A stretch of 63,179 nt of DNA, filler included. It is 11 parts of 11 records of this genome, joined end to end, with 100 filler letters (N's around TTAATTAATTAA, not from the genome) between each part and the next. Parts side by side here need not be neighbours in the genome. Positions count along the whole stretch, not along the records: positions 1 to 12,246 come from SRR7504441_791; positions 12,347 to 15,379 come from SRR7504441_793; positions 15,480 to 22,605 come from SRR7504441_794; positions 22,706 to 29,535 come from SRR7504441_796; positions 29,636 to 34,450 come from SRR7504441_797; positions 34,551 to 37,605 come from SRR7504441_803; positions 37,706 to 41,837 come from SRR7504441_804; positions 41,938 to 45,808 come from SRR7504441_808; 3 more parts are not named here. One strand, 5' to 3'. Every line of letters begins with the position of its first letter. Positions within the stretch are counted from its first letter, which is position 1. Both the position numbers and the translations under genes were made by a program. Under the pieces are notes generated by a model. That model had not been told where the DNA came from and did not search any database. It was given only the letters and a program-made list of their open reading frames with translations. Below are positions 1-63,179 of this stretch, piece by piece.

Positions 1-253
1 GGGGCAATCTTGTGCCACGCAATCTGCTCCCCCGGGGCAATGAAAACCGAAAACTAAAATAGCTCCAACGGTGGAGCACTTCGGGAAACAACGGTACGTC
101 AGCTATTAGGTGATTGTACCGGCGACTACTGCAATTTAATATAATGCAATTACTACGGTGGTGATGTGCTAGTGATCTGCAGACTTGACCTCTAGGAATA
201 GGCTCGTGGGCCGCCTAAGAGTTCTCACGTCCGGAAGTTGAGCCCGTGAAAGA

Positions 254-499
254 TTGTTGTACTTTTCATCTGACGGAGCAGACGAGCTCAGCTACTGCCT
301 CTTCTGCGCCGGCGACTGCGCCTTCCCGTGTGTGGAGACCGTCCCCAAGTACACCCTCGGCTGCATGGGGCTCATGTGCTGCCCGGGCTTCGGGTGCTGC
401 CCGGTCATGTCGGAGTACTTCCCGGATCCGGCCATGTGGGACGACAACGCCGCCAAGGTCGAGGACCAGGTCCAGGCCTCCGTCGCTTCGGCCCAGTAA
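254..499 (+). CDS. 3' exon of a small Cys-rich protein (5' part unresolved)
   Basis: GC3-rich coding-like frame after a CAG at ~269-271 (ELSYCLFCAGDCAFPC...LMCCPGFGCCPV), ending TAA at 497-499 and followed by AT-rich spacer; no clear start. Confidence 0.45.
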   Translation: MLYFSSDGADELSYCLFCAGDCAFPCVETVPKYTLGCMGLMCCPGFGCCPVMSEYFPDPAMWDDNAAKVEDQVQASVASAQ

Positions 500-754
500 C
501 TCCGGTTTGCTTGATTGATCAAGATGGTGTTGTTTCAAAGCAATTGCTTTCTAATCATCTGACTCAACAAGAAAGGGTCATATGCTGCATTGTCTCAATA
601 AAGGATTTAATTCCTCTAGAACTTGATCTTGATAGTGTACATTGTAAACTTTCTAAGCTCGTTCTCGGCGACGAGAGAGGAGAGTCTCTTGCATTCACGA
701 AAAGGTTATTAAGAAATTAGCAGATCAATTCCTAAACCACATAACTCTGGACGA

Positions 755-2108
755 TCAAAACCAAAGACTAACCGACATCGACGGACTGAGAGCCTCAACG
801 TAGTGCCAATGCCCTTGAGGGATAAACAGCATCTCTCCAGGCTTGAGCAGCACACACTGGCCAGACGGCCGGACTCGCTCGTACTCCGGCCACTGGCCTG
901 ACCCTTCGGCAGCACGCTTCGGGTCGACCTGTGCGGCGTTGGGCACGCCGGGGCACGGGTATAGGCTGGGCGTGTGGGCTGGAGGATGGAGCAGCACTAG
1001 TTTCTCGCCGGAGACTTGGGCCAACAACCCGTGGTGATGGTCAAAGTGGAGCGGAGTGACCGTGCCTAGACCACACGCCCTCACGCCGGCATCGGGCCTA
1101 TCCACCTGCGGGCCCTATCCAGGCGTTAGCAGTGACAGATCTGTCGCCGCCTAGGAGAAGCTCATCCGGGAGCACGATGTCGCCTCTCAGCACAGGGATC
1201 TGATCCAGCAGCCTGCCCCCAGTAAATGGGTATCCGGCGACGGCCGAGTCGGCACCGGTGCTGTGCGAGGTATCCGGCGCTGCTGGCTGCGGTGACCGGC
1301 ACTACAGGGCTAACAGTCACGCAGCCCTCCGCACTCCGGGCAGCCATATCGGACTGGTCCATCGCTTGAATGTACTCGACCAGCTCAACCAGCCGCTGCT
1401 GGTGCCCCTCCGCCCGTGCGCGGCCCCCACCTCCACTGGAACTAGCCGGCCCCTCGCCACCCGCTGCCAGTACTCTGGATCTGGCCATCTGCCCATAGCC
1501 GGCCAGCCAGTCATTTGCCCCTCCAGCAGCACGGCCCGCCGCTTGCCCAGAAACTCGGCCTGGAACCGCTCCCCGCCGTCCAACCGCGGCACCGGCGCCA
1601 TCCCCGCCGCCCAGCTCGGCAGCGCGGCCGGGGTCGCCGCAGGCTCGCGCGGCCGGCGGCGCTTGGACGGCTTGGACCGCATCTGTCCGGTGCAGCTGTC
1701 CACCAGCCGACCGAGCTGCGGCACACTGGGAGCGGCGGCGGTGGGCGAGGAGAGCGAGACGAGCAAGGCCCGGTCGAGCAGCCCGACGGCCGGGCCGAAA
1801 TGGCCGGCCGCCCCGTGGGCGAGCGCCGCCAGTCCGCAGGCGAGTACAAAGCAGCGCCGGGGCCGCTCGACCCAGTCGCTCTCGGGTGGGAAGCTCCGGA
1901 GCGCCAGCTGGAGGCTCTCCCAGCTGGCCTGCCGCACGTCGTCCGCCAGCCGCTCGGCCTCCGCCAGCCGGCCAGTTCGGATGGCGGCCGCCGCGGCTTG
2001 CAGGTGGCTGGCGGACTCGCTGGCCGGCTCGCTGGCCAGCAGCTGCCCGGTGGCGCAGCCCGGGCAGAACCCGTCGAAGCTGACTTCACCGCACTCGCCG
2101 CAGCTCAT
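755..2108 (-). CDS. KDM8: JmjC-domain hydroxylase/demethylase, JMJD5/KDM8-like
   Basis: WPAMGRW, RLVPVEVG, YLAQH, NAWIGP, TPLHFD (HxD), WHYVEALSPSMSVSLWF. Introns 1213-1255 and 1066-1105 (GT-AG). Needs one extra base in the C5 run at 1424-1428, or a 32-nt intron. Confidence 0.85.
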
Positions 2109-2125
2109 GCAGTCGGTGCGGTTAG

Positions 2126-2137
2126 TAACGGAACTAT
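2126..2137 (+). promoter_or_regulatory. TAACGGAACTAT, Myb-type element in a 66-nt divergent spacer
   Basis: Exact reverse complement at 33253-33264 in another divergent spacer. Confidence 0.65.
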
Positions 2138-2174
2138 GGCTCCTCGGAGGCTGGGGAGACTCTCGGCCGTAGCC

Positions 2175-4059
2175 ATGGCGCTCTGGCTGGTGGGCCACCG
2201 CGGGGAGACCGCACCAGTCAACTGCAGCAGCCCGCCGGCCGTGGTCGCCGGCTGGCCCGCCACCTGCCTCGCGGGCGCCGCGCTCTGGGCCGCCAGCAGC
2301 GCTCCAGACCCCCCAGCCGCGGGCGCCGCGCTCTGCCGAGGCCAGCTGAGCTGCCACGCCCGATTGACCGCCTGGAACGGCCCGTCGGTGCGGCTGCGAC
2401 CGCCCGGTCCGTCCGGTTCGCTGGTGGTCTTCCTCCCGGGGACAGGAGCCGGCCCCCTTAGGTACAGCCAGTTGCTAAAGGCCGCCGCCGCTGCGGGGCA
2501 CTTCGTGCTCGGACTGGCCTATCTATCGCAGCCGGTGGCCGTGAGCCAGGTGGACGCCTGGTGTATGAGCAGTGCGGAGCCCAACCGGTGCAACGCGGCG
2601 CTGCACGAGCAGACGCTGTTCGGAAGTGCGGCTGATCCCGGGGCCGGGCGTGGGCTGTGGCCAGTGGAGCCGGGCGACTGCGTAGAAGCGCGGCTGCGGG
2701 CCGAGCTGGGGCGAGTGGGCTGGGGCGGTCGGTTCCTGGACTCGGTGGGGGATCCGGACTGGAGTCGTATCGTGCTGTCAGGCCACTCGCAAGGGGCAGG
2801 GCACGCCAGTTTCTGGGCACTCCGGAGGCCAGTGGCGGGGCTGGTGGTGTTCAGCGGACCGCAGGACTGCCTGGCCTGCAGCCAGGACTGGCTCCGGCCG
2901 CCGGGCTGCCCGGTCCGTGCGCTGTTCCATATGAACGAGGAGTGTGGCCCTGACCCGGTGACTGCAGTGGGCAAGTGCGATCAGAACGTTCTGCAGCTCA
3001 ACCTGGCCCGGCTAGGGCTCGGCCGTACGCTCAGCTGGGCCGACGGGCAGCTGTCTGTGGTCAACAGCTCGTTCGCAGTGGGCTCGAGCGCACTGCCAGC
3101 ATGTGCAACAGGCCGGAGTTTTCACAAGTCAATTGCAATGGACGAATGCGCGCCTACAAGCCTCTGGCAGTGGCCTTTATGGCGGCAGCTGTTCGCCGGA
3201 CTGGCCACGCCGCAGTGCATCGGGCCTCTCTGCCGGCCAGCTGACCCACCGATGCTTGAACAGGCGCCTGGGCGGTTCAGGCTATTGTTTAACACCACAG
3301 CCGGGGTGTTTGTAGTAGATGCCCATCGAGATTGGGCACCGCACGGTGCCGACCGGCTGTGGAACCTGGCCCGGTGGGGCTTCTTCAACGACTCGCGCGT
3401 GTATCGGGTGCTCCCTGGCTGGGTGGCTCAGGTGCCCCGGGCTGTGTGAGTGCTCTGAGTGTGTGTGCCAGTTCGGACCATCGGGCTCTCCTGGAATCGC
3501 CCAGGTGTATGCCGCCGACTCGGGGGTGCCTGGCGCGATCATTCCGGACGATCCAATCAAGCACACCAACGCGGCCGGGACAGTGGCATTCAGCGCCGCG
3601 TACGCGGACGGCAGGGCCGTCAACCGGAGCGCTGAGCTGTACATTAATTACCGTGACAACGGAAACCAGTTGGACCGTGCAGGATTCGCGCCAGTCGGCA
3701 AGGTGGTGCGGGGGATGGACTCAGTGGTCCGGCGGCTGTTCGCTGGGTACGGGGAGATGGCCGATGCGTGTGATCTGCACGGATTCGAACCGTGCCGCGG
3801 GCCGACCGGGGATGAGATTTACGCCAACGGCAACTGGTACCTGGATAGGGAGTTTCCGTTGCTCGATAAGATCCTGTCGGTGGCGGTGGAGCCGTTGGGC
3901 GAAGAGTCTGAGCGGTATGAGCAGTCGATTCCTTCGGCGGTGCTGGCAATAGGGCTGCTGGCGCTGTCCATGGCGCTGAGCTGCTACGGGTTGCGGGCGC
4001 TTTCTTGGTACCACCAGCCACTCGGACTAGCGACTGACAGCGCTGAATCAATCATCTGA
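2175..4059 (+). CDS. Alpha/beta hydrolase fused to cyclophilin-like domain with C-terminal TM helix
   Basis: VVFLPGTG and GHSQG nucleophile elbow; then DWAPHGADR, RVLPGWVAQFG, FAPVGKVVRGMD; hydrophobic tail. One 40-nt GT-AG intron (3432-3471) joins ORFs 1515..3449 and 3319..4059. Confidence 0.8.
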
Positions 4060-4309
4060 GAGTCCTGCGTACGTATCGTACGTACTCGTTTAAGATATTA
4101 AATCCTCACTCGAGCTAATGCACCTAAATATATTGTGTAAACGAGTTTAACATAGGATGCAATACAGAACTTGAAATCTTGATTGTGCAACCGGGTTTCC
4201 TAGATCCCACGAGCAACCTACTGTACTAATGTTATATATAGCGCTCGAGCTATTGTAGCCACGTTTCCTAAACCTACTATATTGCATGCATACGGGCGCG
4301 CCCTGGGCC

Positions 4310-4678
4310 TCATACGGCCATCAGCAGGATGGGGAGCAGCTTGATGGCAACTCCGCCGAACACTATGCAGCACAGCATCCATCCGATCGAGCAGCAAAAC
4401 TTGTTCTTTCGGGTGCACCGGCAGCACTCGCAGCAGCTCCGCCGCTCGGGCAGCTCCACCAGCTGCTCATCCCCTTCCCCCGGCAGGCTCGCGTACGGCC
4501 CAGCCTCCAAATCGCCGGTGCTCGGCGAGGGCGGTGCGTCCTCGCACGGGGTCAGCCGCACCCCGCCTTCGGGCGGATCGTACGGCGTCCGGGCGCCGGC
4601 TTGCTTGTAGTGCTCCAGCCGGGACTGCAGCCTGGCCCGGGCTGTGGCCACATCCTTGTCCGACGGCCCCCGGCCCAT
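4310..4678 (-). CDS. Small membrane protein with Cys cluster and C-terminal TM segment
   Basis: ATG 4678; SCCECCRC followed by hydrophobic C-terminus; AT-rich spacer downstream. Confidence 0.6.
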   Translation of the reverse strand: MGRGPSDKDVATARARLQSRLEHYKQAGARTPYDPPEGGVRLTPCEDAPPSPSTGDLEAGPYASLPGEGDEQLVELPERRSCCECCRCTRKNKFCCSIGWMLCCIVFGGVAIKLLPILLMAV

Positions 4679-4784
4679 CGTCACCCGCCGGCTCGCGCTG
4701 GCCCAAGCAGGGCTTTGCGGAGATGGGATCCGTTGGAAACTTCAGCTTCGGGCTGTCGGGTGCAGCTCGCTTCCGTCACCGCTG

Positions 4785-6044
4785 ATGCGGACGGTGATAG
4801 TCGGTGCGGGGATCGGAGGGCTGACCCTGGCCCGCTCGCTGGCCCGGCGGGGGCTGCCGTACCGGCTGCTCGAGGCGGCGCCCGAACTGGACCGTGGCTG
4901 GGACCGCGGCCTGGGGCTCTGGCCGGCCGCCCAGCGTGCGCTCCGGCGGAGCCTCGGCTCTCAGATGCCCGCCAGCGGCCGGATCCCGGCCGCCGCCTAC
5001 CGCAGCCGGTCGGGCCGCTGGCTGTCGGCCGGCTCGTCTGGCGGCGCCCGTCTGGTGCTGACTGTAAGCGAGAGTCGGTGCGTGCGCCGGCTCGGGCGAG
5101 CTGGACGCTGGGGCAGGCTGAGGCAGGCGCTGGCGGACGGGCTGGAGGTGCAGTGGGGCACCCGGGTAGAGCGGCTGGCCGCCGACGGGCTGAGACTTGC
5201 CGACGGCTCGGCCGCTGACGGCGAGCTGCTGGTGCTGGCGGATGGACCTGCCGGGCTGGCTGGCCGGGAGCTGCAGCCGGTCGAGTGGAGCTATGGCGCC
5301 ATGCTCGGACGGCCGTTGGGCGACCGGCCGTTCGAAACGCTCGGGGCGCCCGGCTGCAGGATGGCGGCGGTGCCGCTCGGGCCTGAGGCTTGCTTCTGGT
5401 GTGTCAGGCTCGGGTGGGTGTGACTAGGCTGCAGGTTCGCTTCTGTTCCTGAGAGGCTTTGTGGGCCGAGCGAGCGGTGGCTTCCTCAGCTAGAGGAGTG
5501 CGCGGCCGCGGGTGTGTGGCCGGCTGACTGGGTGTGTGCAGGCTGGTGGGTCACTGGCACGAGCCTGTGCCACGGCTGCTAGCCGGTTGTGAAGGCAAGA
5601 TCCATGAGGTACCAAAAGCCCTCGACCGGGCTGAGCCTCGGGTGGCAGCAACAGACGTTTGTAGGGAGCACCTTGTTTAGTTTGGACCGAGGGAGTCTGG
5701 AGAGTCCGGTGGCCTTGATCGGCGACGCGGCCCACCCATTTGGGCACAATCTTGCACAAGGCGCTGCAATGGCAATAGAAGATGCTGAGGCGTTAGCCAA
5801 TGCGATAGAAGAGTCTGGGCAACCGCATGCGGCGGTGCGACGGTATGCAGAGGCGAGAGAGCGGCGGACGGCGCAGTGCCGGGCGGTGACGCGGTTTGTG
5901 ACCGAGTTGAGTCGATGGCCAATGTTGAGCTCGGCGATGCAGTTCGTACCGTCACCGCTCAACTCGTGGGTCTTTGACAAGGCTCTCGAGTACAGTCTGG
6001 CTGAGAGGCTGTCCGGGGCGAATGCCGACTTGGCAACTGCTTGA
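4785..6044 (+). CDS. FAD-dependent monooxygenase (FAD_binding_3 type)
   Basis: MRTVIVGAGIGG, LVLADG, VALIGDAAH...NLAQGAAMAIEDA. Four 36-44 nt GT-AG introns (first 5078-5116). Confidence 0.9.
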
Positions 6045-6241
6045 TGTAGCATTTCAAGCTGAAAATCTGAGTCCAAGTGCTTAATTAATTCATTTAAATT
6101 TAACGTATGTACATCGACTCTAAGTCTTGCTTCATTCAAAATTGAAAGTTTATACATGCTACTTTTACGTAAGGCACAATAACACAACAATCTCTCTGAA
6201 GCTATGATTATTATTGCTAAACATGGCGAATCAAACTTAAA

Positions 6242-9200
6242 TCAAACTGTGTCAAATTCAGTAGCCAACGACATCGCGTTGCGGAAGATCTCGAGCAGCC
6301 CTGCGGCAGTCAATCGGTCGTATCTTTTCGGGGCATCGTCCCCCCAGATGCAGCACGGCACACGCAGTGAAGATGCACATTGTCTGGCAAACGGCCCCGA
6401 GCTAAAGTTTTCGGGCGGGTCGGACAACTGAATCTCCATCTGTGAGTGCAGCACTGGTGAGCCGGTAATGTACGCCACAAACTTGTTGTACTCGCCGGGG
6501 CCCATCATCTCGGCCATCTCCCAAAACACCTTCTCGAAGTCATCCAACGAGATCCACTCATCCGCCTCACGCCCATCACTCTCCGCCTGCGACAGCACGG
6601 TTGCCTCCGCCGTGGGCAACCGCTTGTCAACCACAGTAATGAACTTTTTCAGGTCCTCTACAGTGGGAGCGACGGATCGTCCCGATAGGAGCATCTGTAA
6701 ATCCTCGGCTGTGAGACCGTGCAGCACCGACTGGGGCACAACTTGGAGCATGCCCTGGCGTATTGCCTCGAGCTCCTCTTTGATCGGCAGCGTCAGCCGC
6801 TTTGCCACCTCCCATCGAATGTACGCATTCAAGTTCTTCATCGTGACCAAGATCTCGTTCCCATCACTGTCGGTCATAATCTGCCCATCCGCGTTCTCAA
6901 ACACAGCGTCCCACGACTCTGGGTCCTCCCCACCGGGTCGCCCCGTTCGAAACAGTTCCGCCTGCAAAGCCCGAGCTCAGCAGCCAGCAATAGTAGGGCT
7001 CGCCTTCTGCAAGAAGCTGCTCAGGCTGCTTGCATACTCCTTATCTGTGTATAGCATGTCTGCCAACGAGACGGGTCGCTGCAATAAAGCCTGCAGCCAT
7101 AGCAGTCGTGAGTGCGGTGCCCTTCTATCGCACGGCGCACCTTGTAGACATGCCTGTAGAAGATGATCGGCACAGGCACGTTGCAGAGCAATCCATAGCC
7201 CAGCAACAATCCCACTTGTCGATACCTCTCCAATCCCTCTGCACAGCCCTTGCACGGCACAGGCTGGAAATGCAGTGTGTGTGCCGGTGGTTTGGGCATG
7301 AAAGCGTGCTGCTCGATCATTTGCTCCACAGTCAAAGCTTTCAGCGCATCCTCCTCAATCCCACTGATTTGGCCAAGCGCTATTCGCTTGCTCAGTAGTT
7401 TGCTGAGCCTATCACTCCCCAGTGCTGTCAATACTGCAGCCAGTTTCGCCGATGGCAGCTCTTCCGCAACAGCAATGCCCCTTCCGAGATCTTTCTCCAT
7501 GATTCCGTAGAGGAGGGCTGCTGAGCTGTCACTGTCCTCCATCTCATCCAACAACACCCCAAGCTTCGAAACATCTGATGAGTCGGACAGCAGGCTCTCT
7601 ATGTCCGCTGCAGCTATGCTCATCGGAGCCTCCCCTTCCGCTGGAGCCGCAGTATCGCTGGCAGCATTTGTTAATATTTTGTCTACTTTCTCTACCAAAC
7701 CCGGATCCGCCTGTCCCAGCCCCCTCAATCAAGCAAGCGCATTTAAAAGAGCAAGCACGGTTGTCGCACCTGCTGCTCGATCTTCTCTTTTGTCGTAAAC
7801 ATTGTCTGTGTTCCCCGAAGCACTGCAGCTGCATCACTGAAGCATGCTAGAAGCAGTGCTGACCCCTCTCCTGTCTCACCTGTGAATTTGACCACAAGAT
7901 CGTTGACTGCCATAAGCGTGAGCCTCCCTGATGTATCGAAGCGACTGTGCTCTGCTGCAGCTCCTTCGTGTGCTACAAGCGCATCGAGCAGCTGGAGCAG
8001 CACTGACTTTATTCCATCGCGCCCGGCCTTCTTCCGGTTGACTTCGATCTTGAGCTTGCCCCGATGCACAGCATCCATCCGGATCTGTGACATGGCCTTA
8101 CGCACGGTGTGCTCCTTCAGCTCGAATGACTTGAGCAGTATCAAGATAGATGATGGCCCAAGCAGCTTTGCGACTGTCGTAAACTTGTCGACAAAGTGCG
8201 CGACGACATTGCCCCACTTGTTCATCACCTGGGAACACATTATTGAGCTTTATGTAACCTTCAGGATCCCACCTGAACTAGCGTTGGCTGCTCTGGTGAA
8301 TTCTTGGACGAGCTTAGTCGCATCAGCCGCGCTGACACTGCAGCGCCCTTGGTCAGCACGCACAATGGGCAGCACACCTTTGTTGATTGCTTCTCGGCGA
8401 ATGAACTCTGCAGTGGTGTCGCCCTCGATTGGCCGCAAGAGCGAAGGGGTAGCAACGAGCCTGTATGGCCCAAGCTGGTCGCATGGGATGGGAGATTCCT
8501 CCAAGTTCAGCCGCTGGTGCAGCATTCCTTTCCACTTGACCACAGCATCCAGCATAATCGCTATGTAGCCATGCTCCAGCTGGCCAGGTGGCGCGAACCG
8601 CTGCAGCTGGGCCTCTGAGGCATCTGAAGGGCTGCACCGCATCAGCGACAGCAGCGAGTTGTTGCAGTTTGGAGTGGTGGTGCCCACAGGCTGTTCCATC
8701 CGGATCATCATTTCCTCCATCACAGATGTGACCCACTGGTCACTCTCTGCCAGCTCATTCGAGACTTTCTGGAGCGCTGGCCTCTCAGCCAGCTCGACCA
8801 ATTCTACAATCAACTCCACTAGAAGATGGTACGACATCACCAGCCCTGTCGCTGGCTGCTTTGCCAGCACCTCGAGGGGAAGCTCAGACGCAGCATCTTG
8901 TGGTTGAGGATCAGGCACCACCTCAGAGGGTAGCTGAGCCTGTTGCCGCTCCTTTTCGGCTTGCTCCTCCTCTTCTTTCTTTTTGGCTGCCTTGCGCTCC
9001 TCCTGAGCGACCCAAGCTATGAACTTTTCTTTCTGAGTCCACTCTTTCAGAAGCTTGCTCGACTCATCACGCTGACACATCTCCGACATTTTTTGCAGCT
9101 CGTCGACTTTCTTCTGGATTTCCTGATCAGGCATCCCGCTTCGCCTGCCCATATCCCACAGCTGCCCCATCACACGGTCCTCAAACTCTCTATGCCATGA

Positions 9201-12200
9201 ATAGGGCCGGCGAGATGCTCGCGCTGGAGTTTTCGACACTACATCGGTCACCTTGAACCGATTCCCAGTGGAAACTAGCCCGGATGTGGAATCCCGGAAC
9301 TGGTTGGTGCTCTCAGGGGTGCTGGAGCAGGTGGGCAGCTTGTTAAACAGCCTACTCACAACCCTTGACGACGTCGTGCCCAGGCCAGACTCCATCTGAG
9401 GCAGTGGGAACCCGAGGAACAGAGGCCTGACAATCGCTGCCGCCACCACAGCCGCGCTGCAGAGCGCCAGCGAGGCATGTGTGCTGAAGAATGCCAAAAA
9501 TTTGCCCTTGAGCTCGATATCCTGCAGGCACAGGCGATTAGACCGGCTTACTAACTGTGACGCACCTCAGGACTGAGACTCTCCTGCGTGCTTTGCAGAG
9601 TGGCAAACGAAAAGACAGCTGTGTAGACCCGAACAGCTGCATCCATCCAGATGCACGTGCCGTGATTGACGAGCCCACTCCGCAGAGTTGCAGTGAATGC
9701 TGTATCGGCTGTGGGACCGGCAACCAAGGCTAGCATCAGGCCTTCGACAGCTTCGACACCTCCATGTAACTGCACAATTGCCTTTGACATGCTTGCGATG
9801 ATCGCTTTGTCTCCAGCAAACTGTAGTGCAATCTTAGATATTGGTGATGGGGATTCGACGTCGTCAGGCGACTTTTTCTGCTGCTGCAGATACTCAATTA
9901 GCACAAGGCGCCGGTTGGAACCGACACAGCACATGAGCTCTGGAGCTGACCGCACAGCTGTCACAAATGCTTCTATCTCATCGGGCTTAATCTTTCCCTC
10001 GACCTTCGTCTTGTTTGTGAGCAACACCCCCAGTGGCGTGCGGCCAGAAACATCTGTTGCAGTCAGACTGGCAGCTCGCTGATCGGACTCTGGGGCTGCA
10101 TGGGCGAGCACCCATTCAAGCATGGTTGTCCCGAGTAGCAGGTGGTTGCATTCCATAGCCAGGAAGAACGGAGTCCTACCCCAGCGATCCTGCACTATCA
10201 GCATCTGGAATACATTCTCTTCTGAGTTGTCAGAGGCTATCTGGGCAAGCAGCGACTCGTCATTCCGAGCAACTGCCATATGCGCCGAGTTCCAGCCGCA
10301 CCACAGGGGCGCTGTCTCACCAGTTAGGCTTCTAACCAGTGACGGCTTTGCATCTTTGCTGGCGGCCACTGGAGATATGCACACCACGCCACATGCCATC
10401 GGCTCCTGCATGATGGCTTTGGGCTTAGCTTCAGCAGTCTCCTGAGATTGTGGGGGTGGAGGTGCCACAATTGCACCCCCAAGCAGCGCATCCATCCGCT
10501 CGCGCTCATATGAGTTCATTTCGCTAAAGCCATTCTCCACAGCCATCTCGAGTTCGCCCATCATTTCACTAGCTGCCTCGCCCTGCTCGTCAAAGCCGTC
10601 GTCCTGCATTTGATTGAGCTCGCGCACTTTGGCAGCAAACGTGTGCTCAGCCTCAGTGAAGGCATTGCCCGATGGAGCCTTTTGCTCTGCTGGCAGCCCA
10701 GCGAGGGCTCCAAAGCTGCATGAGGACAGTGGTGGCAGTGGGACACCCCACAGAGCCATGCCGTGAGCAGGGAGAATGTCTAGTCTTAGTATCGAACTGC
10801 CAAGGTAAGCACAATGCTTGACCTGTGGGCAGTCTCGGTCTGAGAGCAGCCAGTGGTCTTTTGCGCTCCATTTCAGCGACGTGAGGTCGCAGCTCCATTC
10901 AGTAAGCACGTTGCGGCCCGGCGCCGCCTCAGCATCGGGTGCCAGCTTTGGCCCGCTGGCCTCCTCAGTCTCCACCAGTGACAAACTAAGCTCCCAGCCA
11001 GCAATTGACATGCCCGACACCTCCAAGTTGTTCAGAGTGCCTCGAGTCTTGGCTACAGCATCAAGCAGGCACAGTCCGTTGTTCTGGACAAGAGTCTCAT
11101 CCGTGCCCCCCAGCAGCGCCAGCTCACTCAGAGCCCGCAGCTGGATTGATTCGAGCACGTCGACGGTCTCGGATCTACCAGTTGCTGCCTCCTCTGCTGC
11201 AGGCTCAGCTGCAGGCTCAGCTGCAGCTTCTTTGCCCGGCGCTGCATATACATCATCCAGTGACCCCCCTCTGAACATTTGATTACGCAGAACATCCATG
11301 CTGTTGGCCTCTGCCTCCGCTTCAGCCTCTGCCTCCGCTTCAGCTTCTGCCTCTGCCTTTGCCTCTGACTCAGCAGCAAAGTCCGACTCAGTTCGGAACA
11401 AGTCTGCAATTGCTTCACCATCGCCAATCGGTGGCTTTTCGGGAGGCGGCAATAGCTCCACCTGCCGCACACAACTGAGCCTGAGTCAGAGCAGGCCACT
11501 TGTCACCTTGGGTGCTGGCTCAACTGCAGCCTTGCAGCCACCACAGCCCCAGCCCTCTGTCGGTGGCAAATCAGCAGCGCTCTTCACACGGTAGAAGTCC
11601 TTATTGCCGCTCTGGAGGTCGTTGACATCCGCAAAGTACCAGTATTTATTCCCCCTCAGATTGTATCGCAGCAGCAGGTAGTCATCCTTAATGTAGCTGG
11701 CTGCACCGTCGTTGAGGCCGTGATACACATATTCGCCATTTGCAGCCTCAATCCCAGCGCCTGACCCACCCATCATCATCATCACCCGCCACAGCGCGCC
11801 ACACCTGACACAATGTATTTGCGCTGCTCCTGTTCCTGCGGCTCTGATGCCTGCTTCTTTGATACTTTCCTCACGTATTCGACCAGGTCTGCCTCGTTTG
11901 GGCTGGTAGACCAGCGCATCCAGCACTCAAGCTTGCCCTGCCACTCGAGCAGCCTGATCCACTGCCCATCGGCCGACTGCTCGCCAGTCGTGTATACCAT
12001 CTGACCTACACCCCGCCTTAAGTTGGCCAACGCCAGCTCGAGGCACCGTGCTGCGCCGTGCCGCACTTATCTGCACTCAGGTTTGGCGATACTCGGACAT
12101 TCACCCCATGGTTGTACACAACCTGCCACTCCTCTACCTGCTCGCCCTCCTCCGCCGCTCCGCCACTCCCCGTCTGTTCCTTGACCAGCTCCGGTGGCGT

Positions 12201-12246
12201 GCCCGACCATTGGACCAGCGCCGTGCTCTGATTTGCACCTCCAAGC
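6242..12246 (-). CDS. UBR5: Large HECT E3 ubiquitin ligase, UBR5/EDD-like, with SH3b-like and ankyrin-like segments (5' truncated by contig end)
   Basis: VKFTGETGEGS, YRQVGLLLGYGLL...IIFYRHVYK, LEAIRQGMLQVVP...LTAEDLQMLLSG, FVAYITGSP, catalytic PFARQC. Several 40-45 nt introns link ORFs 9551..11470, 8250..9497, 7743..8240, 7021..7728 and 6242..6967. Confidence 0.8.
11308..11370 (-). repeat. Low-complexity (EA)n coding repeat
   Basis: Translates as EAKAEAEAEAEAEAEAEAEA within the HECT gene. Confidence 0.8.
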
Positions 12247-12346
12247 NNNNNNNNNNNNNNNNNNNNNNNNNNNNNNNNNNNNNNNNNNNNTTAATTAATT
12301 AANNNNNNNNNNNNNNNNNNNNNNNNNNNNNNNNNNNNNNNNNNNN
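12247..12346. other. Artificial contig linker (N44-TTAATTAATTAA-N44); same linker at 15380-15479, 22606-22705, 29536-29635, 34451-34550, 37606-37705, 41838-41937, 45809-45908, 55178-55277, 58829-58928
   Basis: Ten identical 100-nt spacers with stops in all six frames; genes are cut at their edges. Confidence 0.98.
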
Positions 12347-15300
12347 GGAGGAGGTGTGAAATGGCAGACCAGAGCCATCAAGGGACCAGAGCGCGTTGGA
12401 GGCTGTGGTAGCTTGAAGCGGACACGGCGCTGTAACACTCAAGCCTGTCCTCGAGATTGTAAGCTCAGCGCTTGGACCAAGTTTGGATCCTGTTCAAACT
12501 CTTGCGGCGGTGGACATCAAGTGAGAACTCGTTCTGTGGTTGTAGACTTGATGTATGGAGGAAAGCCGTGCGGAAACCAAAGAGACCTCAGACGCTGTAA
12601 CACAGCGCCTTGTCCTGCAGACTGTGAAACTTCCAAATGGGGTTCATGGTCAAAGTGTGACAGCAAGTGTGGAACAGGTAACCAAAACAGAACCAGAACC
12701 ATAACACAGATGCCAACACCAAATGGTTATGAATGCCCAGCACTGATGGAACAGCGTCATTGCAAGACAAAGCCCTGTTCTGCAAATTGTACAGTCAGCG
12801 CATGGCAAGCGTGGAGTGGTTGCATGCGGAATGGAGCTGAGGTCAAATGCGGAAGCGGTTTAAAATACCGGTCGAGAAAAGTGCTGCAGCTGCAAAAGTT
12901 CAACAGTACCTCGTGTGGCCCGCTGTCAGAGAAACAAGTTTGCCATTCCCAACCTTGCTCAGTTGATTGCAAATATACTGTGTGGACCAAATGGAGCGGC
13001 TGCATGCGAACCTCTCAAGTGGGAGGCCGAAGATTCAGATTCCGTCAGCTGACGCCACCTAGTAATCATGGAGGCGCCTGTACTCAGCCGGTAGTTGAGC
13101 AACAACTCTGCACAAGCAAACCTACGCCCAATGGGTGCATGCTCTCTAACTGGGCAGCATGGTCTCCATGCTCTGCGCAGTGTGGGTCAGGGCTGCAGCA
13201 ATCTCACCGCATTGTGTACTCTCAGCCTACCCACAGGGGCAAAGCATGCGGGAGCCTGACCAAGTCCAGGCCATGCAATCCAGACCCGTGCCCCGTCTCC
13301 TGCCAAATGAGTGAGTGGGGAACCTGGAGCTCCTGCAGCAAGTCCTGTGGCAGCGGTACAACCAGGAGAGAACGAAAAGCGAAAACTGCTCCAGCACACG
13401 GGGGAGCTCAATGTCCTAACCAATTCGAGTCTGCACCTTGCAACACCGAACCCTGCGACTCGAGCTGTGAGTACACACCATGGACTGAGTGGAGTTTGTG
13501 CTCAAAGGAATGCGGCGGAGGCACCAAGTTCAAGTCCAGGACTCTTTTGACAGGTGACACGACCAAATGCCGCGATGTGAAGCAGTCGTTGGACTGCTCT
13601 ACTCAAGCATGCCCAATTGCTTGCATCATGTCAGAATGGTCGACTTGGCAGCCCTGCACTGTAGCATGTGATGGTGGCACAACACTGAGAATGAGAGAAA
13701 TAGTTTCCAAGCCACGGAATGGCGGCAAAGTATGTGGAGAAGTGAAGGACTATAAGGACTGCAATACCTGGGCTTGTCCAAAGGATTGTGTAGTAGTCAA
13801 ATGGAGCCAATGGCGGGCAAATGTGGCGTCACAGGTTCTTGCTCTCTGATGAAGTGTCAAGCCAAAAGTGTGGTGCCTTGACTCAGACCCGAGACTGTAA
13901 CATGCAACCTTGCCCTGTAAAGTGTGAGGTGAGCTCCTGGCAGCCCTGGGGTGAGTGCTCGCAGAAGTGCATCCAGAGTGGCAAAGTTGGCATTCAGTAC
14001 AAAGCTCGCAAGATACTAAAGCCCCCAATGTACAGAGGTGACTCGTGCCCAAAGCTCAAGAGGTCACGAAAGTGCAACGAGATTAGCTGTCCACAGTCGT
14101 GCAGTGTATCAGGTTGGGGCAACTGGACCAAGTGCAGTCAAAAGTGCGGCATCAAGAACGAAGCTGCAACATGCAGCTATGCCCAGTAAATTGTAAGATG
14201 TCTGCCTGGGCTGCCTGGAGTAAGTGCACAAAGGAATGCGTCACTGAGGATGGAGCTGGAAGGCAAATGAGAATGCGCAAGACTGTTGCAATGGCCGCAA
14301 ATGGCGGGCTTGGTTGCAGCAAGCGGCTGGAGACACGAGCGTGCAATACTCAATACTGTGGGGCAAAGTGTAGGTTTTCCCCTTGGTCCAAATGGAGTAC
14401 ATGCGATCGAAGTTGCTCATCGCCTTCCAGCCCAGGGCAGCAAACAAGGACACGGACTCTTGAAAGCGGCGAGGCAAAGATGTGTGGAGTGCTGGTAGAG
14501 AAGCGTCCATCAGAATGTCCAGCATCACCTTGGTCTGACTGGGATGAGTGTTCAACCTCCTGTGGAGGTGGGACACAGGTGAGGCACCGGGTCATTATTT
14601 CTGACCTGAGCCATCTTGGAATTCCATGTGGAAGAACAAAGGAATCTAGAACATGCAATACAGGTAAGGTGCAATGGAGGAAAACAGTACAAGTCCAGAG
14701 AGGTTTTGACTGCAGCCAAGTATGGTGGTGTCAAGTGTCCAAAGCTCAAGCTAATGCGCTCATGCAATGGTAATCCGTGTCCTATCAATTGCAAAGTTGC
14801 AGCTTGGAAAGATTGGATAAGCTGCTCAAAATCTTGCGGTGGTGGTATTCAGAGTCGATTTCGCATTGTGAAGACTAAACCAAAGCACGGTGGATCTGAG
14901 TGTCCACAGCTGAAAGAGAAGCGACGCTGTCGGACGAGACCGTGCCCAATCCACTGTAAGCTCTCAGTGTGGTCTCCATGGAAGGCTTGCACAAAGGAGT
15001 GTGGCGGAGGGACCAAAGCAAAATTGAGAAAGGTGCTCAGGAGCCCAAAGCATGGCGGTAAGAACTGTGAAGCACTAGAGGAAGAAAAGGCTTGCAACGA
15101 GAAGCCATGTCCTGTAGACTGTAAGGTCTCTGAGTGGATCGATGGGCGGTGCAACAAGTCTTGTGGGAAAGGCTCTTACATCAGGAAACGAGAAGTAGTT
15201 GTCAAGCCTCTGCATGGTGGCCCCTGTAAAGTTTCCGAGTGGGCAACTGGCAAATGTTCAAAGTCTTGTGGTGCTGGAAGTGCAAAGCGAACACGAAAGG

Positions 15301-15379
15301 TGATTCAGCAAGCCAAATTTGCTGAAGACCGCTCTGAATTCCATTGTCCAGCCCTAATCAGGGACATTCCCTCAAAGTC
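12347..15379 (+). CDS. Thrombospondin type-1 (spondin-like) repeat protein, internal fragment with disrupted repeats
   Basis: Roughly 18 copies of CxxSxWxxWxxCSxxCGxGxxxRxR...GGxxC...CNxxxCP. Frame changes near 13810, 14150 and 14665. Confidence 0.85.
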
Positions 15380-15676
15380 NNNNNNNNNNNNNNNNNNNNN
15401 NNNNNNNNNNNNNNNNNNNNNNNTTAATTAATTAANNNNNNNNNNNNNNNNNNNNNNNNNNNNNNNNNNNNNNNNNNNNGAGCAGCTCGATTTCAGCCAA
15501 TTTGGCCTTCCTGTTCAGCATCCCTCCGGTGCAGAGCTTACCGTCGTTAGAGCCCGGCCGGTGCCTCGGGCTCGGCACGGGGAGGCAGGAGAGCACCGGC
15601 AAGAGGGAGAAATTAAAAGAAAAGAAAATATTGCCGTTGGGCGAGACTCAGCTTCTTGCCAGCGAGCTTCGTCGGT

Positions 15677-16468
15677 ATGGCACTACGGAGACTGGGCATG
15701 GCCGGGGCCGCCGTGGCCGCGGGGGCGGTCTCGATCAAGGAAGTGATGTGCAACGCGGATCACATTGTGCCGCCGGACTACCCGTTCAACCACAAGGGCT
15801 TCCTGGGCGGGTTTGATGCTTCCTCGATCCGGCGGGGCTACCAGGTGTACACAAACGTGTGCGCCACCTGCCACTCGATGAATCTAATGGCCTACCGGAA
15901 CCTGGTGGACGTGTGCTACACCGAGGATGAAGTCAAAGAGTTCTGCGATGAAGTGGAAGTGATGGACGGCCCGAACGACGAGGGCGAGATGTTCGAACGC
16001 CCGGCCAAGCTGTCCGACCACTGGGTCCCCCCCTACAAGAGCGAGGAGGAGGCGCGGTACGCGAACAACGGGGCGTACCCGCCCGATCTGTCCCTGATGG
16101 CCAAGGCCCGCATGGACAAGGAAGACTACATCTTTGCGCTGCTCTTGGGCTACAGAGAGCCTCCGGCGGGCGTGTCTGTCAACCCAGGGATGCACTACAA
16201 CCCTTACTTCCCTGGCGGTCAGATCGCCATGCCCCGGCAGCTGATGGATGGGATGCTGGACTACGACGACGGCACCCCAGCCACAGCCTCTCAGATGGCC
16301 AAGGACGTCTCAGTTTTCCTGGCGTGGGCGGCTGAGCCCACACAAGACGAGAGGAAGCTGATGGGTCTCAAGTGGACCGCCTGCTTTATCGTGGCGGCCG
16401 GGCTCACCGGGTACTACAAGCGCTTCCGTTGGGGCCCGCTCAAGTCTCGCCGGATCTCATATGTTTGA
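15677..16468 (+). CDS. CYC1: Mitochondrial cytochrome c1
   Basis: Short presequence; RRGYQVY..VCATCHSM heme motif; ARYANNGAYPPDLSL; YNPYFPGGQIAMP; C-terminal TM. Intronless. Confidence 0.98.
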   Translation: MALRRLGMAGAAVAAGAVSIKEVMCNADHIVPPDYPFNHKGFLGGFDASSIRRGYQVYTNVCATCHSMNLMAYRNLVDVCYTEDEVKEFCDEVEVMDGPNDEGEMFERPAKLSDHWVPPYKSEEEARYANNGAYPPDLSLMAKARMDKEDYIFALLLGYREPPAGVSVNPGMHYNPYFPGGQIAMPRQLMDGMLDYDDGTPATASQMAKDVSVFLAWAAEPTQDERKLMGLKWTACFIVAAGLTGYYKRFRWGPLKSRRISYV

Positions 16469-16671
16469 GAGTCGGAGGGGGTTAGCGAGTTAAGGCGCTG
16501 ATCTCCCTAAGCGTGACGCGCCCTCAGTGTGGCTCTCTAACCGCGGATGATCATCCGGAACAATAAATTATGACAAGGTTTAATATTATGCACATGTTGA
16601 TCTCTATTGCGTTCATACTGAATCAACTGTTACATGATTGTACGGTGCGAGCTAGCTAGTTGTAATCTGGG

Positions 16672-18264
16672 TTAGTACGCGCGGCTCCAGTACCCGCATA
16701 CTTGTCTAATTATCTCTGCGATCCTTGCTGGGCCGACTTGGCCCTCAGCCAGCTCACCATCGGGCGGCGGCCACTGAATCTGATCAGCAAGCTGTTGCGA
16801 CCACGGTGACAGCAGCTTCTGCCGGAACCAATCAACTTCCTTGTCCAGATCTGCAAGCAGCGCGTCGGTCTCGGCCCCCGCCGGATGCGAGAGCTCGAGC
16901 ATATCCCTATACATGTCTGCGTGCACCATCCGTACTAGGGAGAATCGATTCTGTGCAATTGCCATCATTTTCAGCACATTTGGCAGTGCCTTGATCTGAG
17001 CGGGGACTTGCGCCGCTACCGGGTCCGGGGCATTAGACTGTTGCTTGTGCAGCCAGAGCGTGAAGCAGTAGCGCTTGGCCCTCGACGGGAGGACCCCATG
17101 CGCCATCGACGGATCCAGCAGTACAAGCCGGCCTTCTAATGGAGCGATCTTCACCGGTGGGTGCGGAAACGGCAGCAGCAACAACTCGCCCCCGTGCTCC
17201 TGCTTCCAGCCATGATTCAGGTAGAACAGCGCCGTTAGCCTCAGTCCGTTGGCGTTGGCAGTGGTGAACTCGCCGTCTATATGGATCCCATAGCACCCAC
17301 CCGTCCCTTGATTAACTTGTATCCGGAGCTCCTGCAGATTGAGCCCGGGCACAAGCCCCGTCAGGACCGACATCATGCTCGCGTCCCGCTCTATCGCCGC
17401 GAACAGCGGAGCCTCGGACCCAGCAGCTTTGCCGTCCGGCCTACGGAATCCAAGCGATGTCTCTAAGATCCCGTGATTGAGCAACGGATTGATCCCTTCC
17501 TGAATGGTTTGCCGCTGCGGGTCCAGACTATCAGAGTTGGCGCAGGCGTTCGCCGAGTTGTACGACGACGACTGCCACATCAGCGACTGACCCTCCAGCC
17601 GGGCCATCTCCGCACGCAGGCGCGCACAGCTTTCCGGGCTCAGCACGCCATCAACAATGGCGAACCCATCCGCCCGAGCCGCTTCCAGCACCGACGGCTC
17701 GAGCGCCCGGCACACCTCAGCTAACAAGCTGCTGCTCCGTTCGGGCGTTGGATCCGGGGCCACTGACAGCTCTGGGCGGGGGAGGCCACGGAGGGTATCC
17801 TCGGCCATCCAGACAACCCCTTGCGGGCTAAGGCCGCCCTCCCGGCGCAGCTCGCCCAGCGGGACCCACAGCTCGCCCGGGGCCGCCCGGTGCTCGGCCT
17901 CCCGGGCGCTCAGCCGGCCCCAGCCCGCCGTCTGCGCGTCCACCTCCAGCAGCGCCCCGGGCGGGACGGCGAGAATCCCCGGCCCCTGCCCGGGCCGCGC
18001 AGAGCAGCTCACCGCGCGCAGCACTCGAAACACCTCAGTGGGCCGCTCCGGCCTTGTGGCAGGTCGGCGCGGCCGGCGGATGCGGGGCCGGCCGCTGCCG
18101 GTCGGCAAGCAGGCAGCGTACCAGCGAAGTCGAGCGCGTAGAGTGACAGAGTATGGCTCGGGGCCGGCCTGCCCGGCAGGCGGGCTGCCGCAGTCCCGTG
18201 CGTGGCAGCGCAGCTGCAGCGGCGTGGCAAACTCGCGTCCACACATCGCACAGCCGAAACCCAT
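16672..18264 (-). CDS. 2OG-Fe(II) oxygenase (prolyl-hydroxylase-like) with N-terminal zinc finger
   Basis: CAMC...CHARDC; GCYGIHIDG, RLTALFYLN..W...HGGEL, HGVLPS..KRYCFTLW. Confidence 0.85.
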   Translation of the reverse strand: MGFGCAMCGREFATPLQLRCHARDCGSPPAGQAGPEPYSVTLRARLRWYAACLPTGSGRPRIRRPRRPATRPERPTEVFRVLRAVSCSARPGQGPGILAVPPGALLEVDAQTAGWGRLSAREAEHRAAPGELWVPLGELRREGGLSPQGVVWMAEDTLRGLPRPELSVAPDPTPERSSSLLAEVCRALEPSVLEAARADGFAIVDGVLSPESCARLRAEMARLEGQSLMWQSSSYNSANACANSDSLDPQRQTIQEGINPLLNHGILETSLGFRRPDGKAAGSEAPLFAAIERDASMMSVLTGLVPGLNLQELRIQVNQGTGGCYGIHIDGEFTTANANGLRLTALFYLNHGWKQEHGGELLLLPFPHPPVKIAPLEGRLVLLDPSMAHGVLPSRAKRYCFTLWLHKQQSNAPDPVAAQVPAQIKALPNVLKMMAIAQNRFSLVRMVHADMYRDMLELSHPAGAETDALLADLDKEVDWFRQKLLSPWSQQLADQIQWPPPDGELAEGQVGPARIAEIIRQVCGYWSRAY

Positions 18265-18332
18265 CCGGCCCTGGCGCTGGCGGAGCGCAAGTCCGTTACG
18301 CCTGCCCAGCTGACTTCCGCTGGCCGGGCACT

Positions 18333-18982
18333 ATGGCAATCGACGAGGCCGACGTACTCCAGGCGGCGTTCGACGGCGACAGCGAGCGGCTGATGAGCTA
18401 TATTGTGGAGGCAGACGCGAGCGAGAGGCTGGGCTACATGGCAACCTGCAAGGATCGGCTGACGCCCCTGCACGTGGCCGCCACGGCCGGGCATCCGCTG
18501 TGCGTCGCGCTGCTTCTCGAAGTCGCCCAAAAGCATGGCGCCAAGGCCGGATACGCGGACGTCCGGAGTGAGGTGCGGGGGCTGCAGGCCGGTGGCTCAG
18601 TAGGCGGGTCAGGACGGGGAGACTCCGCTGTACTTTGCGACCAGCAGCCTGCGTGCGGATTGCGTCCAGGTGCTGCTGGACGCCAAGGCCGACCCGCACG
18701 CCAAAGACGATGTGACGCTTCGCCTCGCCCCGCTACTAGCACCCCCCCTTCCCCTCCCTTCGCGTCCTGCTTCCGCCGACAGTAGCTCAGTATTGTGGGC
18801 GGCAGTACGGAGAATCTGCCTACAAACTAGCCTCGGCGGCCGCGGCCGGACAGCCAGCACCCATCGAATGCGACGACGACGTAGACAAAGTGGCCGAGTC
18901 CCAACGGATCCTTCAGATGATGCGCGCTGCCACGGGTGAGGCGCCTGACCTCCGGGACTCATTAGAGCCCTATAGTCCTTAA
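18333..18982 (+). CDS. Ankyrin-repeat protein
   Basis: LTPLHVAATAGHPLCVALLL, DGETPLYFA, DYGESAYKLA after removing a 40-nt and a ~94-nt GT-AG intron. 3' end uncertain. Confidence 0.75.
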
Positions 18983-19176
18983 CACGCATAGTCCTGCAAC
19001 ACCGCGGCGTGATAGTTTCGGCGGTATTTCGACGTTTTACAATTTTGCCATTTACATGTCCCGCAAACAGCGCTAGTACAATTTATACGTGAGTGAACTG
19101 CGATTCCTTCATGCACGTCAATTCTATTCATAAAAATTGTTCCGTGAGGCAACTGTTGTGGCAATGGCCCGCCGCT

Positions 19177-19922
19177 CTAGGCGATTTCGCCGCAGTCCTC
19201 GATCACGACCGACTGGGCGGTGGCGCCCGACTGGCTGCCAACCTTCTCGATTGCCTTGACCACGTCCATCCCTTCAACGACCTTCCCAAACACAACGTGA
19301 TTCCCCTGCCCCGCCCGCTCGGCCAACGGATATTAACGGACACCGCACGTCCAGCCACGGGGTGGGCACTGTGGTCAGGAAGAACTGGGATCCGTTGGTG
19401 TTGGGTCCGGCGTTGGCCATCGAAAGCAGCCCCTCCCCCTCGTGCTTGAGCTGGAAGTTCTCGTCCTCGAACTTCTGGCCGTAGATGCTCTCCCCGCCGG
19501 TGCCGTTACCGTTGGTGAAGTCGCCGCCCTGGCACCTGCCGGGCCCTCGGCCCGGACCAGCCGGCGGCCGGCACATGAACTGGGGAATCACGCGATGGAA
19601 GGCCGAGCCTTTGAAGTGCAGCGGCTTGCCCGACTGGCCCATCCCCTTCTCGCCAGTGCAGAGCGCCCGGAAGTTCTCAGCGGTCTTGGGCGCCACGTCC
19701 GCACGCAGCTGCCCGGCCGGCTGGCCAGGATCGGCCGGTGGTACCACCTCCATCTGGATCCTGCCAGCCGAGCTGCCGCCCACGTTCATGTCGAAGAAGA
19801 CCACAGGGTTCTTCGGGCCGGCTGCCCGGCCGTCCGACCCGCCCCAAACACCCCCGCGCACCGGTGCACATCGGCCGGATGTGCCGGACAAGGACTCCCG
19901 AGCGCCCGAGCATTGACTGCAT
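19177..19922 (-). CDS. Cyclophilin-type peptidyl-prolyl isomerase with probable mitochondrial presequence
   Basis: [59 protein letters not shown]. Introns 19822-19861, 19709-19747, 19536-19574, 19306-19348. Confidence 0.96.
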
Positions 19923-20019
19923 GACTGATGATATAATACGTTTTCAACGGCATTTTTTTTTACCCAGAAATGAAGACGATGAGGACGCATCGGTGAGCAT
20001 CGCGGCACTCGTTTGAGAG

Positions 20020-22605
20020 ATGCCGCGCTCCGGGAAGCGGGAGGAGCTGATGCAGGCCTGGAAGGCTCGCATCCGGCCCAGCCCCGCCGCGCGCCCGCCG
20101 GCAACCCACCTCGGCTACAGCGCCACCCGGCAGTGGACCGCAGCCGCGCCACCGCCGGCCGCAGACCCAGCCCCGACCCTAGCCGGGTCGGGCAGCCGGC
20201 AGCAGCAGGCTATGCTCAAAGGACTGCCGCACCGGGAGCAGGCGCTGCTCGTGCACGCGCTCCCGTCCGAGGACCAGCCGGGGGTGCTGGTCCGGATGCC
20301 GCCTGACCAGGCCGCCCCGGTGCTCGCCGCCATGCCGCGCCCTGCCCAACTGCTCTCGCGGCTGCCGGCCGGCACCGCCGCCGCTGTCATCCCGCGCCTG
20401 CCGCCGGACACGCGCGCCGGGCTGCTGGCGGAGATGTCCGCGCAGGCCAAGGCCGCTGCGTTTGGTGCGATGCCGGCCCGGGTCAAGATGAAGCTGCTCC
20501 CCTCGCTGTCCCCGGCCGATAAGACCATGGTCACCGCCGATGTGACTTCACCGCCTCGGAACAACCCGGCCAGGACGCCCCCGCGCGAGAGCCCAGGCGA
20601 GGTCGAGCGGCTGCGGGCTGAGCTGGCCAAGGCTGGGACACCGCCCTTAGCCGAACCTCCCAGGCAGACCAGCCCAGCGCCCTCACCAGACGATGAAAAA
20701 CGGCGGCGGGAGCAACGGCAGCATGCGCTCGAGGCGCGGAACGCGACCCTTCAGAGTGATCTGATCAGAGCGCGAGACGAGGCGGCGGCTGCTCGGGCCA
20801 AGCTGGAGCAAGCGGCTGTATCAGTGGCCGAGCTGGCGGGGCTTCGGGAGCGGGCCTCGCGTGCCGATGCAGCGCAGGCCGAGGCGGCCGAGCTGCGGGG
20901 GCGGCTGGTGGCAGCGCATGCCGAGAATGAGCGGCTGCGGGGCAGAGCTGGGCAGCTGGCAGCCGAGCTCGACGAGAGCTGTCAGAGAGTGAGCCGGTCG
21001 GAGGCGGAGCTGCTCGCCAGCCAAGCCGCCGCGGAGCCGGATTGGCGGCGGGAGCAGGGGCTGCGGACTGTAAAGTGGGCGGTTAGCCGCGCTGCCGGTG
21101 ATAGGATCCGCGCGGCTTTGGCGAGCTGGAAGAGAAACTGCGATGTCCGGGAGCTGCCAGCGCCAGATGAGCTGGCGGTAGCAAAGCAGGAGCTGCTGCT
21201 GGTTGCACGCTCCAAGGACCAGCTGCAGAAGGCGGCGGAATCACGGGTCGAGGCCGTTCGGACCTCTCTCGGGCAGTCGCAGGCGAGGGTGGCCACGCTG
21301 GAGGTGCCTGGTCTTTTGCGCCTCTCACCTGTGGGCAGGCCGAGCTGGGCCGGCTGCGCGAGTCTTTTGGGCCTGGGGCTGCGGGCGAACTGAAGGAATT
21401 AGTCCGCGAGAAGGGTGTGCTTCAGGGCAAACTGGAAGCGCTCGAGCAGTCGAGTAGCGCCCAATTAGCTGACCTCAACCAGAGGCTGGAGGCGAGCAAC
21501 GTGGATAACAAGATGCTCGAACAGCAGCTGCAGGACCCGCTCGCTTGCCAGGTGTGGCTGGGCTTGGGTTGGGCTTTGAACCGCGAGCCAGGTGGTAGCC
21601 GGGCTTGAGAGTAAGGTCGCTGAGCTCCGGCTGCGGCTGCGGCAAGAGCTAGAGAAACAGATGCTGCAAACCCGGCAGGAGGCAGGTGCGGTGGGTAGGC
21701 TGGAGGGCAAAGTGTCCGAGCTGCAGCAGCTGGTCGTGGAGAAGACTGATGCGATTGGGGCTCTCCAAGGCAAGTTGGATCTGATGAAGCAGATGCACGA
21801 TAAACTTCTGGACGAGAGTTGCGCCTACCCCCGCACGCCCCAGCGGGCGGTGACGCCTTCGAGGGGCGATCTGGAGCTCAAAATAGCCCAGCTGGAGCGG
21901 ACGCTGCTCGCGCGGGACTCGGTGCTGGAGGCGGCACACGGAGATCTGGCCGCATCGGCGGCGAGGCAGGAGCTTATGAGAGCGGAGCTGGCTCAAGCGC
22001 TGACTCGGACTGCAGAGCAGCTTGAAGCTAGCCTGGGCGAGAGCCCCGTCGGTCGAGGGCTTGCTCCAGAGAGTCTGGTGGTGGCGGGCGGGGTGGAGGC
22101 GAGCGCAGCGGAGGTCAAGCGGCGGTTATCGGGGAAACTCGATGCGATGCCGCAGATGCAAGCTCGGCTGGATGCGCAGCGCAGTGCAGCGGCTGAGGGC
22201 AGCCCTGGAGTGATTTCAGGGCTGCAGGGGCTCTTAGGCCGCAGGCTGGACGGGTTGCGGGTAGGTGACGACGGGCTTGGGATGAGCCGGATGCTTGAGG
22301 ATGCAGAGCTAGTGGCGCAGGTTGTGAACTCGCTCAGTGTGCTGCTGGATGTGCTAGAGGAGAAGTCCGAGGCCAGCACGATGCTGCAGGGCCGCTTGGA
22401 TACAATCCGGGCCATGCGGGCGGAAAGCGAGGAGGAGGAGCAGACGCGCTGGCTCGAAGACAAAGTGGCCGAGCTCAAGGCTTTGCTCAGGGCGAGAGTG
22501 CACGAAGCCGGCGTGCTGCATGGCAAGCTTGAAGCGATGAGACGGAAACAGGCTGGTGACACGGACAGCGAGGTGGTGGCTGGGCTGGAGGGGCAGCTGG
22601 CGGAG
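20020..22605 (+). CDS. Long coiled-coil protein with MgtE-N-like helical repeats (3' truncated)
   Basis: AAxLxxMP-type repeats, then heptad-rich region with recurring LQGKLD/LEGKV. Introns of 35 and 40 nt join three ORFs. Confidence 0.7.
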
Positions 22606-22936
22606 NNNNNNNNNNNNNNNNNNNNNNNNNNNNNNNNNNNNNNNNNNNNTTAATTAATTAANNNNNNNNNNNNNNNNNNNNNNNNNNNNNNNNNNNNNNN
22701 NNNNNGCATGGATCCTGCGTTTTATACGCGATAAACCCGGCAATTCGCAGACGACAAGTCAAGTATATAATGACAAGTACACGTAGACGACAAGGCTACA
22801 CCGACTTCAATCCCTACACCGCTATGGACGCCATAGGATTCCTATCACCTCTGCGCGCAGCCTCTGTCCTGCGCCATTGCCATTAGCCAGGACGGGACCA
22901 CGGACACAACTCGCGCACGTGCAATCACTCGCAGCA

Positions 22937-23917
22937 ATGAATGTGCTCGGGTTCCAGCTGACCGCCATCTTCAGCATAGCGGCCGTGGGCGCGCTCGGGG
23001 CGATGGTGCCCGGGGCGATTACCCGGTACACCTCCTCCACGCCGTCCACCGGCTCGGTGTTCAGTTACGCCAACATGTGCTCGTCGGGGGTCTTTCTGGC
23101 CGCAGGGCTGGTACACTTGCTCCCGGACGCCACCGACGACCTGGCCGGGCTAGACACCCCGCTGCCGGTGGCCTCGGTGCTCGCCGGGCTCGGGTTCATC
23201 TTGCTGCTCGCGATCGAGCAAGTCACGGGCCACGCGCAGACGGAGGTAGCCTCTTGCAAGGAGGCCACCGCCACACCCAACGCCTCACCGAGCACCTCCG
23301 ACCACAACCCGCTCAGTGCGCCGCTGGGCAAGGGAGACGCGCTCGCCGCCCCGACCCACTCGAGCTACAGCATGGCCGACGAGACGTACGCCCTGTACGA
23401 GGATGCTCCGGTCCAGTCCGGCAGCTCGAGCTGGGTTACAGCGATGGTCCTCTGGGCCGCCCTTTCGGCGCACTCTCTCCTGGCAGGTGCGGGCCGAGCC
23501 TGCGGGCCAGTCTAATGAGCTGATGGGGCAGGGCTGGCGCTGGGAGCTGACACGGCTGAGGCGCAGTGGGGCGTGCTCGTGGCAATCCTGGCCCACAAGG
23601 GGCTGGCGGCGTTCGCTCTGTGCTGCAGTTTGCTCAAGGCAAATGCGCAGCGGTGTAGCCTTTGGTCGACGTTGGTCAGCTTTGTGCTGACCACGCCTAC
23701 TGGCGTCGTGTTGGGCATGGGGATGTCAACCATACTTGATGGTAGCGACAACTTTACGGGCGTGGTCAAGGCGCTCGCTGCTGGCACGTTTGTATTCGTT
23801 CCAGCCATGGAGCTGATCCCCGTGGAGCTAGCTTCTCCGTGGGGACAGAAGTGGATCAAGCTGGTGGCGTTGGGGCTCGGCTATTGCGGCATGTCTGTTT
23901 TAGCCATATGGTGTTAG
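22937..23917 (+). CDS. ZIP-family zinc/iron transporter
   Basis: SSGVFLAAGLVHLLPD, HSLLAGLALG, AILAHKGLAAFAL, ALAAGTFVFV. One 45-nt GT-AG intron. Confidence 0.92.
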
Positions 23918-24047
23918 TGTCGAGTGCGAATTCCAAGTAAACTCATCATGTAAGTAATATTGCGTACCGGTAAATACTGCAGCACGTATACACCACGTAT
24001 GCAGAAGTACCGAGTAGAGAGGTTTAGATTGTTTAAATTAACAAACA

Positions 24048-25463
24048 TTAGACAACATCAGCCAGCTCATTAATATTCACGCTTGTAGTGGTCGCAAGCT
24101 GCAGCTGCTCAACCGTATCACTATTGCTGTATTGCGTTGCATAGTCCAGCGGCTTGCGGCCCGCGCCGTCTAGCGCATTGGCTGCAGCGCCTGCCGATAG
24201 CAATTTTGCTACGACAGCAGAATTGTCACTCATAGCAGCTAGGTGCAGCGGTGTGCGGGATGCGTTGTTTTCTGGATCCACAGCTGCGTTGGCCGCCACT
24301 AACTGAGTGACCACTTCCAAGTGGCCGTTCTGAGCAGCACAGTGGAGAGGCGACCTGAACACAGATCAACTCATTCATAAAACTACTTGTGCTCACCCGC
24401 CCGAGTTGTTGGCTGCATCAATAACAGCACCGGCCGCGAGTAGGGTCGACACAAGATCACTGTGTCCGTTCATCGCAGCAAGATTCAGCGCTGTGCTCCC
24501 GTTGTCATTAACAGCATCCACGTTGGCACCGGCTGATAACAGCACGACCAGTGTATCGAAATGCCCGCGCTCTGCTGCTGTGTTGAGTGGTGTGCGACCT
24601 CGGTTACTTTCTACGTCGACAGTAGCCTTAGCGGAGAGCAGCTCGGACACGATGTGCGTGTGACCGTTCATCGAGGCGTAGTGCAGCGGCCGGCTGAGTG
24701 TTGAGTTCGCTGAGTCAATCTCTGCGTTTGCCAGCAGCAGCGACCTCACAATGCTCATGTCCCCGCGCATGGCTGCACGGTGCAGCGGTCGGTCGCCGTT
24801 GTTAGTTGCGGCAGTCACATCAGCGTCTGCGCCGAGTAGCGCCAACACTATTTCTTCATGTCCGTTGTCAGCCGCCAGGTGGAGTGGCGTACGCTGCGAA
24901 TTATTGGTCGCGTTGACCTCAGCACCCGCCGAAACCAGCAGAGCTGCAACGCCCGTATGCCCATGTATCGCCGCCCAGTGCAGCGGCTGGCTGCGGTAGT
25001 TGTTGGGCGCCCCAGGATCGGCCCGTGCGGACAGAAGCGCCTGGAGTGCCCCGATCTGGCCGGCCCGGGCCGCGTGATGCAGCGGCGAGCTGCCTGTGTG
25101 TGGCAGCCCCCAGCTGTGCAGTCCGTCGGTCGCTCCTGAGATCGGGGCACCGCTCTGGAGCAGCGCCGGCAGCACGTGCTCCGGCCAGACCGGCGCGTCG
25201 CAGAACTTGTGCACCAGCAGCCTGTGGAGCTGGCGGGTGTCGAACGAGCGCCTGAGTACCTGGGGTAGGAAGAGCCGGAGGGGCACGCTGTGCAGCCAGC
25301 GACAGGCCCGTCGGGCCCTGGGCAGGTGCTCGAGGTGCAGGCAGGCCAGGCACTGGGCGGCCATTCCTTCGTCCAGACGGGCCAGCTGATCCCGGCCGCT
25401 CGCCACCGACCGGATCGCCTCACGCGGGGCGGGAGCCGGGCTGCTGGTCGGGGCTGCCACCAT
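24048..25463 (-). CDS. F-box-like plus ankyrin-repeat protein
   Basis: DQLARLDEGMAAQCLACL...RARRACRWL resembles an F-box; about nine TPLHxAA repeats; one 42-nt intron near 24355-24396. Confidence 0.85.
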
Positions 25464-25625
25464 CCGGCCGTCGCAGGGCCGGCAGACGGCGGCCGCTTCC
25501 CAGCCCCGCGCCTGAGTGCCCTGGAACGGCATTGCTCGTCAGGGCTCCGGCTTCCAGGCGCAAGCCCGCCGTTGGGGCTGTTTCCCAGAACGCGCCACCT
25601 ACAGCACGACCGGCGGTGGAGAGGC

Positions 25626-28600
25626 ATGGCCGGCAGCCTGGTTTTGGTGCTGGCGTGGGTCGGGCTGGCGGCCCCCGACTCGGAGCGCGACGCGCTGCTG
25701 GCGGTGTACGCCAGCACGGCCGGGGCCGGGTGGCGGGTCAAGGCAAACTGGAGCTCGGTCCAGCCCCTGTGCAGCTGGCACGGCGTGAGCTGCGACCAGG
25801 CTGGCCGCATCCGCGGGCTGTGGCTGGTCGACAACCGGCTGAGCGGGACGCTGCCCGCCGAGCTGGTCCAGCTCTCCCTGCTCAATCGGCTGGTCTTGCC
25901 GGGCAACCAGCTCGTCGGCAGCCTGCCGCCCGGTCTGGGGGGGCTGCAGCTGCACACGCTCGCGCTCGAGAGCAACCAGCTGAGCGGGGCGCTGCCGGCC
26001 GGGCTGAGGGATCTGCGCAAGCTGGTGTTGGACCTAAACCGTTTCAGCGGGACGCTCCCAGATCTCAGTCGGGCGAAGCATCTCGAGTCGATACAACTGG
26101 AGAGGAACCGCATCAGCGGGACCGTACCTAGTGCACTGGGGCGGCTGACCAAGCTCTTCCGGCTCAGGCTGTCAGGTCAAGCCACAGGCAAGATCAGCGG
26201 GACCGTACCGGCGCAGCTCGGGGGTCTAAGTCGGATGAACAGTCTGCACATGTATGATACTCGGATTAGCGGCACGCTCCCTGAGCTGGTGCAACTGAGT
26301 AAATTGCACTGGTTAGTGCTCTACAGGAACCTGATCAGCGGCCATATGACGAATGGGCTATCCAGCATGACGGCACTGAGGTTTATGGTGCTGTATGATA
26401 ATCATATCAGCGGTACTCTGGCGCCAGAGCTCGGATCACTCACTGCCCTTCAGACATTCGACTCATCATATAACAGGCTTAGCGGCATGTTACCGGCAAC
26501 TCTGTCCAGTCTGACAATGCTGTCAACGTACCGTCCTGCGTCATTCTTCAATTCGTCTTCACACAAGGAAGAGTATCGATTTAACCACCAGCACGGCAAT
26601 CTGAGCTACGTGCGTATGCCTTGTGGCTGGGCTTCAGGGCGGGACAGGTAGTACAAAGGCTCACTTCTATGGTTTGGACCTTCTCGGTGTCGCATAACAA
26701 ACTCAGTGGTACTTTGCCCAGTCAACTTGCCAAGTTATCGTTGCTGAAGCAGTTCGCCGGACACAATCACTTTAGCGGAACAATTCCTAGTTCTTTCGGT
26801 GGGCTCACAGAGGCAAAATACTTCTGGTTCGAACAAAACAAGTTCTCGGGAGTGGTCCCGTCAGAACTGTCTAGGCTCTCACACCTCTCTTTCATGGGCC
26901 TTGCCAGCAATCGGCTGGAGGGCACCATGCCAGCTTGGATCGGTTCTTTGACCGTGCTTAAAGTCATGCTTGACCTTTCATCCAATCAGATCAGTGGCAC
27001 TGTTCCCGCCGAAATCGGCAGCCTTCGTCGACTAATGAATCTCAAACTTTACCAGAATAAGATCAGCGGCTCTCTGCCGACCGGAATGAGAAATTTGACT
27101 GCTCTGAGGGTCCTTGCCCTTTATGAGAATCAGCTGAGCGGCGTGGCTCCCTCTTGGGAGATGCTTGGTCAGCTGAGCGTCTTGCTCTTGTTTAAAAACC
27201 ACCTCTGGGGTCGCCTGAAGCTGCCCAGCAGCAGCACACATCTGAAGTCATTGCTGGTGCACGCCAACCGCTTCTCTTGCCATATTGACGAATCTGGCGA
27301 TGGACTTTTGAAGCTTGACCAGAAACTCAGCCTAGTTCTGCCAGGCAATCTTTTCTCTGAAGAAATTCCAGCTTGGGTTCCGATGCACGCAGCTATTTTC
27401 CTCACAGAGGCGACCTTGTTCTGGAACCAGTGGAATGTGCAGATAGTAGAGGCTGCTGGTGGCACCTTGCTGCTGCTACTCTGTGTGCTCTGGCTGACCA
27501 ACGGCAGAATGCACGAATATGTCTGGTTCAAAGTCACCACTCCTCTTGAAGAACTGCAACTGAGAGGGAGCCTCGTGCTGGCAGTATGGTCAGTGTTAGC
27601 GATAGTACTGCTGGTCCCGATTTATGTAAACGGAGCCAACTTCTACGGTGGGTCCCGTGACGCATCAGCATTTCCCACTAACTCATGTTGGCTTGCAGAG
27701 TGCGGCAGGCCGTGGTTGCACGCTTCGCTTGCTTATTTATCTGACGATGCGACTTTAGAATGGTGTGCTGCAGTTGGTGCTTGTGTTTATGCGGTGGGTT
27801 AGCTGCCGTGCCTGCTTGACCGTCTCGGTTCTCAGGCTGTAGCTGGGTTTGCTATCGCAATGGTGCGTGCCAAGGCAAGAACCTGCATACCATTGACGCT
27901 ATACCGGCGATCTACGAGTGGCACGGGCGCACTTTTGGACAATTCCAGTCAGCTATCCGTGACACGGACCGCCCTGCTGATCGGAATCTGGCTGCTGCTA
28001 GCCTGTGTGTTGAGTATTCCGACCTTTCTCTACGGGCTAGCCTCTTCGATTCCAGTCGAAGATAACATCTTGCGGCTGGGCCGCAGCACCCTTGAGAGCG
28101 TCACTACATTTATCGGGGCGATCATGTAATCCGAGGTCTCGGTGCGCCCGTGAGCATGTATTTGTCCAGGTATGCCATCGATGCCTGTTTGATTCCAGTG
28201 CTCGCAAATTGGATGTGCTCACAGTTCAAGTTGAAGGACTATGATATGGCGGTACAGCTCATGATGGTATGCTGTCAAAACCGACGAAGACTCAATTGTA
28301 GTTTGCTGCAGATGGCAAGACTGATGACATCGAGCATTGTGCCATTCACCACTGTAATGGTGTTCAATCAAGCATGCTCAGCCAAGTGGCTCTTACTCTG
28401 GACCAAGTGCCAAGACAGCGACTCATGGGACATCTCAGGAAATCTGGTCGGGTCGCTCGCTGATCCTTTTTCAAGTACTGAACGATACATGCTGCACCAT
28501 GAGGACATCTGCGCGCCATTATATTCACACGACTGCCCGAGGGCTCAAGTGGATGTCCTTGGAGCGCTGTTTTTCGAAAAGCTATGGGTCGCAGCTTTCG

Positions 28601-29306
28601 TTGGGCCAGTGTGTGCTCTTGTGTTGTGCACGCCCCAGGCTCGGCAAGCTAAGGAATGGCTGATGAGGAAAGTATTTAGACGGCACGATTATGTGGCAAG
28701 CAAGACAATCGCGACAGAGATGGTTAGCACCAACTTGCTCTTTGAGTTTCCCGTCATACTCGGGTTCTGTGTAAGTGGAATACATAGCCTTGGCGTGTGC
28801 TTGTGTGAGCATGTGTTTGCTCACAGGTCCCGCTGCTGCTGCCTGTGGCGTGCCTTGCTATGGCCCAAGGAGTTGCGACACTCCACTTGGCTGTACGGAT
28901 GGAGGTTCAGTTCGACCAAGTATCTCGACCATCGACAAAATACATGCTTGCCGGTGGTGTTGCTGGGCTTGTTTTCAATGCTTGGTTCTTCTTCTCATGT
29001 AACCTGAGAGGTCGATATCTAGTGGCCTGTGCCGCACCAGTCCTCTTCGGGCTTGCCTTCTGGGCTCACGACCCTATGCGTCGTTGCTCAGCGGGCGACA
29101 AGGCGGCCAGGGCATCGCCCGATGGCTGGGGTGTAAGCCTTCAGGAGCCCCTACTTGAGATCGATTTACAAACAATAGATCGGCCAAGGGAGCGCGTAAA
29201 TTCCGACGTCAGCGAATTCGGCCATGGTAACAATAGCTTTATTGAGAACGTCGAGAACGATCTCAGTTCGGAGACGAATGGTAGGACAGGTAGGTGCACA
29301 ATGTGA
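25626..29306 (+). CDS. Signal peptide + plant-type LRR ectodomain + multi-pass membrane domain
   Basis: ERDALL...W...CSWHGVSC cap, many LxLxxNxLSGxLP repeats, then about 10 hydrophobic segments over several short introns. Confidence 0.8.
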
Positions 29307-29905
29307 CTAGATTCTAAGCGGCACTCTTGCGATTCCTACGAGTTGCAACATTGCATCTATCCAGTCTTTGTTACGGTATGGAGTTACCATTACCTTTACG
29401 TACAACATCTTTATGTCACACCCTAGCCTAGCTTTGCTTTAGTGAATTAATTGATTCTAATCCAAATAAAGCTCAAATGAACGCCCATTGCGGCCAAAAG
29501 CAGACATTGCGGCCAAGCAGATCATCAGCACCATTNNNNNNNNNNNNNNNNNNNNNNNNNNNNNNNNNNNNNNNNNNNNTTAATTAATTAANNNNNNNNN
29601 NNNNNNNNNNNNNNNNNNNNNNNNNNNNNNNNNNNTCGCCGGCATTTCTGGCGAAGCCTCTGGTCTGCTCTGGTCCTTTGGCGCAATGCCGAACCAAACT
29701 TTATAAAGCTAAGCTTCAAGATAAGGGCAATGCGTAGAACAAGAAACATAATTATACGCTTATAGCTACTGTGGACGCTAGCGCAGTCATAATTCAGTCA
29801 AATATAACAGTTACGAGTCTGTCTCGATCGCGAGGCACCCCACCCCTCACTTGTTGTTTTGCATCGCGCCTATGTGAATTGTGGTAGAATTGTGGCTCGA
29901 CGAGC

Positions 29906-30988
29906 TTATTTGTATGCCTGCCACCACTCAAAGATGTGCTGGGCGGCCGCCCGGATGCATGCGCGAGCCTTGGCCTGATCTCGGTCCGGCAGCGCGAGGC
30001 CTGCGTCCTTGGACAGCCAGAGCTCGAGCTGCTGGTCAGAGTAGGCCCCGCTCCCATGCAGCCGAACCATCACATGGGAGCTCCCTATCCGAATCAGACT
30101 GCGCACGACGTTCTTCCACATGGTGAGCCCGTACGGCCAGGCGGCCGACACCTTGGCCCCGGTTTGATCGACCTGCAGCCGCTCCGGGGCGAGCTGCGCT
30201 TCCAGCCGCGCTTGCTCCGCAGCACTCAGCTTGTCCCGGCTGTTGGACGAGCCCACTCTGTTGGCCGGAACGCGGTTCAAGCTGACAAACCGGGTCTCGC
30301 CCCAGGCCTGTTGGACCGGGCGGCTGAGCTGGCGGGCTGTGGGCGGGCCGCACTGGCTCAGCAGCACTGCCTGCTCCCACACCAGCTGCGGGTCCAGCAG
30401 ATCGCCCGGCGTGAGCGGCATGCTCTCGTTGTGCGCCGGCTGGGCCAGCGCGAGCTCGGCTCCGCTGTGCAGCTCGCTCTCGTCCCGGGCAACCGCCGGA
30501 TGACCTGCCGCATCGGCGGACTGGCAGTAGGAGGTCCACTCACCTGCGAATCGCTTCTTGTCCTGGTCGGCCAGCTGCTTAAACGGGAGCCGCTGCACGT
30601 CCGACATCGACTTCCACTTTTGGCCGCACCGGGCGGCCCGTTGTTTGGCCGTCAGATCGGGCTCGTCTCGGACGGACTGGCCGTCGGTCTGCTTCCAAGT
30701 GGTCTGGAAGAAGTTCCAGGCCGACCGGGCCGCCTTGGGGTAGCCCGGCGGCTTCTTGTTGGCCCGGCTCTTCTTGGCCGGCCTCGGCTCGGCCAACTCG
30801 CTGCTCGGGCGGACCAGCTGCCCGCTCATCTGCTCCACCGGCGGGATCTGAGGCTGCCGGAGCCCCGAGAGGGTGCGCGCCCCCCCGAATTCGAGCTTCG
30901 GCGGCGCTGGGGGGGCGCAAGGCGCCGGGTGGACAAAGTGGCTGATCTCTTCATCCTCGTCGTCGCTGATGACAATAACCTCGGGCAT
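29906..30988 (-). CDS. HMG-box protein
   Basis: PKAARSAWNFF...CGQKWKSMSDVQRLPFKQLADQDKKRF; N-terminal VIVISDDEDEE. Confidence 0.85.
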   Translation of the reverse strand: MPEVIVISDDEDEEISHFVHPAPCAPPAPPKLEFGGARTLSGLRQPQIPPVEQMSGQLVRPSSELAEPRPAKKSRANKKPPGYPKAARSAWNFFQTTWKQTDGQSVRDEPDLTAKQRAARCGQKWKSMSDVQRLPFKQLADQDKKRFAGEWTSYCQSADAAGHPAVARDESELHSGAELALAQPAHNESMPLTPGDLLDPQLVWEQAVLLSQCGPPTARQLSRPVQQAWGETRFVSLNRVPANRVGSSNSRDKLSAAEQARLEAQLAPERLQVDQTGAKVSAAWPYGLTMWKNVVRSLIRIGSSHVMVRLHGSGAYSDQQLELWLSKDAGLALPDRDQAKARACIRAAAQHIFEWWQAYK

Positions 30989-31082
30989 GGTCTGATGGGT
31001 ACTTGGTACAATCCCGAGCGCGACCGTTGTCGTCAGCAAGTCAGTTGTTGGTGGCCTCACTGCAGCTGCAGTGCAGCCCACC

Positions 31083-32366
31083 ATGATGGGTTCGGCACTC
31101 CTGTTCCTCTGCCTGCTGGCGGCTCAGCCGTGGCACCCACTCGTGGCGGCGGTGTCACAGCCGGGCTACGAGGTCATCCTGGCCGAGCGCTCGGGCCTGC
31201 CGGTGATCTCGGCCGCGCTCCCGGTGGGCCAGGGCAACTGCCCGAGGTCGGCGGACGGCCGGGCTTGCCAGTGCTTCAACCCGAGCTTTCTGCCCTCCGC
31301 ACCGCCCAAGCTCAACCAGAGCGGCGTGCTACTGCGTGTGTGCTGCGGGGCGAGCCCGTGCAACTTCCTGTGCACCCGGTCCGACCCCCGGATCCCGGCG
31401 TCAGCTTGCTCGAGCCCGGAGCGGTCCGCCAGGGACGACGAGTTCATCGGGTTCGCCCCGTGCGACCTGGCCAGCGGCCGGTGCGGGGACGTGCTGCCCC
31501 GGACCAAGTTCAGTCTGGACCCGTCGCAAGGCAGCTTGCAGGACCCGCGGGCCTTCCTGTACGAGGGGAGCTACTACTCGTTCTACTGGACCTCGGACAC
31601 CGGCAGCCGGCCGTGCGACCCGACTCGGCCCCAGAACATGTGCAGCGTCGGGCTGAGCAAGAGCGACGCCCCGCTGGTGCAGGGCAGCTGGCGGCTGATT
31701 GGCCGGCTGCCGTGGTACAGGAACGCGTGCTGCTTAATGAAGCCGCGTGGCCAGAAGAGCTACTGCCTCTGGGGGTTCGGCCCGAACGAGCCTTACTTGC
31801 CGGGGCTCGGGATAAGCTGGACCACCGACATCGACTCCGGCCGGTTCGAGCAGGTGCCTTGGAAGGTGGCCCCCGGGGTGCTCTCGCCGCTTGGGAACCA
31901 GTCGATGGCCTTGCTTCCGCTGGGGGCCGAATACAACGAGCTCGGGCTGGAGGCCAGCGCCCGGCCGGTCCCGCTGTCGGACGGGAACTGGCTGCACTTT
32001 TATGCGTCGTACACGTGCGGGTTTGGTTGGAACCCTCGGTACAAGCCGGAGTGCAACGGGCCAGCGGGCAACTACACAGGCAACTACACTGTGGGCTGGA
32101 TCGTGCTCAACGGGAGCGACCCGACCCAGATCCTGGCTCGCTGGAGCGGCAAGAGCCCTTGGATGAACCCACAAGCCGACTACGAGACGCTCTGCAACGC
32201 GGACCTGTCGGGCAAGTGCAAGTGGAAAGGCCAGAACCCGTGGACCTTGTTCCTGCCGAGCGCCGATCCGATCCCAGGCCAGATCGACAGCTTCAGGCTG
32301 TTCTGGGGGGGCGGCGACGGCAACACCGGCACAGGCATTGCCCACGTAAAGGTTCCGGCGTCTTGA
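31083..32366 (+). CDS. Secreted five-bladed beta-propeller glycosidase, GH130-like
   Basis: Signal peptide; QDPRA, RNA, LEASARPVPLSDGNWLHFY, YTVGWIVLNGSDPTQILAR, LFWGGGD. Intronless. Confidence 0.75.
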   Translation: MMGSALLFLCLLAAQPWHPLVAAVSQPGYEVILAERSGLPVISAALPVGQGNCPRSADGRACQCFNPSFLPSAPPKLNQSGVLLRVCCGASPCNFLCTRSDPRIPASACSSPERSARDDEFIGFAPCDLASGRCGDVLPRTKFSLDPSQGSLQDPRAFLYEGSYYSFYWTSDTGSRPCDPTRPQNMCSVGLSKSDAPLVQGSWRLIGRLPWYRNACCLMKPRGQKSYCLWGFGPNEPYLPGLGISWTTDIDSGRFEQVPWKVAPGVLSPLGNQSMALLPLGAEYNELGLEASARPVPLSDGNWLHFYASYTCGFGWNPRYKPECNGPAGNYTGNYTVGWIVLNGSDPTQILARWSGKSPWMNPQADYETLCNADLSGKCKWKGQNPWTLFLPSADPIPGQIDSFRLFWGGGDGNTGTGIAHVKVPAS

Positions 32367-32427
32367 AATGCGAGCACAGAGGGCTCCAACCTGCGTATGG
32401 GGCAGCTGATAATTATTATACAGCTAA

Positions 32428-32520
32428 TAGATTAGGATTCAACAAAGATATAAGTACAGTACGTTTATTAAAAATTCGGGGCCCTAAAACTCACATAACC
32501 TAGATTAGGATTCAACAAAG
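32428..32520. repeat. 20-nt direct repeat TAGATTAGGATTCAACAAAG in a convergent intergenic region
   Basis: Exact copies at 32428-32447 and 32501-32520. Confidence 0.9.
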
Positions 32521-32529
32521 TGTTTATAG

Positions 32530-33234
32530 CTAGGATTTGGGCACTAGTTGCAGGATAACAATCGGGAACAGCTGCTGCTCGCTCTGGAAGTCTTTATGCA
32601 GCGCCTGCCTCGGGACCTGGCTCACCACAAAGTGCCGCTCGAGCAGCTCGAAGAACTCTCGCTCGGCCCCGTGACGCCGCTCGTACGCCAGCAGCACCAG
32701 CGAGTCCGGCTTGCTCATCGCCCGCAGCGAATCCACCAGCTGCCCGAACGCCGCCTCGTACACAAACGCGGCCACGTCAGCCGCCAGAACCACATCTGCC
32801 GGCCCGCCGCAGGCCTGGTGGGCCTGTTCGTCGCCCCAGACCAGCGGGCAGGCTCTGGCCACCCCGGCCACCTGGTTGAGCTCTATGTTGCGCTGGGTGA
32901 GCTCGAGCAGCTTGGTATCCCCGTCGGTTGCCAGCACCTCAGCCGCCCCAAGCAGCGCGCAGCTGATCGAGACCAGCCCGGTGCCGCAGCCGAGCTCCAC
33001 CACCCGTGCCCCGCGCAGTGCGGCCGCTCTGTGCTCGGCTAGGTAGCAAGAGAGCACCAGACTCGAGTTGTACACGTTGGCCCCGAACCCGAATTCGGTA
33101 GAGCTCCCGCCCCGCCCGTCCGGCTTAAACTCCTGCAGGATGGTCACCCGCCGCCCCGCCACGTCAAAGCAACGCTCCGGCATCGCCCGTGCCGCGCTAC
33201 CGGCCACCAACGCGTCGTACGGCACCAGCGCCAT
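32530..33234 (-). CDS. METTL21-type (Methyltransf_16) protein-lysine methyltransferase
   Basis: GANVYNSSLVL, VVELGCGTGL, ATDG, LVWG, DVVLAADV. Confidence 0.9.
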   Translation of the reverse strand: MALVPYDALVAGSAARAMPERCFDVAGRRVTILQEFKPDGRGGSSTEFGFGANVYNSSLVLSCYLAEHRAAALRGARVVELGCGTGLVSISCALLGAAEVLATDGDTKLLELTQRNIELNQVAGVARACPLVWGDEQAHQACGGPADVVLAADVAAFVYEAAFGQLVDSLRAMSKPDSLVLLAYERRHGAEREFFELLERHFVVSQVPRQALHKDFQSEQQLFPIVILQLVPKS

Positions 33235-33252
33235 CCAGCTTCCGGCAAGCGA

Positions 33253-33264
33253 ATAGTTCCGTTA
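33253..33264 (-). promoter_or_regulatory. TAACGGAACTAT, Myb-type element in a 39-nt divergent spacer
   Basis: ATAGTTCCGTTA on + strand; YAACGG core present in all nine divergent spacers. Confidence 0.65.
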
Positions 33265-33273
33265 TCTTTCGCC

Positions 33274-33876
33274 ATGTCGGACCTTGCAGCGCTGGTTGCA
33301 GAGCTTGCGGCCAAGGAGGCCGAGCTGTGTGAGACCAACCGGGAGCTGGCCCAGACCCGGGGCGCGATCGAGCAGTGCCGGTCCGAGCTCCGGGAGCGGG
33401 ACCGGGTTCGGGAGCAGCTGGCGAGCACCAAGGCGGCGGTCGAGCAGCAGCGGCGGACCCAGCGACGGGCCGACGCCGAGCTCGACCAGCTCACCCGGCA
33501 GATGGGAGGGCGGCCGCAGACGCTGAGTAAGGTCCGGGAGCTGGGGACCGGGCAGCGGGAGCCGCCCCAAGAGGCCTGGTCTGGGGAGAGCGTCGTGGTG
33601 AGCAGCCCGGGGCCAGCCGCCAGGGAGGGGGGCGATTATCTATTGAGGCGGGCGGACGGCTGGAGGAAGGCCGGGCACCGCTGCAGGGAACCCGAACCGC
33701 TGCCGAGGTATGGGGAGAGGAGCCATCTGCCAAAGGACCGGAAGTACTGGCAGACTGCCTCAATGCTCGGCTCGGGGAATGTGCGGATGGCCACTAGAGT
33801 TGTCTCCAAGATGAGCATGAGCTCACTGTCGAGCATGATGAGAGACGCCCATCACAGCTCAGTCGGCCTCCTGTAG
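33274..33876 (+). CDS. Hypothetical coiled-coil protein
   Basis: gccATG start, heptad-rich N-terminus, AT-rich region after stop. Confidence 0.6.
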   Translation: MSDLAALVAELAAKEAELCETNRELAQTRGAIEQCRSELRERDRVREQLASTKAAVEQQRRTQRRADAELDQLTRQMGGRPQTLSKVRELGTGQREPPQEAWSGESVVVSSPGPAAREGGDYLLRRADGWRKAGHRCREPEPLPRYGERSHLPKDRKYWQTASMLGSGNVRMATRVVSKMSMSSLSSMMRDAHHSSVGLL

Positions 33877-34051
33877 CCACCTGCCTTCATGTGTACGAGT
33901 ACATATACGGTATATAATACACTCATAGCACTGATGCGTATACTCGTAAAAATTAAATGATACGTATCGGTGTTGCAAGAGTGCTAGTGGTCATATAGTG
34001 GTCAGTAGTGGTCACTACGTAGTTCTAAAGCCCTCATGGAGTCGTTTATTT

Positions 34052-34450
34052 TCACGCAATTGCAAACTTGCTTATTGCGGCAGCACTAAGTTGTGGGCAC
34101 CACGCAACTTTGAGCTCTAGATTCTCACAACATTGCGCGAGCTGATAAAGCCCTTCATCTGAAATGCTCTTGCAGGTCGACAGATCCAGGTACTGCGCAA
34201 CCGTCAGAATTGCGTGATTAGCCGGGCAGCCCACCTTGAGCACCCTGCAGCCATGGGCCAGAGCAGAGAGCCCGTCGTCGTCAACTCTAGTGTGAGTGGC
34301 GTCGAGTCGTTTCAAATTGCAGCTGTGTTTTCCGAGGCCTGCATTGCACGTGAATGCCATGTTACCAGCGGGCTGGCTACCAACGAGCAAGTCAGAAGTG
34401 ATATGGCTGCACTTGGAGACAAGTAACACCTAGCCGCCTACAGCTCAATC
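34052..34450 (-). CDS. Cys-containing (AMN1/FBXL-type) LRR protein, 3' fragment
   Basis: VDDDGLSALAHGCRVL, LDLSTCKSISDEGLYQLAQCC, with intervening short introns. Confidence 0.7.
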
Positions 34451-34550
34451 NNNNNNNNNNNNNNNNNNNNNNNNNNNNNNNNNNNNNNNNNNNNTTAATT
34501 AATTAANNNNNNNNNNNNNNNNNNNNNNNNNNNNNNNNNNNNNNNNNNNN

Positions 34551-35020
34551 AGAGTGCCGTCAGCGAGCCACCAAGTCAGGTCGCGATTGGTGCACTCCTC
34601 GCCCACCAGATAGGGCGCGCCAGCAACCCGCGGGATGCACGGCCAGTGGTCCGGCTCGGACTGGGCAGCAGCCTGCGCGCCGACTTGGTCGAGCCATTTG
34701 ACGGTCCCAGCTAACATTTGGAGCTGCTTGTCCCGGGTGCGTTCAGCGTTATAATACATGTCCACCAGTTCAGGCACCTCGTTCAGCTTCCACAGGCTCT
34801 TCCTGTGCCACCAGAGCGCGCCCATGAAGATCATGGCCAGCGCCGCAAAGACGCACAGCCGCCACCTCGCCCACCGGCCTCTGCGGCTCTTCTGCGGCTC
34901 TTCCTGGTGCTGCAGGTTGTCCGCGATGTCGTCGCTGCCCGCCCGGCCCGGCCGCCGGAGCTGCTTGGGCAACCCCCGGAAGGGCTCCGCCCCCGCCCCG
35001 ACTTTGTTCGGCTGCAGCAT
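34551..35020 (-). CDS. LicD/fukutin-family type II membrane protein, 5' fragment
   Basis: Single TM helix, then LTWWLADGTL at the contig end, matching the LicD start motif. Confidence 0.6.
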
Positions 35021-35420
35021 GGTGCGCTGCCCACCAGATTCCGAGCGAGCGGCCCCTTGAAGAGTTTTCTGAAAGAGTGAGTGATGCGCTTGGCCTGATA
35101 CAGACCCTCCCATGCGATGAATTCATCCGTGTGATGACTGCTGTTCGGGGGTGTGCATTCATGGCTGTACCAAGCTGGTGTACATATACATGTACATGTG
35201 CATAAGTCATTGACGTCACTGTAGAGTCACACCGAATATTATTTGTACATAGTAAGGCCGCGCGCGCGCGATGTTGCTTTATATAAATTGAAATTTTAGT
35301 TTCATATGATTGTATTCTCTATATGTACAGTGAGTACGCCCTAGGTACGCCCTCGGCTCTTGACAATTAGATGTACTCGCAGCTATCAACGCACTTGCTT
35401 GGTCCGGAGCAACCCTTGGG

Positions 35421-37605
35421 TCACTCTCCTACAGGATTCATCCGTTTGAGCATGACCACAAACTCTTCAAACTCGATCTGCCTGCTCCCTCAGCGAACAC
35501 TAACCACACGCCGGCACCTTATTGTTCTGGTTCTCGTCCACCTCGAGAAACAGTGCATTAATCTCCTCCGGAGGCACGTCTTCCCCAAGCAGCGGCAGCG
35601 CCTTCTTAAACTCCTCGCCATCAAGGTAGCCTGGATGTGCTCACGCAGCTGGATACACATGGAGGCACCTGAGTTGTCGGCATCAAACACCCGAAATGCA
35701 TCCATCATCGCATCCTAAAAACACTCAATCAGCCGCCAATCTCAGCGCTTGGCGCTCACGTCACTCTGGTCGGCAAATAGAGCACGACAGACGTCATTGA
35801 TGTGCTCGTCGCTGAATTGCCTGCCGGCCCGCTGTGAGCTAAGAGCTGAAAATCTGGGCACTGTTCTTCGAAGTTCTGCATGTTGGTGATCACGACGCCA
35901 ACTTTACGCAGCTGCATCGGTGATATTCGAAGTTTGACCGAGAAATCTAGAACAGACCTGCCAACCCGCTCAGCTTGCTACCAGCCACCCAGGCACATTG
36001 AGGTCCAAATCTGCGCAGCCTCCTCGGCCCCCGGAGCCTTGAACTCCTGCAGACAACCTGCTCAGCTGCTGCCTGGCCTGGCTAGACTTGCGTTCTGTTT
36101 GCGCAGTGCCTCTGCTTCCACGGCTTGCTTATCTAGAATCTCTGCGCCCCAATGTGCCGGCTGCACTCACGCCAAACGCACCTTGAATGGCGTCGCTCAC
36201 TGCCTGCTCGCGCTCCAGGTCCTTCTGCTCCAACGCCTGCTGGTGTTCCTGTTGCATATTGATGCTCGGGGCCTCATCCAGCGCGAATACGTATTCAATC
36301 GACTACGTGCCCCGAGTCAGCGAGTGCCACTCTATTAATAGACCTTCTCGAGCGCCTTGAGCATCGCTAGCTCCTCCGGCTGCTCGGTGGGCTGGACCAA
36401 GCCCTCGCCGGCTGAGGCCTGGAGCATCATCATAAACTCGTCGAATGGAACCTCCCGGTGCCCCTCGTCGAACAACTGCGCCCCACCCTCGGCCCGCACA
36501 CTCAGGCAGCCAAACGTATTCAACGAATCCTCCGAGCTCTTCTATCGAGTCCAGCCAAACCTACCCGCCGGGGCTGGCAAGCCTGGACAATTCGTTCGGT
36601 CACCCTGCGGTAGTTATCTAGCATCCTATGCTTCCGTAGATATAGCGCTTGCCACTCGCTGCCATAGTGCTCCGCTGCCTCGTCCGGCTGGCCCCAAGAA
36701 TAAACAGCTGCCAGTGGGGAGCGCGCACCCTGGCAGGGCTCTCCCCGGACAGGGCCTCCCCGGAGCCGCCAGGACTCTCCCCAGGCATGTCGAATTGGGC
36801 TTGTTTGCGCGTTTGCCTGTTGTTTGCCTTGGTCTCTCTGCGAGTTTTGAACATGACTGTCCCACGTCACGCAACCGCTCCTGGCTGGGCCGACCTGACG
36901 GGGCCTGCACGCCCGAGTACTCGGCCACGATATCGAGCGCCTTGATCGAGCTGGCTAGCTTCATCTGCTGGATTTGATGGTCCTGTCCTGGGTGAGGATC
37001 CGTGCCAGCGGCCGCAGCGCCTTATCCGCCAGTTCTAGAGCGAGCTTCTCGATCTCGACCGACAGGTGGGTGAGCCGGTCGTCCTCAGGCTTCGACAGGT
37101 TCTCAGTCACCACCTGGCCAGGCTCAGCGGGCTCCTGCTGCCCGGCACCTGGGCCCCCCACGCCAACCGGGACACGCTGGCCAGCTTGCGATCCTTCTTC
37201 TCCACCAGCGTGTGGAGCATCTGCCCACCGCTTATCGGCCTGCTCTGGGGGCTGCGGCACCTCATTCTCACGTTCGAGGTGTTTGGCTCGCTTCTGCAGC
37301 GCGTCGTACCCATCCAGCTGCTTCTGGAACCGATTGATCTCCGCGTGGCACCGCGTGATCTCTACCTGCAGCCCGCGATGCCACACAACACCCAACCGGA
37401 CGCACCCGGAGGTCGTTCGCCTCTGACTGCGCGGTCAGGCTCTCCACGCTGCACCCGGGTCGGCTGGAGGCCGATCGGCGCTGGATACCTGGGGCCTGCC
37501 TTCTTTGCGGAGGAGGACCGGCCCCCCGCTTCCTTCTCGGCCGGCTCCTCCGCTGGCGGTTCCTCCGCTGGCGGTTCCTCCGCTGGCGGCTCCTCCGCTG
37601 GCGGC
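35421..37605 (-). CDS. Coiled-coil/EF-hand protein with calmodulin-like C-terminus (5' truncated, many introns)
   Basis: Spliced end reads DAFRVFDADNSGYLDGEEF...EVDENQNNKIEFEEFVVML; internal PFDEFMMML. Could be two genes. Confidence 0.7.
37545..37605 (-). repeat. 15-nt tandem repeat encoding (PPAEE)n
   Basis: (g)gctcctccgctggcg units, about 4 copies, running into the contig end. Confidence 0.85.
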
Positions 37606-37705
37606 NNNNNNNNNNNNNNNNNNNNNNNNNNNNNNNNNNNNNNNNNNNNTTAATTAATTAANNNNNNNNNNNNNNNNNNNNNNNNNNNNNNNNNNNNNNN
37701 NNNNN

Positions 37706-39128
37706 TGTGCATTCATGACTCTGCTGACCAGCCTGGTGGTTGCTGCAAAGGCGACGACGCTTCAAAATCTCGCGCTGGTGAGGGCACAAGAGAGGCGAGA
37801 CGACCGGGATAAGATTCGGAAGAGATGTTGTCATAAACTTCACTCTCCGCTCGCCGCATTGGACCTAGAATCGCGGCTGATAGAAACAGACGAGGCCGCC
37901 ACGCCTGAGCTTGTGAAAAAGATAGCTTCGCTTCACACATGTATGGCCTCTGTCCTGGAGTCTTTGGATGACTTGAAGAACCAATTTGACGAAGACCCTA
38001 GATTTGACGAGGATTCGGTTCCCCAGGGATGCACCGAGCAAGCTACCACGACACCTCCAGAACTGGTGCGCAAACGAGGGCGCTCGGTCCAGAGGTATGA
38101 CCCAGGGACGCGTGTGGCGGTCATGGTCGTAGATGACGTGGCATGCCTTCGTAAAGTGCAGTTGAGGCATCTTCAAAAACTGGCAACCCGGTGGGATCAA
38201 GACTTCGAGTATATCGAGGCCACCACTGGCGAGGAATGTCTGATGCATGTGATGAGAACTCATGGTCAGCCCATCCACGCAGTCATTATGGACCAGTACA
38301 TGCAGGATGCAGGAGGTCAGCTCCTCGGATCCGAGGCAACCTTGAAGCTCCGGCAGTGCGGTTTCCAAGGGCTGATCATCGGTTGGTCGGGCAATGCTGA
38401 AAGCAAGCCTCTTTTCATGCATGCGGGGGCGGATGACTTTTGGCCGAAGCCAATACCACCTGACGACGCAATGGTGCATCTGTTTGAAAGCAAGTTGGGA
38501 CTTTCGAGATGCACATTATCACGGGACCCGATGCAGCAGGATCCAGACACGCTGGACCCGTATCTTAGACAGCAGGCTCAGCCCCTCAACACAGGTATGA
38601 CACGGAAAGAGTTTGTGTGCACAACACCGGACGAGTGGTGCGAGTTCTTAAAGCTCTGCGTCTTGCCAGAATATGAGGAGACCATGGAAGGCTTCAGATC
38701 AGCACCTTCGAAAGCCCAGGCCCACAAGCTGAAGAACATTAGCGGGTGCCCTTTTCCTTTGCGATGCTCATAATGAAGCGCGTGCCCTCGAAAATTTGTG
38801 CCTCGAGCAAGAGAATTCAAACCCTACGGACACTTCTGATCTCGATTGTTCTGTTCACCTTCACGAGGAGGTCGCTGCCCGAGCTTCTAGACTAGATTCC
38901 TTGATGCGAGAAAGCATACAGCGACTGTTGGAAGGTTCAGGGCCTCCCGGAGGTAAAGAAAGAATCAAGTTTAAGGATTACGTGATGCGATCGACCAAAC
39001 ACAGCACAACGAATACATGTAGCGGAGAAGGCAACGGCAAGGCAACCCATAGAAGGCGCACAACTATTGGCATGAAGTTAGCGAGCAAGCACGGATTCGA
39101 AATCTCGCCTCGTAATATTTCTAAATGA
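37706..39128 (+). CDS. Phosphorelay protein: HisKA-like helix, receiver domain, Hpt-like domain (5' truncated)
   Basis: CHKLHSPL; VMVVDD, VIMDQYM, GADDFWPKP; AHKLK...ARALENLC. Junction near 38749-38781 unresolved. Confidence 0.75.
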
Positions 39129-39319
39129 TTTTCCGTATTTATGTACAAGACTTCGTACATTTAGTTTTGTCTATCTCGTGAAGAGACGTTTTATCTCGTG
39201 GCAAATACAGATGATTGTACGAGTATTGTACGAGTACTTCAAAATTAATCAAAAATGAGGTCATGATCATGATGAATGATTAATCATTCTACTTGAAGCT
39301 TCGTACCAAGATACAAGTT

Positions 39320-41837
39320 TTACTTGGTCATTGACACCACAATCGAGATGTCCTCAACTAGTTGCTTAAACTGGTCCGGGAAGTTATCGAATTTCACGGT
39401 GCCCGACGTGATGTAACTCTCGAGTAACGCTTCGCTGATGGGCTGACTCTGGCCGTCTTTCACAAGATCCTCCACAGCATCGAAACAGGCGGTGCACATG
39501 TGGAAGACAACCGCACAAAGACGATACAAGCTCGAAAACATCTCAAACTCGGTGACTGAGCCATCTCCGTCACAGTCTAGTATTTCGAACAAGTGTTGGA
39601 TCCTGTTCTGTACATCCAGCTTCGGGTCGAGCAGCTTCATTGCACTCTCAAACTCATGTTGGTCGATCGTGCCACTTTGGTCTCTGTCAAGGAATCCGAA
39701 GAGCGCTTCGACCATTCCGCGAGGCTCGGCCAGCGCCTTGGTCCGCAGTTGCTGCCCAAAGCTAGCACTGAGCTCCTGTCGCACACAATCAGCATCAAAG
39801 CTTGGCACTCGGGGGCACCAGGGTCGTAGTCAGGGATGCGGGCACGCCCTGAGCGTCGTGGGCTGGGAGCAGTGGGAGCATGGCGAGGAACAGCTCCAGT
39901 TGATTAGCCAACATATTAATCGCGAGATCGTTAAACCCTTCCAAAGACAGCGCCTGGATGTCCGTCATCTGCAGACCCTTTATCACGATCATCCCGAGTA
40001 TCTGAGTCTCGTCAAGGATGGCCTTGAGCCGCTTTCTCTTGCCCGAATCCGAGCTGCCCTCTGTGAGTGACCAGGATATCAGCTGATCCACTCGCTCGCC
40101 AACCGGATCGGCTTCTCCCCCGAGCAACCCCTCACTGTAACGCTGGAGCTCCTCTAGTGACACTTCCCCTGATTGGTCGTCGTCAACGGCCTTCACAGCA
40201 GACCCAACTGCCAGTTGCAGCAAAGGTGCCACAAATCCAGCTCTAACGACCCCCAGCAAGATCCGCGCAATCTCGAGCCCACACAGCAGCCCTGCCTTGA
40301 TGAACGCACTCGCCTCGTGCTTGTTGATGTCTCCCGAGCTGTCCAAATCCATCAACATAAAAACACTGAGCGCCAGCATCTCCGGGTTATCTACGCACGA
40401 CTCGCGCCAATTGGTCAGCTCCAGTAAGCTCTCACAATTCTCTCGGCTCAGCCCGATGTTGGCTGGGTCTAGAAGCTTGATCAGATGCTCAGCGATCGCG
40501 CCTGAGGAACGCCTTACTTGCTTGCCGATCTCCTGGTCCACTTTAGCCCGAAGCTGCTCGCACTGCTCCTGAGATGGACCGTCACTGCTGCCAGCCAACA
40601 GAGGGACTGTCTCGAGCAGGCCCGTCAGCTGATCGCCACAGTGCGTCACCACAAACCACTCGAGGTGCGCCGCCACCAGGTACGCAACCGCCTCGTTCTC
40701 GGCCACGGGCTCCTCCTTGTTGTTGGTAAGGTCATCGAAGAATGATATGAGCAGGTCCTGGTGGGCTTGCCTGGCTCGCGTCAGTCGCGCTTGGAGACCA
40801 AGCAGCTCGCTGTGCCGAATGCGGAGGGCCGCCACCTCCTCCTGCACTGGGAGCAGCTCGTCGAGAGCCTCAATCACTGCAGCAGGCAGCTTATTGCACC
40901 CAGCGCTCTCGAGCTCCTCGGAGTCCGAAGAGAGCGTTTTCAGCTCCGAACATACCTGTCCACAAGCTCCCCAGCCGCGCGGCCTTCAGCGGGCACCTTA
41001 GCGCTCTCTCTGCCGAGCCTCTCCTTGTCTGCTGCAATCTCGCCCAAATGCTTGGTGAATGACAGCGCCGCTCGACGTATTGCCGCCTCCTTGATCTTTC
41101 GGCTGTCCGCGTCCAAGGCTTGCCTGAGCTGAGCCTCTATCTCATGAACTTCCTCCAGTCGCTCGATCTCGTCCAGACACTCGGCTGCCGGGTTTGTCTG
41201 GAACCGGTGGATTGCCTTGACAGGGTTACTGGCCAGCCGATGGACTGCAGCAAACAATCTGGCCTGCTGGACACTGTGCCCTTCCGCCTTCAGTTTCTTC
41301 TGGAGCGTTTTGCACCGCTTGCGCAGCGCGATGCATTCCTGCTGGGCGTTGGCCAGGATTCCGTTAAGTGTGCTCCTGAACTCGACAGCGGCGGCCTGGG
41401 AATCGGCACAGCCAAGCACAGCGTTCCTCCTAGCCATGTTGGTGGCTTTTAGGCAGGCCCGCTCGGTAGTGTCGTGGTGCAGTCGGTTAAAAATCTCGGC
41501 CCAGGCTTGGTGGCCTTTCTTGAGCTGCTGGCTGAGCTCAGCAGCCTGCTTTGCGACTGGGCCTGCCCTGTGATCTTGCAGCTGACTCAGCAGATACAAG
41601 CAATCATCCAATTGATCACGGAATGCGGACGGCTGGGCAGCCGCTGGTCTAGGCATCCTTTCAGTCTCGCCAACCTTTGTGTTGCACTTGTCTGCTCCTT
41701 TGGGCATTTTTAATCTCGGTTTGCCCTTGGGGCTCGCGCCTGCCCCATCATTGGCAGACGGCAACTTCCGTTCCGCCCGGGCCTGGTACTGCTGCTTCTG
41801 GGGAGGCGGCAGACTGGCCCAGAGCCCCCGGATCCGG
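39320..41837 (-). CDS. Coiled-coil multi-EF-hand protein (5' truncated)
   Basis: DLDSSGDINKHE, DDDQSGEVSLEE, DRDQSGTIDQHE, DCDGDGSVTEFE. Introns of about 41 and 40 nt join three ORFs. Confidence 0.8.
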
Positions 41838-41937
41838 NNNNNNNNNNNNNNNNNNNNNNNNNNNNNNNNNNNNNNNNNNNNTTAATTAATTAANNNNNNN
41901 NNNNNNNNNNNNNNNNNNNNNNNNNNNNNNNNNNNNN

Positions 41938-43053
41938 CACTGCAAACCGTCCAAACTGCATCGTGGCGCTAGCATCATCCTCGGGCTCCTCCTCCCCGGC
42001 CGGGGCCGGCCCCGTCTCCTCGTCCTCCGCCGGTGCATCGCCCCCGGGCGACCGAACGAAATGCCAGAACAAGTCTTCGAGCAGCACAACACCCTCCAGC
42101 TTGCCATCCAAGTCGACTATGACCATCCGAGACGAGCCCTGCTGCGCCAGCCGCCGCAGCACGTCCAGCAGCGCCTCGGTCTTGAGGCAGCTGAGCAGAG
42201 CGCATGACGGGCACGAGTCCAGGAACTCAGAGACTGGCCTCTCCAGCCAGCCCCAGCGCTCCGAGCAGCCCGCAAGCGTCACCAGCTCCTGGTGGGTGAC
42301 CAGCCCGACCACCACCCCCTCCGCGTCCAGCACCGCCGCGTAGCTCTGGCCTGTACTGAGCAGCTCTTTCTGAGCGTCCAACATGCTCACCGAACCATCC
42401 AGTTTTAGAATCCCGTCGGGGTTCCTTTCGCCGATCTTAAGAGCAGTGATCGACTGGTCAAGCAGCGCGTCGCCCTCGGCGTCGTGAAAGTGGGACATGA
42501 CGTATCTCAAGATCCGGGCGTGGTTGAGCACGAACACAGGCGTCTCCATTGCAAGCTCTCGGATCGCCAGCAACTGCCGCGGGCGCTCGGCCGTGTGCAT
42601 TTGCTCCAAGGCGTCGAGTACGGTGGTGTCCGGGGTGGCGGAGGCCGTGTCTAGCCCGGGCCGGCCCGGCTGGCCGAGCCAGTCGCCCACGGTGGTACCG
42701 GCAAGCGCCGATTCGAGTTCTGACCCACTGGCCGACCCGGCGGTCGAGGCCACCATGGCGGCCAGGTGGGCCGGGGTGAGCAGCCCCTGGCAACTCTCGT
42801 CCTGCCAGAGCGAGGCCGCCCCGAGCTGGTGCTCAATAAACACCTCGAGCAGATCGGCGAGCGTGAGACTGTCCTCGACCAGAGCCACTTTGCCGTTCTC
42901 GGGCATCACGTCGTAGGTGCGCGTGTTCCGGAAGAACTCGACCACCGACTGCGGGTCAAAGCTCTTCCGGCCTGGCAGGCTCCGCCCGCTCGCCTCCTCC
43001 TCCTGCTCCCCGGCCCCGGGGATGGACATGGACGCTGTAGAGCTCTCTGCCAT
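41938..43053 (-). CDS. CBS-domain protein, AMPK gamma/SNF4-like (3' truncated)
   Basis: FFRNTRTYDVMPENGKV, AASLW, LNHARILRYV, VVGLVT, RMVIVD..GKLEGVVLLEDL. Confidence 0.85.
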
Positions 43054-43095
43054 CAGTGATGTCTCTTCTGTCCGTTGGGACCCCTGCTGCAGGTA

Positions 43096-43943
43096 ATGAT
43101 GGGTGACCCGACTGACCAGGAGCTCCTTGGGGGGCAAGCCGTCCCGGCCCAGCGGGAGGTGCTGCTGAGCGTCCAAATCACCCGAGAGCACGCCCGACTG
43201 ACGGTGCGCGGCCCAGCCGGTGGCCGGCTGAGCAGTAGGTGTGCCAGGTCCTGTGCCTGCTGGTGCTGGCGCTGATGGCACTCAGCTTCCTGGCCGGGCA
43301 GAGGTCGACCGCTGCAGCCGGGCTGGACAGTGGGTCCACAGTGCGCAGCCCAGTGGACAGTGGGGGCCATAAGCGACTGCTGGCCAGACCGACAACGCCA
43401 ACTAGCGAGCCTTCGTTGGGAGCACCGGCGACGGCAGCACCGACAACGCCGAGCTCTGAGCGTCGGAAGAGCTGTGAGCAGCTGAAGTGGTCGCAGCCCC
43501 GCAAAGGCTCGGTATGCGCCGCGAGTGACATTGGCGGCTGTCATCTCTTCAGAACCTACCAGGCGAGTACACTGGGCGGGTGAGAGCATTCAGGGTTCTG
43601 ACAGGAGGCCGCAAAGGTCTGTGGATCCGTCGGAGCGTCGCTGTGCACCTTGAAAGAACTGCAGACGGACCAAGCACGAGGAAGTGGATGCGGCCTGGAC
43701 AACCAGCTGGTCTGGTCCTCCACCCCGTGCGGCCCGGGCTTGTTCTATTCGAGGAATGGGGCCACTCTGACTCAGCCTGCCAACAACAAGAGTTGTACTG
43801 TCCACACTAAGCGGTTGGGAGTCCGGTGCTGCAGCAATTGGTCCAAGGCACCTGAAGCGGCGCCTACGACAGCACCTGTGTCTCTTAAGATGGAGGATCT
43901 AGATCCAGCACTAAGGAACAGATATGCTGATGTGAGAACTTAG
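43096..43943 (+). CDS. Type II membrane protein with Cys-rich extracellular domain
   Basis: TM helix, Ser/Thr/Pro stalk, EAAKVC..VGASLCTLKEL...GSGC..D..LVWSSTPC...VRCC. A 35-nt GT-AG intron and a 42-nt GC-AG intron (43563-43604). Confidence 0.7.
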
Positions 43944-44429
43944 CGGCAGCGACAACAATACTAGGCTGGAAACTCCAACCACAAAATTATGGAGGTATAA
44001 ATACACGCGGCAAGTCACACAAGCCTGTGCTCGAGAGGATGCATGGCAACAAAACACTGCTGAATCTGATCAAGTCGCATAACAAAGAAGATATCGAATG
44101 GTACAATTGGGCAAGAGCGCGAAGCTTAGTTCGATGCGATGTCTGAATCTTCGTGTTTGATATAATCGAATGTAATCTAAGCTATATACAGTCAGCCTGA
44201 TCTAAACCATATTCATTCAGATCATTCTGAACCAATCAATAGCTCACGCTAAGCACGCGCTAAATACTTTAATAAGCTCGCCCATCATAGTCTGCAGTAC
44301 AGTCGTGCAAGGCCTTGAGGGCAGACGGTTGGAACGGTCGGGTCCGGAGGGTCACCGAGCAGCCGCAATATGGCACCAGTTTGCTCGAAGGAGTGGACGA
44401 GGCACTGACCGAAGGAGCGGGCCATTGCC

Positions 44430-45808
44430 ATGGGAAACACCCTCGAAGGCGCGGGTGAGGCACTGACCGAAGCCAGTGATGCGGTCGGTGAAGCGGTCAC
44501 CAAGATGGTTTCTGATTCGAAGCTGACTGACGACGAAGCCGCGCGTGTGCTCAAGCTGTTTGAACGCATAGACGTGGACGGGGATAAGGCCCTGCAGATC
44601 AAAGAGGTCGAGGCCTGGCTCGCCTCGATGGGCAGTAGTCCCGTGGCCAAGGTCAGGGCGGAGCGGGTGAGACGGCAGCTCATGGCTTGTGACTGGTGGG
44701 GCCACCGACCGCTCACCCGCTCACCCGAGGGGGCAGGGAGGGGTTAGAGATGACCGAGGAGGGGCTGCTGCGGGGGGTCGCTTCGCTCAAGCAGCAGCTG
44801 AGCCCTCAGGAGTTTAATAAGATGCTCGAGGACTGGGATCACCAGCCGTTTGATATTCAGCTCCGCTGGCAGCCAGTACGCGACCTGGCGTTCATGTCGC
44901 TCAGCCAACTCCAGCAAATCAACGTTCATGAGCTCAAGCAGTGCAAGAGCGTCCCCGACGCTCTGGCCCTGCTATTCAAGCTTGGGCACACTGACGAGAC
45001 GGCGCTGGCTGTGCTGGGCAGGCTGCGCTCTATCTTCCAAGAGGTAGACACTGACGGGAGCAATGCGCTGGACCCGATGGAGCTCGTGGCCGTCTTCTCC
45101 AAGATCTACAAGGGTACCAACAGGAACTCAGTTGTGCGTGCTGCCCGCGAGCTCATCGCCAAATTTGACATCAATGGAGACGGTGAGCTTCAATTCGACG
45201 AGTTCGTCATCATGGTACGGAGAGGCGCCTTTTTTGAAAAGTACCGTGCCTGTCAGCTGCCCCACTGAGCCTGGGGGCAGGTTTTTCGGGTACCCGGTGC
45301 CTGACCCGATTGCGGACCATATGCTCAATCTGGTGGACGGAGGAGAATTATTCTCTGGGCAGATGGGCGTAATCCGAGACCGTTTAAATTCTGAGCAGGC
45401 CACAGCAAAAGTGCGGTTTATCCGCAGGACTGGGAGCCGCAAGTCTGTCAGAGTGCTACGGTTGATCAATTCGAGTGCCGAATTGGCGCCAGGCGAGCTG
45501 GATACAATCGGTGTGGATTATCGGGAGCTCCAGTTACTTGCCAAAGCCCGCTGGGATTGTCGGTTCCATGCCCTTGATCAGGATGCTTCCAAGAAGCAGA
45601 CCAAGCAAGTCAAAGATCAGGTGCTAGGACACGACCAGCTCACGGAGATTGGTGAGCATGCTGACGGCGGGTTGAGAGAGTGTGGACAGGCGGGGAGATG
45701 CTGGAGGCACTCCCGGAGCTGCAGGAGCTGTTCACAGGGACCACAGACTGCTCAGTCGGCTACTTCTTGGAGGTGAGTTGTAGAGCCTCTGCTGAGGGCA
45801 CCTGGCTG
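44430..45808 (+). CDS. EF-hand protein with possible N-myristoylation site (3' truncated)
   Basis: MGNTLE; DVDGDKALQIKE, DTDGSNALDPME, DINGDGELQFDEF. Introns of 41 and 40 nt. Confidence 0.8.
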
Positions 45809-45908
45809 NNNNNNNNNNNNNNNNNNNNNNNNNNNNNNNNNNNNNNNNNNNNTTAATTAATTAANNNNNNNNNNNNNNNNNNNNNNNNNNNNNNNNNNNN
45901 NNNNNNNN

Positions 45909-48900
45909 GCAAATGAAGTGACGATTGAGTCATCTGATAGTTTGCTAGTTGCTAGCGATAATGTTAAGGTCGCTACCACATGGAATGGCACGATCGCATT
46001 GGATCCGAAGGGCGGGTCTGTACAAATTGGTGGCTTGGCGCTTCAAGATACATCGATTCACTCAAAGGACGTACTTAAAGGGCTCGTACTCGACTCGTCC
46101 ATTGTACTGCGGTCACCTGAAGAGGTCGTGGTCCAAAGCTCTTTCACTGTGGACAGTCGGAAGCCTGTTTCTATTCAAGCTCCGTCAGTGGAGCTTGCGA
46201 GCACAGGCCTAAATGATGACCTGGTGCTCGCCACACGGGGAGGCGAGATTCAACTAGGAGATGAGCTCAAAGTGGACGCTGCGGGTCTGCTTAGCTCATC
46301 CAAGCTCAAGGGACTCGACCTGCGTTCTGCAGGGGACATCTCCTTCACTGCTGCCAGAGAGATTCGAATGACAGCACAGCAGATGGATTTGCGCTATCAA
46401 GATCATGTTGAGATCAAAGCAGATTCAATGCGGCTGGCGACAGCAGGACAAGATATAGAGCTTCAACCTTCAGGAGGAAGCGCTGTGATCGATTCAGTTT
46501 TTCTCTCTGGGGCTGAGATTCGTGGCAATGACCAACTGAAAGGTCTCCGGATAGCGAGCGATGCAATGCGCATTGGAAACCCTGACAGTACTCTACAAAT
46601 CATGGGCAAGACTCTTGATCTTCAAGGCACCAAAACTGTAGATCTTGATGCCGGGGAGCAGCTTACTCTCAAGGCACCTGCTGTTTTCGTCTCTGACTCT
46701 CTAACCATTGCTGATGTTGAATTATCTGGCAATTCTTTAACTTCGGGATCATCAAGTGCAGGGCTCACTCTTGACTCCAACAGTGGGATCTGGATCAGAC
46801 CTGGAGAGCAACATCCGGTGGTGGTGGATGGTGGACTCGAAGTCAGAACGTCTGAGCGCATCGCTCTATCAGGGGATGTCAGCCTGGATGGCAACGTAAG
46901 AATGAAAGGTGAGGTGGTGACGGACGCCTTAAGACTTGTCGGCAATCGATTCTCTGGACAGGAAGCGGTCAAGCCATTGGAACTTGCCTCTGTCACTCCA
47001 ATAACAATTGGGAGCAAGGAAGCTGTACAGCTAGCTGGTGATAGTATTGACATTGCAGCCAAGTCGGACATGGTACTGAGTGCTGACGAGCTGAGGTTGC
47101 ACTCCAACAACGACATTATTCTTCAAGATAAGGGCGGGTCTGTGCTGATCGACGGCATTAGCTTGGATGGGAGGGCCATGATGGGAACAGACCCTACAAA
47201 GAATCTTCATGTATTGGCCGACAAAGGGTTGCACATGCAAGCTGACGAAGTGCTTCACGCGCATGCACCTGAGCTTAATTTGGAGGCACAAGACGTGCTC
47301 AATCTGCGAGCACGTCGGATTCAAGCATCCACAAGCACATGGGGCTCAGTGCAGATCGACTCTCCCGGCGGAGGATTGCAGGTAGGGCAAAGTCTCGTAC
47401 TGCAGGACACTGAGTTACAATCTACCGACTCTCTTGGTGGATTAACATTGAACAGCCGGAATGAGCTCGTGTTAAATTCTCCGAAGGTTGTTGTAGATGG
47501 CTCGCTCGAGGTACAGGGTGCCGTGAGTTTACAAGGCAGGTCGATCTCCTTAACTGCAACCGAAGGAAGTGACCTTTTATTGCAAACTGTGGGTGGAGAA
47601 ATCCAGGCTGGCAGTGGAGTGGTCTTTGATGGACCTACAATGCTTCTATCAGATACTTTCAGAGGTAGGCTGGTTGCTGATGGGGCCATGCGCATGTCAG
47701 CTAGCGAGGTGGACCTCCAGGCTGGAAGGACTGTAGTGGCAAAGGCCCGCGACTCTGTTGAGATTGGAGGAGAGTTGATTCAGATTCAGACCGGCTGGCA
47801 GGGTCTGGTGCAGCTCAATGGGAGGGGAGGAGAACTTGTTGCTGGTGGCATATCGTTCTCGGACCAGATTTCGAGTACAGATGTTGTCAAGGGACTGGGG
47901 GTCCGAGCAGATAATCTCCTCCTGCAGGGTCGAAGCATCGATTTGCAGTCAGATGACATGCACCTTGAGGCCAGGTCTCAGCTGAGCCTGGTTGCATCTA
48001 CCATTTCAATGGCGTCCACAAAGCTCAATCAGCCAATTAGGATGGAGCAGACTGTTGTTACAGATCAGTTATCATTAGATGGGAACACTGTTGCTTCACT
48101 TGATCCTGTGTCGGGCCTGAAGTTCGCATCAGATAAAGATCTGACATTCCATTCTCCTCGAGTTGTGATGAACGGGCAACTGCAGGTCTACTCTGAGTCT
48201 GACGTGGAGTTTTCGGCTCACAGCCTGCTACTCAATGCGGAGACAACACATCTCAACACTAATGGCGGAGACGTAATTGCCTCTGGTCTGAGGTTTGATG
48301 GAACTTCGATTGTATCATCCAATGAACTGAAGCCTCTCCGGCTCTTTTCTCCTACAAGCATGCTCCTCGAGGCTGAGCAGAAGGTGTCACTCATGTCCCA
48401 TGATATAGACTTCTCGTCAGATAAGCTCAGCCTTTCGGCCAGCTCTCATTTAGAGCTCTCAACCGCCTGGGGGAGCGAGGGTGTTTCGTTCAACACCCCA
48501 GGTGGACATGTTCAAGTAGATTCACTCCAACTCGGCGCTGCAAACTTGCGCACATCTGACCTTGTATCTGGGCTGGCAATTCGAAGCCGCCGAGGACTGC
48601 AGGTAAGTGCAGCAACAGCACTCACTCTGGGTGCAGAAACGCTCGATCTGACTGCACTGGAGTCGTTGAATATATCAGGCTCCAGCGTGGACTTAAGTTC
48701 TGCATGGAATAGCAAGGTGCAGATCACAAGAGGTGGGCTTGCTGTTGGCCATCAATTGGTCTTTGAGGACACCTCTGTGACTTCTCATGACCATGTTAAA
48801 CCCTTGCAGCTTACCAGCGCATCTGATATCAATCTCAAAGCCAAGGGTGCTCTGCAATTGAATGGACTTGTAGTGGAATCTCGTGTTCATCCTGTCGAAA

Positions 48901-51900
48901 TTCATGGTGCAGGAATTGATCTTCAGACTGCAGCATGGGGCTCGGGAATTCAGATGACAACGAAGGGCGGGCAAGTGAGGATGGGGGATATTGTCGTTGA
49001 CCATGGGGCCATCGAAAGTGCAAATGCTATGAACCCGCTGCTCCTCAGGTCATCAGTTGGGGTCACTATTGGGGATGACAGAACTGACACACGGATCGAT
49101 GCAAGGTCGCTCTCATTGTACTCGTCTGGGCAGACTGAGATCAGCTCAGAAGCAATACGGATTGCAGCCCAAGGAAATTCTGGAATCGAGTTGGATGCAA
49201 CTGTTGTCAGGGTGGCAGATACTGAAATAAGTGGAGCTTCCCTCACTATGGCGGACAAAGCAAAATCAGCTATACTTCGCTCTGAATCATCGATTAGTGT
49301 TAAACCAAGCCATTCTTTGCTCCTTAGCAGCGCTGACTTGACACTCCTGTCACGTCAGCACACAACCATTAGTTCATCCGAGGCCTTGTCAATGACAACA
49401 GGATGGAATGGGCAGGTAGCAGCCCTAGTCCGTGGCGGTGATCTGCAGAGCCAAGATGTGAGGATCTCAGGCAGCACACTGATGTCTTCGAGCATGAAGG
49501 GCCTGCTGCTAGATGCCCCTGCTGGCATCACGCTGTCGAGCCCAGTGCGCATTAACAACAATCTTGAAGTAGAGACCGACGAAATTTCGATGCATGCTGG
49601 CAAGATGTCATTCGAAGCAGATGACCTTTCGTTCTCCACACGTGGTGGTGAAATCCGGGCAAATGGCCTTATCTTGGACGGTACACAGATTTCGTCTTCT
49701 GATCTCCTCAAGCCTGTTGAGATGGCCTCGACCCATGCACTGTCGCTGGCTAGTCCTGAATTGACGGTGACAACTGGCACTTTTGATGTCAGGGCTCAGG
49801 ATCGAATATCAATCAAGGCAAAATCTGTCGAGCTAGAGAGTGGTTGGAATCGGCCAATCGAATTCAGCAATGAACTTCAAGTCCAGTCACTGGAACTTAC
49901 TGGCCAACGGCTACAGAGCACTGACGAGATTCGAGGCTTGTCCCTGCACAGCAAAAGCTTAGTCTTCAGTGGGAGCAAGCAAAGACTCCAGGCGGAGAAA
50001 ATCGAGGCCAGTGCAAGTCGAATGGACCTGAAGGCAGACGTTCTGGATGTTACTGCAGATCAAATCAAACTTGATGCTGTGGGAAGCGAGACCCAGATAG
50101 GCGCATTGCGCCTGGGTGGGGTGGCAGTGGAAACAGAATCGCACCTGACTAAGCCGCTGCTGCTTAGTTCAGACGCTGGTGTCGTGCTCAAAACAGGCTC
50201 TGGCAAGCATGTGTCAATCCATGGCTCGGTGCATGCAACAGGCCCTAGCACCCTCATCGAGGGCGACCAAGTCAACCTGCGAGCTACAGGATGGGGCGAG
50301 GCTGTGAAGCTTGAAGGAAGAGTTGCCATTGGAAGTGCTCTAACAATCAATGGGCCAAGCGTGCATGCCACTGATCATGTGAAACCGTTATCTGTGAGAG
50401 GCGACCTTCTTGAGCTGCAAGCTAAAGACGAGCTTCGTGTTGAGGCTGATATCATTTCTGTGAACGCTGCCAAGGATGTTTCAATATCTGGCGACACTGT
50501 GCTATTACAGAGCAGTCTCAACAAGAATGTAGAGATCAAGCCTACTGGGGGAGCTCTTCTGGTGGATTCCCTGGTACTAGATGGTCACACGCTCCAGACT
50601 TACAACAGCCCTAAAGGCATGCTAATGAGGTCTAACGACATTGGAATCGAAGCAGCAGGCTCCGTAGAGCTTCGCAGTGCAACTGAGCTCCAGGTCCGGA
50701 GTAAATCAGTCATATTCGACGCTGCATCAATCCAGATGGAGACCGAATGGGGGACCTCTGGTATTGTGGTCGACAAGAGCTTAAAGGTGGGCGAGAGTCT
50801 CGAGATTGCTGGCAACACAATCAACTCAGGTGATATCCTTGCTGGCCTCCACATGAGGAGCAATGATGAAATAAAACTTCAATCTCACAAAGGAGTTCGG
50901 ATTGACGGTGCACTTTCTACGAGTGGCAACGCTCCTGTATCACTCTCAGGATCTTCTGTGCACCTTTCTGGGCCTGTGCGAGTCGAACCCCGTGGAGGCG
51001 ACTTTCAGGTCGAATCTCTCGAGATTGATGGCGCTCAAGTCCGGTGGTCGGATAAAGTGAAGCCTTCTACGTTGAGCGCATCAAAGAACCTCGAACTTAG
51101 GGCTGCAGACGAGATGAACATTAGTTCTGAACATGTTACCATCCATGCACAATCCAAGCTCGAGTTGTCCTCACAGGAGCTACGGATGGCAACCTCTGGC
51201 TGGAATCGTGACATCAATCTCCAAACGTCCGGTGGAGCAATTGTCGCGGGCGGACTGGTTCTTGATGGCTCCAGTGTCAATCCTACTGGTGATCACTCGC
51301 CATTGCTTCTCAGGCATAGCCGCGGCATCATCGCTCGGGCTGATACACTGGAAGTTGACAGCCACGATGTTCTCATCTCAGCGGCCAATATGATCGAAGT
51401 AGCAGCCCAGCGAGTCGAGCTGCAGAGTCAAGATGTAAGAATACGGACTTCGCCACTGACTGTAGGCTCGCTCAACTTAGATGGCTCAGGCGTAAATTCT
51501 GATGATGCTCTTGGAAACCTCCTACTTGATTCTCGTCGTGATCTTGTTCTGCAATCTGGTTCCGGGCACGGTGTTCAAATTTTCGGTGCTTTCGAGGCGG
51601 ATTCGCCCCAGGTTAGTCTGACAGGGGATAAGATCAACCTTAGTGTCTCTGGTTTGAATGAGAATCTTCAGCTTGGGCTTCGTGGAGGTGATTTGATGGT
51701 CGATTCTGCTCGCTTTTCGGCAGCTGGATTCGAAAGCCTTGAACGCGTCAAGCCACTTTCCATTCGTGCTGCACATTCCCTTGAGCTCAAAAGCAAAAGT
51801 GTGGGGCTTGATGCTAGTGAGTTGATGCTTTCAGGCGACAGGATTGATTTGCGTTCACCCACACTCGCAGTTTCAACTGGATATGGTGGAGAATTAAGCT

Positions 51901-54900
51901 TTGGGGCTGCTGGGAACCCTGTCCAAGTGTCTGGAATCAATATCGAGGGCAGCGAGCTCCGGCCCGTCCACCTCCACAGTCATCTCAATCTGCGTGCGCA
52001 ATCGCTGGGAATCGCAGCTGAAGACGAGCTGCGTCTAGCATCGAGCTCTGTCGAGATTTCAGCAAGGGACTCCGTGCAGGTGATGGCTTCCCAGACAGTG
52101 CTCCTCGCCAACCAAAAGCTGAACCAGCCTATCAGACTAGATACAGCAGGAGGAGATGTCCAAGTGGATGACACGCGTCTGAATGGAAATTCCCTTTCAA
52201 GCACCAGCATTGCAGGGCTGACAATCCAGTCTGATGAGCAGTTGTTGCTGAAAGCAGGAACAAAGCACAGCGCTTACATTTCTGCACGGGCTGTCGAGCT
52301 CAAAGGAGAAGATGTGCTTGTTGACTCAAGGGCTATTACAATGAGAGCAGAAACAATAGAACTCGATCCCCAGGGCATGGGTGGCTCTGTTTTGCTTGGT
52401 GAGAGCATGGCAATCACGGGACCGCGGCTTAGCCATCAGTCAGAAACCAAGGCACTGCTGCTTCAGGCAGCTGGTGGAATGGCCATTCAAGCCAAAAGCA
52501 TTCACACTACCGCTGCCGTGTATGAAGTCGAAGCAAAGCAGTTGGAGCTCAAGGCGTCAAAAATTGAGATGGAAACTGGATGGAACCAAGCCGTGACCCT
52601 GAATGGCGAGGTTAGGGTTGGCCAACTTGCTATGGAAGGCTCGTCTCTTTCCTCACAGAGTGCCACAGGACTTAACTTTCATTCTGATCGAGAATTGCGT
52701 CTGCGCTCAGACCAGGTGCTGGCCTTGACCAGCACAGATGCGGTGCAGGTTGTGTCTGAGGGTTCTGCAACCCTGAAGAGCGAGCAATCCATATCACTGC
52801 AGACGGCATGGGGTGGGACCACCAGGGTCAGCAGTGGGCTTCTTGTGACTGATGCACTGGAGCTCAGTGATACCCACTTGACTAGTAGTGACGCTGTGCA
52901 AGGACTTGGCATTGAATCTGCCGGCGATCTTACGCTGAGGGCTGGGGATGGTCAGGAAGTGCGGCTCATAGGGAGCACAGTCGAAGTTGAATCGGCAAAG
53001 CCTTTCAGTTTAACAGCAAATACGATAGAGCTCGAGACAAATGGGCTGAACGGTGACATTCGGCTTGCGCCTCGTGGTGGGGATGTCTTGGCAGCCGGTT
53101 TGCAGCTTGCACCCACTGAGATCCAGACTCAGGATCCCGTCAAGGGCTTGGTCCATCGCCACTCTCACCTGAGATATATTGCTGAGGATGGCCAGATTGA
53201 GTTATCCGCACCAGAGACGATTATCAAGGCTACTGAAGCATTCATACAAGCAAATCAGATTCAACTTCAGTCTGGTTGGGACAGGGATATACAGTTAGAT
53301 GCTACTGAGGTTGCCGTAGGGGAATCTGGCATGGTACTTGGCGGCACAAAACTGTATACCGAAGGAGAAGGGGGCAAGCCTCTTCTACTTCGCTCATCAA
53401 AGGCTATCATCGGACGTGCTGACCATGTGGGCTTGCAAGCACAAGATATTACGATGTCAGGCACTGAAGCTGTGAACATTGCAGGCAGTCGTGTTGGAAT
53501 CGAGACTAGTTATGGGGGAGATGTTCGCGTGTCTCATGGGCCTCTTAGAGTTGGTGGTCTTGCGCTCGCTGATTCGAGCCTGAAGTCAGAGCACAGTCTT
53601 GTACTGCAGTCCAGACAAGATATTTCACTTGCCTCACAGGTGGGTACTACCCGAATTCAGGCCGGGGAATTTGTGGTCTCAACGGCAGAGAGGCTGCACA
53701 TGGATGCATCAAAAGTAGAGTTAAATGCAGACGAGACTGTAGTGACTGGAGCTCTGCGAATGAATTCAATTGAGATGGATGGATCCAGAATCAGTCATGT
53801 TGGACAAGTGCTTAAGCCATTGAGGATCGCATCCACCTCTGCAGTGGACATCCAAGGCTCAGAGACTCTCAGCCTGCGGGGAGAGTCGCTCACAATGCAG
53901 CATGAGCGTCTCAGTTTCGATGCACAGCACATCTCGATTGGCAGCACGAAGTGGGATGCTTCAGATCTCTCACTGAAAGGCCGCACTGTCTTTGCAGATG
54001 CCATAGCAATTGATGGCCCGACTCTGGACAGCTTGGAAACGGTACACCCGCTGCAGCTGCGAGCAAAGACGCTAGGGCTGGTGGCCTCTGATCGATTGGA
54101 CATGCAGGCAGGCAACGAAATCGATATTTCTGCGGCAAAACTGGAGCTGCACAGCAAGCAGGGCATCAGGCTCTCCACAGGCTGGAACGCGGAGGTAACC
54201 ACAGACGCCGGTCTTGCAATTGGAGACCATGGTCTGAGGTTCAGTGGTGCAACAATCGGAACTTCCAGCCTCAATGTGAAAGACTTGGTCCTTGAGTCTG
54301 AAAAGGACCTAACGCTCAAGCCACAAGGAGCCGTCCTGGTGCATGGTGGACTAGTAGTGGACTCAGAGTCTCCCTTCAAAGTTGCCAGTCCATCCATCGA
54401 GCTCGAGGCTGCCCCAATGGGACAAGGCGTGAGCATCCAGTCCCATGGAGGAGCTGTGCGAATTGCAAAGGTCCAACTCAAGGGCACACGTATCAGCTCT
54501 CTAGATGCAGTCAAAGGTCAGGCTATCGGTAAGAACAGTTCTCCAATTCAAATGCGTGGCAGTGCCATAGGGCTGTCTACTGAAGGATCCATGGATTTGA
54601 CATCTAAAGCGGCAATAGACCTGAAAGCACAATCGATTCTGCTGGATACCGGGCCATGGGGTGGAGTAACAGTTGGGAGGCGCGGATCGGTTCAAGTGGC
54701 AGGCATTGATTTTGATGGTCAGAGCATCAGGCCTGCTGAATCAGCTAATGCATTAACATTGCGCTCTGAAAACGCTGTGGCACTCAAAGCCCACAGCCTC
54801 GAGGCGCAGGCAACCGACATTGATCTCACAGCTACAGGCAGTGTTGAAATTTCAGCGGCTACACTGCAGCTCAAGACCGCGCATGACAGGCTAGTAGACA

Positions 54901-55177
54901 TTACAAATGGCCTGCGAATTGGACACAGCGGGCTGCAGATTGATGGATCCTCTGTGGAAGGAGTGTCGCCTGTGAGCCCCTTGAAACTCAGTTCAGGGCA
55001 TCAGTTGGACCTGAAAGCCAGTGGCTTGCTTCATATGAGATCAGATGCCCTGACACTTGCTGCTGATCAAGGTGTCAAACTGGTTGCTCCATCGATTGGT
55101 TTCGCAACGGGCCTGAATGGAGATGTAAGAGTTGAGGCAAGAGGTGGTGCGTTTGCCATTGGTGATGAAATGAAGTT
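45909..55177 (+). CDS. Giant beta-strand repeat protein (>3089 aa, both ends missing)
   Basis: One uninterrupted frame across the whole contig; ~75-80 aa unit TGWNxxIxL...GGxV...LxLDGxxIxSxDxLK(G/P)LxLxS. Confidence 0.9.
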
Positions 55178-55607
55178 NNNNNNNNNNNNNNNNNNNNNNN
55201 NNNNNNNNNNNNNNNNNNNNNTTAATTAATTAANNNNNNNNNNNNNNNNNNNNNNNNNNNNNNNNNNNNNNNNNNNNTTATCCAGATAATTATAATTATT
55301 CGTTTATGTGGTTGTGTTTCTCACTGGACTTTGCAATCTCCCAAGTTCAAACGATCGAATTAATTTGGTTCCAAATATATATGTATTACTATTGTAATAC
55401 AATTGAAGTTCGAGTACTACAATCGAAGTACGAGTACTAACTACTTGGAATAGTAATTAGTAACTTGATTGTCCCAATCATCAACACAATAATGAAAACT
55501 TCCGCACTTAGACAGAATCTCCAAGGATTTGGTCTATTGTATAACGTAACGTTGATCAGCATGACTAACTCAGCCGCCAAAGAACACAGATCAGAATCTG
55601 GATTGGC

Positions 55608-58600
55608 CTAGAACAATGGGGCGTCGTGGCCCTCATCCATCACCTTGAACAGTTTATTCTTGGCCGACGGCTTGCTAGCCACGTCCTGCAGGCCCACATT
55701 TACTCACTGGCCCATTATGTAGCAAAGCAGGCTCTCACCCGGAAGAGAGAGGAGCGGTCCATTATGGTGCGCAGATCCTCATCGCTCAGGTGCTCCTTGT
55801 TGATCTTCTCATCAGCATACCTGTTATCACGACGGTAAATATTAATCGCGTTAGCTAAATACTTGTCCTCGAGCATGTCCATCAGCTCCTGTACATCGAC
55901 CGCCTTGATGTCCTCCTTCTTTGAAGTAGCGCCTGAATCACAAGCCCTTAGACACAGTCATTCGAGCTCTCAGCCTCACCAGCCTCAACAAACTTTCCAT
56001 TTGAAACCACCAGGTGCTCCAGCCGCCGCTTGTTGGCTGCTTTCTCGATCATCTTCTCCTCGACAGAGTTGGCCGCACACAGTCTGTAGACCAGAACAGG
56101 CTTCTTTTGGCCAATCCGGTGGCAGCGGTCCTGCGCCTGCGGTCCGAGTGTTGAACAGTCACAACCCGGATATTGAAAACAGCACCTGTAGGTCGGCTTG
56201 AGGGTTCCAGTCACTATCAAAGATCACAACAGTGTCTGCGGCCACCTACCACCGGCTATACATGGTGCCCGCAGGTGGCAGCACCAGGTTGATTCCGAGT
56301 CCACCGGCGCGCGTGCTGAGCAGGAAGCAGTTGACGTTGGGCGACTTGTTGAAAGAGTCCATCTGATCCTGCATGAAGCGCTCTCAGCCACAGACCAGAG
56401 GGCAAAAGCGCTCTCAGCCATAAGTCACCTGCCGATCGTCCAGCTTGGTTGATCCATCGATCCGGCAGTAGTTGAACCCCCTGTTGGCTGGGGTGAGGCC
56501 ATGTGTCGGTGCTCTTAACGCTGTTATCATCATCACCGCAAGATCATGTAGTCCTCGATGATTGAGAGCATCTTGGTCATTTGCGAGAAAATCAAAACCT
56601 TGTGCTTCTGAGCAAAGAGCTTGGGCAGCAGCCTGCGCCAACGCTCATTTGCTGATCACAAAAGGTTAAGAGCGTCACCGGTCGAGCAGTGCCATCTTAC
56701 CAGAGGAGCTCACCTGATCGCACTGATAAGAATGAAGATACATCTAACACAATCACCAGCGACTCGTCGGTCTGGCCTGGGTCGACTTCCTCAAACAAAA
56801 ATGGATGGTTGCACACCTGATCATAGCAATAATAATAATTATAACAATAACAATAATAATAGCCGGGGGCGCTATGCCTTGCGGAGCTGCATCAGGAGAT
56901 TGTTGAGCGAAGTCTTGGGAAGCGGCTTGGCAGTGCTCTTTTTGGTGCTAGGGGCCAGCTCCTTGGACATTTTGAGCGCCTTTTTGCCCCTGTGCTTGGC
57001 CGAAACCTGGCATCGCCAACGTTCAAAGCATTTCTTGCTTAAGGCTCGACCTTGGCCTGCACCAGCTCGTCCATATCCTCCGACTCGTCCACCTGCAACA
57101 GTCAGTTAGCGTCAAACAAATTGAAACTACGGTACCGCGTGCAGCCATTGGCGCTCTGTCATCCCCTGAGCCTCATCGTAGCATACATCCTCCTTAGCCC
57201 GCTGGCCTCTGCCCATCGGCTCCTCCTCCTCGTCGCTCTCAGGCGGCTCGATTGAGCGGTACATGAGGATATTCCGGTACATCCTGAGCTGCTCAGCCGA
57301 GTTGCCACAGTAGAGCACGATCTCCTTTTTCCGCGGAATTTCCTACAGGCCACCTATCATTAGTGAGAAATTATTCTTAATGGACCAGGTCAACGTCCAT
57401 TTTCTGCCGACGGAGCATGAATGGCTTCAGGATTGAGTGAAGCTTGGCCACTATCTGATTCTCCTGCTCCTGCTGAATGATCCGGTTGGCGTCGGCCACG
57501 TTTGAATGGTCAAAGTCAAACCTTTGGTGACCGCCAATCAGCATCAAATTTGAATCAAACGCACCAGCTCTGGAAGGCGGCGAGCGAGTCAAAGATGTCC
57601 GGCAAGATAAAATTCAGCAGAGACCTGAACATGATAGTCATATGAACAACAATAACAGTTCACACCACAGCTCAGTCAGATCGTTCTGAAGGGGCGTGCC
57701 CGTGAGCAGCAGCCGATTCGAGGCCGGGACAGTCTTCAAATCCCGAATCAACCTGCACTACCAGCTCAATTCCCTCATTCAAAGCCACCGCCCACCTGCA
57801 GTCCTTGTTCTTGAGCCGGTGGCCCTCATCCACCGTGAGATATTTCCAGCCAGTGCTCCAGGCCCGGGCCGGCCGCTGCAGGAACGCGATGTCCCGCATT
57901 GCAATCTCGAAGGAAGTCACCACAACATGCACCTGCAGCTGGTTATTTCACATCAAACTAGACTTGCACCTCGTCAGTGCCCCACTTCTTGCGGAGCGCA
58001 GTCCGCTCGGCCTGGTCACGCATATCAATGAATAAATAATGAGATTTAGCATGATGCCTGGGAGCCATGGTAGAGTTGCGGACTCATTGCCGGGCACCAG
58101 AACTCAACCTCGCGCACCTGAATAAATAAATGAAGATTTCCCAATTGCTCGCCCGCACCCAGTTCCGGAGCACTGACAGCGGGCCCACCACCAGGAACGG
58201 ACCCTGTCAAGCATGTTCCCAGTCACGTGCTGACGCACACAGTTAACCCACCCGGACGCCTTGCGAAAAGATGTGTGCCAGGAACGCAATCGTCTGGACA
58301 GTCTTGCCCAGGCCCATCTCGTCGCCCAGGATCCCGTTCATCCCGTTCTCGTACAGCGACACCAGCCAGGCCGTCCCTTGCAGCTGGTAGTCCCTCATCT
58401 TCCCGCCGACGATCAGCTCCGGTTGCACCTCATTGCCCTCGGTCTTAGGTTGCTTGCCCTTCCCCCCGGTTGAGGCAGCCTTGCGTTTCTGGCCGACTTG
58501 CTGGCCGTTTTCCGTTGCCAGCTCGTCCCCGGTGGACTTGTTGGCACCCTGGATCTTCGCATCCACCTTCCTGATCTGGGAGCTCACGAATTTCGAGTAG

Positions 58601-58828
58601 CACGCAGTCTTGTCGAGCAGGGAGTGCAGGCTGTCCATCACAATCAGCCCCTGGCCCACGGGCGATGGCTATGCCTGTCCATGCGCTTGCGCTCCTTGTT
58701 GGTGTCGAGGGATTTGAGCACCTCGCCGGCCTCTAGCTGCTTCTGGCTCTCGGCCAGGTCGCTTTGCTTGTTCAGCTCGGCCTCCATTTTCTCCAGCTTC
58801 TCCACGCTGCGGAGAAGCTCCCGGCGGC
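55608..58828 (-). CDS. DDM1: SNF2-family chromatin remodeller DDM1/HELLS (5' truncated; 21 introns)
   Basis: [81 protein letters not shown] after manual splicing. Confidence 0.92.
56828..56861. repeat. Imperfect (AAT)n microsatellite inside a GC-AG intron
   Basis: aataataataattataacaataacaataataata. Confidence 0.8.
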
Positions 58829-58928
58829 NNNNNNNNNNNNNNNNNNNNNNNNNNNNNNNNNNNNNNNNNNNNTTAATTAATTAANNNNNNNNNNNNNNNN
58901 NNNNNNNNNNNNNNNNNNNNNNNNNNNN

Positions 58929-61900
58929 CACTCGGCCGGCCATTCTCAGCCACAGATCCGCCGTTTGAAACACCTCGAATCACGTAAAAGTTTTGCTGCT
59001 CCCACATAGGGCCGCGGTCAAGATCCGAAGAGAAGCCCTGCGTCGTCTCGGTTAAGCTGTTTCATCCAGTGTTAATTAAGCAGCACCTGAGTGTCTGTGG
59101 ACACAGTCGGGAGAGGCACGGCTGTCCAGAACTCTTTTGTCTGAAGCATTCTGACCATGCCAGCCACTCGATCAGGCTTCATCCCGCGAGCCATCAGAGG
59201 ATAAAACCTGTCGACCGCTCTCAGGCCACGATTTTTCGGTTACCCGGCGACTGTCTTGATGCTCATCAGGGAGCCGTTGAAGAACCGATCGTAGTAGAAT
59301 TCAGTGGCGGAGTCCCACATCAAAGCGTCGAGCGCTTCGGTCGTATTAGTCGCTACTGCGGTCCAGAAAGCGACTCGCTCAGTGAGCTTCAACTGCACAG
59401 CCATCGAGGCAAGCGCCTGCCCCCGGCCGCTCTCAGGCCACAGATTCTGGGGCTCGGCAGTTCACAGCCACAATCGGGTGCAGTTGGTGTCACCTGGGCT
59501 TCGTAGATGATGTACGAAGTGAAGTCAACAGACCAGTGGTCACTGGCACAACACGACGAATACTCCGATGAACAGAACGTCTGCTCATGATCCATTCCGG
59601 CCTCACAGGCTTGACTCCAGTACAGCAAGAGCCCCTCCAGCCCCACGCCCTTGCGCCTGTTGGCCAGATGCCACTGGATGTACGCTTCCAGCTTTGGGAA
59701 CAGCTGCGCCAGCGTCTGAGTGTCGTTGGTCTGCCCAAACCAATCGAGTGCCACCAGCGCCATGTTCGGCGGCATCGCGTCGGTGAAGCTAAGGCACCCG
59801 CTTGGCGAGAACTCTGCACAAGCCTGTCCGGTGCTGTTGTCTTGAAACTGGAGGAAAGATCTGAAGTAGTCTAGAGACAGCGACGGCGAGACTCGATTCA
59901 TCGCCACGGTCTGCACCACACAGTTAGTACAGTCCCATGGTGAACAACTTCCCCATGTTTAAGGTGTCAAGCTGAATAACAGTAGCTTCCTTTAAAAGGG
60001 CATGATACCTGCATCATGCCATCCCATAGATACATGTTCTGATGCGGCGCCCTGCACGTTGTGCTCCAAGCCTGATTCACACGACCCTCCGCAGACAGGC
60101 TGTTCACTTTCATCACACTCAGCAGCTTCCTTTGGAACTCATCATCGCCGCGGTTGGCTAAAGCAGGCAAGCTCCCAATGAACCGATTCCTCGCTGCAAG
60201 CACCTGTCACCGCCAAAACATCAACACAGCACTCAATGTATAGCACCGCAGCTGGGTCCAATGAAGCTTCACACCCAGAATGGGCCTTCCCAGCCGCATT
60301 GTAGCACAGAGCGAAGCTGACCAGGCCTGTTGACCGTTACAACCAAAGCCAACAGTCAACGCAAGACCTGAGCCGAGATCTTTACTAGCAAACGTGAGTG
60401 TGTCGGTCGGAGTTGTCGAGACGTTGACGAGCCGGCCTCCGGTGCAGCCTCCGTTATCTCCAGTGGCTGTGAGGGCAACTCCTTGCTTCGTGGTCACAGT
60501 AAATGCTTTGGGCGCCTCGGCTTGTTGGTAGATTACGTACATGAAACCATCAACAGTCGCCTCCTCCAGCAGATCCAAAGTCAGTTTCCATGGGGCTCCG
60601 GCTGGCGTATCCGCATTCCAGAAGCTATCGCAATCAGGCTTCACCACGTTGCTAATTGGTCCGTTCGGATGCGACAGGCCTGAAGCGCGCCACGAGGTGG
60701 AGGTGCGCCACTGGCCGCCAATTCGGAGCGACACGTAGCAAATGGTCGGCCCATACCTGGCGCTTTCCTCATAAGGCAACTGGCCTAGGCTCACCCATCG
60801 AATGAGTTTTGAATCGTCCAGTTGAGCGTCTTGAGCTTGACCGCTTGACCAAAGTCAAACTGCTTGACCGCCCCGCAGTTTCGCTTCTGCTCCAGCAGCC
60901 CCGCCTGGCCTGCTCACAACAGTCAATTCAACCCGACGACGAATCAAGCTCCATGCCTGATCCTTCCACCCAGCCCACAATGGTGTGTGCATCGGCCCAG
61001 CTGACCGCCAAAACTCCGCCATCTCGGCTCTTCACCACCAGCGCGTCATTTGTCGCTACGACAACCTCATCTGTGCTGCTGGCAGCCGCTTCGGGGCCGA
61101 ACCCTAGGCTGAGGATCCGAGGCGTCGGGAGCCACAAATACACCGAGTACGAACCGTTGACAAACCAACCGACAAATCGAGACGGGGTATCCGATTGGCC
61201 GTCGATGCCAGAGAATCCAAAGAGAGCTCCGCTGGTGCTGCCAAGCCCCGAGCTGGCGTCCTGCCATGACCGTGATCGGCCGCTCTCAGGCCACAGACTG
61301 GGCAGTTACCTGGAAGGTGGATAGTCCCGCAGCCTCACCGCCGTATGTGCGAGGCAAATACTTGGGGTAGCTGCTCAGATCGCACACTGGCGGCGAGTTG
61401 CCGACACCGACTCCGTAAGGCGAAAAGGCCGTGCAATTGGCGTATTGTTTGTTTGCATAGGGTGTGACAACGACGTCGATGAACGAAATGCCCAGAGGCG
61501 ACTCAGGCAGGCCGAGGAAGAATCCAGGTTCTTGTACTGAGCCTCGGACTAGCTTCACTGTGACGTTGCGGACTGTGGGAGTCTGGATAGTCGGGGCTAG
61601 ACCTGAGGCCAACTGTGACATGGCAACGATGATTCGGACCTGAAGACGATTCCATTTGGACCCTAACCACTTGGTCGCAGTCGACGCAGGTCGTGTTGTA
61701 GACCAGAACCTACCAACAGCTGTCAGCCCTCTGCGCTCGGCGCTAAGGGCAATGCATCCATCATGCACTACTCACGTTTTCTATCGTGCCGCCTCGCCCT
61801 CTCTCAGACTTGACAGTGAGCACTCGGGGGCCCCAAGTCCACAGCGCAGGGTTGGTCCGTGCGCCGCCTCGCAGCACGTTGTGGCTCACTTCAACGTCTC

Positions 61901-62784
61901 GCACATCGCCAGACATCTCGGAACCAAACGCCACGCCACCTGGCCGGGCAGATTCGGTTAAATACCGTTAGAATCAGTTAATGTCACCCGAAAAGTTGAA
62001 GACATTGTTTGTGACAACGACCCGTTCAGTGGCTCGGCCATAGGCCCGGCCGCAAGCGTCCATCCCGGACTTGAGCGCCACACCGTCGTCGCCAACCTCA
62101 ATGTGGTTGCCAGCAATGTATACCTGCCCAGCTGCGGTGAGACACTCAACCGCTACCACCACAGTCACATCTTGACTAGAATCCACATCGACGCCGTCGG
62201 TCGTGATCGCGGTGATTCCGTTGACAATCCGGCAGCCGACCACCCGCACCTGCCCGGCCTGTCATGTCCGTTGATTTCCGTTGACCCGCCTGCTGACAGC
62301 TGTACAAGTGCACAGTCCAGTACGCGCTGCCGCCCATCTGCAGGTCCTCGAGACGGATCCGTTGTGAGTAACGGAACTGCACCAGCCGAGGCCCACCGCC
62401 GCCGTTGGCGAAGCCTCCGTCGATGGTCCCCCCACCCGTGATGGTGACGTCTGTGACGTTGAGCCCGCCAATGAAAGGCCGAGAGCAGGAGCCGCGACAG
62501 CCGCAGTAGCTGGGGAGGTCGGGCCAGGCGGGCAGGTCGCGCCGCCCCCCGCCCTGGAGGACAGCCCCGGGCTGGAGCTGGAGCGTGAGGTGGCTGGGCA
62601 GGTCTAGCCAGCGCACAGCGTACAGGCCGGCCGACAACGTCAGCAGCCCCGGCGCACCGGGCACGCCCGCGCACTTGTTTATCGCTGTCTGGACGGCAGC
62701 TGTGGCGTCAGGGCCCGCGATCGGGCCGAGGGTGCAGCCGTCCCGGCCGGCAGCACGAGCAGCTGACAGCACGAGCAGCTGCAT
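58929..62784 (-). CDS. Secreted multidomain glycoside hydrolase: GH28-like + F5/8-C(CBM32)-like + GH63/MGH1-like (3' truncated)
   Basis: ITGGGTIDG, TTDGVDVDSS, GDDGVALKSG, GSEMSG, KSERGRGG; SFWNA...LTLDL; YLWD, EAGMD, MWD....FYYD, RGPMW. Confidence 0.8.
59417..59493 (-). mobile_element. Candidate introner-like intron (family motif TCTGTGGCCTGAGAGCGGCCG)
   Basis: 21-nt identity (59424-59444) with intron 61261-61309 (61277-61297); related copies in three other introns. Confidence 0.45.
61261..61309 (-). mobile_element. Candidate introner-like intron, same family
   Basis: gtaactgcccagTCTGTGGCCTGAGAGCGGCCGatcacggtcatggcag. Confidence 0.45.
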
Positions 62785-62868
62785 CAGGGCGCCCAAAAGG
62801 CTCCATCCCTGTGCTCGCTTTCCGTTAAATCCCGTTGAGCTTTTTTTCTCCTCATCGCAAGCGAGCAA

Positions 62869-63179
62869 ATGGCTTGGTGTAGGGCGGGCCCAGGCGGGGG
62901 CTGGGGCCTGGCGGTGCTGGTGCTGGCGGCGCTGGCCGGGGGGGCGGAGGCGGTGGACCCTTCGGGACTGACCGCGGACGCCCGGAGCCTGGCGGCGGCT
63001 GACCAACTGTCCGAGGGCCTACCCGACGGCCAGGTGCGAGGGCCCGGAGCGCAGGGGGGGCTGACGAGGCGAGGGGCAGGCGGCGGCGGCGGCGGCGGCT
63101 GAGACGGAGAAGCTGGCGAGCAAGCTCAAGGTCCATGCAAAGCTCAGCAAGCTGTTATAGCATCGAAGGGTGGAGCCCA
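62869..63179 (+). CDS. Secreted or membrane protein, 5' fragment
   Basis: ATG, signal-peptide-like LAVLVLAALAGGAEA, followed by a ~45-nt GT-AG intron. Confidence 0.55.

Follow-up and report, generated by a model that had tools for sequence, protein, structure and literature searches.

The pentamer AACGG is a genuine, strongly enriched element of the spacers between head-to-head genes in the window, by which we mean the whole stretch of DNA analyzed (63,179 nucleotides; 11 separate contigs of an uncultured marine eukaryote, ~62 kb, joined by linkers). Most likely it provides these very short gaps between back-to-back genes with a common promoter signal. In its longer form, YAACGG, it occurs at least once in every one of the nine spacers, with 10 copies in total.

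Head-to-head junctions and their AACGG sites

The window contains nine head-to-head (minus-to-plus) gene junctions, spread over six independent contigs, with spacers of 39-162 nt each and 758 nt in total. The initial annotation had listed nine divergent ATG pairs; CAT/ATG is present at each coordinate pair, and the same nine junctions were recovered independently from an ORF codon-score table, our own strand map, and AT-rich 3' dips. Each is a short gap shared by two head-to-head genes, the arrangement expected of a bidirectional promoter. These gaps are GC-rich (0.62, versus 0.43 in tail-to-tail gaps). A tenth minus-to-plus junction is possible upstream of the cytochrome c1 gene, where there is a minus-strand ATG at 15521. 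Start codons are uncertain at three of the nine (30988 versus 31084, 25463 versus 25532, and 43096 versus about 43275); with 31084 the motif would fall within the coding region, while the other alternative ATGs keep it in the junction.

All of the YAACGG positions given in the initial annotation are among the 57 matches that we enumerated over the whole window. Spacer 2109-2174 (66 nt) carries TAACGG at 2126..2131 (+) within the 12-mer TAACGGAACTAT; as had been claimed, two spacers share this 12-mer exactly, at 2126 and 33253. TAACGG also occurs at 33259..33264 (-) in spacer 33235-33273 (39 nt), which adjoins a Methyltransf_16 gene. Spacer 4679-4784 (106 nt) contains CAACGG at 4730..4735 (-); the gene to its right encodes a Rossmann GxGxxG from residue 5, which makes that ATG credible. 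A 2OG-Fe(II) oxygenase gene (-) and an ankyrin gene (+) flank the 68-nt spacer 18265-18332, where TAACGG lies at 18293..18298 (-); CAACGG at 19945..19950 (+) is found in the 97-nt spacer 19923-20019, whose neighbors are a cyclophilin gene (-) and one that encodes an MgtE_N domain (+). The 162-nt spacer 25464-25625 separates an ankyrin-repeat gene (-) from an LRR gene (+) and holds CAACGG at 25569..25574 (-) with a second copy, GAACGG, at 25524-25529. Spacer 30989-31082 (94 nt), with CAACGG at 31024..31029 (-), has an HMG-box gene (-) on its left and, on its right, a gene (+) whose product begins much like a signal peptide; its left ATG is the uncertain one for which 31084 is possible. CAACGG at 43072..43077 (-) is 21 nt from the ATG (43053, -) of a CBS-domain gene, and the gene on its right is the one that may start at 43096 or about 43275. 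Spacer 62785-62868 (84 nt), both of whose flanking genes have signal-peptide-like starts, contains TAACGG and CAACGG 10 nt apart (62822..62837, -).

Outside these nine spacers, CAACGG was confirmed at 15634..15639 (-), where the initial annotation had placed a YAACGG; the ATG (15677) of the cytochrome c1 (CYC1) gene follows 38 nt downstream. Domain assignments of the motif's neighbors (cytochrome c1, cyclophilin, lysine methyltransferase, LRR, HMG-box, CBS, 2OG oxygenase, ankyrin) bear out the earlier claim that the genes sharing spacers are unrelated in function.

Enrichment and placement of the motif

Outside the spacers YAACGG occurs 47 times in 61541 nt, which predicts about 0.6 copies in 758 nt, versus the 10 seen; the initial annotation had given ten matches against about one expected. 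For the exact pentamer, 11 copies are present versus 0.97 expected (Poisson 7.6e-9), and the chance rate is about 10% per spacer. When words were enumerated without bias, AACGG/YAACGG was the top word and alone was found in all nine spacers. To correct for the choice of motif, we counted any 5-mer, and any 6-mer with one degenerate position, in null sets: no word reached nine of nine in 2000 random-segment sets or in 2000 dinucleotide-shuffled sets, the maximum being eight. A comparison with convergent spacers, as the initial annotation had proposed, was run within the window and found AACGG at background: it is present in one of six AT-rich tail-to-tail spacers (1 copy in 1492 nt; Fisher 0.002 by spacer, 5e-5 by base). 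Over the whole window YAACGG is mildly enriched (57 versus 41.2 in shuffled sequence, with 2 of 100 shuffles equal or higher), and without its copies in the spacers and at cytochrome c1 the count is near the shuffle expectation (46 versus 41.2, sd 6.4).

All 11 AACGG sites lie within the central half of their own spacer (binomial 4.9e-4; counted by spacer, 9/9, 0.002), and both orientations are found. Ten of the 11 spacer copies and the cytochrome c1 copy have the YAACGG form, the remaining one being GAACGG. At the 12 aligned sites, whose flanks were tallied by eye, a pyrimidine (C or T) occupies position -1 in 11, and position +1 is A in six, C in four, T in one, and G in one. In the 39- and 42-nt spacers just 13-27 nt separate the motif from the ATG; hence its geometry cannot be uniform everywhere. 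AACGG is likely to be a promoter element that works from the middle of the gap in either orientation.

In three places, versus 0.069 expected, two copies follow each other as direct repeats at a distance of exactly 10 nt. Apart from the one in spacer 62785-62868, these double copies are intronic: one at 19324..19339 (+) in the RNA-verified 43-nt cyclophilin intron (19305-19347), and one at 62268..62283 (-) in a putative intron (about 62250-62304), predicted from a frame change, in the minus-strand gene starting at 62784. The word is therefore not exclusive to promoters, and the caveat in the initial annotation that the hexamer also occurs elsewhere, as in the cyclophilin intron, was well placed. 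Four of the five RNA-verified introns lack AACGG. Homodimer binding to direct repeats is reported for R2R3-Myb proteins (PMC11995187).

Tandem gene starts, transcripts, and relatives

The motif is less regular at the two tandem gene starts. At 35113, AACGG is absent within 300 nt; at the other, an EF-hand gene (ATG at about 44430), the form is GAACGG, not YAACGG, at 44332..44337 (+), at an AT-to-GC transition ~97 nt upstream. The proposal of the initial annotation, a general bidirectional core promoter, is partly supported: the element is central, orientation-free, and enriched in spacers, but the absence of AACGG from one of two tandem starts argues against full generality.

For cytochrome c1, RNA contigs are available from three runs, belonging to three studies. 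They start at 15678-15680, downstream of the motif by 39-46 nt, and none contains it; these are assembled contigs of 95-99% identity from one gene, and contigs cannot fix true 5' ends. For cyclophilin there is one spliced RNA contig; its end, at 19919, is separated from the motif by 26 nt. At spacer 18265-18332 both neighboring genes are covered by RNA contigs, and at spacer 19923-20019 one is; no contig lies over any spacer or over the gene with the MgtE_N domain, from which we draw no inference.

The cytochrome c1 query returned 80 loci, the closest being L001 (86% identity), a cDNA, and L002 (84%), a contig, both without upstream DNA; the others are at most 67% identical. In the L001 cDNA the leader is 43 nt or longer, and very short leaders are thus not general among relatives. 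The 2OG oxygenase query for orthologous loci found no relative, and neither query yielded an orthologous promoter. The nearest cytochrome c1 relatives (81-85% identity) are transcript contigs, and the best named matches, at 66% identity or less, come from green algae and plants, apart from a single haptophyte match (62%). Our literature search, in which we also consulted passages of an Auxenochlorella preprint and of a paper on Micromonas genomics, turned up no account of AACGG/YAACGG as a general head-to-head promoter element.

Candidate mechanism, alternatives, and known systems

By sequence match, the motif is a candidate Myb recognition element, the binding site of Myb proteins being YAACNG/YAACGG. 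AACGG, for the most part in the form YAACGG with A or C after it, is an orientation-independent DNA element, and we lean toward a reading in which a protein, probably of the Myb type, binds it and marks the shared promoter. A sequence-specific DNA-binding protein would occupy AACGG at the center of the GC-rich gap; given that the word and the Myb core are identical, a Myb-type helix-turn-helix domain would be its most likely binder. Both genes would be transcribed outward from the motif, with starts some tens of bases away on each side, so that mRNAs from the shared gap would carry very short leaders, and the motif may have a role in start-site choice. A bolder version, which strikes us as doubtful, would make YAACGG the universal organizer of ultra-short bidirectional promoters, replacing TATA and initiator and yielding near-leaderless mRNAs on both sides, with the intronic tandem double form seeding internal promoters.

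Central, orientation-free sites would equally suit a protein-bound boundary or nucleosome-excluding site of the sort known from yeast Reb1 or Drosophila BEAF-32, which keeps the gap open or insulates the genes instead of placing starts and whose binder need not be a Myb protein. The intronic copies, distant from gene starts, fit such a site too, but the cytochrome c1 copy is about as far from the RNA ends as one would expect of a promoter, and we consider this reading unlikely. It is improbable that the motif is the target of one regulon, such as a cell-cycle MSA-like program or another condition-specific Myb, to which all nine pairs happen to belong. PMC5405339 gives the plant MSA element, bound by 3R-Myb, as (T/C)C(T/C)AACGG(T/C)(T/C)A; its AACGG core is identical to the word found here, where a pyrimidine likewise precedes the core in all but one aligned site, and the tandem start without the motif would also be expected of a regulon. 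By eye, however, none of the 12 aligned sites fits the long MSA consensus, their 3' flanks being A/C-rich, and the motif is found at all nine junctions on six independent contigs, beside unrelated genes. The genes driven by the MSA element are G2/M-specific, and it acts from ordinary upstream regions; here, by contrast, the neighbors are housekeeping or unrelated genes, not G2/M-phase genes as judged by gene identity rather than expression timing, and the motif is central in gaps of 39-162 nt.

Could the word instead act in RNA, as a leader or splicing signal, or be the relic of a short mobile or introner-like insertion in non-coding DNA? The double copies within two introns would agree with this, as would short stretches of extended similarity (score 29 for intron versus intron, 28 for spacer 1 versus spacer 7), but those best pairwise scores are barely above the shuffle maximum of 28 (30 shuffles), the word occurs in both orientations relative to the host gene, all cytochrome c1 RNA contigs lack their copy, and most of the verified introns are free of it; we find either of these distinctly improbable. 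A mobile-element origin as such was rejected, there being no long similarity between spacers. That chance combined with selection explains the pattern, the motif and the ATG pairs having been picked after the sequence was viewed, is highly improbable: some start codons are arbitrary (30988, 25463, 43096), the word is short, and the window as a whole is just mildly enriched, but 0 of 4000 null sets attained nine of nine in the test corrected for motif choice, the junctions were refound independently, and alternative ATGs leave the motif in its junction in all cases but one.

The motif has partial counterparts in other systems. Yeast Reb1 is a Myb-family general regulatory factor at nucleosome-depleted promoter regions; like the element described here, it uses a single short Myb-type site at many unrelated promoters, is orientation-free, and can serve two divergent genes. 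Its site sequence is different, however, yeast gaps span several hundred bases, and its role is nucleosome exclusion and roadblock, not start placement. Mammalian bidirectional promoters are enriched in GABP, NRF-1, and YY1 sites. In Drosophila, the BEAF-32 insulator sits between close head-to-head genes (PMC3483549). The animal systems resemble the present one in that a few factor sites are over-represented specifically between head-to-head genes, but the animal gaps reach 1 kb and hold several motifs, while here one and the same pentamer is present in every gap seen, and gap length is lower by an order of magnitude.

Another protist offers a further parallel. The core promoter motif M3 of Trichomonas vaginalis is bound by a Myb-like protein, M3BP (Smith et al. 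2011, as summarized in PMC4693282). To judge from that summary, M3 is likewise a Myb-recognition-like word directly 5' of many unrelated protist genes with very short leaders; there it stands in for the usual initiator as a promoter element, as the word found here may do. It differs in that its factor has been identified and the motif studied experimentally, while for our motif a bound factor and a role in start-site selection are putative, and in that M3 belongs to genes lacking an initiator (about a quarter), not to head-to-head pairs, in an organism unrelated to the present one.

Within the window, the association is a strong local statistic, and its function is putative. If one word marks nearly every shared promoter, it would provide a simple, testable rule for how transcription is started in gaps of 40-160 bases by a eukaryotic genome of extreme compactness, and such a rule would aid the annotation of gene starts in eukaryotic metagenome bins for which there are no cultures. 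If true, this would add to Trichomonas a second, independent example in which a Myb-like site serves as a basic promoter part.

Gene layout and the head-to-head motif

We rebuilt the gene layout independently of the earlier gene list, from a codon-score table, a six-frame strand map and AT-rich 3' dips, and obtained the same nine minus-to-plus junctions; on re-check, every ATG pair and motif position in the initial annotation was correct. The nine head-to-head gaps (39-162 nt, 758 nt in all) each carry YAACGG, with 10 copies in total. The cytochrome c1 ATG has an additional copy 38 nt upstream (15634..15639, minus strand), as had been noted, and the 12-mer common to two spacers is an exact identity. 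Cytochrome c1 may be one side of a tenth junction, with a short reading frame that begins upstream of it at 15521 on the minus strand and continues off the contig.

When all 5-mers and all 6-mers with one two-fold degenerate position were enumerated in the nine spacers, AACGG/YAACGG was the sole word found in 9/9, the runners-up being overlapping variants at 8/9. No word of either kind reached 9/9 in 2000 length-matched sets of segments drawn at random from the window or in 2000 dinucleotide-preserving shuffles of the spacers (maximum 8 in both), and because these null sets were scored over all words, the choice of motif is corrected for. The claimed excess of ten hits in ~760 nt, against about one expected, holds for the shorter word as well: the window contains 90 copies of AACGG, with 11 in the 758 nt of spacers versus 0.97 expected (Poisson 7.6e-9). 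The one other word with a comparable score in the spacers is the homopolymer AAAAA, owing to two T-runs. For YAACGG, the window count minus the spacer and cytochrome c1 copies is 46, near the shuffle mean of 41.2.

A comparison with convergent spacers had also been proposed; run within the window, it gives 9/9 head-to-head gaps with AACGG versus 1/6 tail-to-tail gaps (1492 nt: 4060-4309, 16469-16671, 18983-19176, 23915-24050, 32367-32529 and 38774-39319), the latter holding a single copy (Fisher 0.002 by gap, 5e-5 by base). The five RNA-verified introns (256 nt: 18573-18612, 18712-18805, 19305-19347, 19709-19747 and 19822-19861) hold two copies, both in the same intron. The motif observation is real and, within the window, statistically robust. 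The two gap classes also differ in composition (GC 0.62 head-to-head versus 0.43 tail-to-tail), so that in this genome a dip in GC is enough to mark the 3' end of a gene; the tail-to-tail gaps are sharply AT-rich, with many TGTA-type words.

The motif sites are found in either orientation, at distances of 13-108 nt from the flanking ATGs, and 11/11 lie within the middle half of the gap (binomial 4.9e-4; per gap 9/9, 0.002). By eye, among these and the cytochrome c1 copy, the preceding base is C or T in 11/12 sites, the following base is mostly A (6 sites) or C (4), with one T and one G, and the second base after is A in 7/12. Tandem double copies, with starts exactly 10 nt apart, occur three times versus 0.069 expected: in spacer 9 (62785-62868), at 19324-19339 in the RNA-verified cyclophilin intron, the very place where the hexamer had been noted outside the spacers, and at 62268-62283 in a putative intron of the gene starting at 62784. 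The two intronic pairs are in opposite orientations relative to their host genes and might serve as internal or antisense promoters. When all spacers and the double-copy introns were aligned in pairs, the top scores were 29 and 28, versus a shuffle maximum of 28 (30 trials); with such scores, and only short extended similarity, the possibility that the sites are copies of a longer repeat is ruled out.

Source of the DNA

The 63,179-base window comprises 11 separate contigs, of ~3 to 12 kb each, and is not one chromosome piece. They are joined by ten artificial linkers of one sequence (a 12-letter word with stops in all frames between two stretches of 44 N; 12247-12346, 15380-15479, 22606-22705, 29536-29635, 34451-34550, 37606-37705, 41838-41937, 45809-45908, 55178-55277 and 58829-58928), so contig adjacency across linkers is meaningless and linker-crossing ORFs are artefacts. 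All nine spacers are clear of the linkers, and the motif-bearing junctions, spread over six different contigs, are therefore independent samples of one assembly bin.

The gene content is eukaryotic (cytochrome c1, cyclophilin, HECT, HMG-box, ankyrin, SNF2, EF-hand, ZIP, CBS), including an LRR gene whose N-terminal cap is of plant type. Marine poly(A) metatranscriptome runs from six studies contain parts of the sequence, and the closest cytochrome c1 relatives are transcript contigs (81-85% identity), with the best named hits at most 66% identical, so the source is an uncultured marine eukaryote lacking a close reference genome. The contig at 12347-15379 encodes a cysteine-rich protein with repeats that by eye resemble thrombospondin type 1 repeats; its GC is 0.52, a codon model trained on the remaining contigs gives it no coding score, and it may derive from another organism in the bin. 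At 45909-55175, a single open frame of more than 3000 codons spans the whole contig, running off at least its 5' end.

Transcripts, introns and tandem starts

Contig 3 (15480-22605) was compared with four RNA runs from four studies; as assembled contigs of 95-99% identity, these suggest, but do not prove, where 5' ends lie. Cytochrome c1 RNA contigs from three runs start at 15678-15680, inside the first ATG and 39-46 nt downstream of the motif, and in one of them adaptor sequence comes immediately before. Translation therefore probably begins at the second ATG, at 15698, which would leave a leader of ~20 nt; the same ATG opens a database protein (P0001) whose sequence is identical to the cytochrome c1 of the window. 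In a related cytochrome c1 cDNA (L001, 86% identity), the leader extends over at least 43 nt and contains no AACGG. A spliced cyclophilin RNA contig stops at 19919, one base away from the ATG and 26 nt from the motif, and RNA contigs cover both genes adjoining spacer 3 (18265-18332). Two spacers contain short upstream ATG reading frames (4722-4787 and 19967-19993) placed between the motif region and the main ATG; use of the main ATGs would imply transcription start sites downstream of those frames.

Introns, visible as joints in RNA contigs, are 39-94 nt with GT..AG ends. The RNA-verified ones are very GC-rich (0.72), open with GTG and in most cases close with CAG preceded by a G-rich run; intron ends look unusually uniform.

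Contiguous minus-strand reading frames at 6242-12245 on contig 1 end in a HECT domain and are probably a single large multi-exon E3 ligase gene running off the contig. As two LRR reading frames are also probably one gene, the window has few tandem gene starts, of which two can be placed. The tandem EF-hand gene (ATG ~44430) has GAACGG ~97 nt upstream, at an AT-to-GC transition. The start at 35113 has no AACGG copy within 300 nt, so the element is not demonstrably universal.

A candidate shared promoter element

The motif is most likely a DNA-level, orientation-free site for a sequence-specific protein, placed in the middle of a gap of nucleosome size or smaller that is common to two divergent genes. 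Such a site would mark the assembly point of both promoters and may control start sites. The data agree just as well with a site that forms a boundary or excludes nucleosomes. Of the bidirectional core promoter reading in the initial annotation, the motif enrichment stands, but "general core promoter" is overstated, one of the two tandem starts being without a copy. As far as sequence can tell, a Myb-bound general core promoter is plausible, with "Myb-bound" also put too strongly: the word is identical to the Myb core, which makes a Myb-type domain the leading candidate for the binding protein.

AACGG is the core of the MSA element (PMC5405339), and R2R3-Myb proteins have been reported to bind direct repeats as homodimers (PMC11995187). 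We reject identity with the plant MSA: by eye, its long consensus fits 0/12 of the spacer and cytochrome c1 sites, and the neighbours are, as claimed earlier, functionally unrelated housekeeping genes. Yeast Reb1 and animal bidirectional-promoter factors offer analogies. The nearest functional precedent is the Trichomonas vaginalis M3 element, described as a Myb-recognition-like core promoter element bound by a Myb-like protein, M3BP (PMC4693282). A literature search, exclusive of supplements, found no report of AACGG/YAACGG as a general head-to-head promoter element. The motif is a variant of an already known kind of element, and is worth a genome-wide test on the source assembly.

Follow-up and report, generated by a model that had tools for sequence, protein, structure and literature searches.

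What does a 9.27-kb contig encode when it consists of a single open frame that runs from edge to edge without a stop codon or a cysteine? The frame occupies positions 45909..55177 (+ strand) of the window, the 63,179-nucleotide stretch of DNA analyzed here, which is made of 11 short contigs strung together by 10 identical N44-TTAATTAATTAA-N44 linkers. Two of these artificial, unstranded linkers lie at 45809..45908, ahead of the piece, and at 55178..55277, after it, and the coordinates match the piece exactly, making it one complete and separate contig. Translation from 45909 gives 3089 codons that include neither a stop nor a cysteine, as originally predicted, while the remaining five frames contain 67-184 stops each; the frame has no start codon either. 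With linkers on either side, the gene must be truncated at both ends, so that any signal peptide, membrane anchor, trimerisation chaperone or tip domain is out of view. The linkers also mean that the piece has no physical linkage to its neighbors in the window, and hence that gene-neighborhood arguments within these joined contigs are invalid. We suggest, with moderate confidence, that the piece is an internal fragment of a repeat protein of more than 3089 residues that forms a three-chain beta-helix and serves a marine eukaryote as a stalk or fibre outside the cell.

The frame is filled by repeats. A search of the protein with an iterated HMM derived from its own sequence returned 41 matches: one partial unit, and 40 full units with i-E-values between 2.5e-12 and 1.9e-22. 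Together they span residues 17-3088, leave no gap longer than 2 residues and recur every 76.1 aa on average. The full units, each of ~76 aa with about ten short putative beta-strands, extend over 45957..55085 (+), and the partial unit 41 (55089..55172, +), which covers profile positions 2-25 only, is ended by the contig edge. Within the contig the protein consists of tandem 76-residue units and nothing else. Recurrent unit positions follow the pattern L..GG......L.L.G....S....K.L.L.S., and periodicity analysis places hydrophobic residues every 7.74 residues, which yields the estimate of about ten short strands per unit. Identity of the units to unit 1 ranges from 14 to 38%, and the DNA itself shows no tandem repeat, its only direct repeats being two short ones of 25-27 nt; by the measure of their sequences, the units are old and diverged. 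A six-frame search of the window matched this one translated segment and found the unit in no other. The original prediction of about 40 diverged ~77-aa units built of short hydrophobic strands is thereby borne out, and both motifs that it quoted occur in the translation.

Comparison with environmental contigs indicates what kind of constraint acts on this frame. Among the 40 differences listed between the window and those contigs (three further differences exist), 23 are synonymous against an expected 25% (binomial p 1.2e-5), and none is an indel or a stop. The gene is under purifying selection, and is a real protein-coding gene. Near-identical copies occur in both DNA and RNA libraries from seawater: short contigs, 95-100% identical and colinear on the piece, were found in two DNA runs from two studies (14 in X1 and 4 in X3) and in two metatranscriptome RNA libraries from one study (12 in X2 and 4 in X4), the RNA evidence consisting of contigs from metatranscriptome libraries, which can contain DNA. 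No joint was seen among the matching seawater-library contigs.

Three-chain beta-helices are best known as the short spikes of phages and secretion systems and as the sarcoglycan tower, and it is to these families that the protein is most similar. Its best Pfam match is Sarcoglycan_1 (PF04790), at 63.5 bits against a cut-off of 32.5 (E 2.5e-17), a score that sums repeated partial matches over three stretches, the best of which aligns residues 41-183 with profile positions 60-222 of 259. DUF3540 follows at 37 bits (cut-off 27.9, E 4.2e-9), Phage_spike lies just over its threshold (29.7 bits against 28.2, E 6.4e-7) and DUF2345 falls under it (24.7 against 30.7). Profile searches of the PDB point the same way, with named fibres, spikes, tail parts or sarcoglycans making up 9 of 12 matches in one search and 14 of 18 weak matches in another; all of these sequence matches are weak, with E-values from 4e-4 to 1.

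Structural models of units 13-16 (48681..49616, +; 312 aa) are consistent with this affinity. Three copies modeled together reached ipSAE values of 0.75, 0.79 and 0.75, as compared to 0.00 for the best of three controls, with pLDDT 80-84 and 1867-1908 contacts, at least 88% of which are shared between runs. The best-defined pairs join residue i to approximately i+8 or i+9 of the next copy (50-59, 43-51, 64-73), which in the predicted complex is a one-strand stagger. The complex score measures the model's confidence in its own output and was calibrated on two copies rather than three: among proteins solved as pairs, 21 of 30 passed the ipSAE mark, as against none of 23 solved as single chains and one of seven eukaryotic proteins without an older solved relative. 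It may also be that the pass of the three-copy model echoes remembered solved triple helices. We posit that three chains would wind round a shared axis, each staggered by one strand, much as in the C-terminal spike of T4 gp5 and VgrG and the extracellular tower of beta-, gamma- and delta-sarcoglycan, and that the 76-residue units probably wind three chains into a stiff rod of ~190 nm. This length follows from ~400 strands per chain at 4.8 A per strand, and the fragment alone would hence form a stiff, acidic, cysteine-free rod of about that size. The original prediction of a sarcoglycan/gp5-type trimeric beta-helical rod of 100-200 nm is favored, but not proven, by the Pfam matches, the relatives, the PDB matches and the three-copy model.

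It is also conceivable, though in our view unlikely, that the protein folds as a single-chain, three-sided beta-solenoid without any trimer, in the manner of filamentous haemagglutinin and autotransporter passengers, in which case the fragment would measure ~64 nm. The AlphaFold2 monomer of units 13-16 does fold on itself into stacked short strands, and a three-sided single-chain rung of 23 residues would yield the same 7.7-residue period, with which the observed spacing is compatible. The top Foldseek matches of this monomer, although non-significant, are single-chain beta-solenoids (tapirin 6n2b, Ag43 4kh3, HxuA 4i84, VacA p55 2qv3 and LpxD), and one of 42 relatives matches Fil_haemagg_2. 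However, the confidence of the monomer is moderate (pLDDT 66.9, pTM 0.56), and none of its Foldseek matches reaches E<=0.001, all having E>=0.25. Filamentous haemagglutinin/TpsA and Ag43 resemble the protein in being long, repetitive, cysteine-poor beta rods, but the sequence neighbors of the protein in Pfam and the PDB are mostly trimeric families and its three-copy model passes its controls. Membership of the haemagglutinin/autotransporter families was considered and rejected, there being no Fil_haemagg match in the protein and DUF3739 appearing only at E 0.85 in Pfam.

Returning to the three-chain reading, the relatives of the protein provide the case for a location outside the cell. They are scarce (36 clusters in 1.84 billion at E<=1e-10), and all 29 full-unit relatives that were looked up come from environmental assemblies; the family is undescribed and so far known only from marine environmental sequence data. 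Two relatives, P0004 and P0017, bear the source label 'merc', which we take to be the catalog of 775 marine eukaryotic metatranscriptomes (10.1101/386110). In relatives, repeats of a second type may stand ahead of the array, with Cys-rich stretches and a C-type lectin downstream of it; P0012, for example, has 7 full units and then a C-terminal Lectin_C domain (E 6.3e-14). From this combination we infer an extracellular stalk or fibre, in which the array would hold a binding module off the cell of a marine eukaryote, or would itself form a surface hair; extrusome, spine, hair and adhesin were the candidate roles originally put forward. No hydrophobic anchor was found in the relatives (no 19-mer above 1.6). 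Pfam matches among the 42 relatives are dominated by Sarcoglycan_1 (18), followed by DUF3540 (8) and DUF2345 (7).

The location, function and host of the protein, like the length of the rod, are inferred, and the contig may be foreign to the eukaryote of the assembly, being instead a co-binned bacterial, phage or giant-virus gene of tail-fibre-like or spike-like type, which we regard as quite unlikely. The piece is an unlinked 9.3-kb contig that carries no intron over its 9.27 kb, whereas at least 10 short exons of an SNF2 gene are packed into ~3 kb of the next piece; the original observation that no intron ties the gene to the host stands, and is stronger still now that the piece proves to be an unlinked contig of a concatenated assembly. 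Its GC3 of 0.489 is the lowest among the 14 ORFs compared, and its codon usage correlates with theirs at only 0.03-0.53. The cross-matches to DUF2345, DUF3540 and Phage_spike are to bacterial and phage families, and in its first half the unit is similar to repeats found in P0022, a bacterial protein ending in Peptidase_S74 and encoded on a 2.1-Mb contig. On the other hand, the 4-mer profile of the piece agrees with coding-rich segments of the bin (correlation 0.70-0.78), which share contigs with GC-rich DNA typical of the bin (e.g., 6001-12246, with a HECT gene, and 26706-29535, with an LRR gene). Neither 50,697 phage records searched with tblastn nor the PHROGs and NCBIfam families gave a match, nor did IMG/VR, queried with four family members, or GTDB genomes, the latter two scans being able to detect close relatives only. 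The environmental origin of all full-unit relatives looked up, the presumed eukaryotic metatranscriptomes behind two of them and the C-type lectin of another also argue against a foreign gene. The possible viral origin originally raised is therefore unsupported by the phage records, PHROGs or the four IMG/VR queries, the exclusion being weakest for giant viruses of protists. The assignment of the piece to its host, made through binning and composition, is a weak one.

The resemblance to tail-fibre motifs noted at the outset holds for part of the unit. P0022 has 12 repeats that match unit positions 7-38 only (E 1.1e-22), with the N-D-I-x-L ... G-G ... L-D-G part in common, and contains no full unit. 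Peptidase_S74 tail fibres of this kind therefore share half of the unit with our protein and lack the full 76-residue unit, and Peptidase_S74 itself is absent from the 42 relatives, being found only in this distant partial match.

A heterotrimeric rod, made of three paralogous chains on the pattern of beta/gamma/delta-sarcoglycan instead of three identical ones, is improbable: members of the top Pfam family do assemble in this way (PMC12404760), and several distinct relatives share the same environments, but the homotrimer model is already confident and no paralogue occurs within the window, which is the extent of that search.

A predicted homotrimeric rod would differ from the systems that it resembles. 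Sarcoglycans are small type II membrane proteins with an N-terminal anchor and a C-terminal Cys-rich end. In gamma-sarcoglycan, two stretches separated by ~80 residues match one and the same portion of the unit profile, but sarcoglycan chains (PDB 9c3c, 8yt8) have ~290 residues (263-291 in the PDB matches), or about two units, as opposed to at least 3089 residues and at least 40 units here; they form a heterotrimer in animals, as opposed to a predicted homotrimer in a marine environmental assembly, and they carry a Cys-rich end, as opposed to a fragment with no cysteine and both termini missing. The spikes of T4 gp5 and T6SS VgrG have a helix of ~100-200 residues that follows OB-fold and gp27-like domains. 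With these spikes (PDB 8gra, 9gtr, 6rbk) the protein shares short strands of ~8 residues, a predicted one-strand stagger and weak profile matches to VgrG (E 4e-4) and gp5-like spikes, but no spike-head Pfam family occurs in the fragment, whose true N-terminus is missing, or in the 42 relatives. That the three sarcoglycan chains make one trimeric beta-helix is described in two reports (PMC12404760, PMC12750041).

A further parallel is with TLP-12. Giant three-chain beta-helices of protists were first reported in a 2025 preprint, as pond-water fibres without known function, and that preprint proposes ~20,000-residue Amoebophrya proteins for the TLP-12 glycofibril (bioRxiv 10.1101/2025.09.30.679562). 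As described there, TLP-12 is likewise a giant protist protein with tandem repeats and an interwoven three-chain beta-helix of triangular section, and the rise of 9.6 A per two strands in its solved fibre, or 4.8 A per strand, is the geometry that we adopted in estimating length (bioRxiv 10.1101/2025.09.30.679562). The same source describes TLP-12 as built of 12-residue GSxxS-type repeats with two 6-residue sides, heavily O-glycosylated and provided with an ICA domain at its C-terminus, whereas the protein studied here has a 76-residue super-repeat with 7.7-residue strands. A TLP-12-type protein was accordingly rejected, with no 12- or 6-residue peak in the top 15 periods and no GSxxS-type motif in the unit consensus; Pfam detected no ICA domain in the fragment or the 42 relatives.

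If the three-chain reading is correct, this would be a second repeat family that looks unrelated to the giant protist fibres but has their architecture by prediction. Sarcoglycans would gain their first non-animal sequence relatives, and structural biologists a cysteine-free, sequon-poor 76-residue module that can be cut to any length. A bolder proposal, which we consider possible but rather doubtful, is that the protein is the first long member of a new family from marine eukaryotes, that its 76-residue unit is the same ancient module as builds the two-copy sarcoglycan tower of animals and, in part, the phage/T6SS spikes, that a single gene suffices for protists to make sub-micron homotrimeric beta-helix fibres bearing lectin or other binding heads, and that the ectodomain of animal sarcoglycan is what is left of these fibres in miniature. 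A second family of this architecture would make sub-micron beta-helix fibres look like a material that protists use repeatedly in building their surfaces, and one that would matter for prey capture, adhesion, sinking and particle formation.

The stretch at 45909-55177 (+), which we call the giant piece, is open throughout as a single frame of 3089 codons that contains neither a stop nor a cysteine in six-frame translation, while the remaining five frames carry 67-184 stops each. It constitutes a short contig in full, with no surrounding chromosome sequence, and its gene runs off both ends. The window joins 11 contigs of 3.0-12.2 kb through ten identical linkers of the form N44-TTAATTAATTAA-N44, which place stops in all six frames (12247-12346, 15380-15479, 22606-22705, 29536-29635, 34451-34550, 37606-37705, 41838-41937, 45809-45908, 55178-55277 and 58829-58928). 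Since these contigs are unlinked, gene order and neighbourhood are uninformative, and the giant piece has no physical link to its neighbours. With this caveat of concatenation added, the original prediction of a long, stop-free and cysteine-free repeat frame is confirmed, in the form of 3089 codons and 40 units. We note that the 9-mer AAATGAAGT is found at both ends of the piece, at 45911-45919 (2 bases from the start) and 55168-55176 (1 base from the end); its copies lie at different unit positions, which makes a circular or collapsed join unlikely, and the coincidence may be due to chance. Two antisense ORFs inside the giant frame (46622-47116 (-), 164 aa; 53795-54514 (-), 239 aa) are most likely shadows of a biased codon pattern rather than genes; one antisense frame has just 67 stops in 9.27 kb.

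Starting from a single unit, a repeat HMM iterated over the giant protein converged at 41 matches, of which 40 are full units with i-E-values of 2.5e-12 to 1.9e-22 and the last, where the contig ends, is partial. The units tile residues 17-3088 at an average spacing of 76.1 residues and with gaps of at most 2 residues, leaving no space for a further domain or a retained in-frame intron. Identity to the first unit is only 14-38%, and Tandem Repeats Finder detected no DNA-level array in the giant piece, the longest direct repeat being 27 nt; the array is hence ancient, with every unit unique as DNA, and a recent tandem array collapsed in assembly is ruled out. Repetition of the unit elsewhere in the window is likewise ruled out, as no other translated segment carries it. 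Hydrophobic residues recur with a period of 7.74 residues, corresponding to about ten short beta-strands per unit, and a second band lies near 2.1-2.5. Leu, Ser, Gly, Ala and Val account for 51% of the protein, which is acidic (379 D+E against 256 K+R) and combines 18% Ser+Thr with the absence of Cys. Sequons of the form N-x-S/T are depleted (5 against 16.2 +/- 3.5 expected from 500 shuffles), and one possible reading of this pattern is that a secreted, tightly packed rod is under selection to avoid N-glycans.

The proposal that these units build a triple beta-helix draws support from sequence signals that are weak but independent, and from a structure prediction run with controls; the fold is predicted rather than experimental. 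Searched against Pfam, the giant protein matches Sarcoglycan_1, the family of beta-, gamma- and delta-sarcoglycan, at 63.5 bits (cut-off 32.5), DUF3540 at 37 (cut-off 27.9) and Phage_spike at 29.7 (cut-off 28.2), with DUF2345 scoring under its cut-off; among 42 relatives, Sarcoglycan_1 is found in 18, DUF3540 in 8 and DUF2345 in 7. Profile searches of the PDB with the unit returned weak matches only (E 4e-4 to 1), of which 9 of 12 in one search and 14 of 18 in another are named as fibres, spikes or sarcoglycans: tail fibres, adenovirus fibres, VgrG or gp5 spikes, tailocin fibres, and gamma- and delta-sarcoglycan. In gamma-sarcoglycan, two stretches about 80 residues apart align to one shared part of the unit, and beta-, gamma- and delta-sarcoglycans are described as making a trimeric bent beta-helix (PMC12404760, PMC12750041). 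The ESM Atlas gives no cluster above 0.85 for the giant protein (recognition 825); its entries below 0.85, which are leads only, include one bacterial DUF2345/Sarcoglycan_1 cluster.

Structures were predicted for units 13-16 (312 aa), as a monomer and as three copies. The AlphaFold2 monomer is a stack of short strands, predicted with moderate confidence (pLDDT 66.9, pTM 0.56), and a Foldseek comparison found nothing significant with it (0 matches at E<=0.001). The trimer prediction supported the proposal, with ipSAE values of 0.75, 0.79 and 0.75, where the best of the three controls reached 0.00; among proteins solved as pairs, 21 of 30 reach the ipSAE mark, and among those known as single chains 0 of 23 do so, a calibration that applies to two copies rather than three and in which a pass can reflect memory of solved relatives. 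The three-copy models have 1867-1908 contacts and pLDDT 80-84, and runs share at least 88% of contacts. In their best-defined pairs, residue i of one copy faces a residue of the neighbouring copy at about i+8 or i+9, the offset by one strand that an interdigitated triple helix should show. The alternative is a single-chain solenoid, the class to which the best weak Foldseek matches of the monomer belong, and it would make the fragment about 64 nm long. Under the three-chain model, about 400 strands per chain at 4.8 A each would give a fragment of about 190 nm. This rise agrees with the geometry of TLP-12, a solved three-chain beta-helix glycofibril for which 9.6 A per two strands is reported (10.1101/2025.09.30.679562). 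The giant protein has the defining features of none of the three, sarcoglycan, spike or TLP-12; in how it works, it most likely resembles them.

When a profile built from the 40 units was run over 1.84 billion cluster representatives, 125 proteins matched at E<=1e-3, of which 36 reached E<=1e-10 and 14 reached E<=1e-30. The relatives that carry full units are fragmentary, 78-2430 residues long, and more distant matches cover just part of the unit. All 29 family clusters looked up are environmental (ENA 18, JGI/IMG 7, Logan 2, 'merc' 2) and are annotated as 'hypothetical protein' at most; we take the 'merc' label to denote the catalogue built from 775 marine eukaryotic metatranscriptomes (10.1101/386110). 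Two relatives, P0003 and P0009, share a second, unannotated and mutually homologous repeat region of about 400-700 residues ahead of the 76-aa units. In another, P0012, 7 full units are followed by Cys-rich stretches and further repeats and then by a C-terminal C-type lectin domain (E 6.3e-14). Three further proteins, P0006, P0016 and P0018, are encoded on a common set of contigs (2 recorded, up to 2931 bp), which indicates that the gene of that relative is split by introns or frameshifts. The protein P0022, one of the distant matches to part of the unit, which repeats the motif likened in the original prediction to marine phage tail fibres, ends in Peptidase_S74 and is very likely bacterial. 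Scans of metagenome contigs with the giant protein and its relative P0023, by a method that detects close relatives only, found no relative. Pfam has no dedicated model for the family. Because alpha-sarcoglycan is from a family other than Sarcoglycan_1, an evolutionary survey whose stated query is alpha-sarcoglycan (PMC4582122) has, as far as that query goes, no bearing on the present one. Literature searches on PF04790 and on sarcoglycan with plankton or choanoflagellates turned up no account of such a protist family, the supplementary candidates of the TLP-12 preprint aside.

The giant piece was also compared with four public seawater runs, two of DNA from two studies (X1, X3) and two metatranscriptome RNA libraries from one study (X2, X4). 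Thirty-four short contigs are colinear with it, 21 at >=99% identity, 12 at 95-99% and 1 at 90-95%, with no joints or indels among them; of 30 bins along the piece, X1 covers 20, X3 6, X2 13 and X4 6. Of 40 listed single-letter differences (three further ones lie outside the listing), 23 are synonymous against 25% expected (p 1.2e-5) and none creates a stop, which indicates that purifying selection acts on the giant frame in natural populations. The RNA libraries also contain its sequence, in the form of contigs that leave DNA carry-over possible; the uncovered parts and one RNA contig whose ends hang loose at 46329-46361 are uninformative.

A eukaryotic origin of the giant piece is probable. 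Other pieces carry plainly eukaryotic genes, among them genes with thrombospondin type 1 repeats, HECT, LRR and EF-hand genes, and a HELLS/LSH-like SNF2 helicase at 55600-58700 (-) broken into 10 or more short exons that change frame; its best relatives are EukProt and JGI proteins at 71-72% identity, against 45% at most for the named haptophytes Prymnesium and Haptolina, so that the lineage of the bin, the eukaryote assembly supplying the contigs, has no close named reference. Eukaryote-type ORFs at 16672-18264 (-), 44696-45268 (+) and 39795-40877 (-) encode a 2OG-Fe(II) oxygenase and two EF-hand proteins. The 4-mer correlation with the giant piece is 0.70-0.78 for moderately GC-rich, gene-bearing contig parts. 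Contigs 1-12246 and 22706-29535 mix two compositions, parts of GC 0.62-0.69 that correlate at 0.22-0.33 and parts of GC 0.51-0.58 that correlate at 0.70-0.78, the latter bearing a HECT-domain ORF (6242-6967 (-)) and an LRR ORF (26621-27802 (+)), respectively. Against the eukaryote of the bin stand a GC3 of 0.489, the lowest among 14 ORFs compared, the lack of any intron in 9.27 kb, and modest codon-usage correlations (r 0.03-0.53 against the ORFs compared), too equivocal to establish the host. Of the other candidate sources, a giant virus is the one least firmly excluded. The viral origin originally entertained found no backing, and a phage or bacterial source is opposed by a tblastn of 50,697 phage records without a match, by the lack of any PHROGs or NCBIfam family matched by the giant protein, and by the absence of close relatives in GTDB genomes and in IMG/VR, the latter queried with four family members.

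Among the pieces closest to the giant piece in 4-mer composition (r 0.73) is 12347-15379 (+), a whole contig of tandem thrombospondin type 1 repeats, with 16 TSP1_spondin stretches spread across three ORFs, of which the first is left open by the contig start. Going by its domains, it could be another extracellular adhesive protein and, conceivably, part of the same gene, the two contigs being unlinked. Given the lectin end of P0012 and the rod geometry, we infer that the giant protein would act at the surface as a stalk or fibre, either carrying a binding module or spacing it.

Follow-up and report, generated by a model that had tools for sequence, protein, structure and literature searches.

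Two genes of a marine eukaryote that has not been cultured contain a set of very short introns that share a sequence core and lie at unrelated positions; how did these introns arise? No source of new introns is better documented than introners, of which most known families are from marine protists. The window analysed here, a stretch of 63,179 nt with filler included, is made up of 11 contigs with N spacers between them; all the introns in question fall in two intron-dense minus-strand genes, which lie on the last two contigs. The explanation that we consider probable is that they form a small introner-like family of homologous, very short spliceosomal introns, whose conserved core would act as their own branch site.

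The first host gene (positions 58974–62784, minus strand), the 3' part of which is cut by the contig end, encodes a secreted-looking multidomain hydrolase with a parallel beta-helix/GH28-like N-terminal part and a trehalase/GH63/MGH1-like C-terminal part; an F5/8-type C match was weak, and homologues of the hydrolase carry PF01204, PF03200, and PF22422. It contains 14 complete introns and a partial one (I4). The second host gene (55608–58828, minus strand), cut by the contig end on its 5' side, encodes a DDM1/HELLS-like SNF2 helicase (PF00176) and has 21 introns of 37–61 nt each in 2.25 kb of coding sequence. The genes lie on separate contigs, with N spacers at 58829–58928 between these. The curated set for both genes thus comprises 35 complete introns, with a median length of 44 nt, and one cut by the contig end. 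Intron status was assigned from homology, through frame restoration and alignment (including tblastn) to homologues. Removal of the 14 curated hydrolase introns left an open frame of 1035 codons, which aligns with P0002, P0003, and P0006, and removal of the 21 curated helicase introns yielded a 749-codon frame ending in a stop, which aligns end to end with the transcript-derived P0008 and P0007. The family introns, if read through, cause an in-frame stop or a frameshift (ORF list). Judged by this homology, from which their removal is predicted, the family segments are real short spliceosomal introns.

Five introns have the common core GTGGC(C)TGAGAGCG, and a sixth is a possible diverged member. 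Intron I1 (j6; 61261–61309, 49 nt, phase 0) consists of one unit with a GTAACT leader, a core, and a 16-nt tail ending in CAG; once it is taken out, the reading frame is intact and the sequence aligns again with P0002, P0003, and P0004. Intron I2 (j12; 59417–59493, 77 nt, phase 0) comprises two tandem units, a degenerate one (59466–59493) and a complete one (59417–59465) opening with its own GTGAACT, and its junction is seamless against P0003 and P0006. The smallest complete member, I3 (j13; 59208–59243, 36 nt, phase 2), has a 14-nt leader, a 15-nt core, and a 7-nt tail, and appears in tblastn against P0003 and P0006 as a 12-codon insert containing a stop. The partial I4 (j15p; 58929–58973) has its donor at 58973 and a one-C core variant (GGCTGAGAAT), the GAGAAT form of which lies at 58941–58955; after the core there is an apparent start of a further unit before the intron runs off the contig. 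Its upstream exon aligns to P0003 and P0006 as far as the junction. In the helicase gene, I5 (i16; 56369–56428, 60 nt, phase 0) consists of tandem units at 56396–56428 and 56369–56395, both of which open with GT and contain TGGCTGAGAGCGCTT, and its junction is seamless against the transcript-derived P0008 and P0007. The doubtful sixth member, i19 (55933–55979, 47 nt), has a two-part layout like that of I5, with GTGAGGCTGAGAGCTCG followed by a second unit about 63% identical to the second unit of I5; its similarity to I5 is weak (score 20, a value of at least 20 being reached by 94 of 37,800 shuffled pairs). All six copies are in the sense of the host gene, all on the minus strand, and no further copy of the element was found on either strand of the rest of the window, including the other nine contigs.

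Every string quoted in the preliminary description was found on the minus strand where that description had placed it. The 21-mer TCTGTGGCCTGAGAGCGGCCG, reported there together with an upstream AACTGCC as common to I1 and I2, occurs exactly twice (59424–59444 and 61277–61297), against 0.02 occurrences expected, and none of 100 shuffles contained it two or more times. The 15-mer GTGGCCTGAGAGCGG has exactly three occurrences, at 59215, 59427, and 61280, the first being the occurrence claimed for I3, and the variant ascribed to the intron starting at 58973 was likewise recovered. The motif said to be present twice in the helicase intron on the other contig, TGGCTGAGAGCGC, has exactly two exact occurrences, both within 56369–56428; a search allowing up to two mismatches gave seven matches, the five non-exact ones being at chance level (4.39 expected). 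In an all-against-all local alignment of the 36 introns (630 pairs), the five core-bearing introns form 10 pairs, of which 8 scored 25–45; among 37,800 shuffled pairs, only two had a score of at least 25. These eight were among the ten highest scores, and the best of the remaining 620 pairs reached 24. A further alignment (A2) revealed one core common to the members and leaders that differ by subfamily: AACTGCC...CAG..TCTGTGG is found both in I1 and in the second unit of I2, I1–I3 carry a two-C core, GGCCG follows the core in I1, I2, and I4, and GGCTGAGAGC is common to both units of I5 and i19. Only the middle approximately 20 nt are common to all members.

BLAST matches are confined to the introns and absent from the 20-nt exon flanks, and the exons on either side encode different, unrelated regions of two proteins that are themselves unrelated, so the similarity does not stem from paralogous genes or exons. 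Taken together with the alignment scores, this supports descent as the link between the family introns across two unlinked contigs. In the available text of Gozashti et al. (2022; PMC9860276), introners are defined by pairs of introns with flanks that reach a BLAST E value of at most 1e-5 within one genome, do not derive from paralogous genes or exons, and show similarity beginning at most 5 exonic or 10 intronic bases from both boundaries in both introns, with at least four introns per family. With a database of only the 36 introns, the E values were 6e-8 for I1–I2, 1.5e-4 for I1–I3, and 2.4e-4 for I2–I3; in a 5-Mb search space, I1–I2 gave 1e-4 and the other pairs 0.25 or worse. Thus, no pair reached 1e-5 in the larger search space, and only I1–I2 would pass, given a small one. 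The I1–I2 match covers intron bases 13–33 of I1 and 50–70 of I2, and the window pairs in general share the middle of the intron rather than both ends, whereas the family size, five clear members and one doubtful, exceeds the published minimum.

The conserved middle of the unit coincides with a likely splicing signal. Of the four complete core members, three have the CTGAG of the core at a distance of 13–16 nt from the 3' splice site; its A is followed by 13 nt in I3, 15 in I5, 16 in I2, and 25 in I1. A yTnAy motif with 13–18 nt after the A is present in 18 of the 30 non-family introns (in nine at exactly 13 nt) and at that distance in none of the five complete family introns, i19 counted. In I2, the sole A past the CTGAGAG of the core is that of the terminal AG. 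The invariant GGC(C)TGAG in the middle of the unit is therefore most likely the branch site. One could then suppose that the likeness is due to function instead of descent, with selection keeping an extended branch-site or splicing-enhancer core similar in independent introns, and it is indeed the middle approximately 20 nt that all members share; moreover, GGCTGA also opens the likely branch motifs of the non-family introns i1 and i8. However, 30 of the 35 complete introns of both genes work with a plain yTnAy or less, without the extended motif, and against the conserved GUAGUA box of U2, CCUGAG would pair at only about three positions. The identity also spans 21 nt in the window and 34–38 nt in metagenome contigs, including bases of the leader and tail for which we know of no role, and the units are tandemly repeated. 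We therefore regard selection on a motif as a very improbable explanation. The extended branch-point motif suggested in the preliminary description holds insofar as CTGAG stands at branch-site distance, but it leaves unexplained the near identity over 21–38 nt, the subfamily leaders, and the tandem units.

Alignment A2 bears out the earlier impression that the two longer members, I2 and I5, are internal tandem duplications of the unit. Family lengths are 36, 49, 60, and 77 nt, and the single-unit members, at 36–49 nt, have an ordinary length for this organism. We infer that tandem duplication of units followed the arrival of the element. An alternative, in which a 31-nt minisatellite expanded secondarily within pre-existing introns, would account for the tandem units of I2 and I5 and for the unit-to-unit junctions and the array of three cores found in metagenomes; the published introner pipeline, in its available description, filters out this class of repeats (PMC9860276). 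Yet I3 (36 nt) and I1 (49 nt) are nearly all one unit plus leader, and without the element less than 10–20 nt would be left, not enough for an intron. The leader that carries the donor belongs to the shared sequence as well, between I3 and one metagenome copy and between I1 and the records matching 61276–61313, and Tandem Repeats Finder at its lowest score threshold detected no array at the family sites. Minisatellite expansion thus appears quite unlikely as the origin of the family.

Contigs from three marine or aquatic metagenome runs contain a 34–38-nt element in other sequence contexts. Among the 23 contig pieces listed, seven cover the element alone (59419–59458 or 61276–61313), with 2–4 differing letters in 34–38 nt followed by unrelated sequence; the I1-like pieces match only 61276–61313 and the I2-like pieces only 59419–59458. 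Four more records join element pieces in tandem, one of them apparently identical to a record (16) among the seven. On the minus strand, the loose ends comprise three different upstream exon-like flanks, each ending at a GT donor, and three other ends with unit-to-unit junctions of 31-nt period. One array in the metagenome contigs holds three cores. The leader of one copy differs from that of I3 by one base and one extra T. All three copies with a visible donor side are in sense orientation. Some copies reach one end of the intron, either the donor end (I1-like and I3-like) or the 3' tail (an I2-like copy); no single pair is visible over its full length in these contigs, and none of the contigs bridges a family intron plus both of its own exons. 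No presence/absence polymorphism was seen among them. Nine longer pieces of unique gene sequence in the same runs, with 1–9 differences in 134–330 nt, indicate that the same population is present there. For an 18-mer of the element, the metagenome collection yielded 11 single hits and 596 Gb of prokaryote genomes yielded 12, always in a bacterial or bacterial-looking context, so that the word is not a common one. Altogether, these contigs support the existence of the element at loci other than those in the window, although some of the contexts may lie in the 3' part of the hydrolase gene beyond the contig end.

These contexts bear on whether the copies spread only locally, in or close to their own genes, through duplication of introns, gene conversion between them, or reverse splicing into the transcript of origin, with no genome-wide mobile family. 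One gene holds four of the six copies and the other gene two, the closest resemblance is among copies of the same gene (number of C residues in the core, GGCCG, and GGCTGAGAGC), and the other nine contigs have none. The adjacent non-family introns i3 and i4 are also alike, with a score of 24, which was equalled or exceeded by 5 of 37,800 shuffled pairs. On the other hand, the family is present on two unlinked contigs, and the metagenome element follows three other upstream flanks and occurs in further tandem arrangements, even if some of these belong to the unseen 3' part of the hydrolase gene; exclusively local propagation is accordingly unlikely in our view. The low copy number, five or six with four in one gene, speaks against an introner-like reading, since local duplication could also yield such a set.

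Under the introner-like reading, a unit of about 31 nt would be present once or twice in each member. A short leader ahead of it would supply the GT donor, the short tail after it would end in CAG, and GGC(C)TGAG would serve as the branch site; a single unit would then hold all that a U2-type intron of 36–49 nt needs. The copies would occupy, in sense orientation, AG|G-like exon sites at unrelated positions of at least two genes and metagenome loci. We infer that they arose by insertion of the element, that is, by intron gain. The intron-generating element of about 40 nt proposed in the preliminary description is thus upheld as to shared descent and presence at other loci, but not as to the creation of introns by movement. 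Spread could have proceeded by DNA transposition in trans, although we lean slightly towards an RNA route, in which the excised intron is reverse spliced and reverse transcription or repair completes the process. No terminal inverted repeats were found in the family introns, only I1 having a 5-bp terminal pairing, and any target-site duplication is indistinguishable from the AG|G splice consensus, as are the CAG before the intron and the CAG at its end. By eye, the flanks (CAG|...CAG|G, CGG|...CAG|G, GAG|, and CTG|...CAG|G) match only to the extent of this consensus. Neither inverted repeats of at least 6 nt nor site-varying target-site duplications, either or both of which would mark a MITE-like element, were seen. 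Folding z-scores of the six introns (−1.01, −0.08, +0.31, −1.18, −0.47, and +0.31) show that none folds better than its shuffles. Transposon-derived introners are usually conserved at the ends and variable in the middle, whereas here the middle is conserved and the ends vary.

In Oikopleura, near-identical sister introns reportedly cluster in one gene, which has been interpreted as pointing to local propagation of introns. The present family, in a different lineage, shows such clustering within a gene as well, but we know of no Oikopleura introns with a shared core doubling as the branch site. The introner elements of Micromonas are said to be several times longer than the present family. According to the available text of Simmons et al. 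(2015; PMC4540971), they lie within transcription units in sense orientation and are removed as introns, as is predicted here from homology, and their proposed mode of spread is reverse splicing into DNA or R-loops. Each of their families numbers tens of identical copies dispersed through the genome; here, contigs of three runs add to the window copies at least three further upstream contexts and several tandem ones. The fungal introner-like elements of Collemare et al. (2013; PMC3609843), for which the available text proposes an RNA-based route, are likewise multi-copy introns and degenerate towards ordinary introns, but they are described as longer than regular introns and as forming stable predicted structures, neither of which applies here. 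Gozashti et al. (PMC9860276), in the part of their text available, describe introners of aquatic protists and fungi, using Tara Oceans eukaryotic genomes, with family median lengths of 30–654 nt and worked examples of 64–77 nt; our 36–77-nt family falls within this range. As with the present family, those introners are look-alike introns at unrelated positions with a strong aquatic association, GC donors occur among them, and some families have no target-site duplications or terminal inverted repeats, the published statistical test needing at least 15 copies. The present family differs in comprising five or six copies plus metagenome fragments, in conserving a central branch-site core rather than the ends, in the tandem multimerisation of its units, and in that most window pairs fall short of the E-value and end thresholds.

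A family this short may escape the published pipeline. It stands at the lower size limit, with a complete member of only 36 nt and a conserved part coinciding with the putative branch site, and could thus provide a compact natural test of what a sequence needs to become an intron. Since current surveys filter by E value and end similarity, families of this size can go unrecorded, and in organisms with minimal introns the gain of introns by such elements may be under-counted. A bolder version, to which we allow a small but appreciable chance, is that of a minimal self-sufficient introner, a 31-nt unit with only the branch site strongly conserved, able to multimerise head to tail with a GT in each unit, and spreading by reverse splicing to nearby sites of the same transcript and then to other genes in a recent burst that produced one intron per approximately 100 coding bases in some genes. 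If so, it would approach the minimum size at which a sequence can found a new spliceosomal intron, and introner surveys that rely on BLAST would largely miss it.

Homologous ORFs are uninterrupted at the family positions, and this holds for every homologous ORF covering one of them, on contigs that may be transcripts rather than DNA. The position of I1 is uninterrupted in P0002, P0003, P0004, P0152, P0154, and P0155, and those of I2, I3, and I4 in P0001, P0003, P0005, and P0006; the same applies to P0002 (I2 only), P0147 (I2–I4), P0139 (I3 and I4), and P0145 (I4). However, these homologues also lack the non-family introns, so that absence does not single out the family as young. The host genes differ from their close relatives at every comparable intron position, which suggests a fast turnover of introns in this lineage.

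Five of the short introns in the last two contigs share one sequence unit and form a dispersed family of sister introns. Four members, I1 (61261–61309), I2 (59417–59493), I3 (59208–59243) and the incomplete I4 (58929–58973), lie on the minus strand in the hydrolase gene, and I5 (56369–56428) lies on the minus strand in the helicase gene. Every string quoted for these introns in the preliminary description was recovered on the minus strand. The 21-mer common to I1 and I2 occurs exactly twice in the window, with 0.02 occurrences expected and none of 100 shuffles giving two; there are exactly three occurrences of the 15-mer GTGGCCTGAGAGCGG and exactly two of TGGCTGAGAGCGC, both of the latter inside a single 60-nt segment of the helicase contig. 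The fourth site on the hydrolase contig, directly before the contig end, is a variant of the core, the shared middle of the unit, that differs by one C. All-against-all local alignment of 36 introns separated the five core-bearing introns from the rest: their 10 pairs scored 45, 34, 33, 29, 29, 27, 26, 25, 21 and 16, the top score among the remaining 620 pairs was 24, and a score of 25 was reached by 2 of 37,800 shuffled pairs.

Alignment of the family introns revealed an invariant middle, subfamily-specific leaders (the bases before the core, donor included) and variable tails. From the donor-proximal AACTGCC through the 21-mer, I1 agrees with the latter half of I2, and the suspected internal duplication of the longer members was borne out, since I2 and I5 each consist of two tandem units, every one starting with GT. 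The helicase intron i19 (55933–55979, minus strand) is laid out in two parts like I5, to which it is weakly similar, and on sequence grounds is a possible member. Tandem Repeats Finder reported nothing at the family introns. BLAST matches between the family introns are confined to intron sequence, and exon paralogy is therefore not the cause of the similarity. A search of both strands of the window with the complete I2 unit found no further copies above chance. None of the GGCTGAGAG-like matches at 13219 (contig 12347–15379), 8782, 5999 and 53866 has a score that would place it in the family; each is located in a weak prediction or in sequence that is coding or antisense to coding sequence.

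Two further similarities between introns were noticed. The helicase introns i3 (58118–58158) and i4 (58012–58057), on the minus strand with a 60-nt exon between them, share roughly 20 nt of AT-rich sequence; their score of 24, matched by 5 of 37,800 shuffled pairs, is the highest of any non-family pair, and this pair is possibly another instance of sister introns within one gene. A branch-like CTGAT motif lies within 14 nt of sequence common to helicase intron i8 (57522–57564) and a 43-nt intron predicted ab initio on the minus strand of another contig (39776–39818).

Both host genes were recognised when single exons were searched against Pfam and for homologues. Between the 11 contigs of the 63,179-base window, the spacers consist of N plus a short AT linker. 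The helicase contig (55278–58828, 53% G+C) encodes an SNF2 helicase of the DDM1/HELLS type according to Pfam and homologues, with top matches to EukProt transcriptome proteins, one labelled Telonema subtile; a literature search found no paper on Telonema introns. By the same evidence, the hydrolase contig (58929–63179, 60% G+C) encodes a large hydrolase, whose relatives have trehalase, GH63 and MGH1-like domains. No relative of this gene was found in prokaryote genomes, so bacterial transfer is unusable for dating its introns.

Homologue searches were run exon by exon, with full-length protein comparisons made in scripts. Automatic intron calls, both ab initio and hint-driven, were dropped because short exons were mis-joined; the introns were set by manual curation from tblastn against homologues and re-checked by frame and alignment. 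Removal of 21 introns from the helicase gene gives a frame of 749 codons with a terminal stop, and the spliced product aligns over its full length, with no gaps at the junctions, to the homologous proteins P0008 and P0007, both from transcript-length records. The hydrolase gene without 14 introns is an open frame of 1035 codons that aligns with P0002, P0003 and P0006. Reading through the family segments leads immediately to an in-frame stop or a frameshift, and from homology we infer that these segments are spliced introns. The 35 complete introns measure 36–98 nt (median 44). Five of them have GC donors with GC–AG boundaries (58631–58674, 58012–58057, 56817–56877, 60910–60956 and 62250–62289, all on the minus strand), the call at 62250–62289 being based on frame and domain logic alone. 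Four of the five start with GCAT, and two of these four, the helicase introns i1 and i12, share their first 7 bases. The upstream exon of i1 terminates in an 8-base sequence (ATGGACAG) that recurs as the final 8 bases of the intron (exon end and intron together, 58631–58682, minus strand).

The positions of the family introns were found to be empty in homologues: every homologous ORF covering them runs unbroken, on contigs that may be genomic or transcript-derived. This was the case for P0002, P0003, P0004, P0152, P0154 and P0155 at I1, and for P0001, P0003, P0005 and P0006 at I2, I3 and I4, with partial coverage provided by P0002 (I2 only), P0147 (I2–I4), P0139 (I3 and I4) and P0145 (I4). Since the non-family introns nearby are absent from these homologues as well, the family introns are not singled out as younger; several of the homologues break off elsewhere, with read-through tails. 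For the helicase, intron positions were compared over one short stretch, 57522–57795 (introns i6–i8). P0127 and P0131, two ORFs on ENA contigs of a close relative, fall in the 90% cluster of P0008; they pass unbroken through the positions of i6–i8, and depart from the transcript sequence where the window helicase has no intron, a pattern suggesting that introns turn over rapidly between sister lineages. Intron positions in this lineage thus seem to change fast, as judged from compared contigs that may be genomic or transcript-derived.

The core is rare in large sequence collections. An 18-mer of it gave 11 matches in a metagenome collection that lacks the window's own loci, all single and in bacterial-looking contexts, and 12 single matches in 596 Gb of prokaryote genomes, which is the chance level, again in bacterial contexts; a 17-mer had no matches in viral contigs. 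Each of three marine or aquatic metagenome runs contained 6–9% of the hydrolase contig's words, and contigs of these runs were compared with the hydrolase contig. Nine longer pieces match unique gene sequence with 1–9 differences in 134–330 nt and extend gap-free across five non-family introns; the same population is thus present in these runs. Among the 23 pieces listed, seven match the element only, at 59419–59458 or 61276–61313, over 34–38 nt with 2–4 other letters, and continue into unrelated sequence. By our own estimate, chance would produce about 1e-5 matches of 35 nt with up to 4 mismatches in roughly 2 Gb, so these pieces are further copies at other loci, some of which could belong to the 3′ portion of the hydrolase gene beyond the contig end.

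Read on the minus strand, the loose ends at the element borders comprise three distinct upstream flanks, each ending at a GT donor. After the donor, one has the leader of I3 with one base changed and one extra T, and another shares donor and leader with I1. Units succeed one another at a 31-nt period in four joint records and a further three loose ends, one array having three cores. In the comparison of the three runs with the hydrolase contig, no record ran from one flanking exon through a family intron into the other, and no gap or joint showed an intron-less allele. Short imperfect matches from all three runs to a G+C-rich stretch upstream of the hydrolase start (62900–62957) were disregarded as evidence, because this sequence is of low complexity.

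Two explanations of the shared unit had been proposed, an intron-generating element and an extended branch-point motif around CTGAG. Of the 30 non-family introns, 18 contain a yTnAy whose A is followed by 13–18 nt, exactly 13 in nine of them, and the distance from the likely branch A to the 3′ splice site is strikingly fixed on both contigs. None of the five complete family introns has yTnAy at that distance. CTGAG is followed by 13 nt in I3, 15 in the second unit of I5, 16 in I2 and 25 in I1, and in I2 the core has no A downstream of it other than the one in the terminal AG. The position of CTGAG thus supports the branch-point proposal in part, but this role leaves unexplained the near identity over 21–38 nt, the shared leaders and the tandem units. 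The family introns fold no better than shuffled sequences, and no Rfam family, and hence no U2 gene, is present in the window.

The dispersed sister introns with the core at the probable branch site are real, their mobility being the conjectural part of the proposed element, and we consider it fairly probable that the family is introner-like. The element brings a donor, a putative branch site and a CAG, and its copies sit at AG|G-like sites, always in gene-sense orientation. No terminal inverted repeats were found at the family introns, and the CAG...CAG match at their borders, a candidate target-site duplication, corresponds to the splice consensus. Reverse splicing of an excised intron fits the six copies somewhat better than a cut-and-paste element, because the copies are in sense orientation only, cluster in a gene and are more alike within it, and because i3 and i4 form a second similar neighbouring pair; DNA-based introners lacking signatures of the inverted-repeat and target-duplication type are nevertheless on record (PMC9860276).

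The same survey describes introner families with median lengths of 30–654 nt and from 5 to more than 2,000 copies in 175 genomes, many of them marine and including Tara Oceans genome bins, with worked examples of 64–77 nt (PMC9860276). Measured against it, the window family is of a known kind, with three unusual traits: it is minimal in size, its conserved part coincides with the probable branch site, and its units are repeated in tandem. The window intron pairs would mostly fail the filters described there, which suggests that very short introner families are under-detected. Fungal introner-like elements differ in being structured and longer than ordinary introns (PMC3609843). The core string was absent from the full texts searched, and the family may already figure in supplementary tables of the introner surveys.

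Two other contigs have unusual features. Contig 45909–55175 is a single unbroken plus-strand frame, 3,089 codons long and free of introns, that is open at both ends, with a third-position G+C of 0.49, below that of the other contigs; it may belong to another genome within the same bin. On contig 12347–15379, the minus strand resembles, by eye, the antisense of a plus-strand cysteine- and tryptophan-rich repeat protein.
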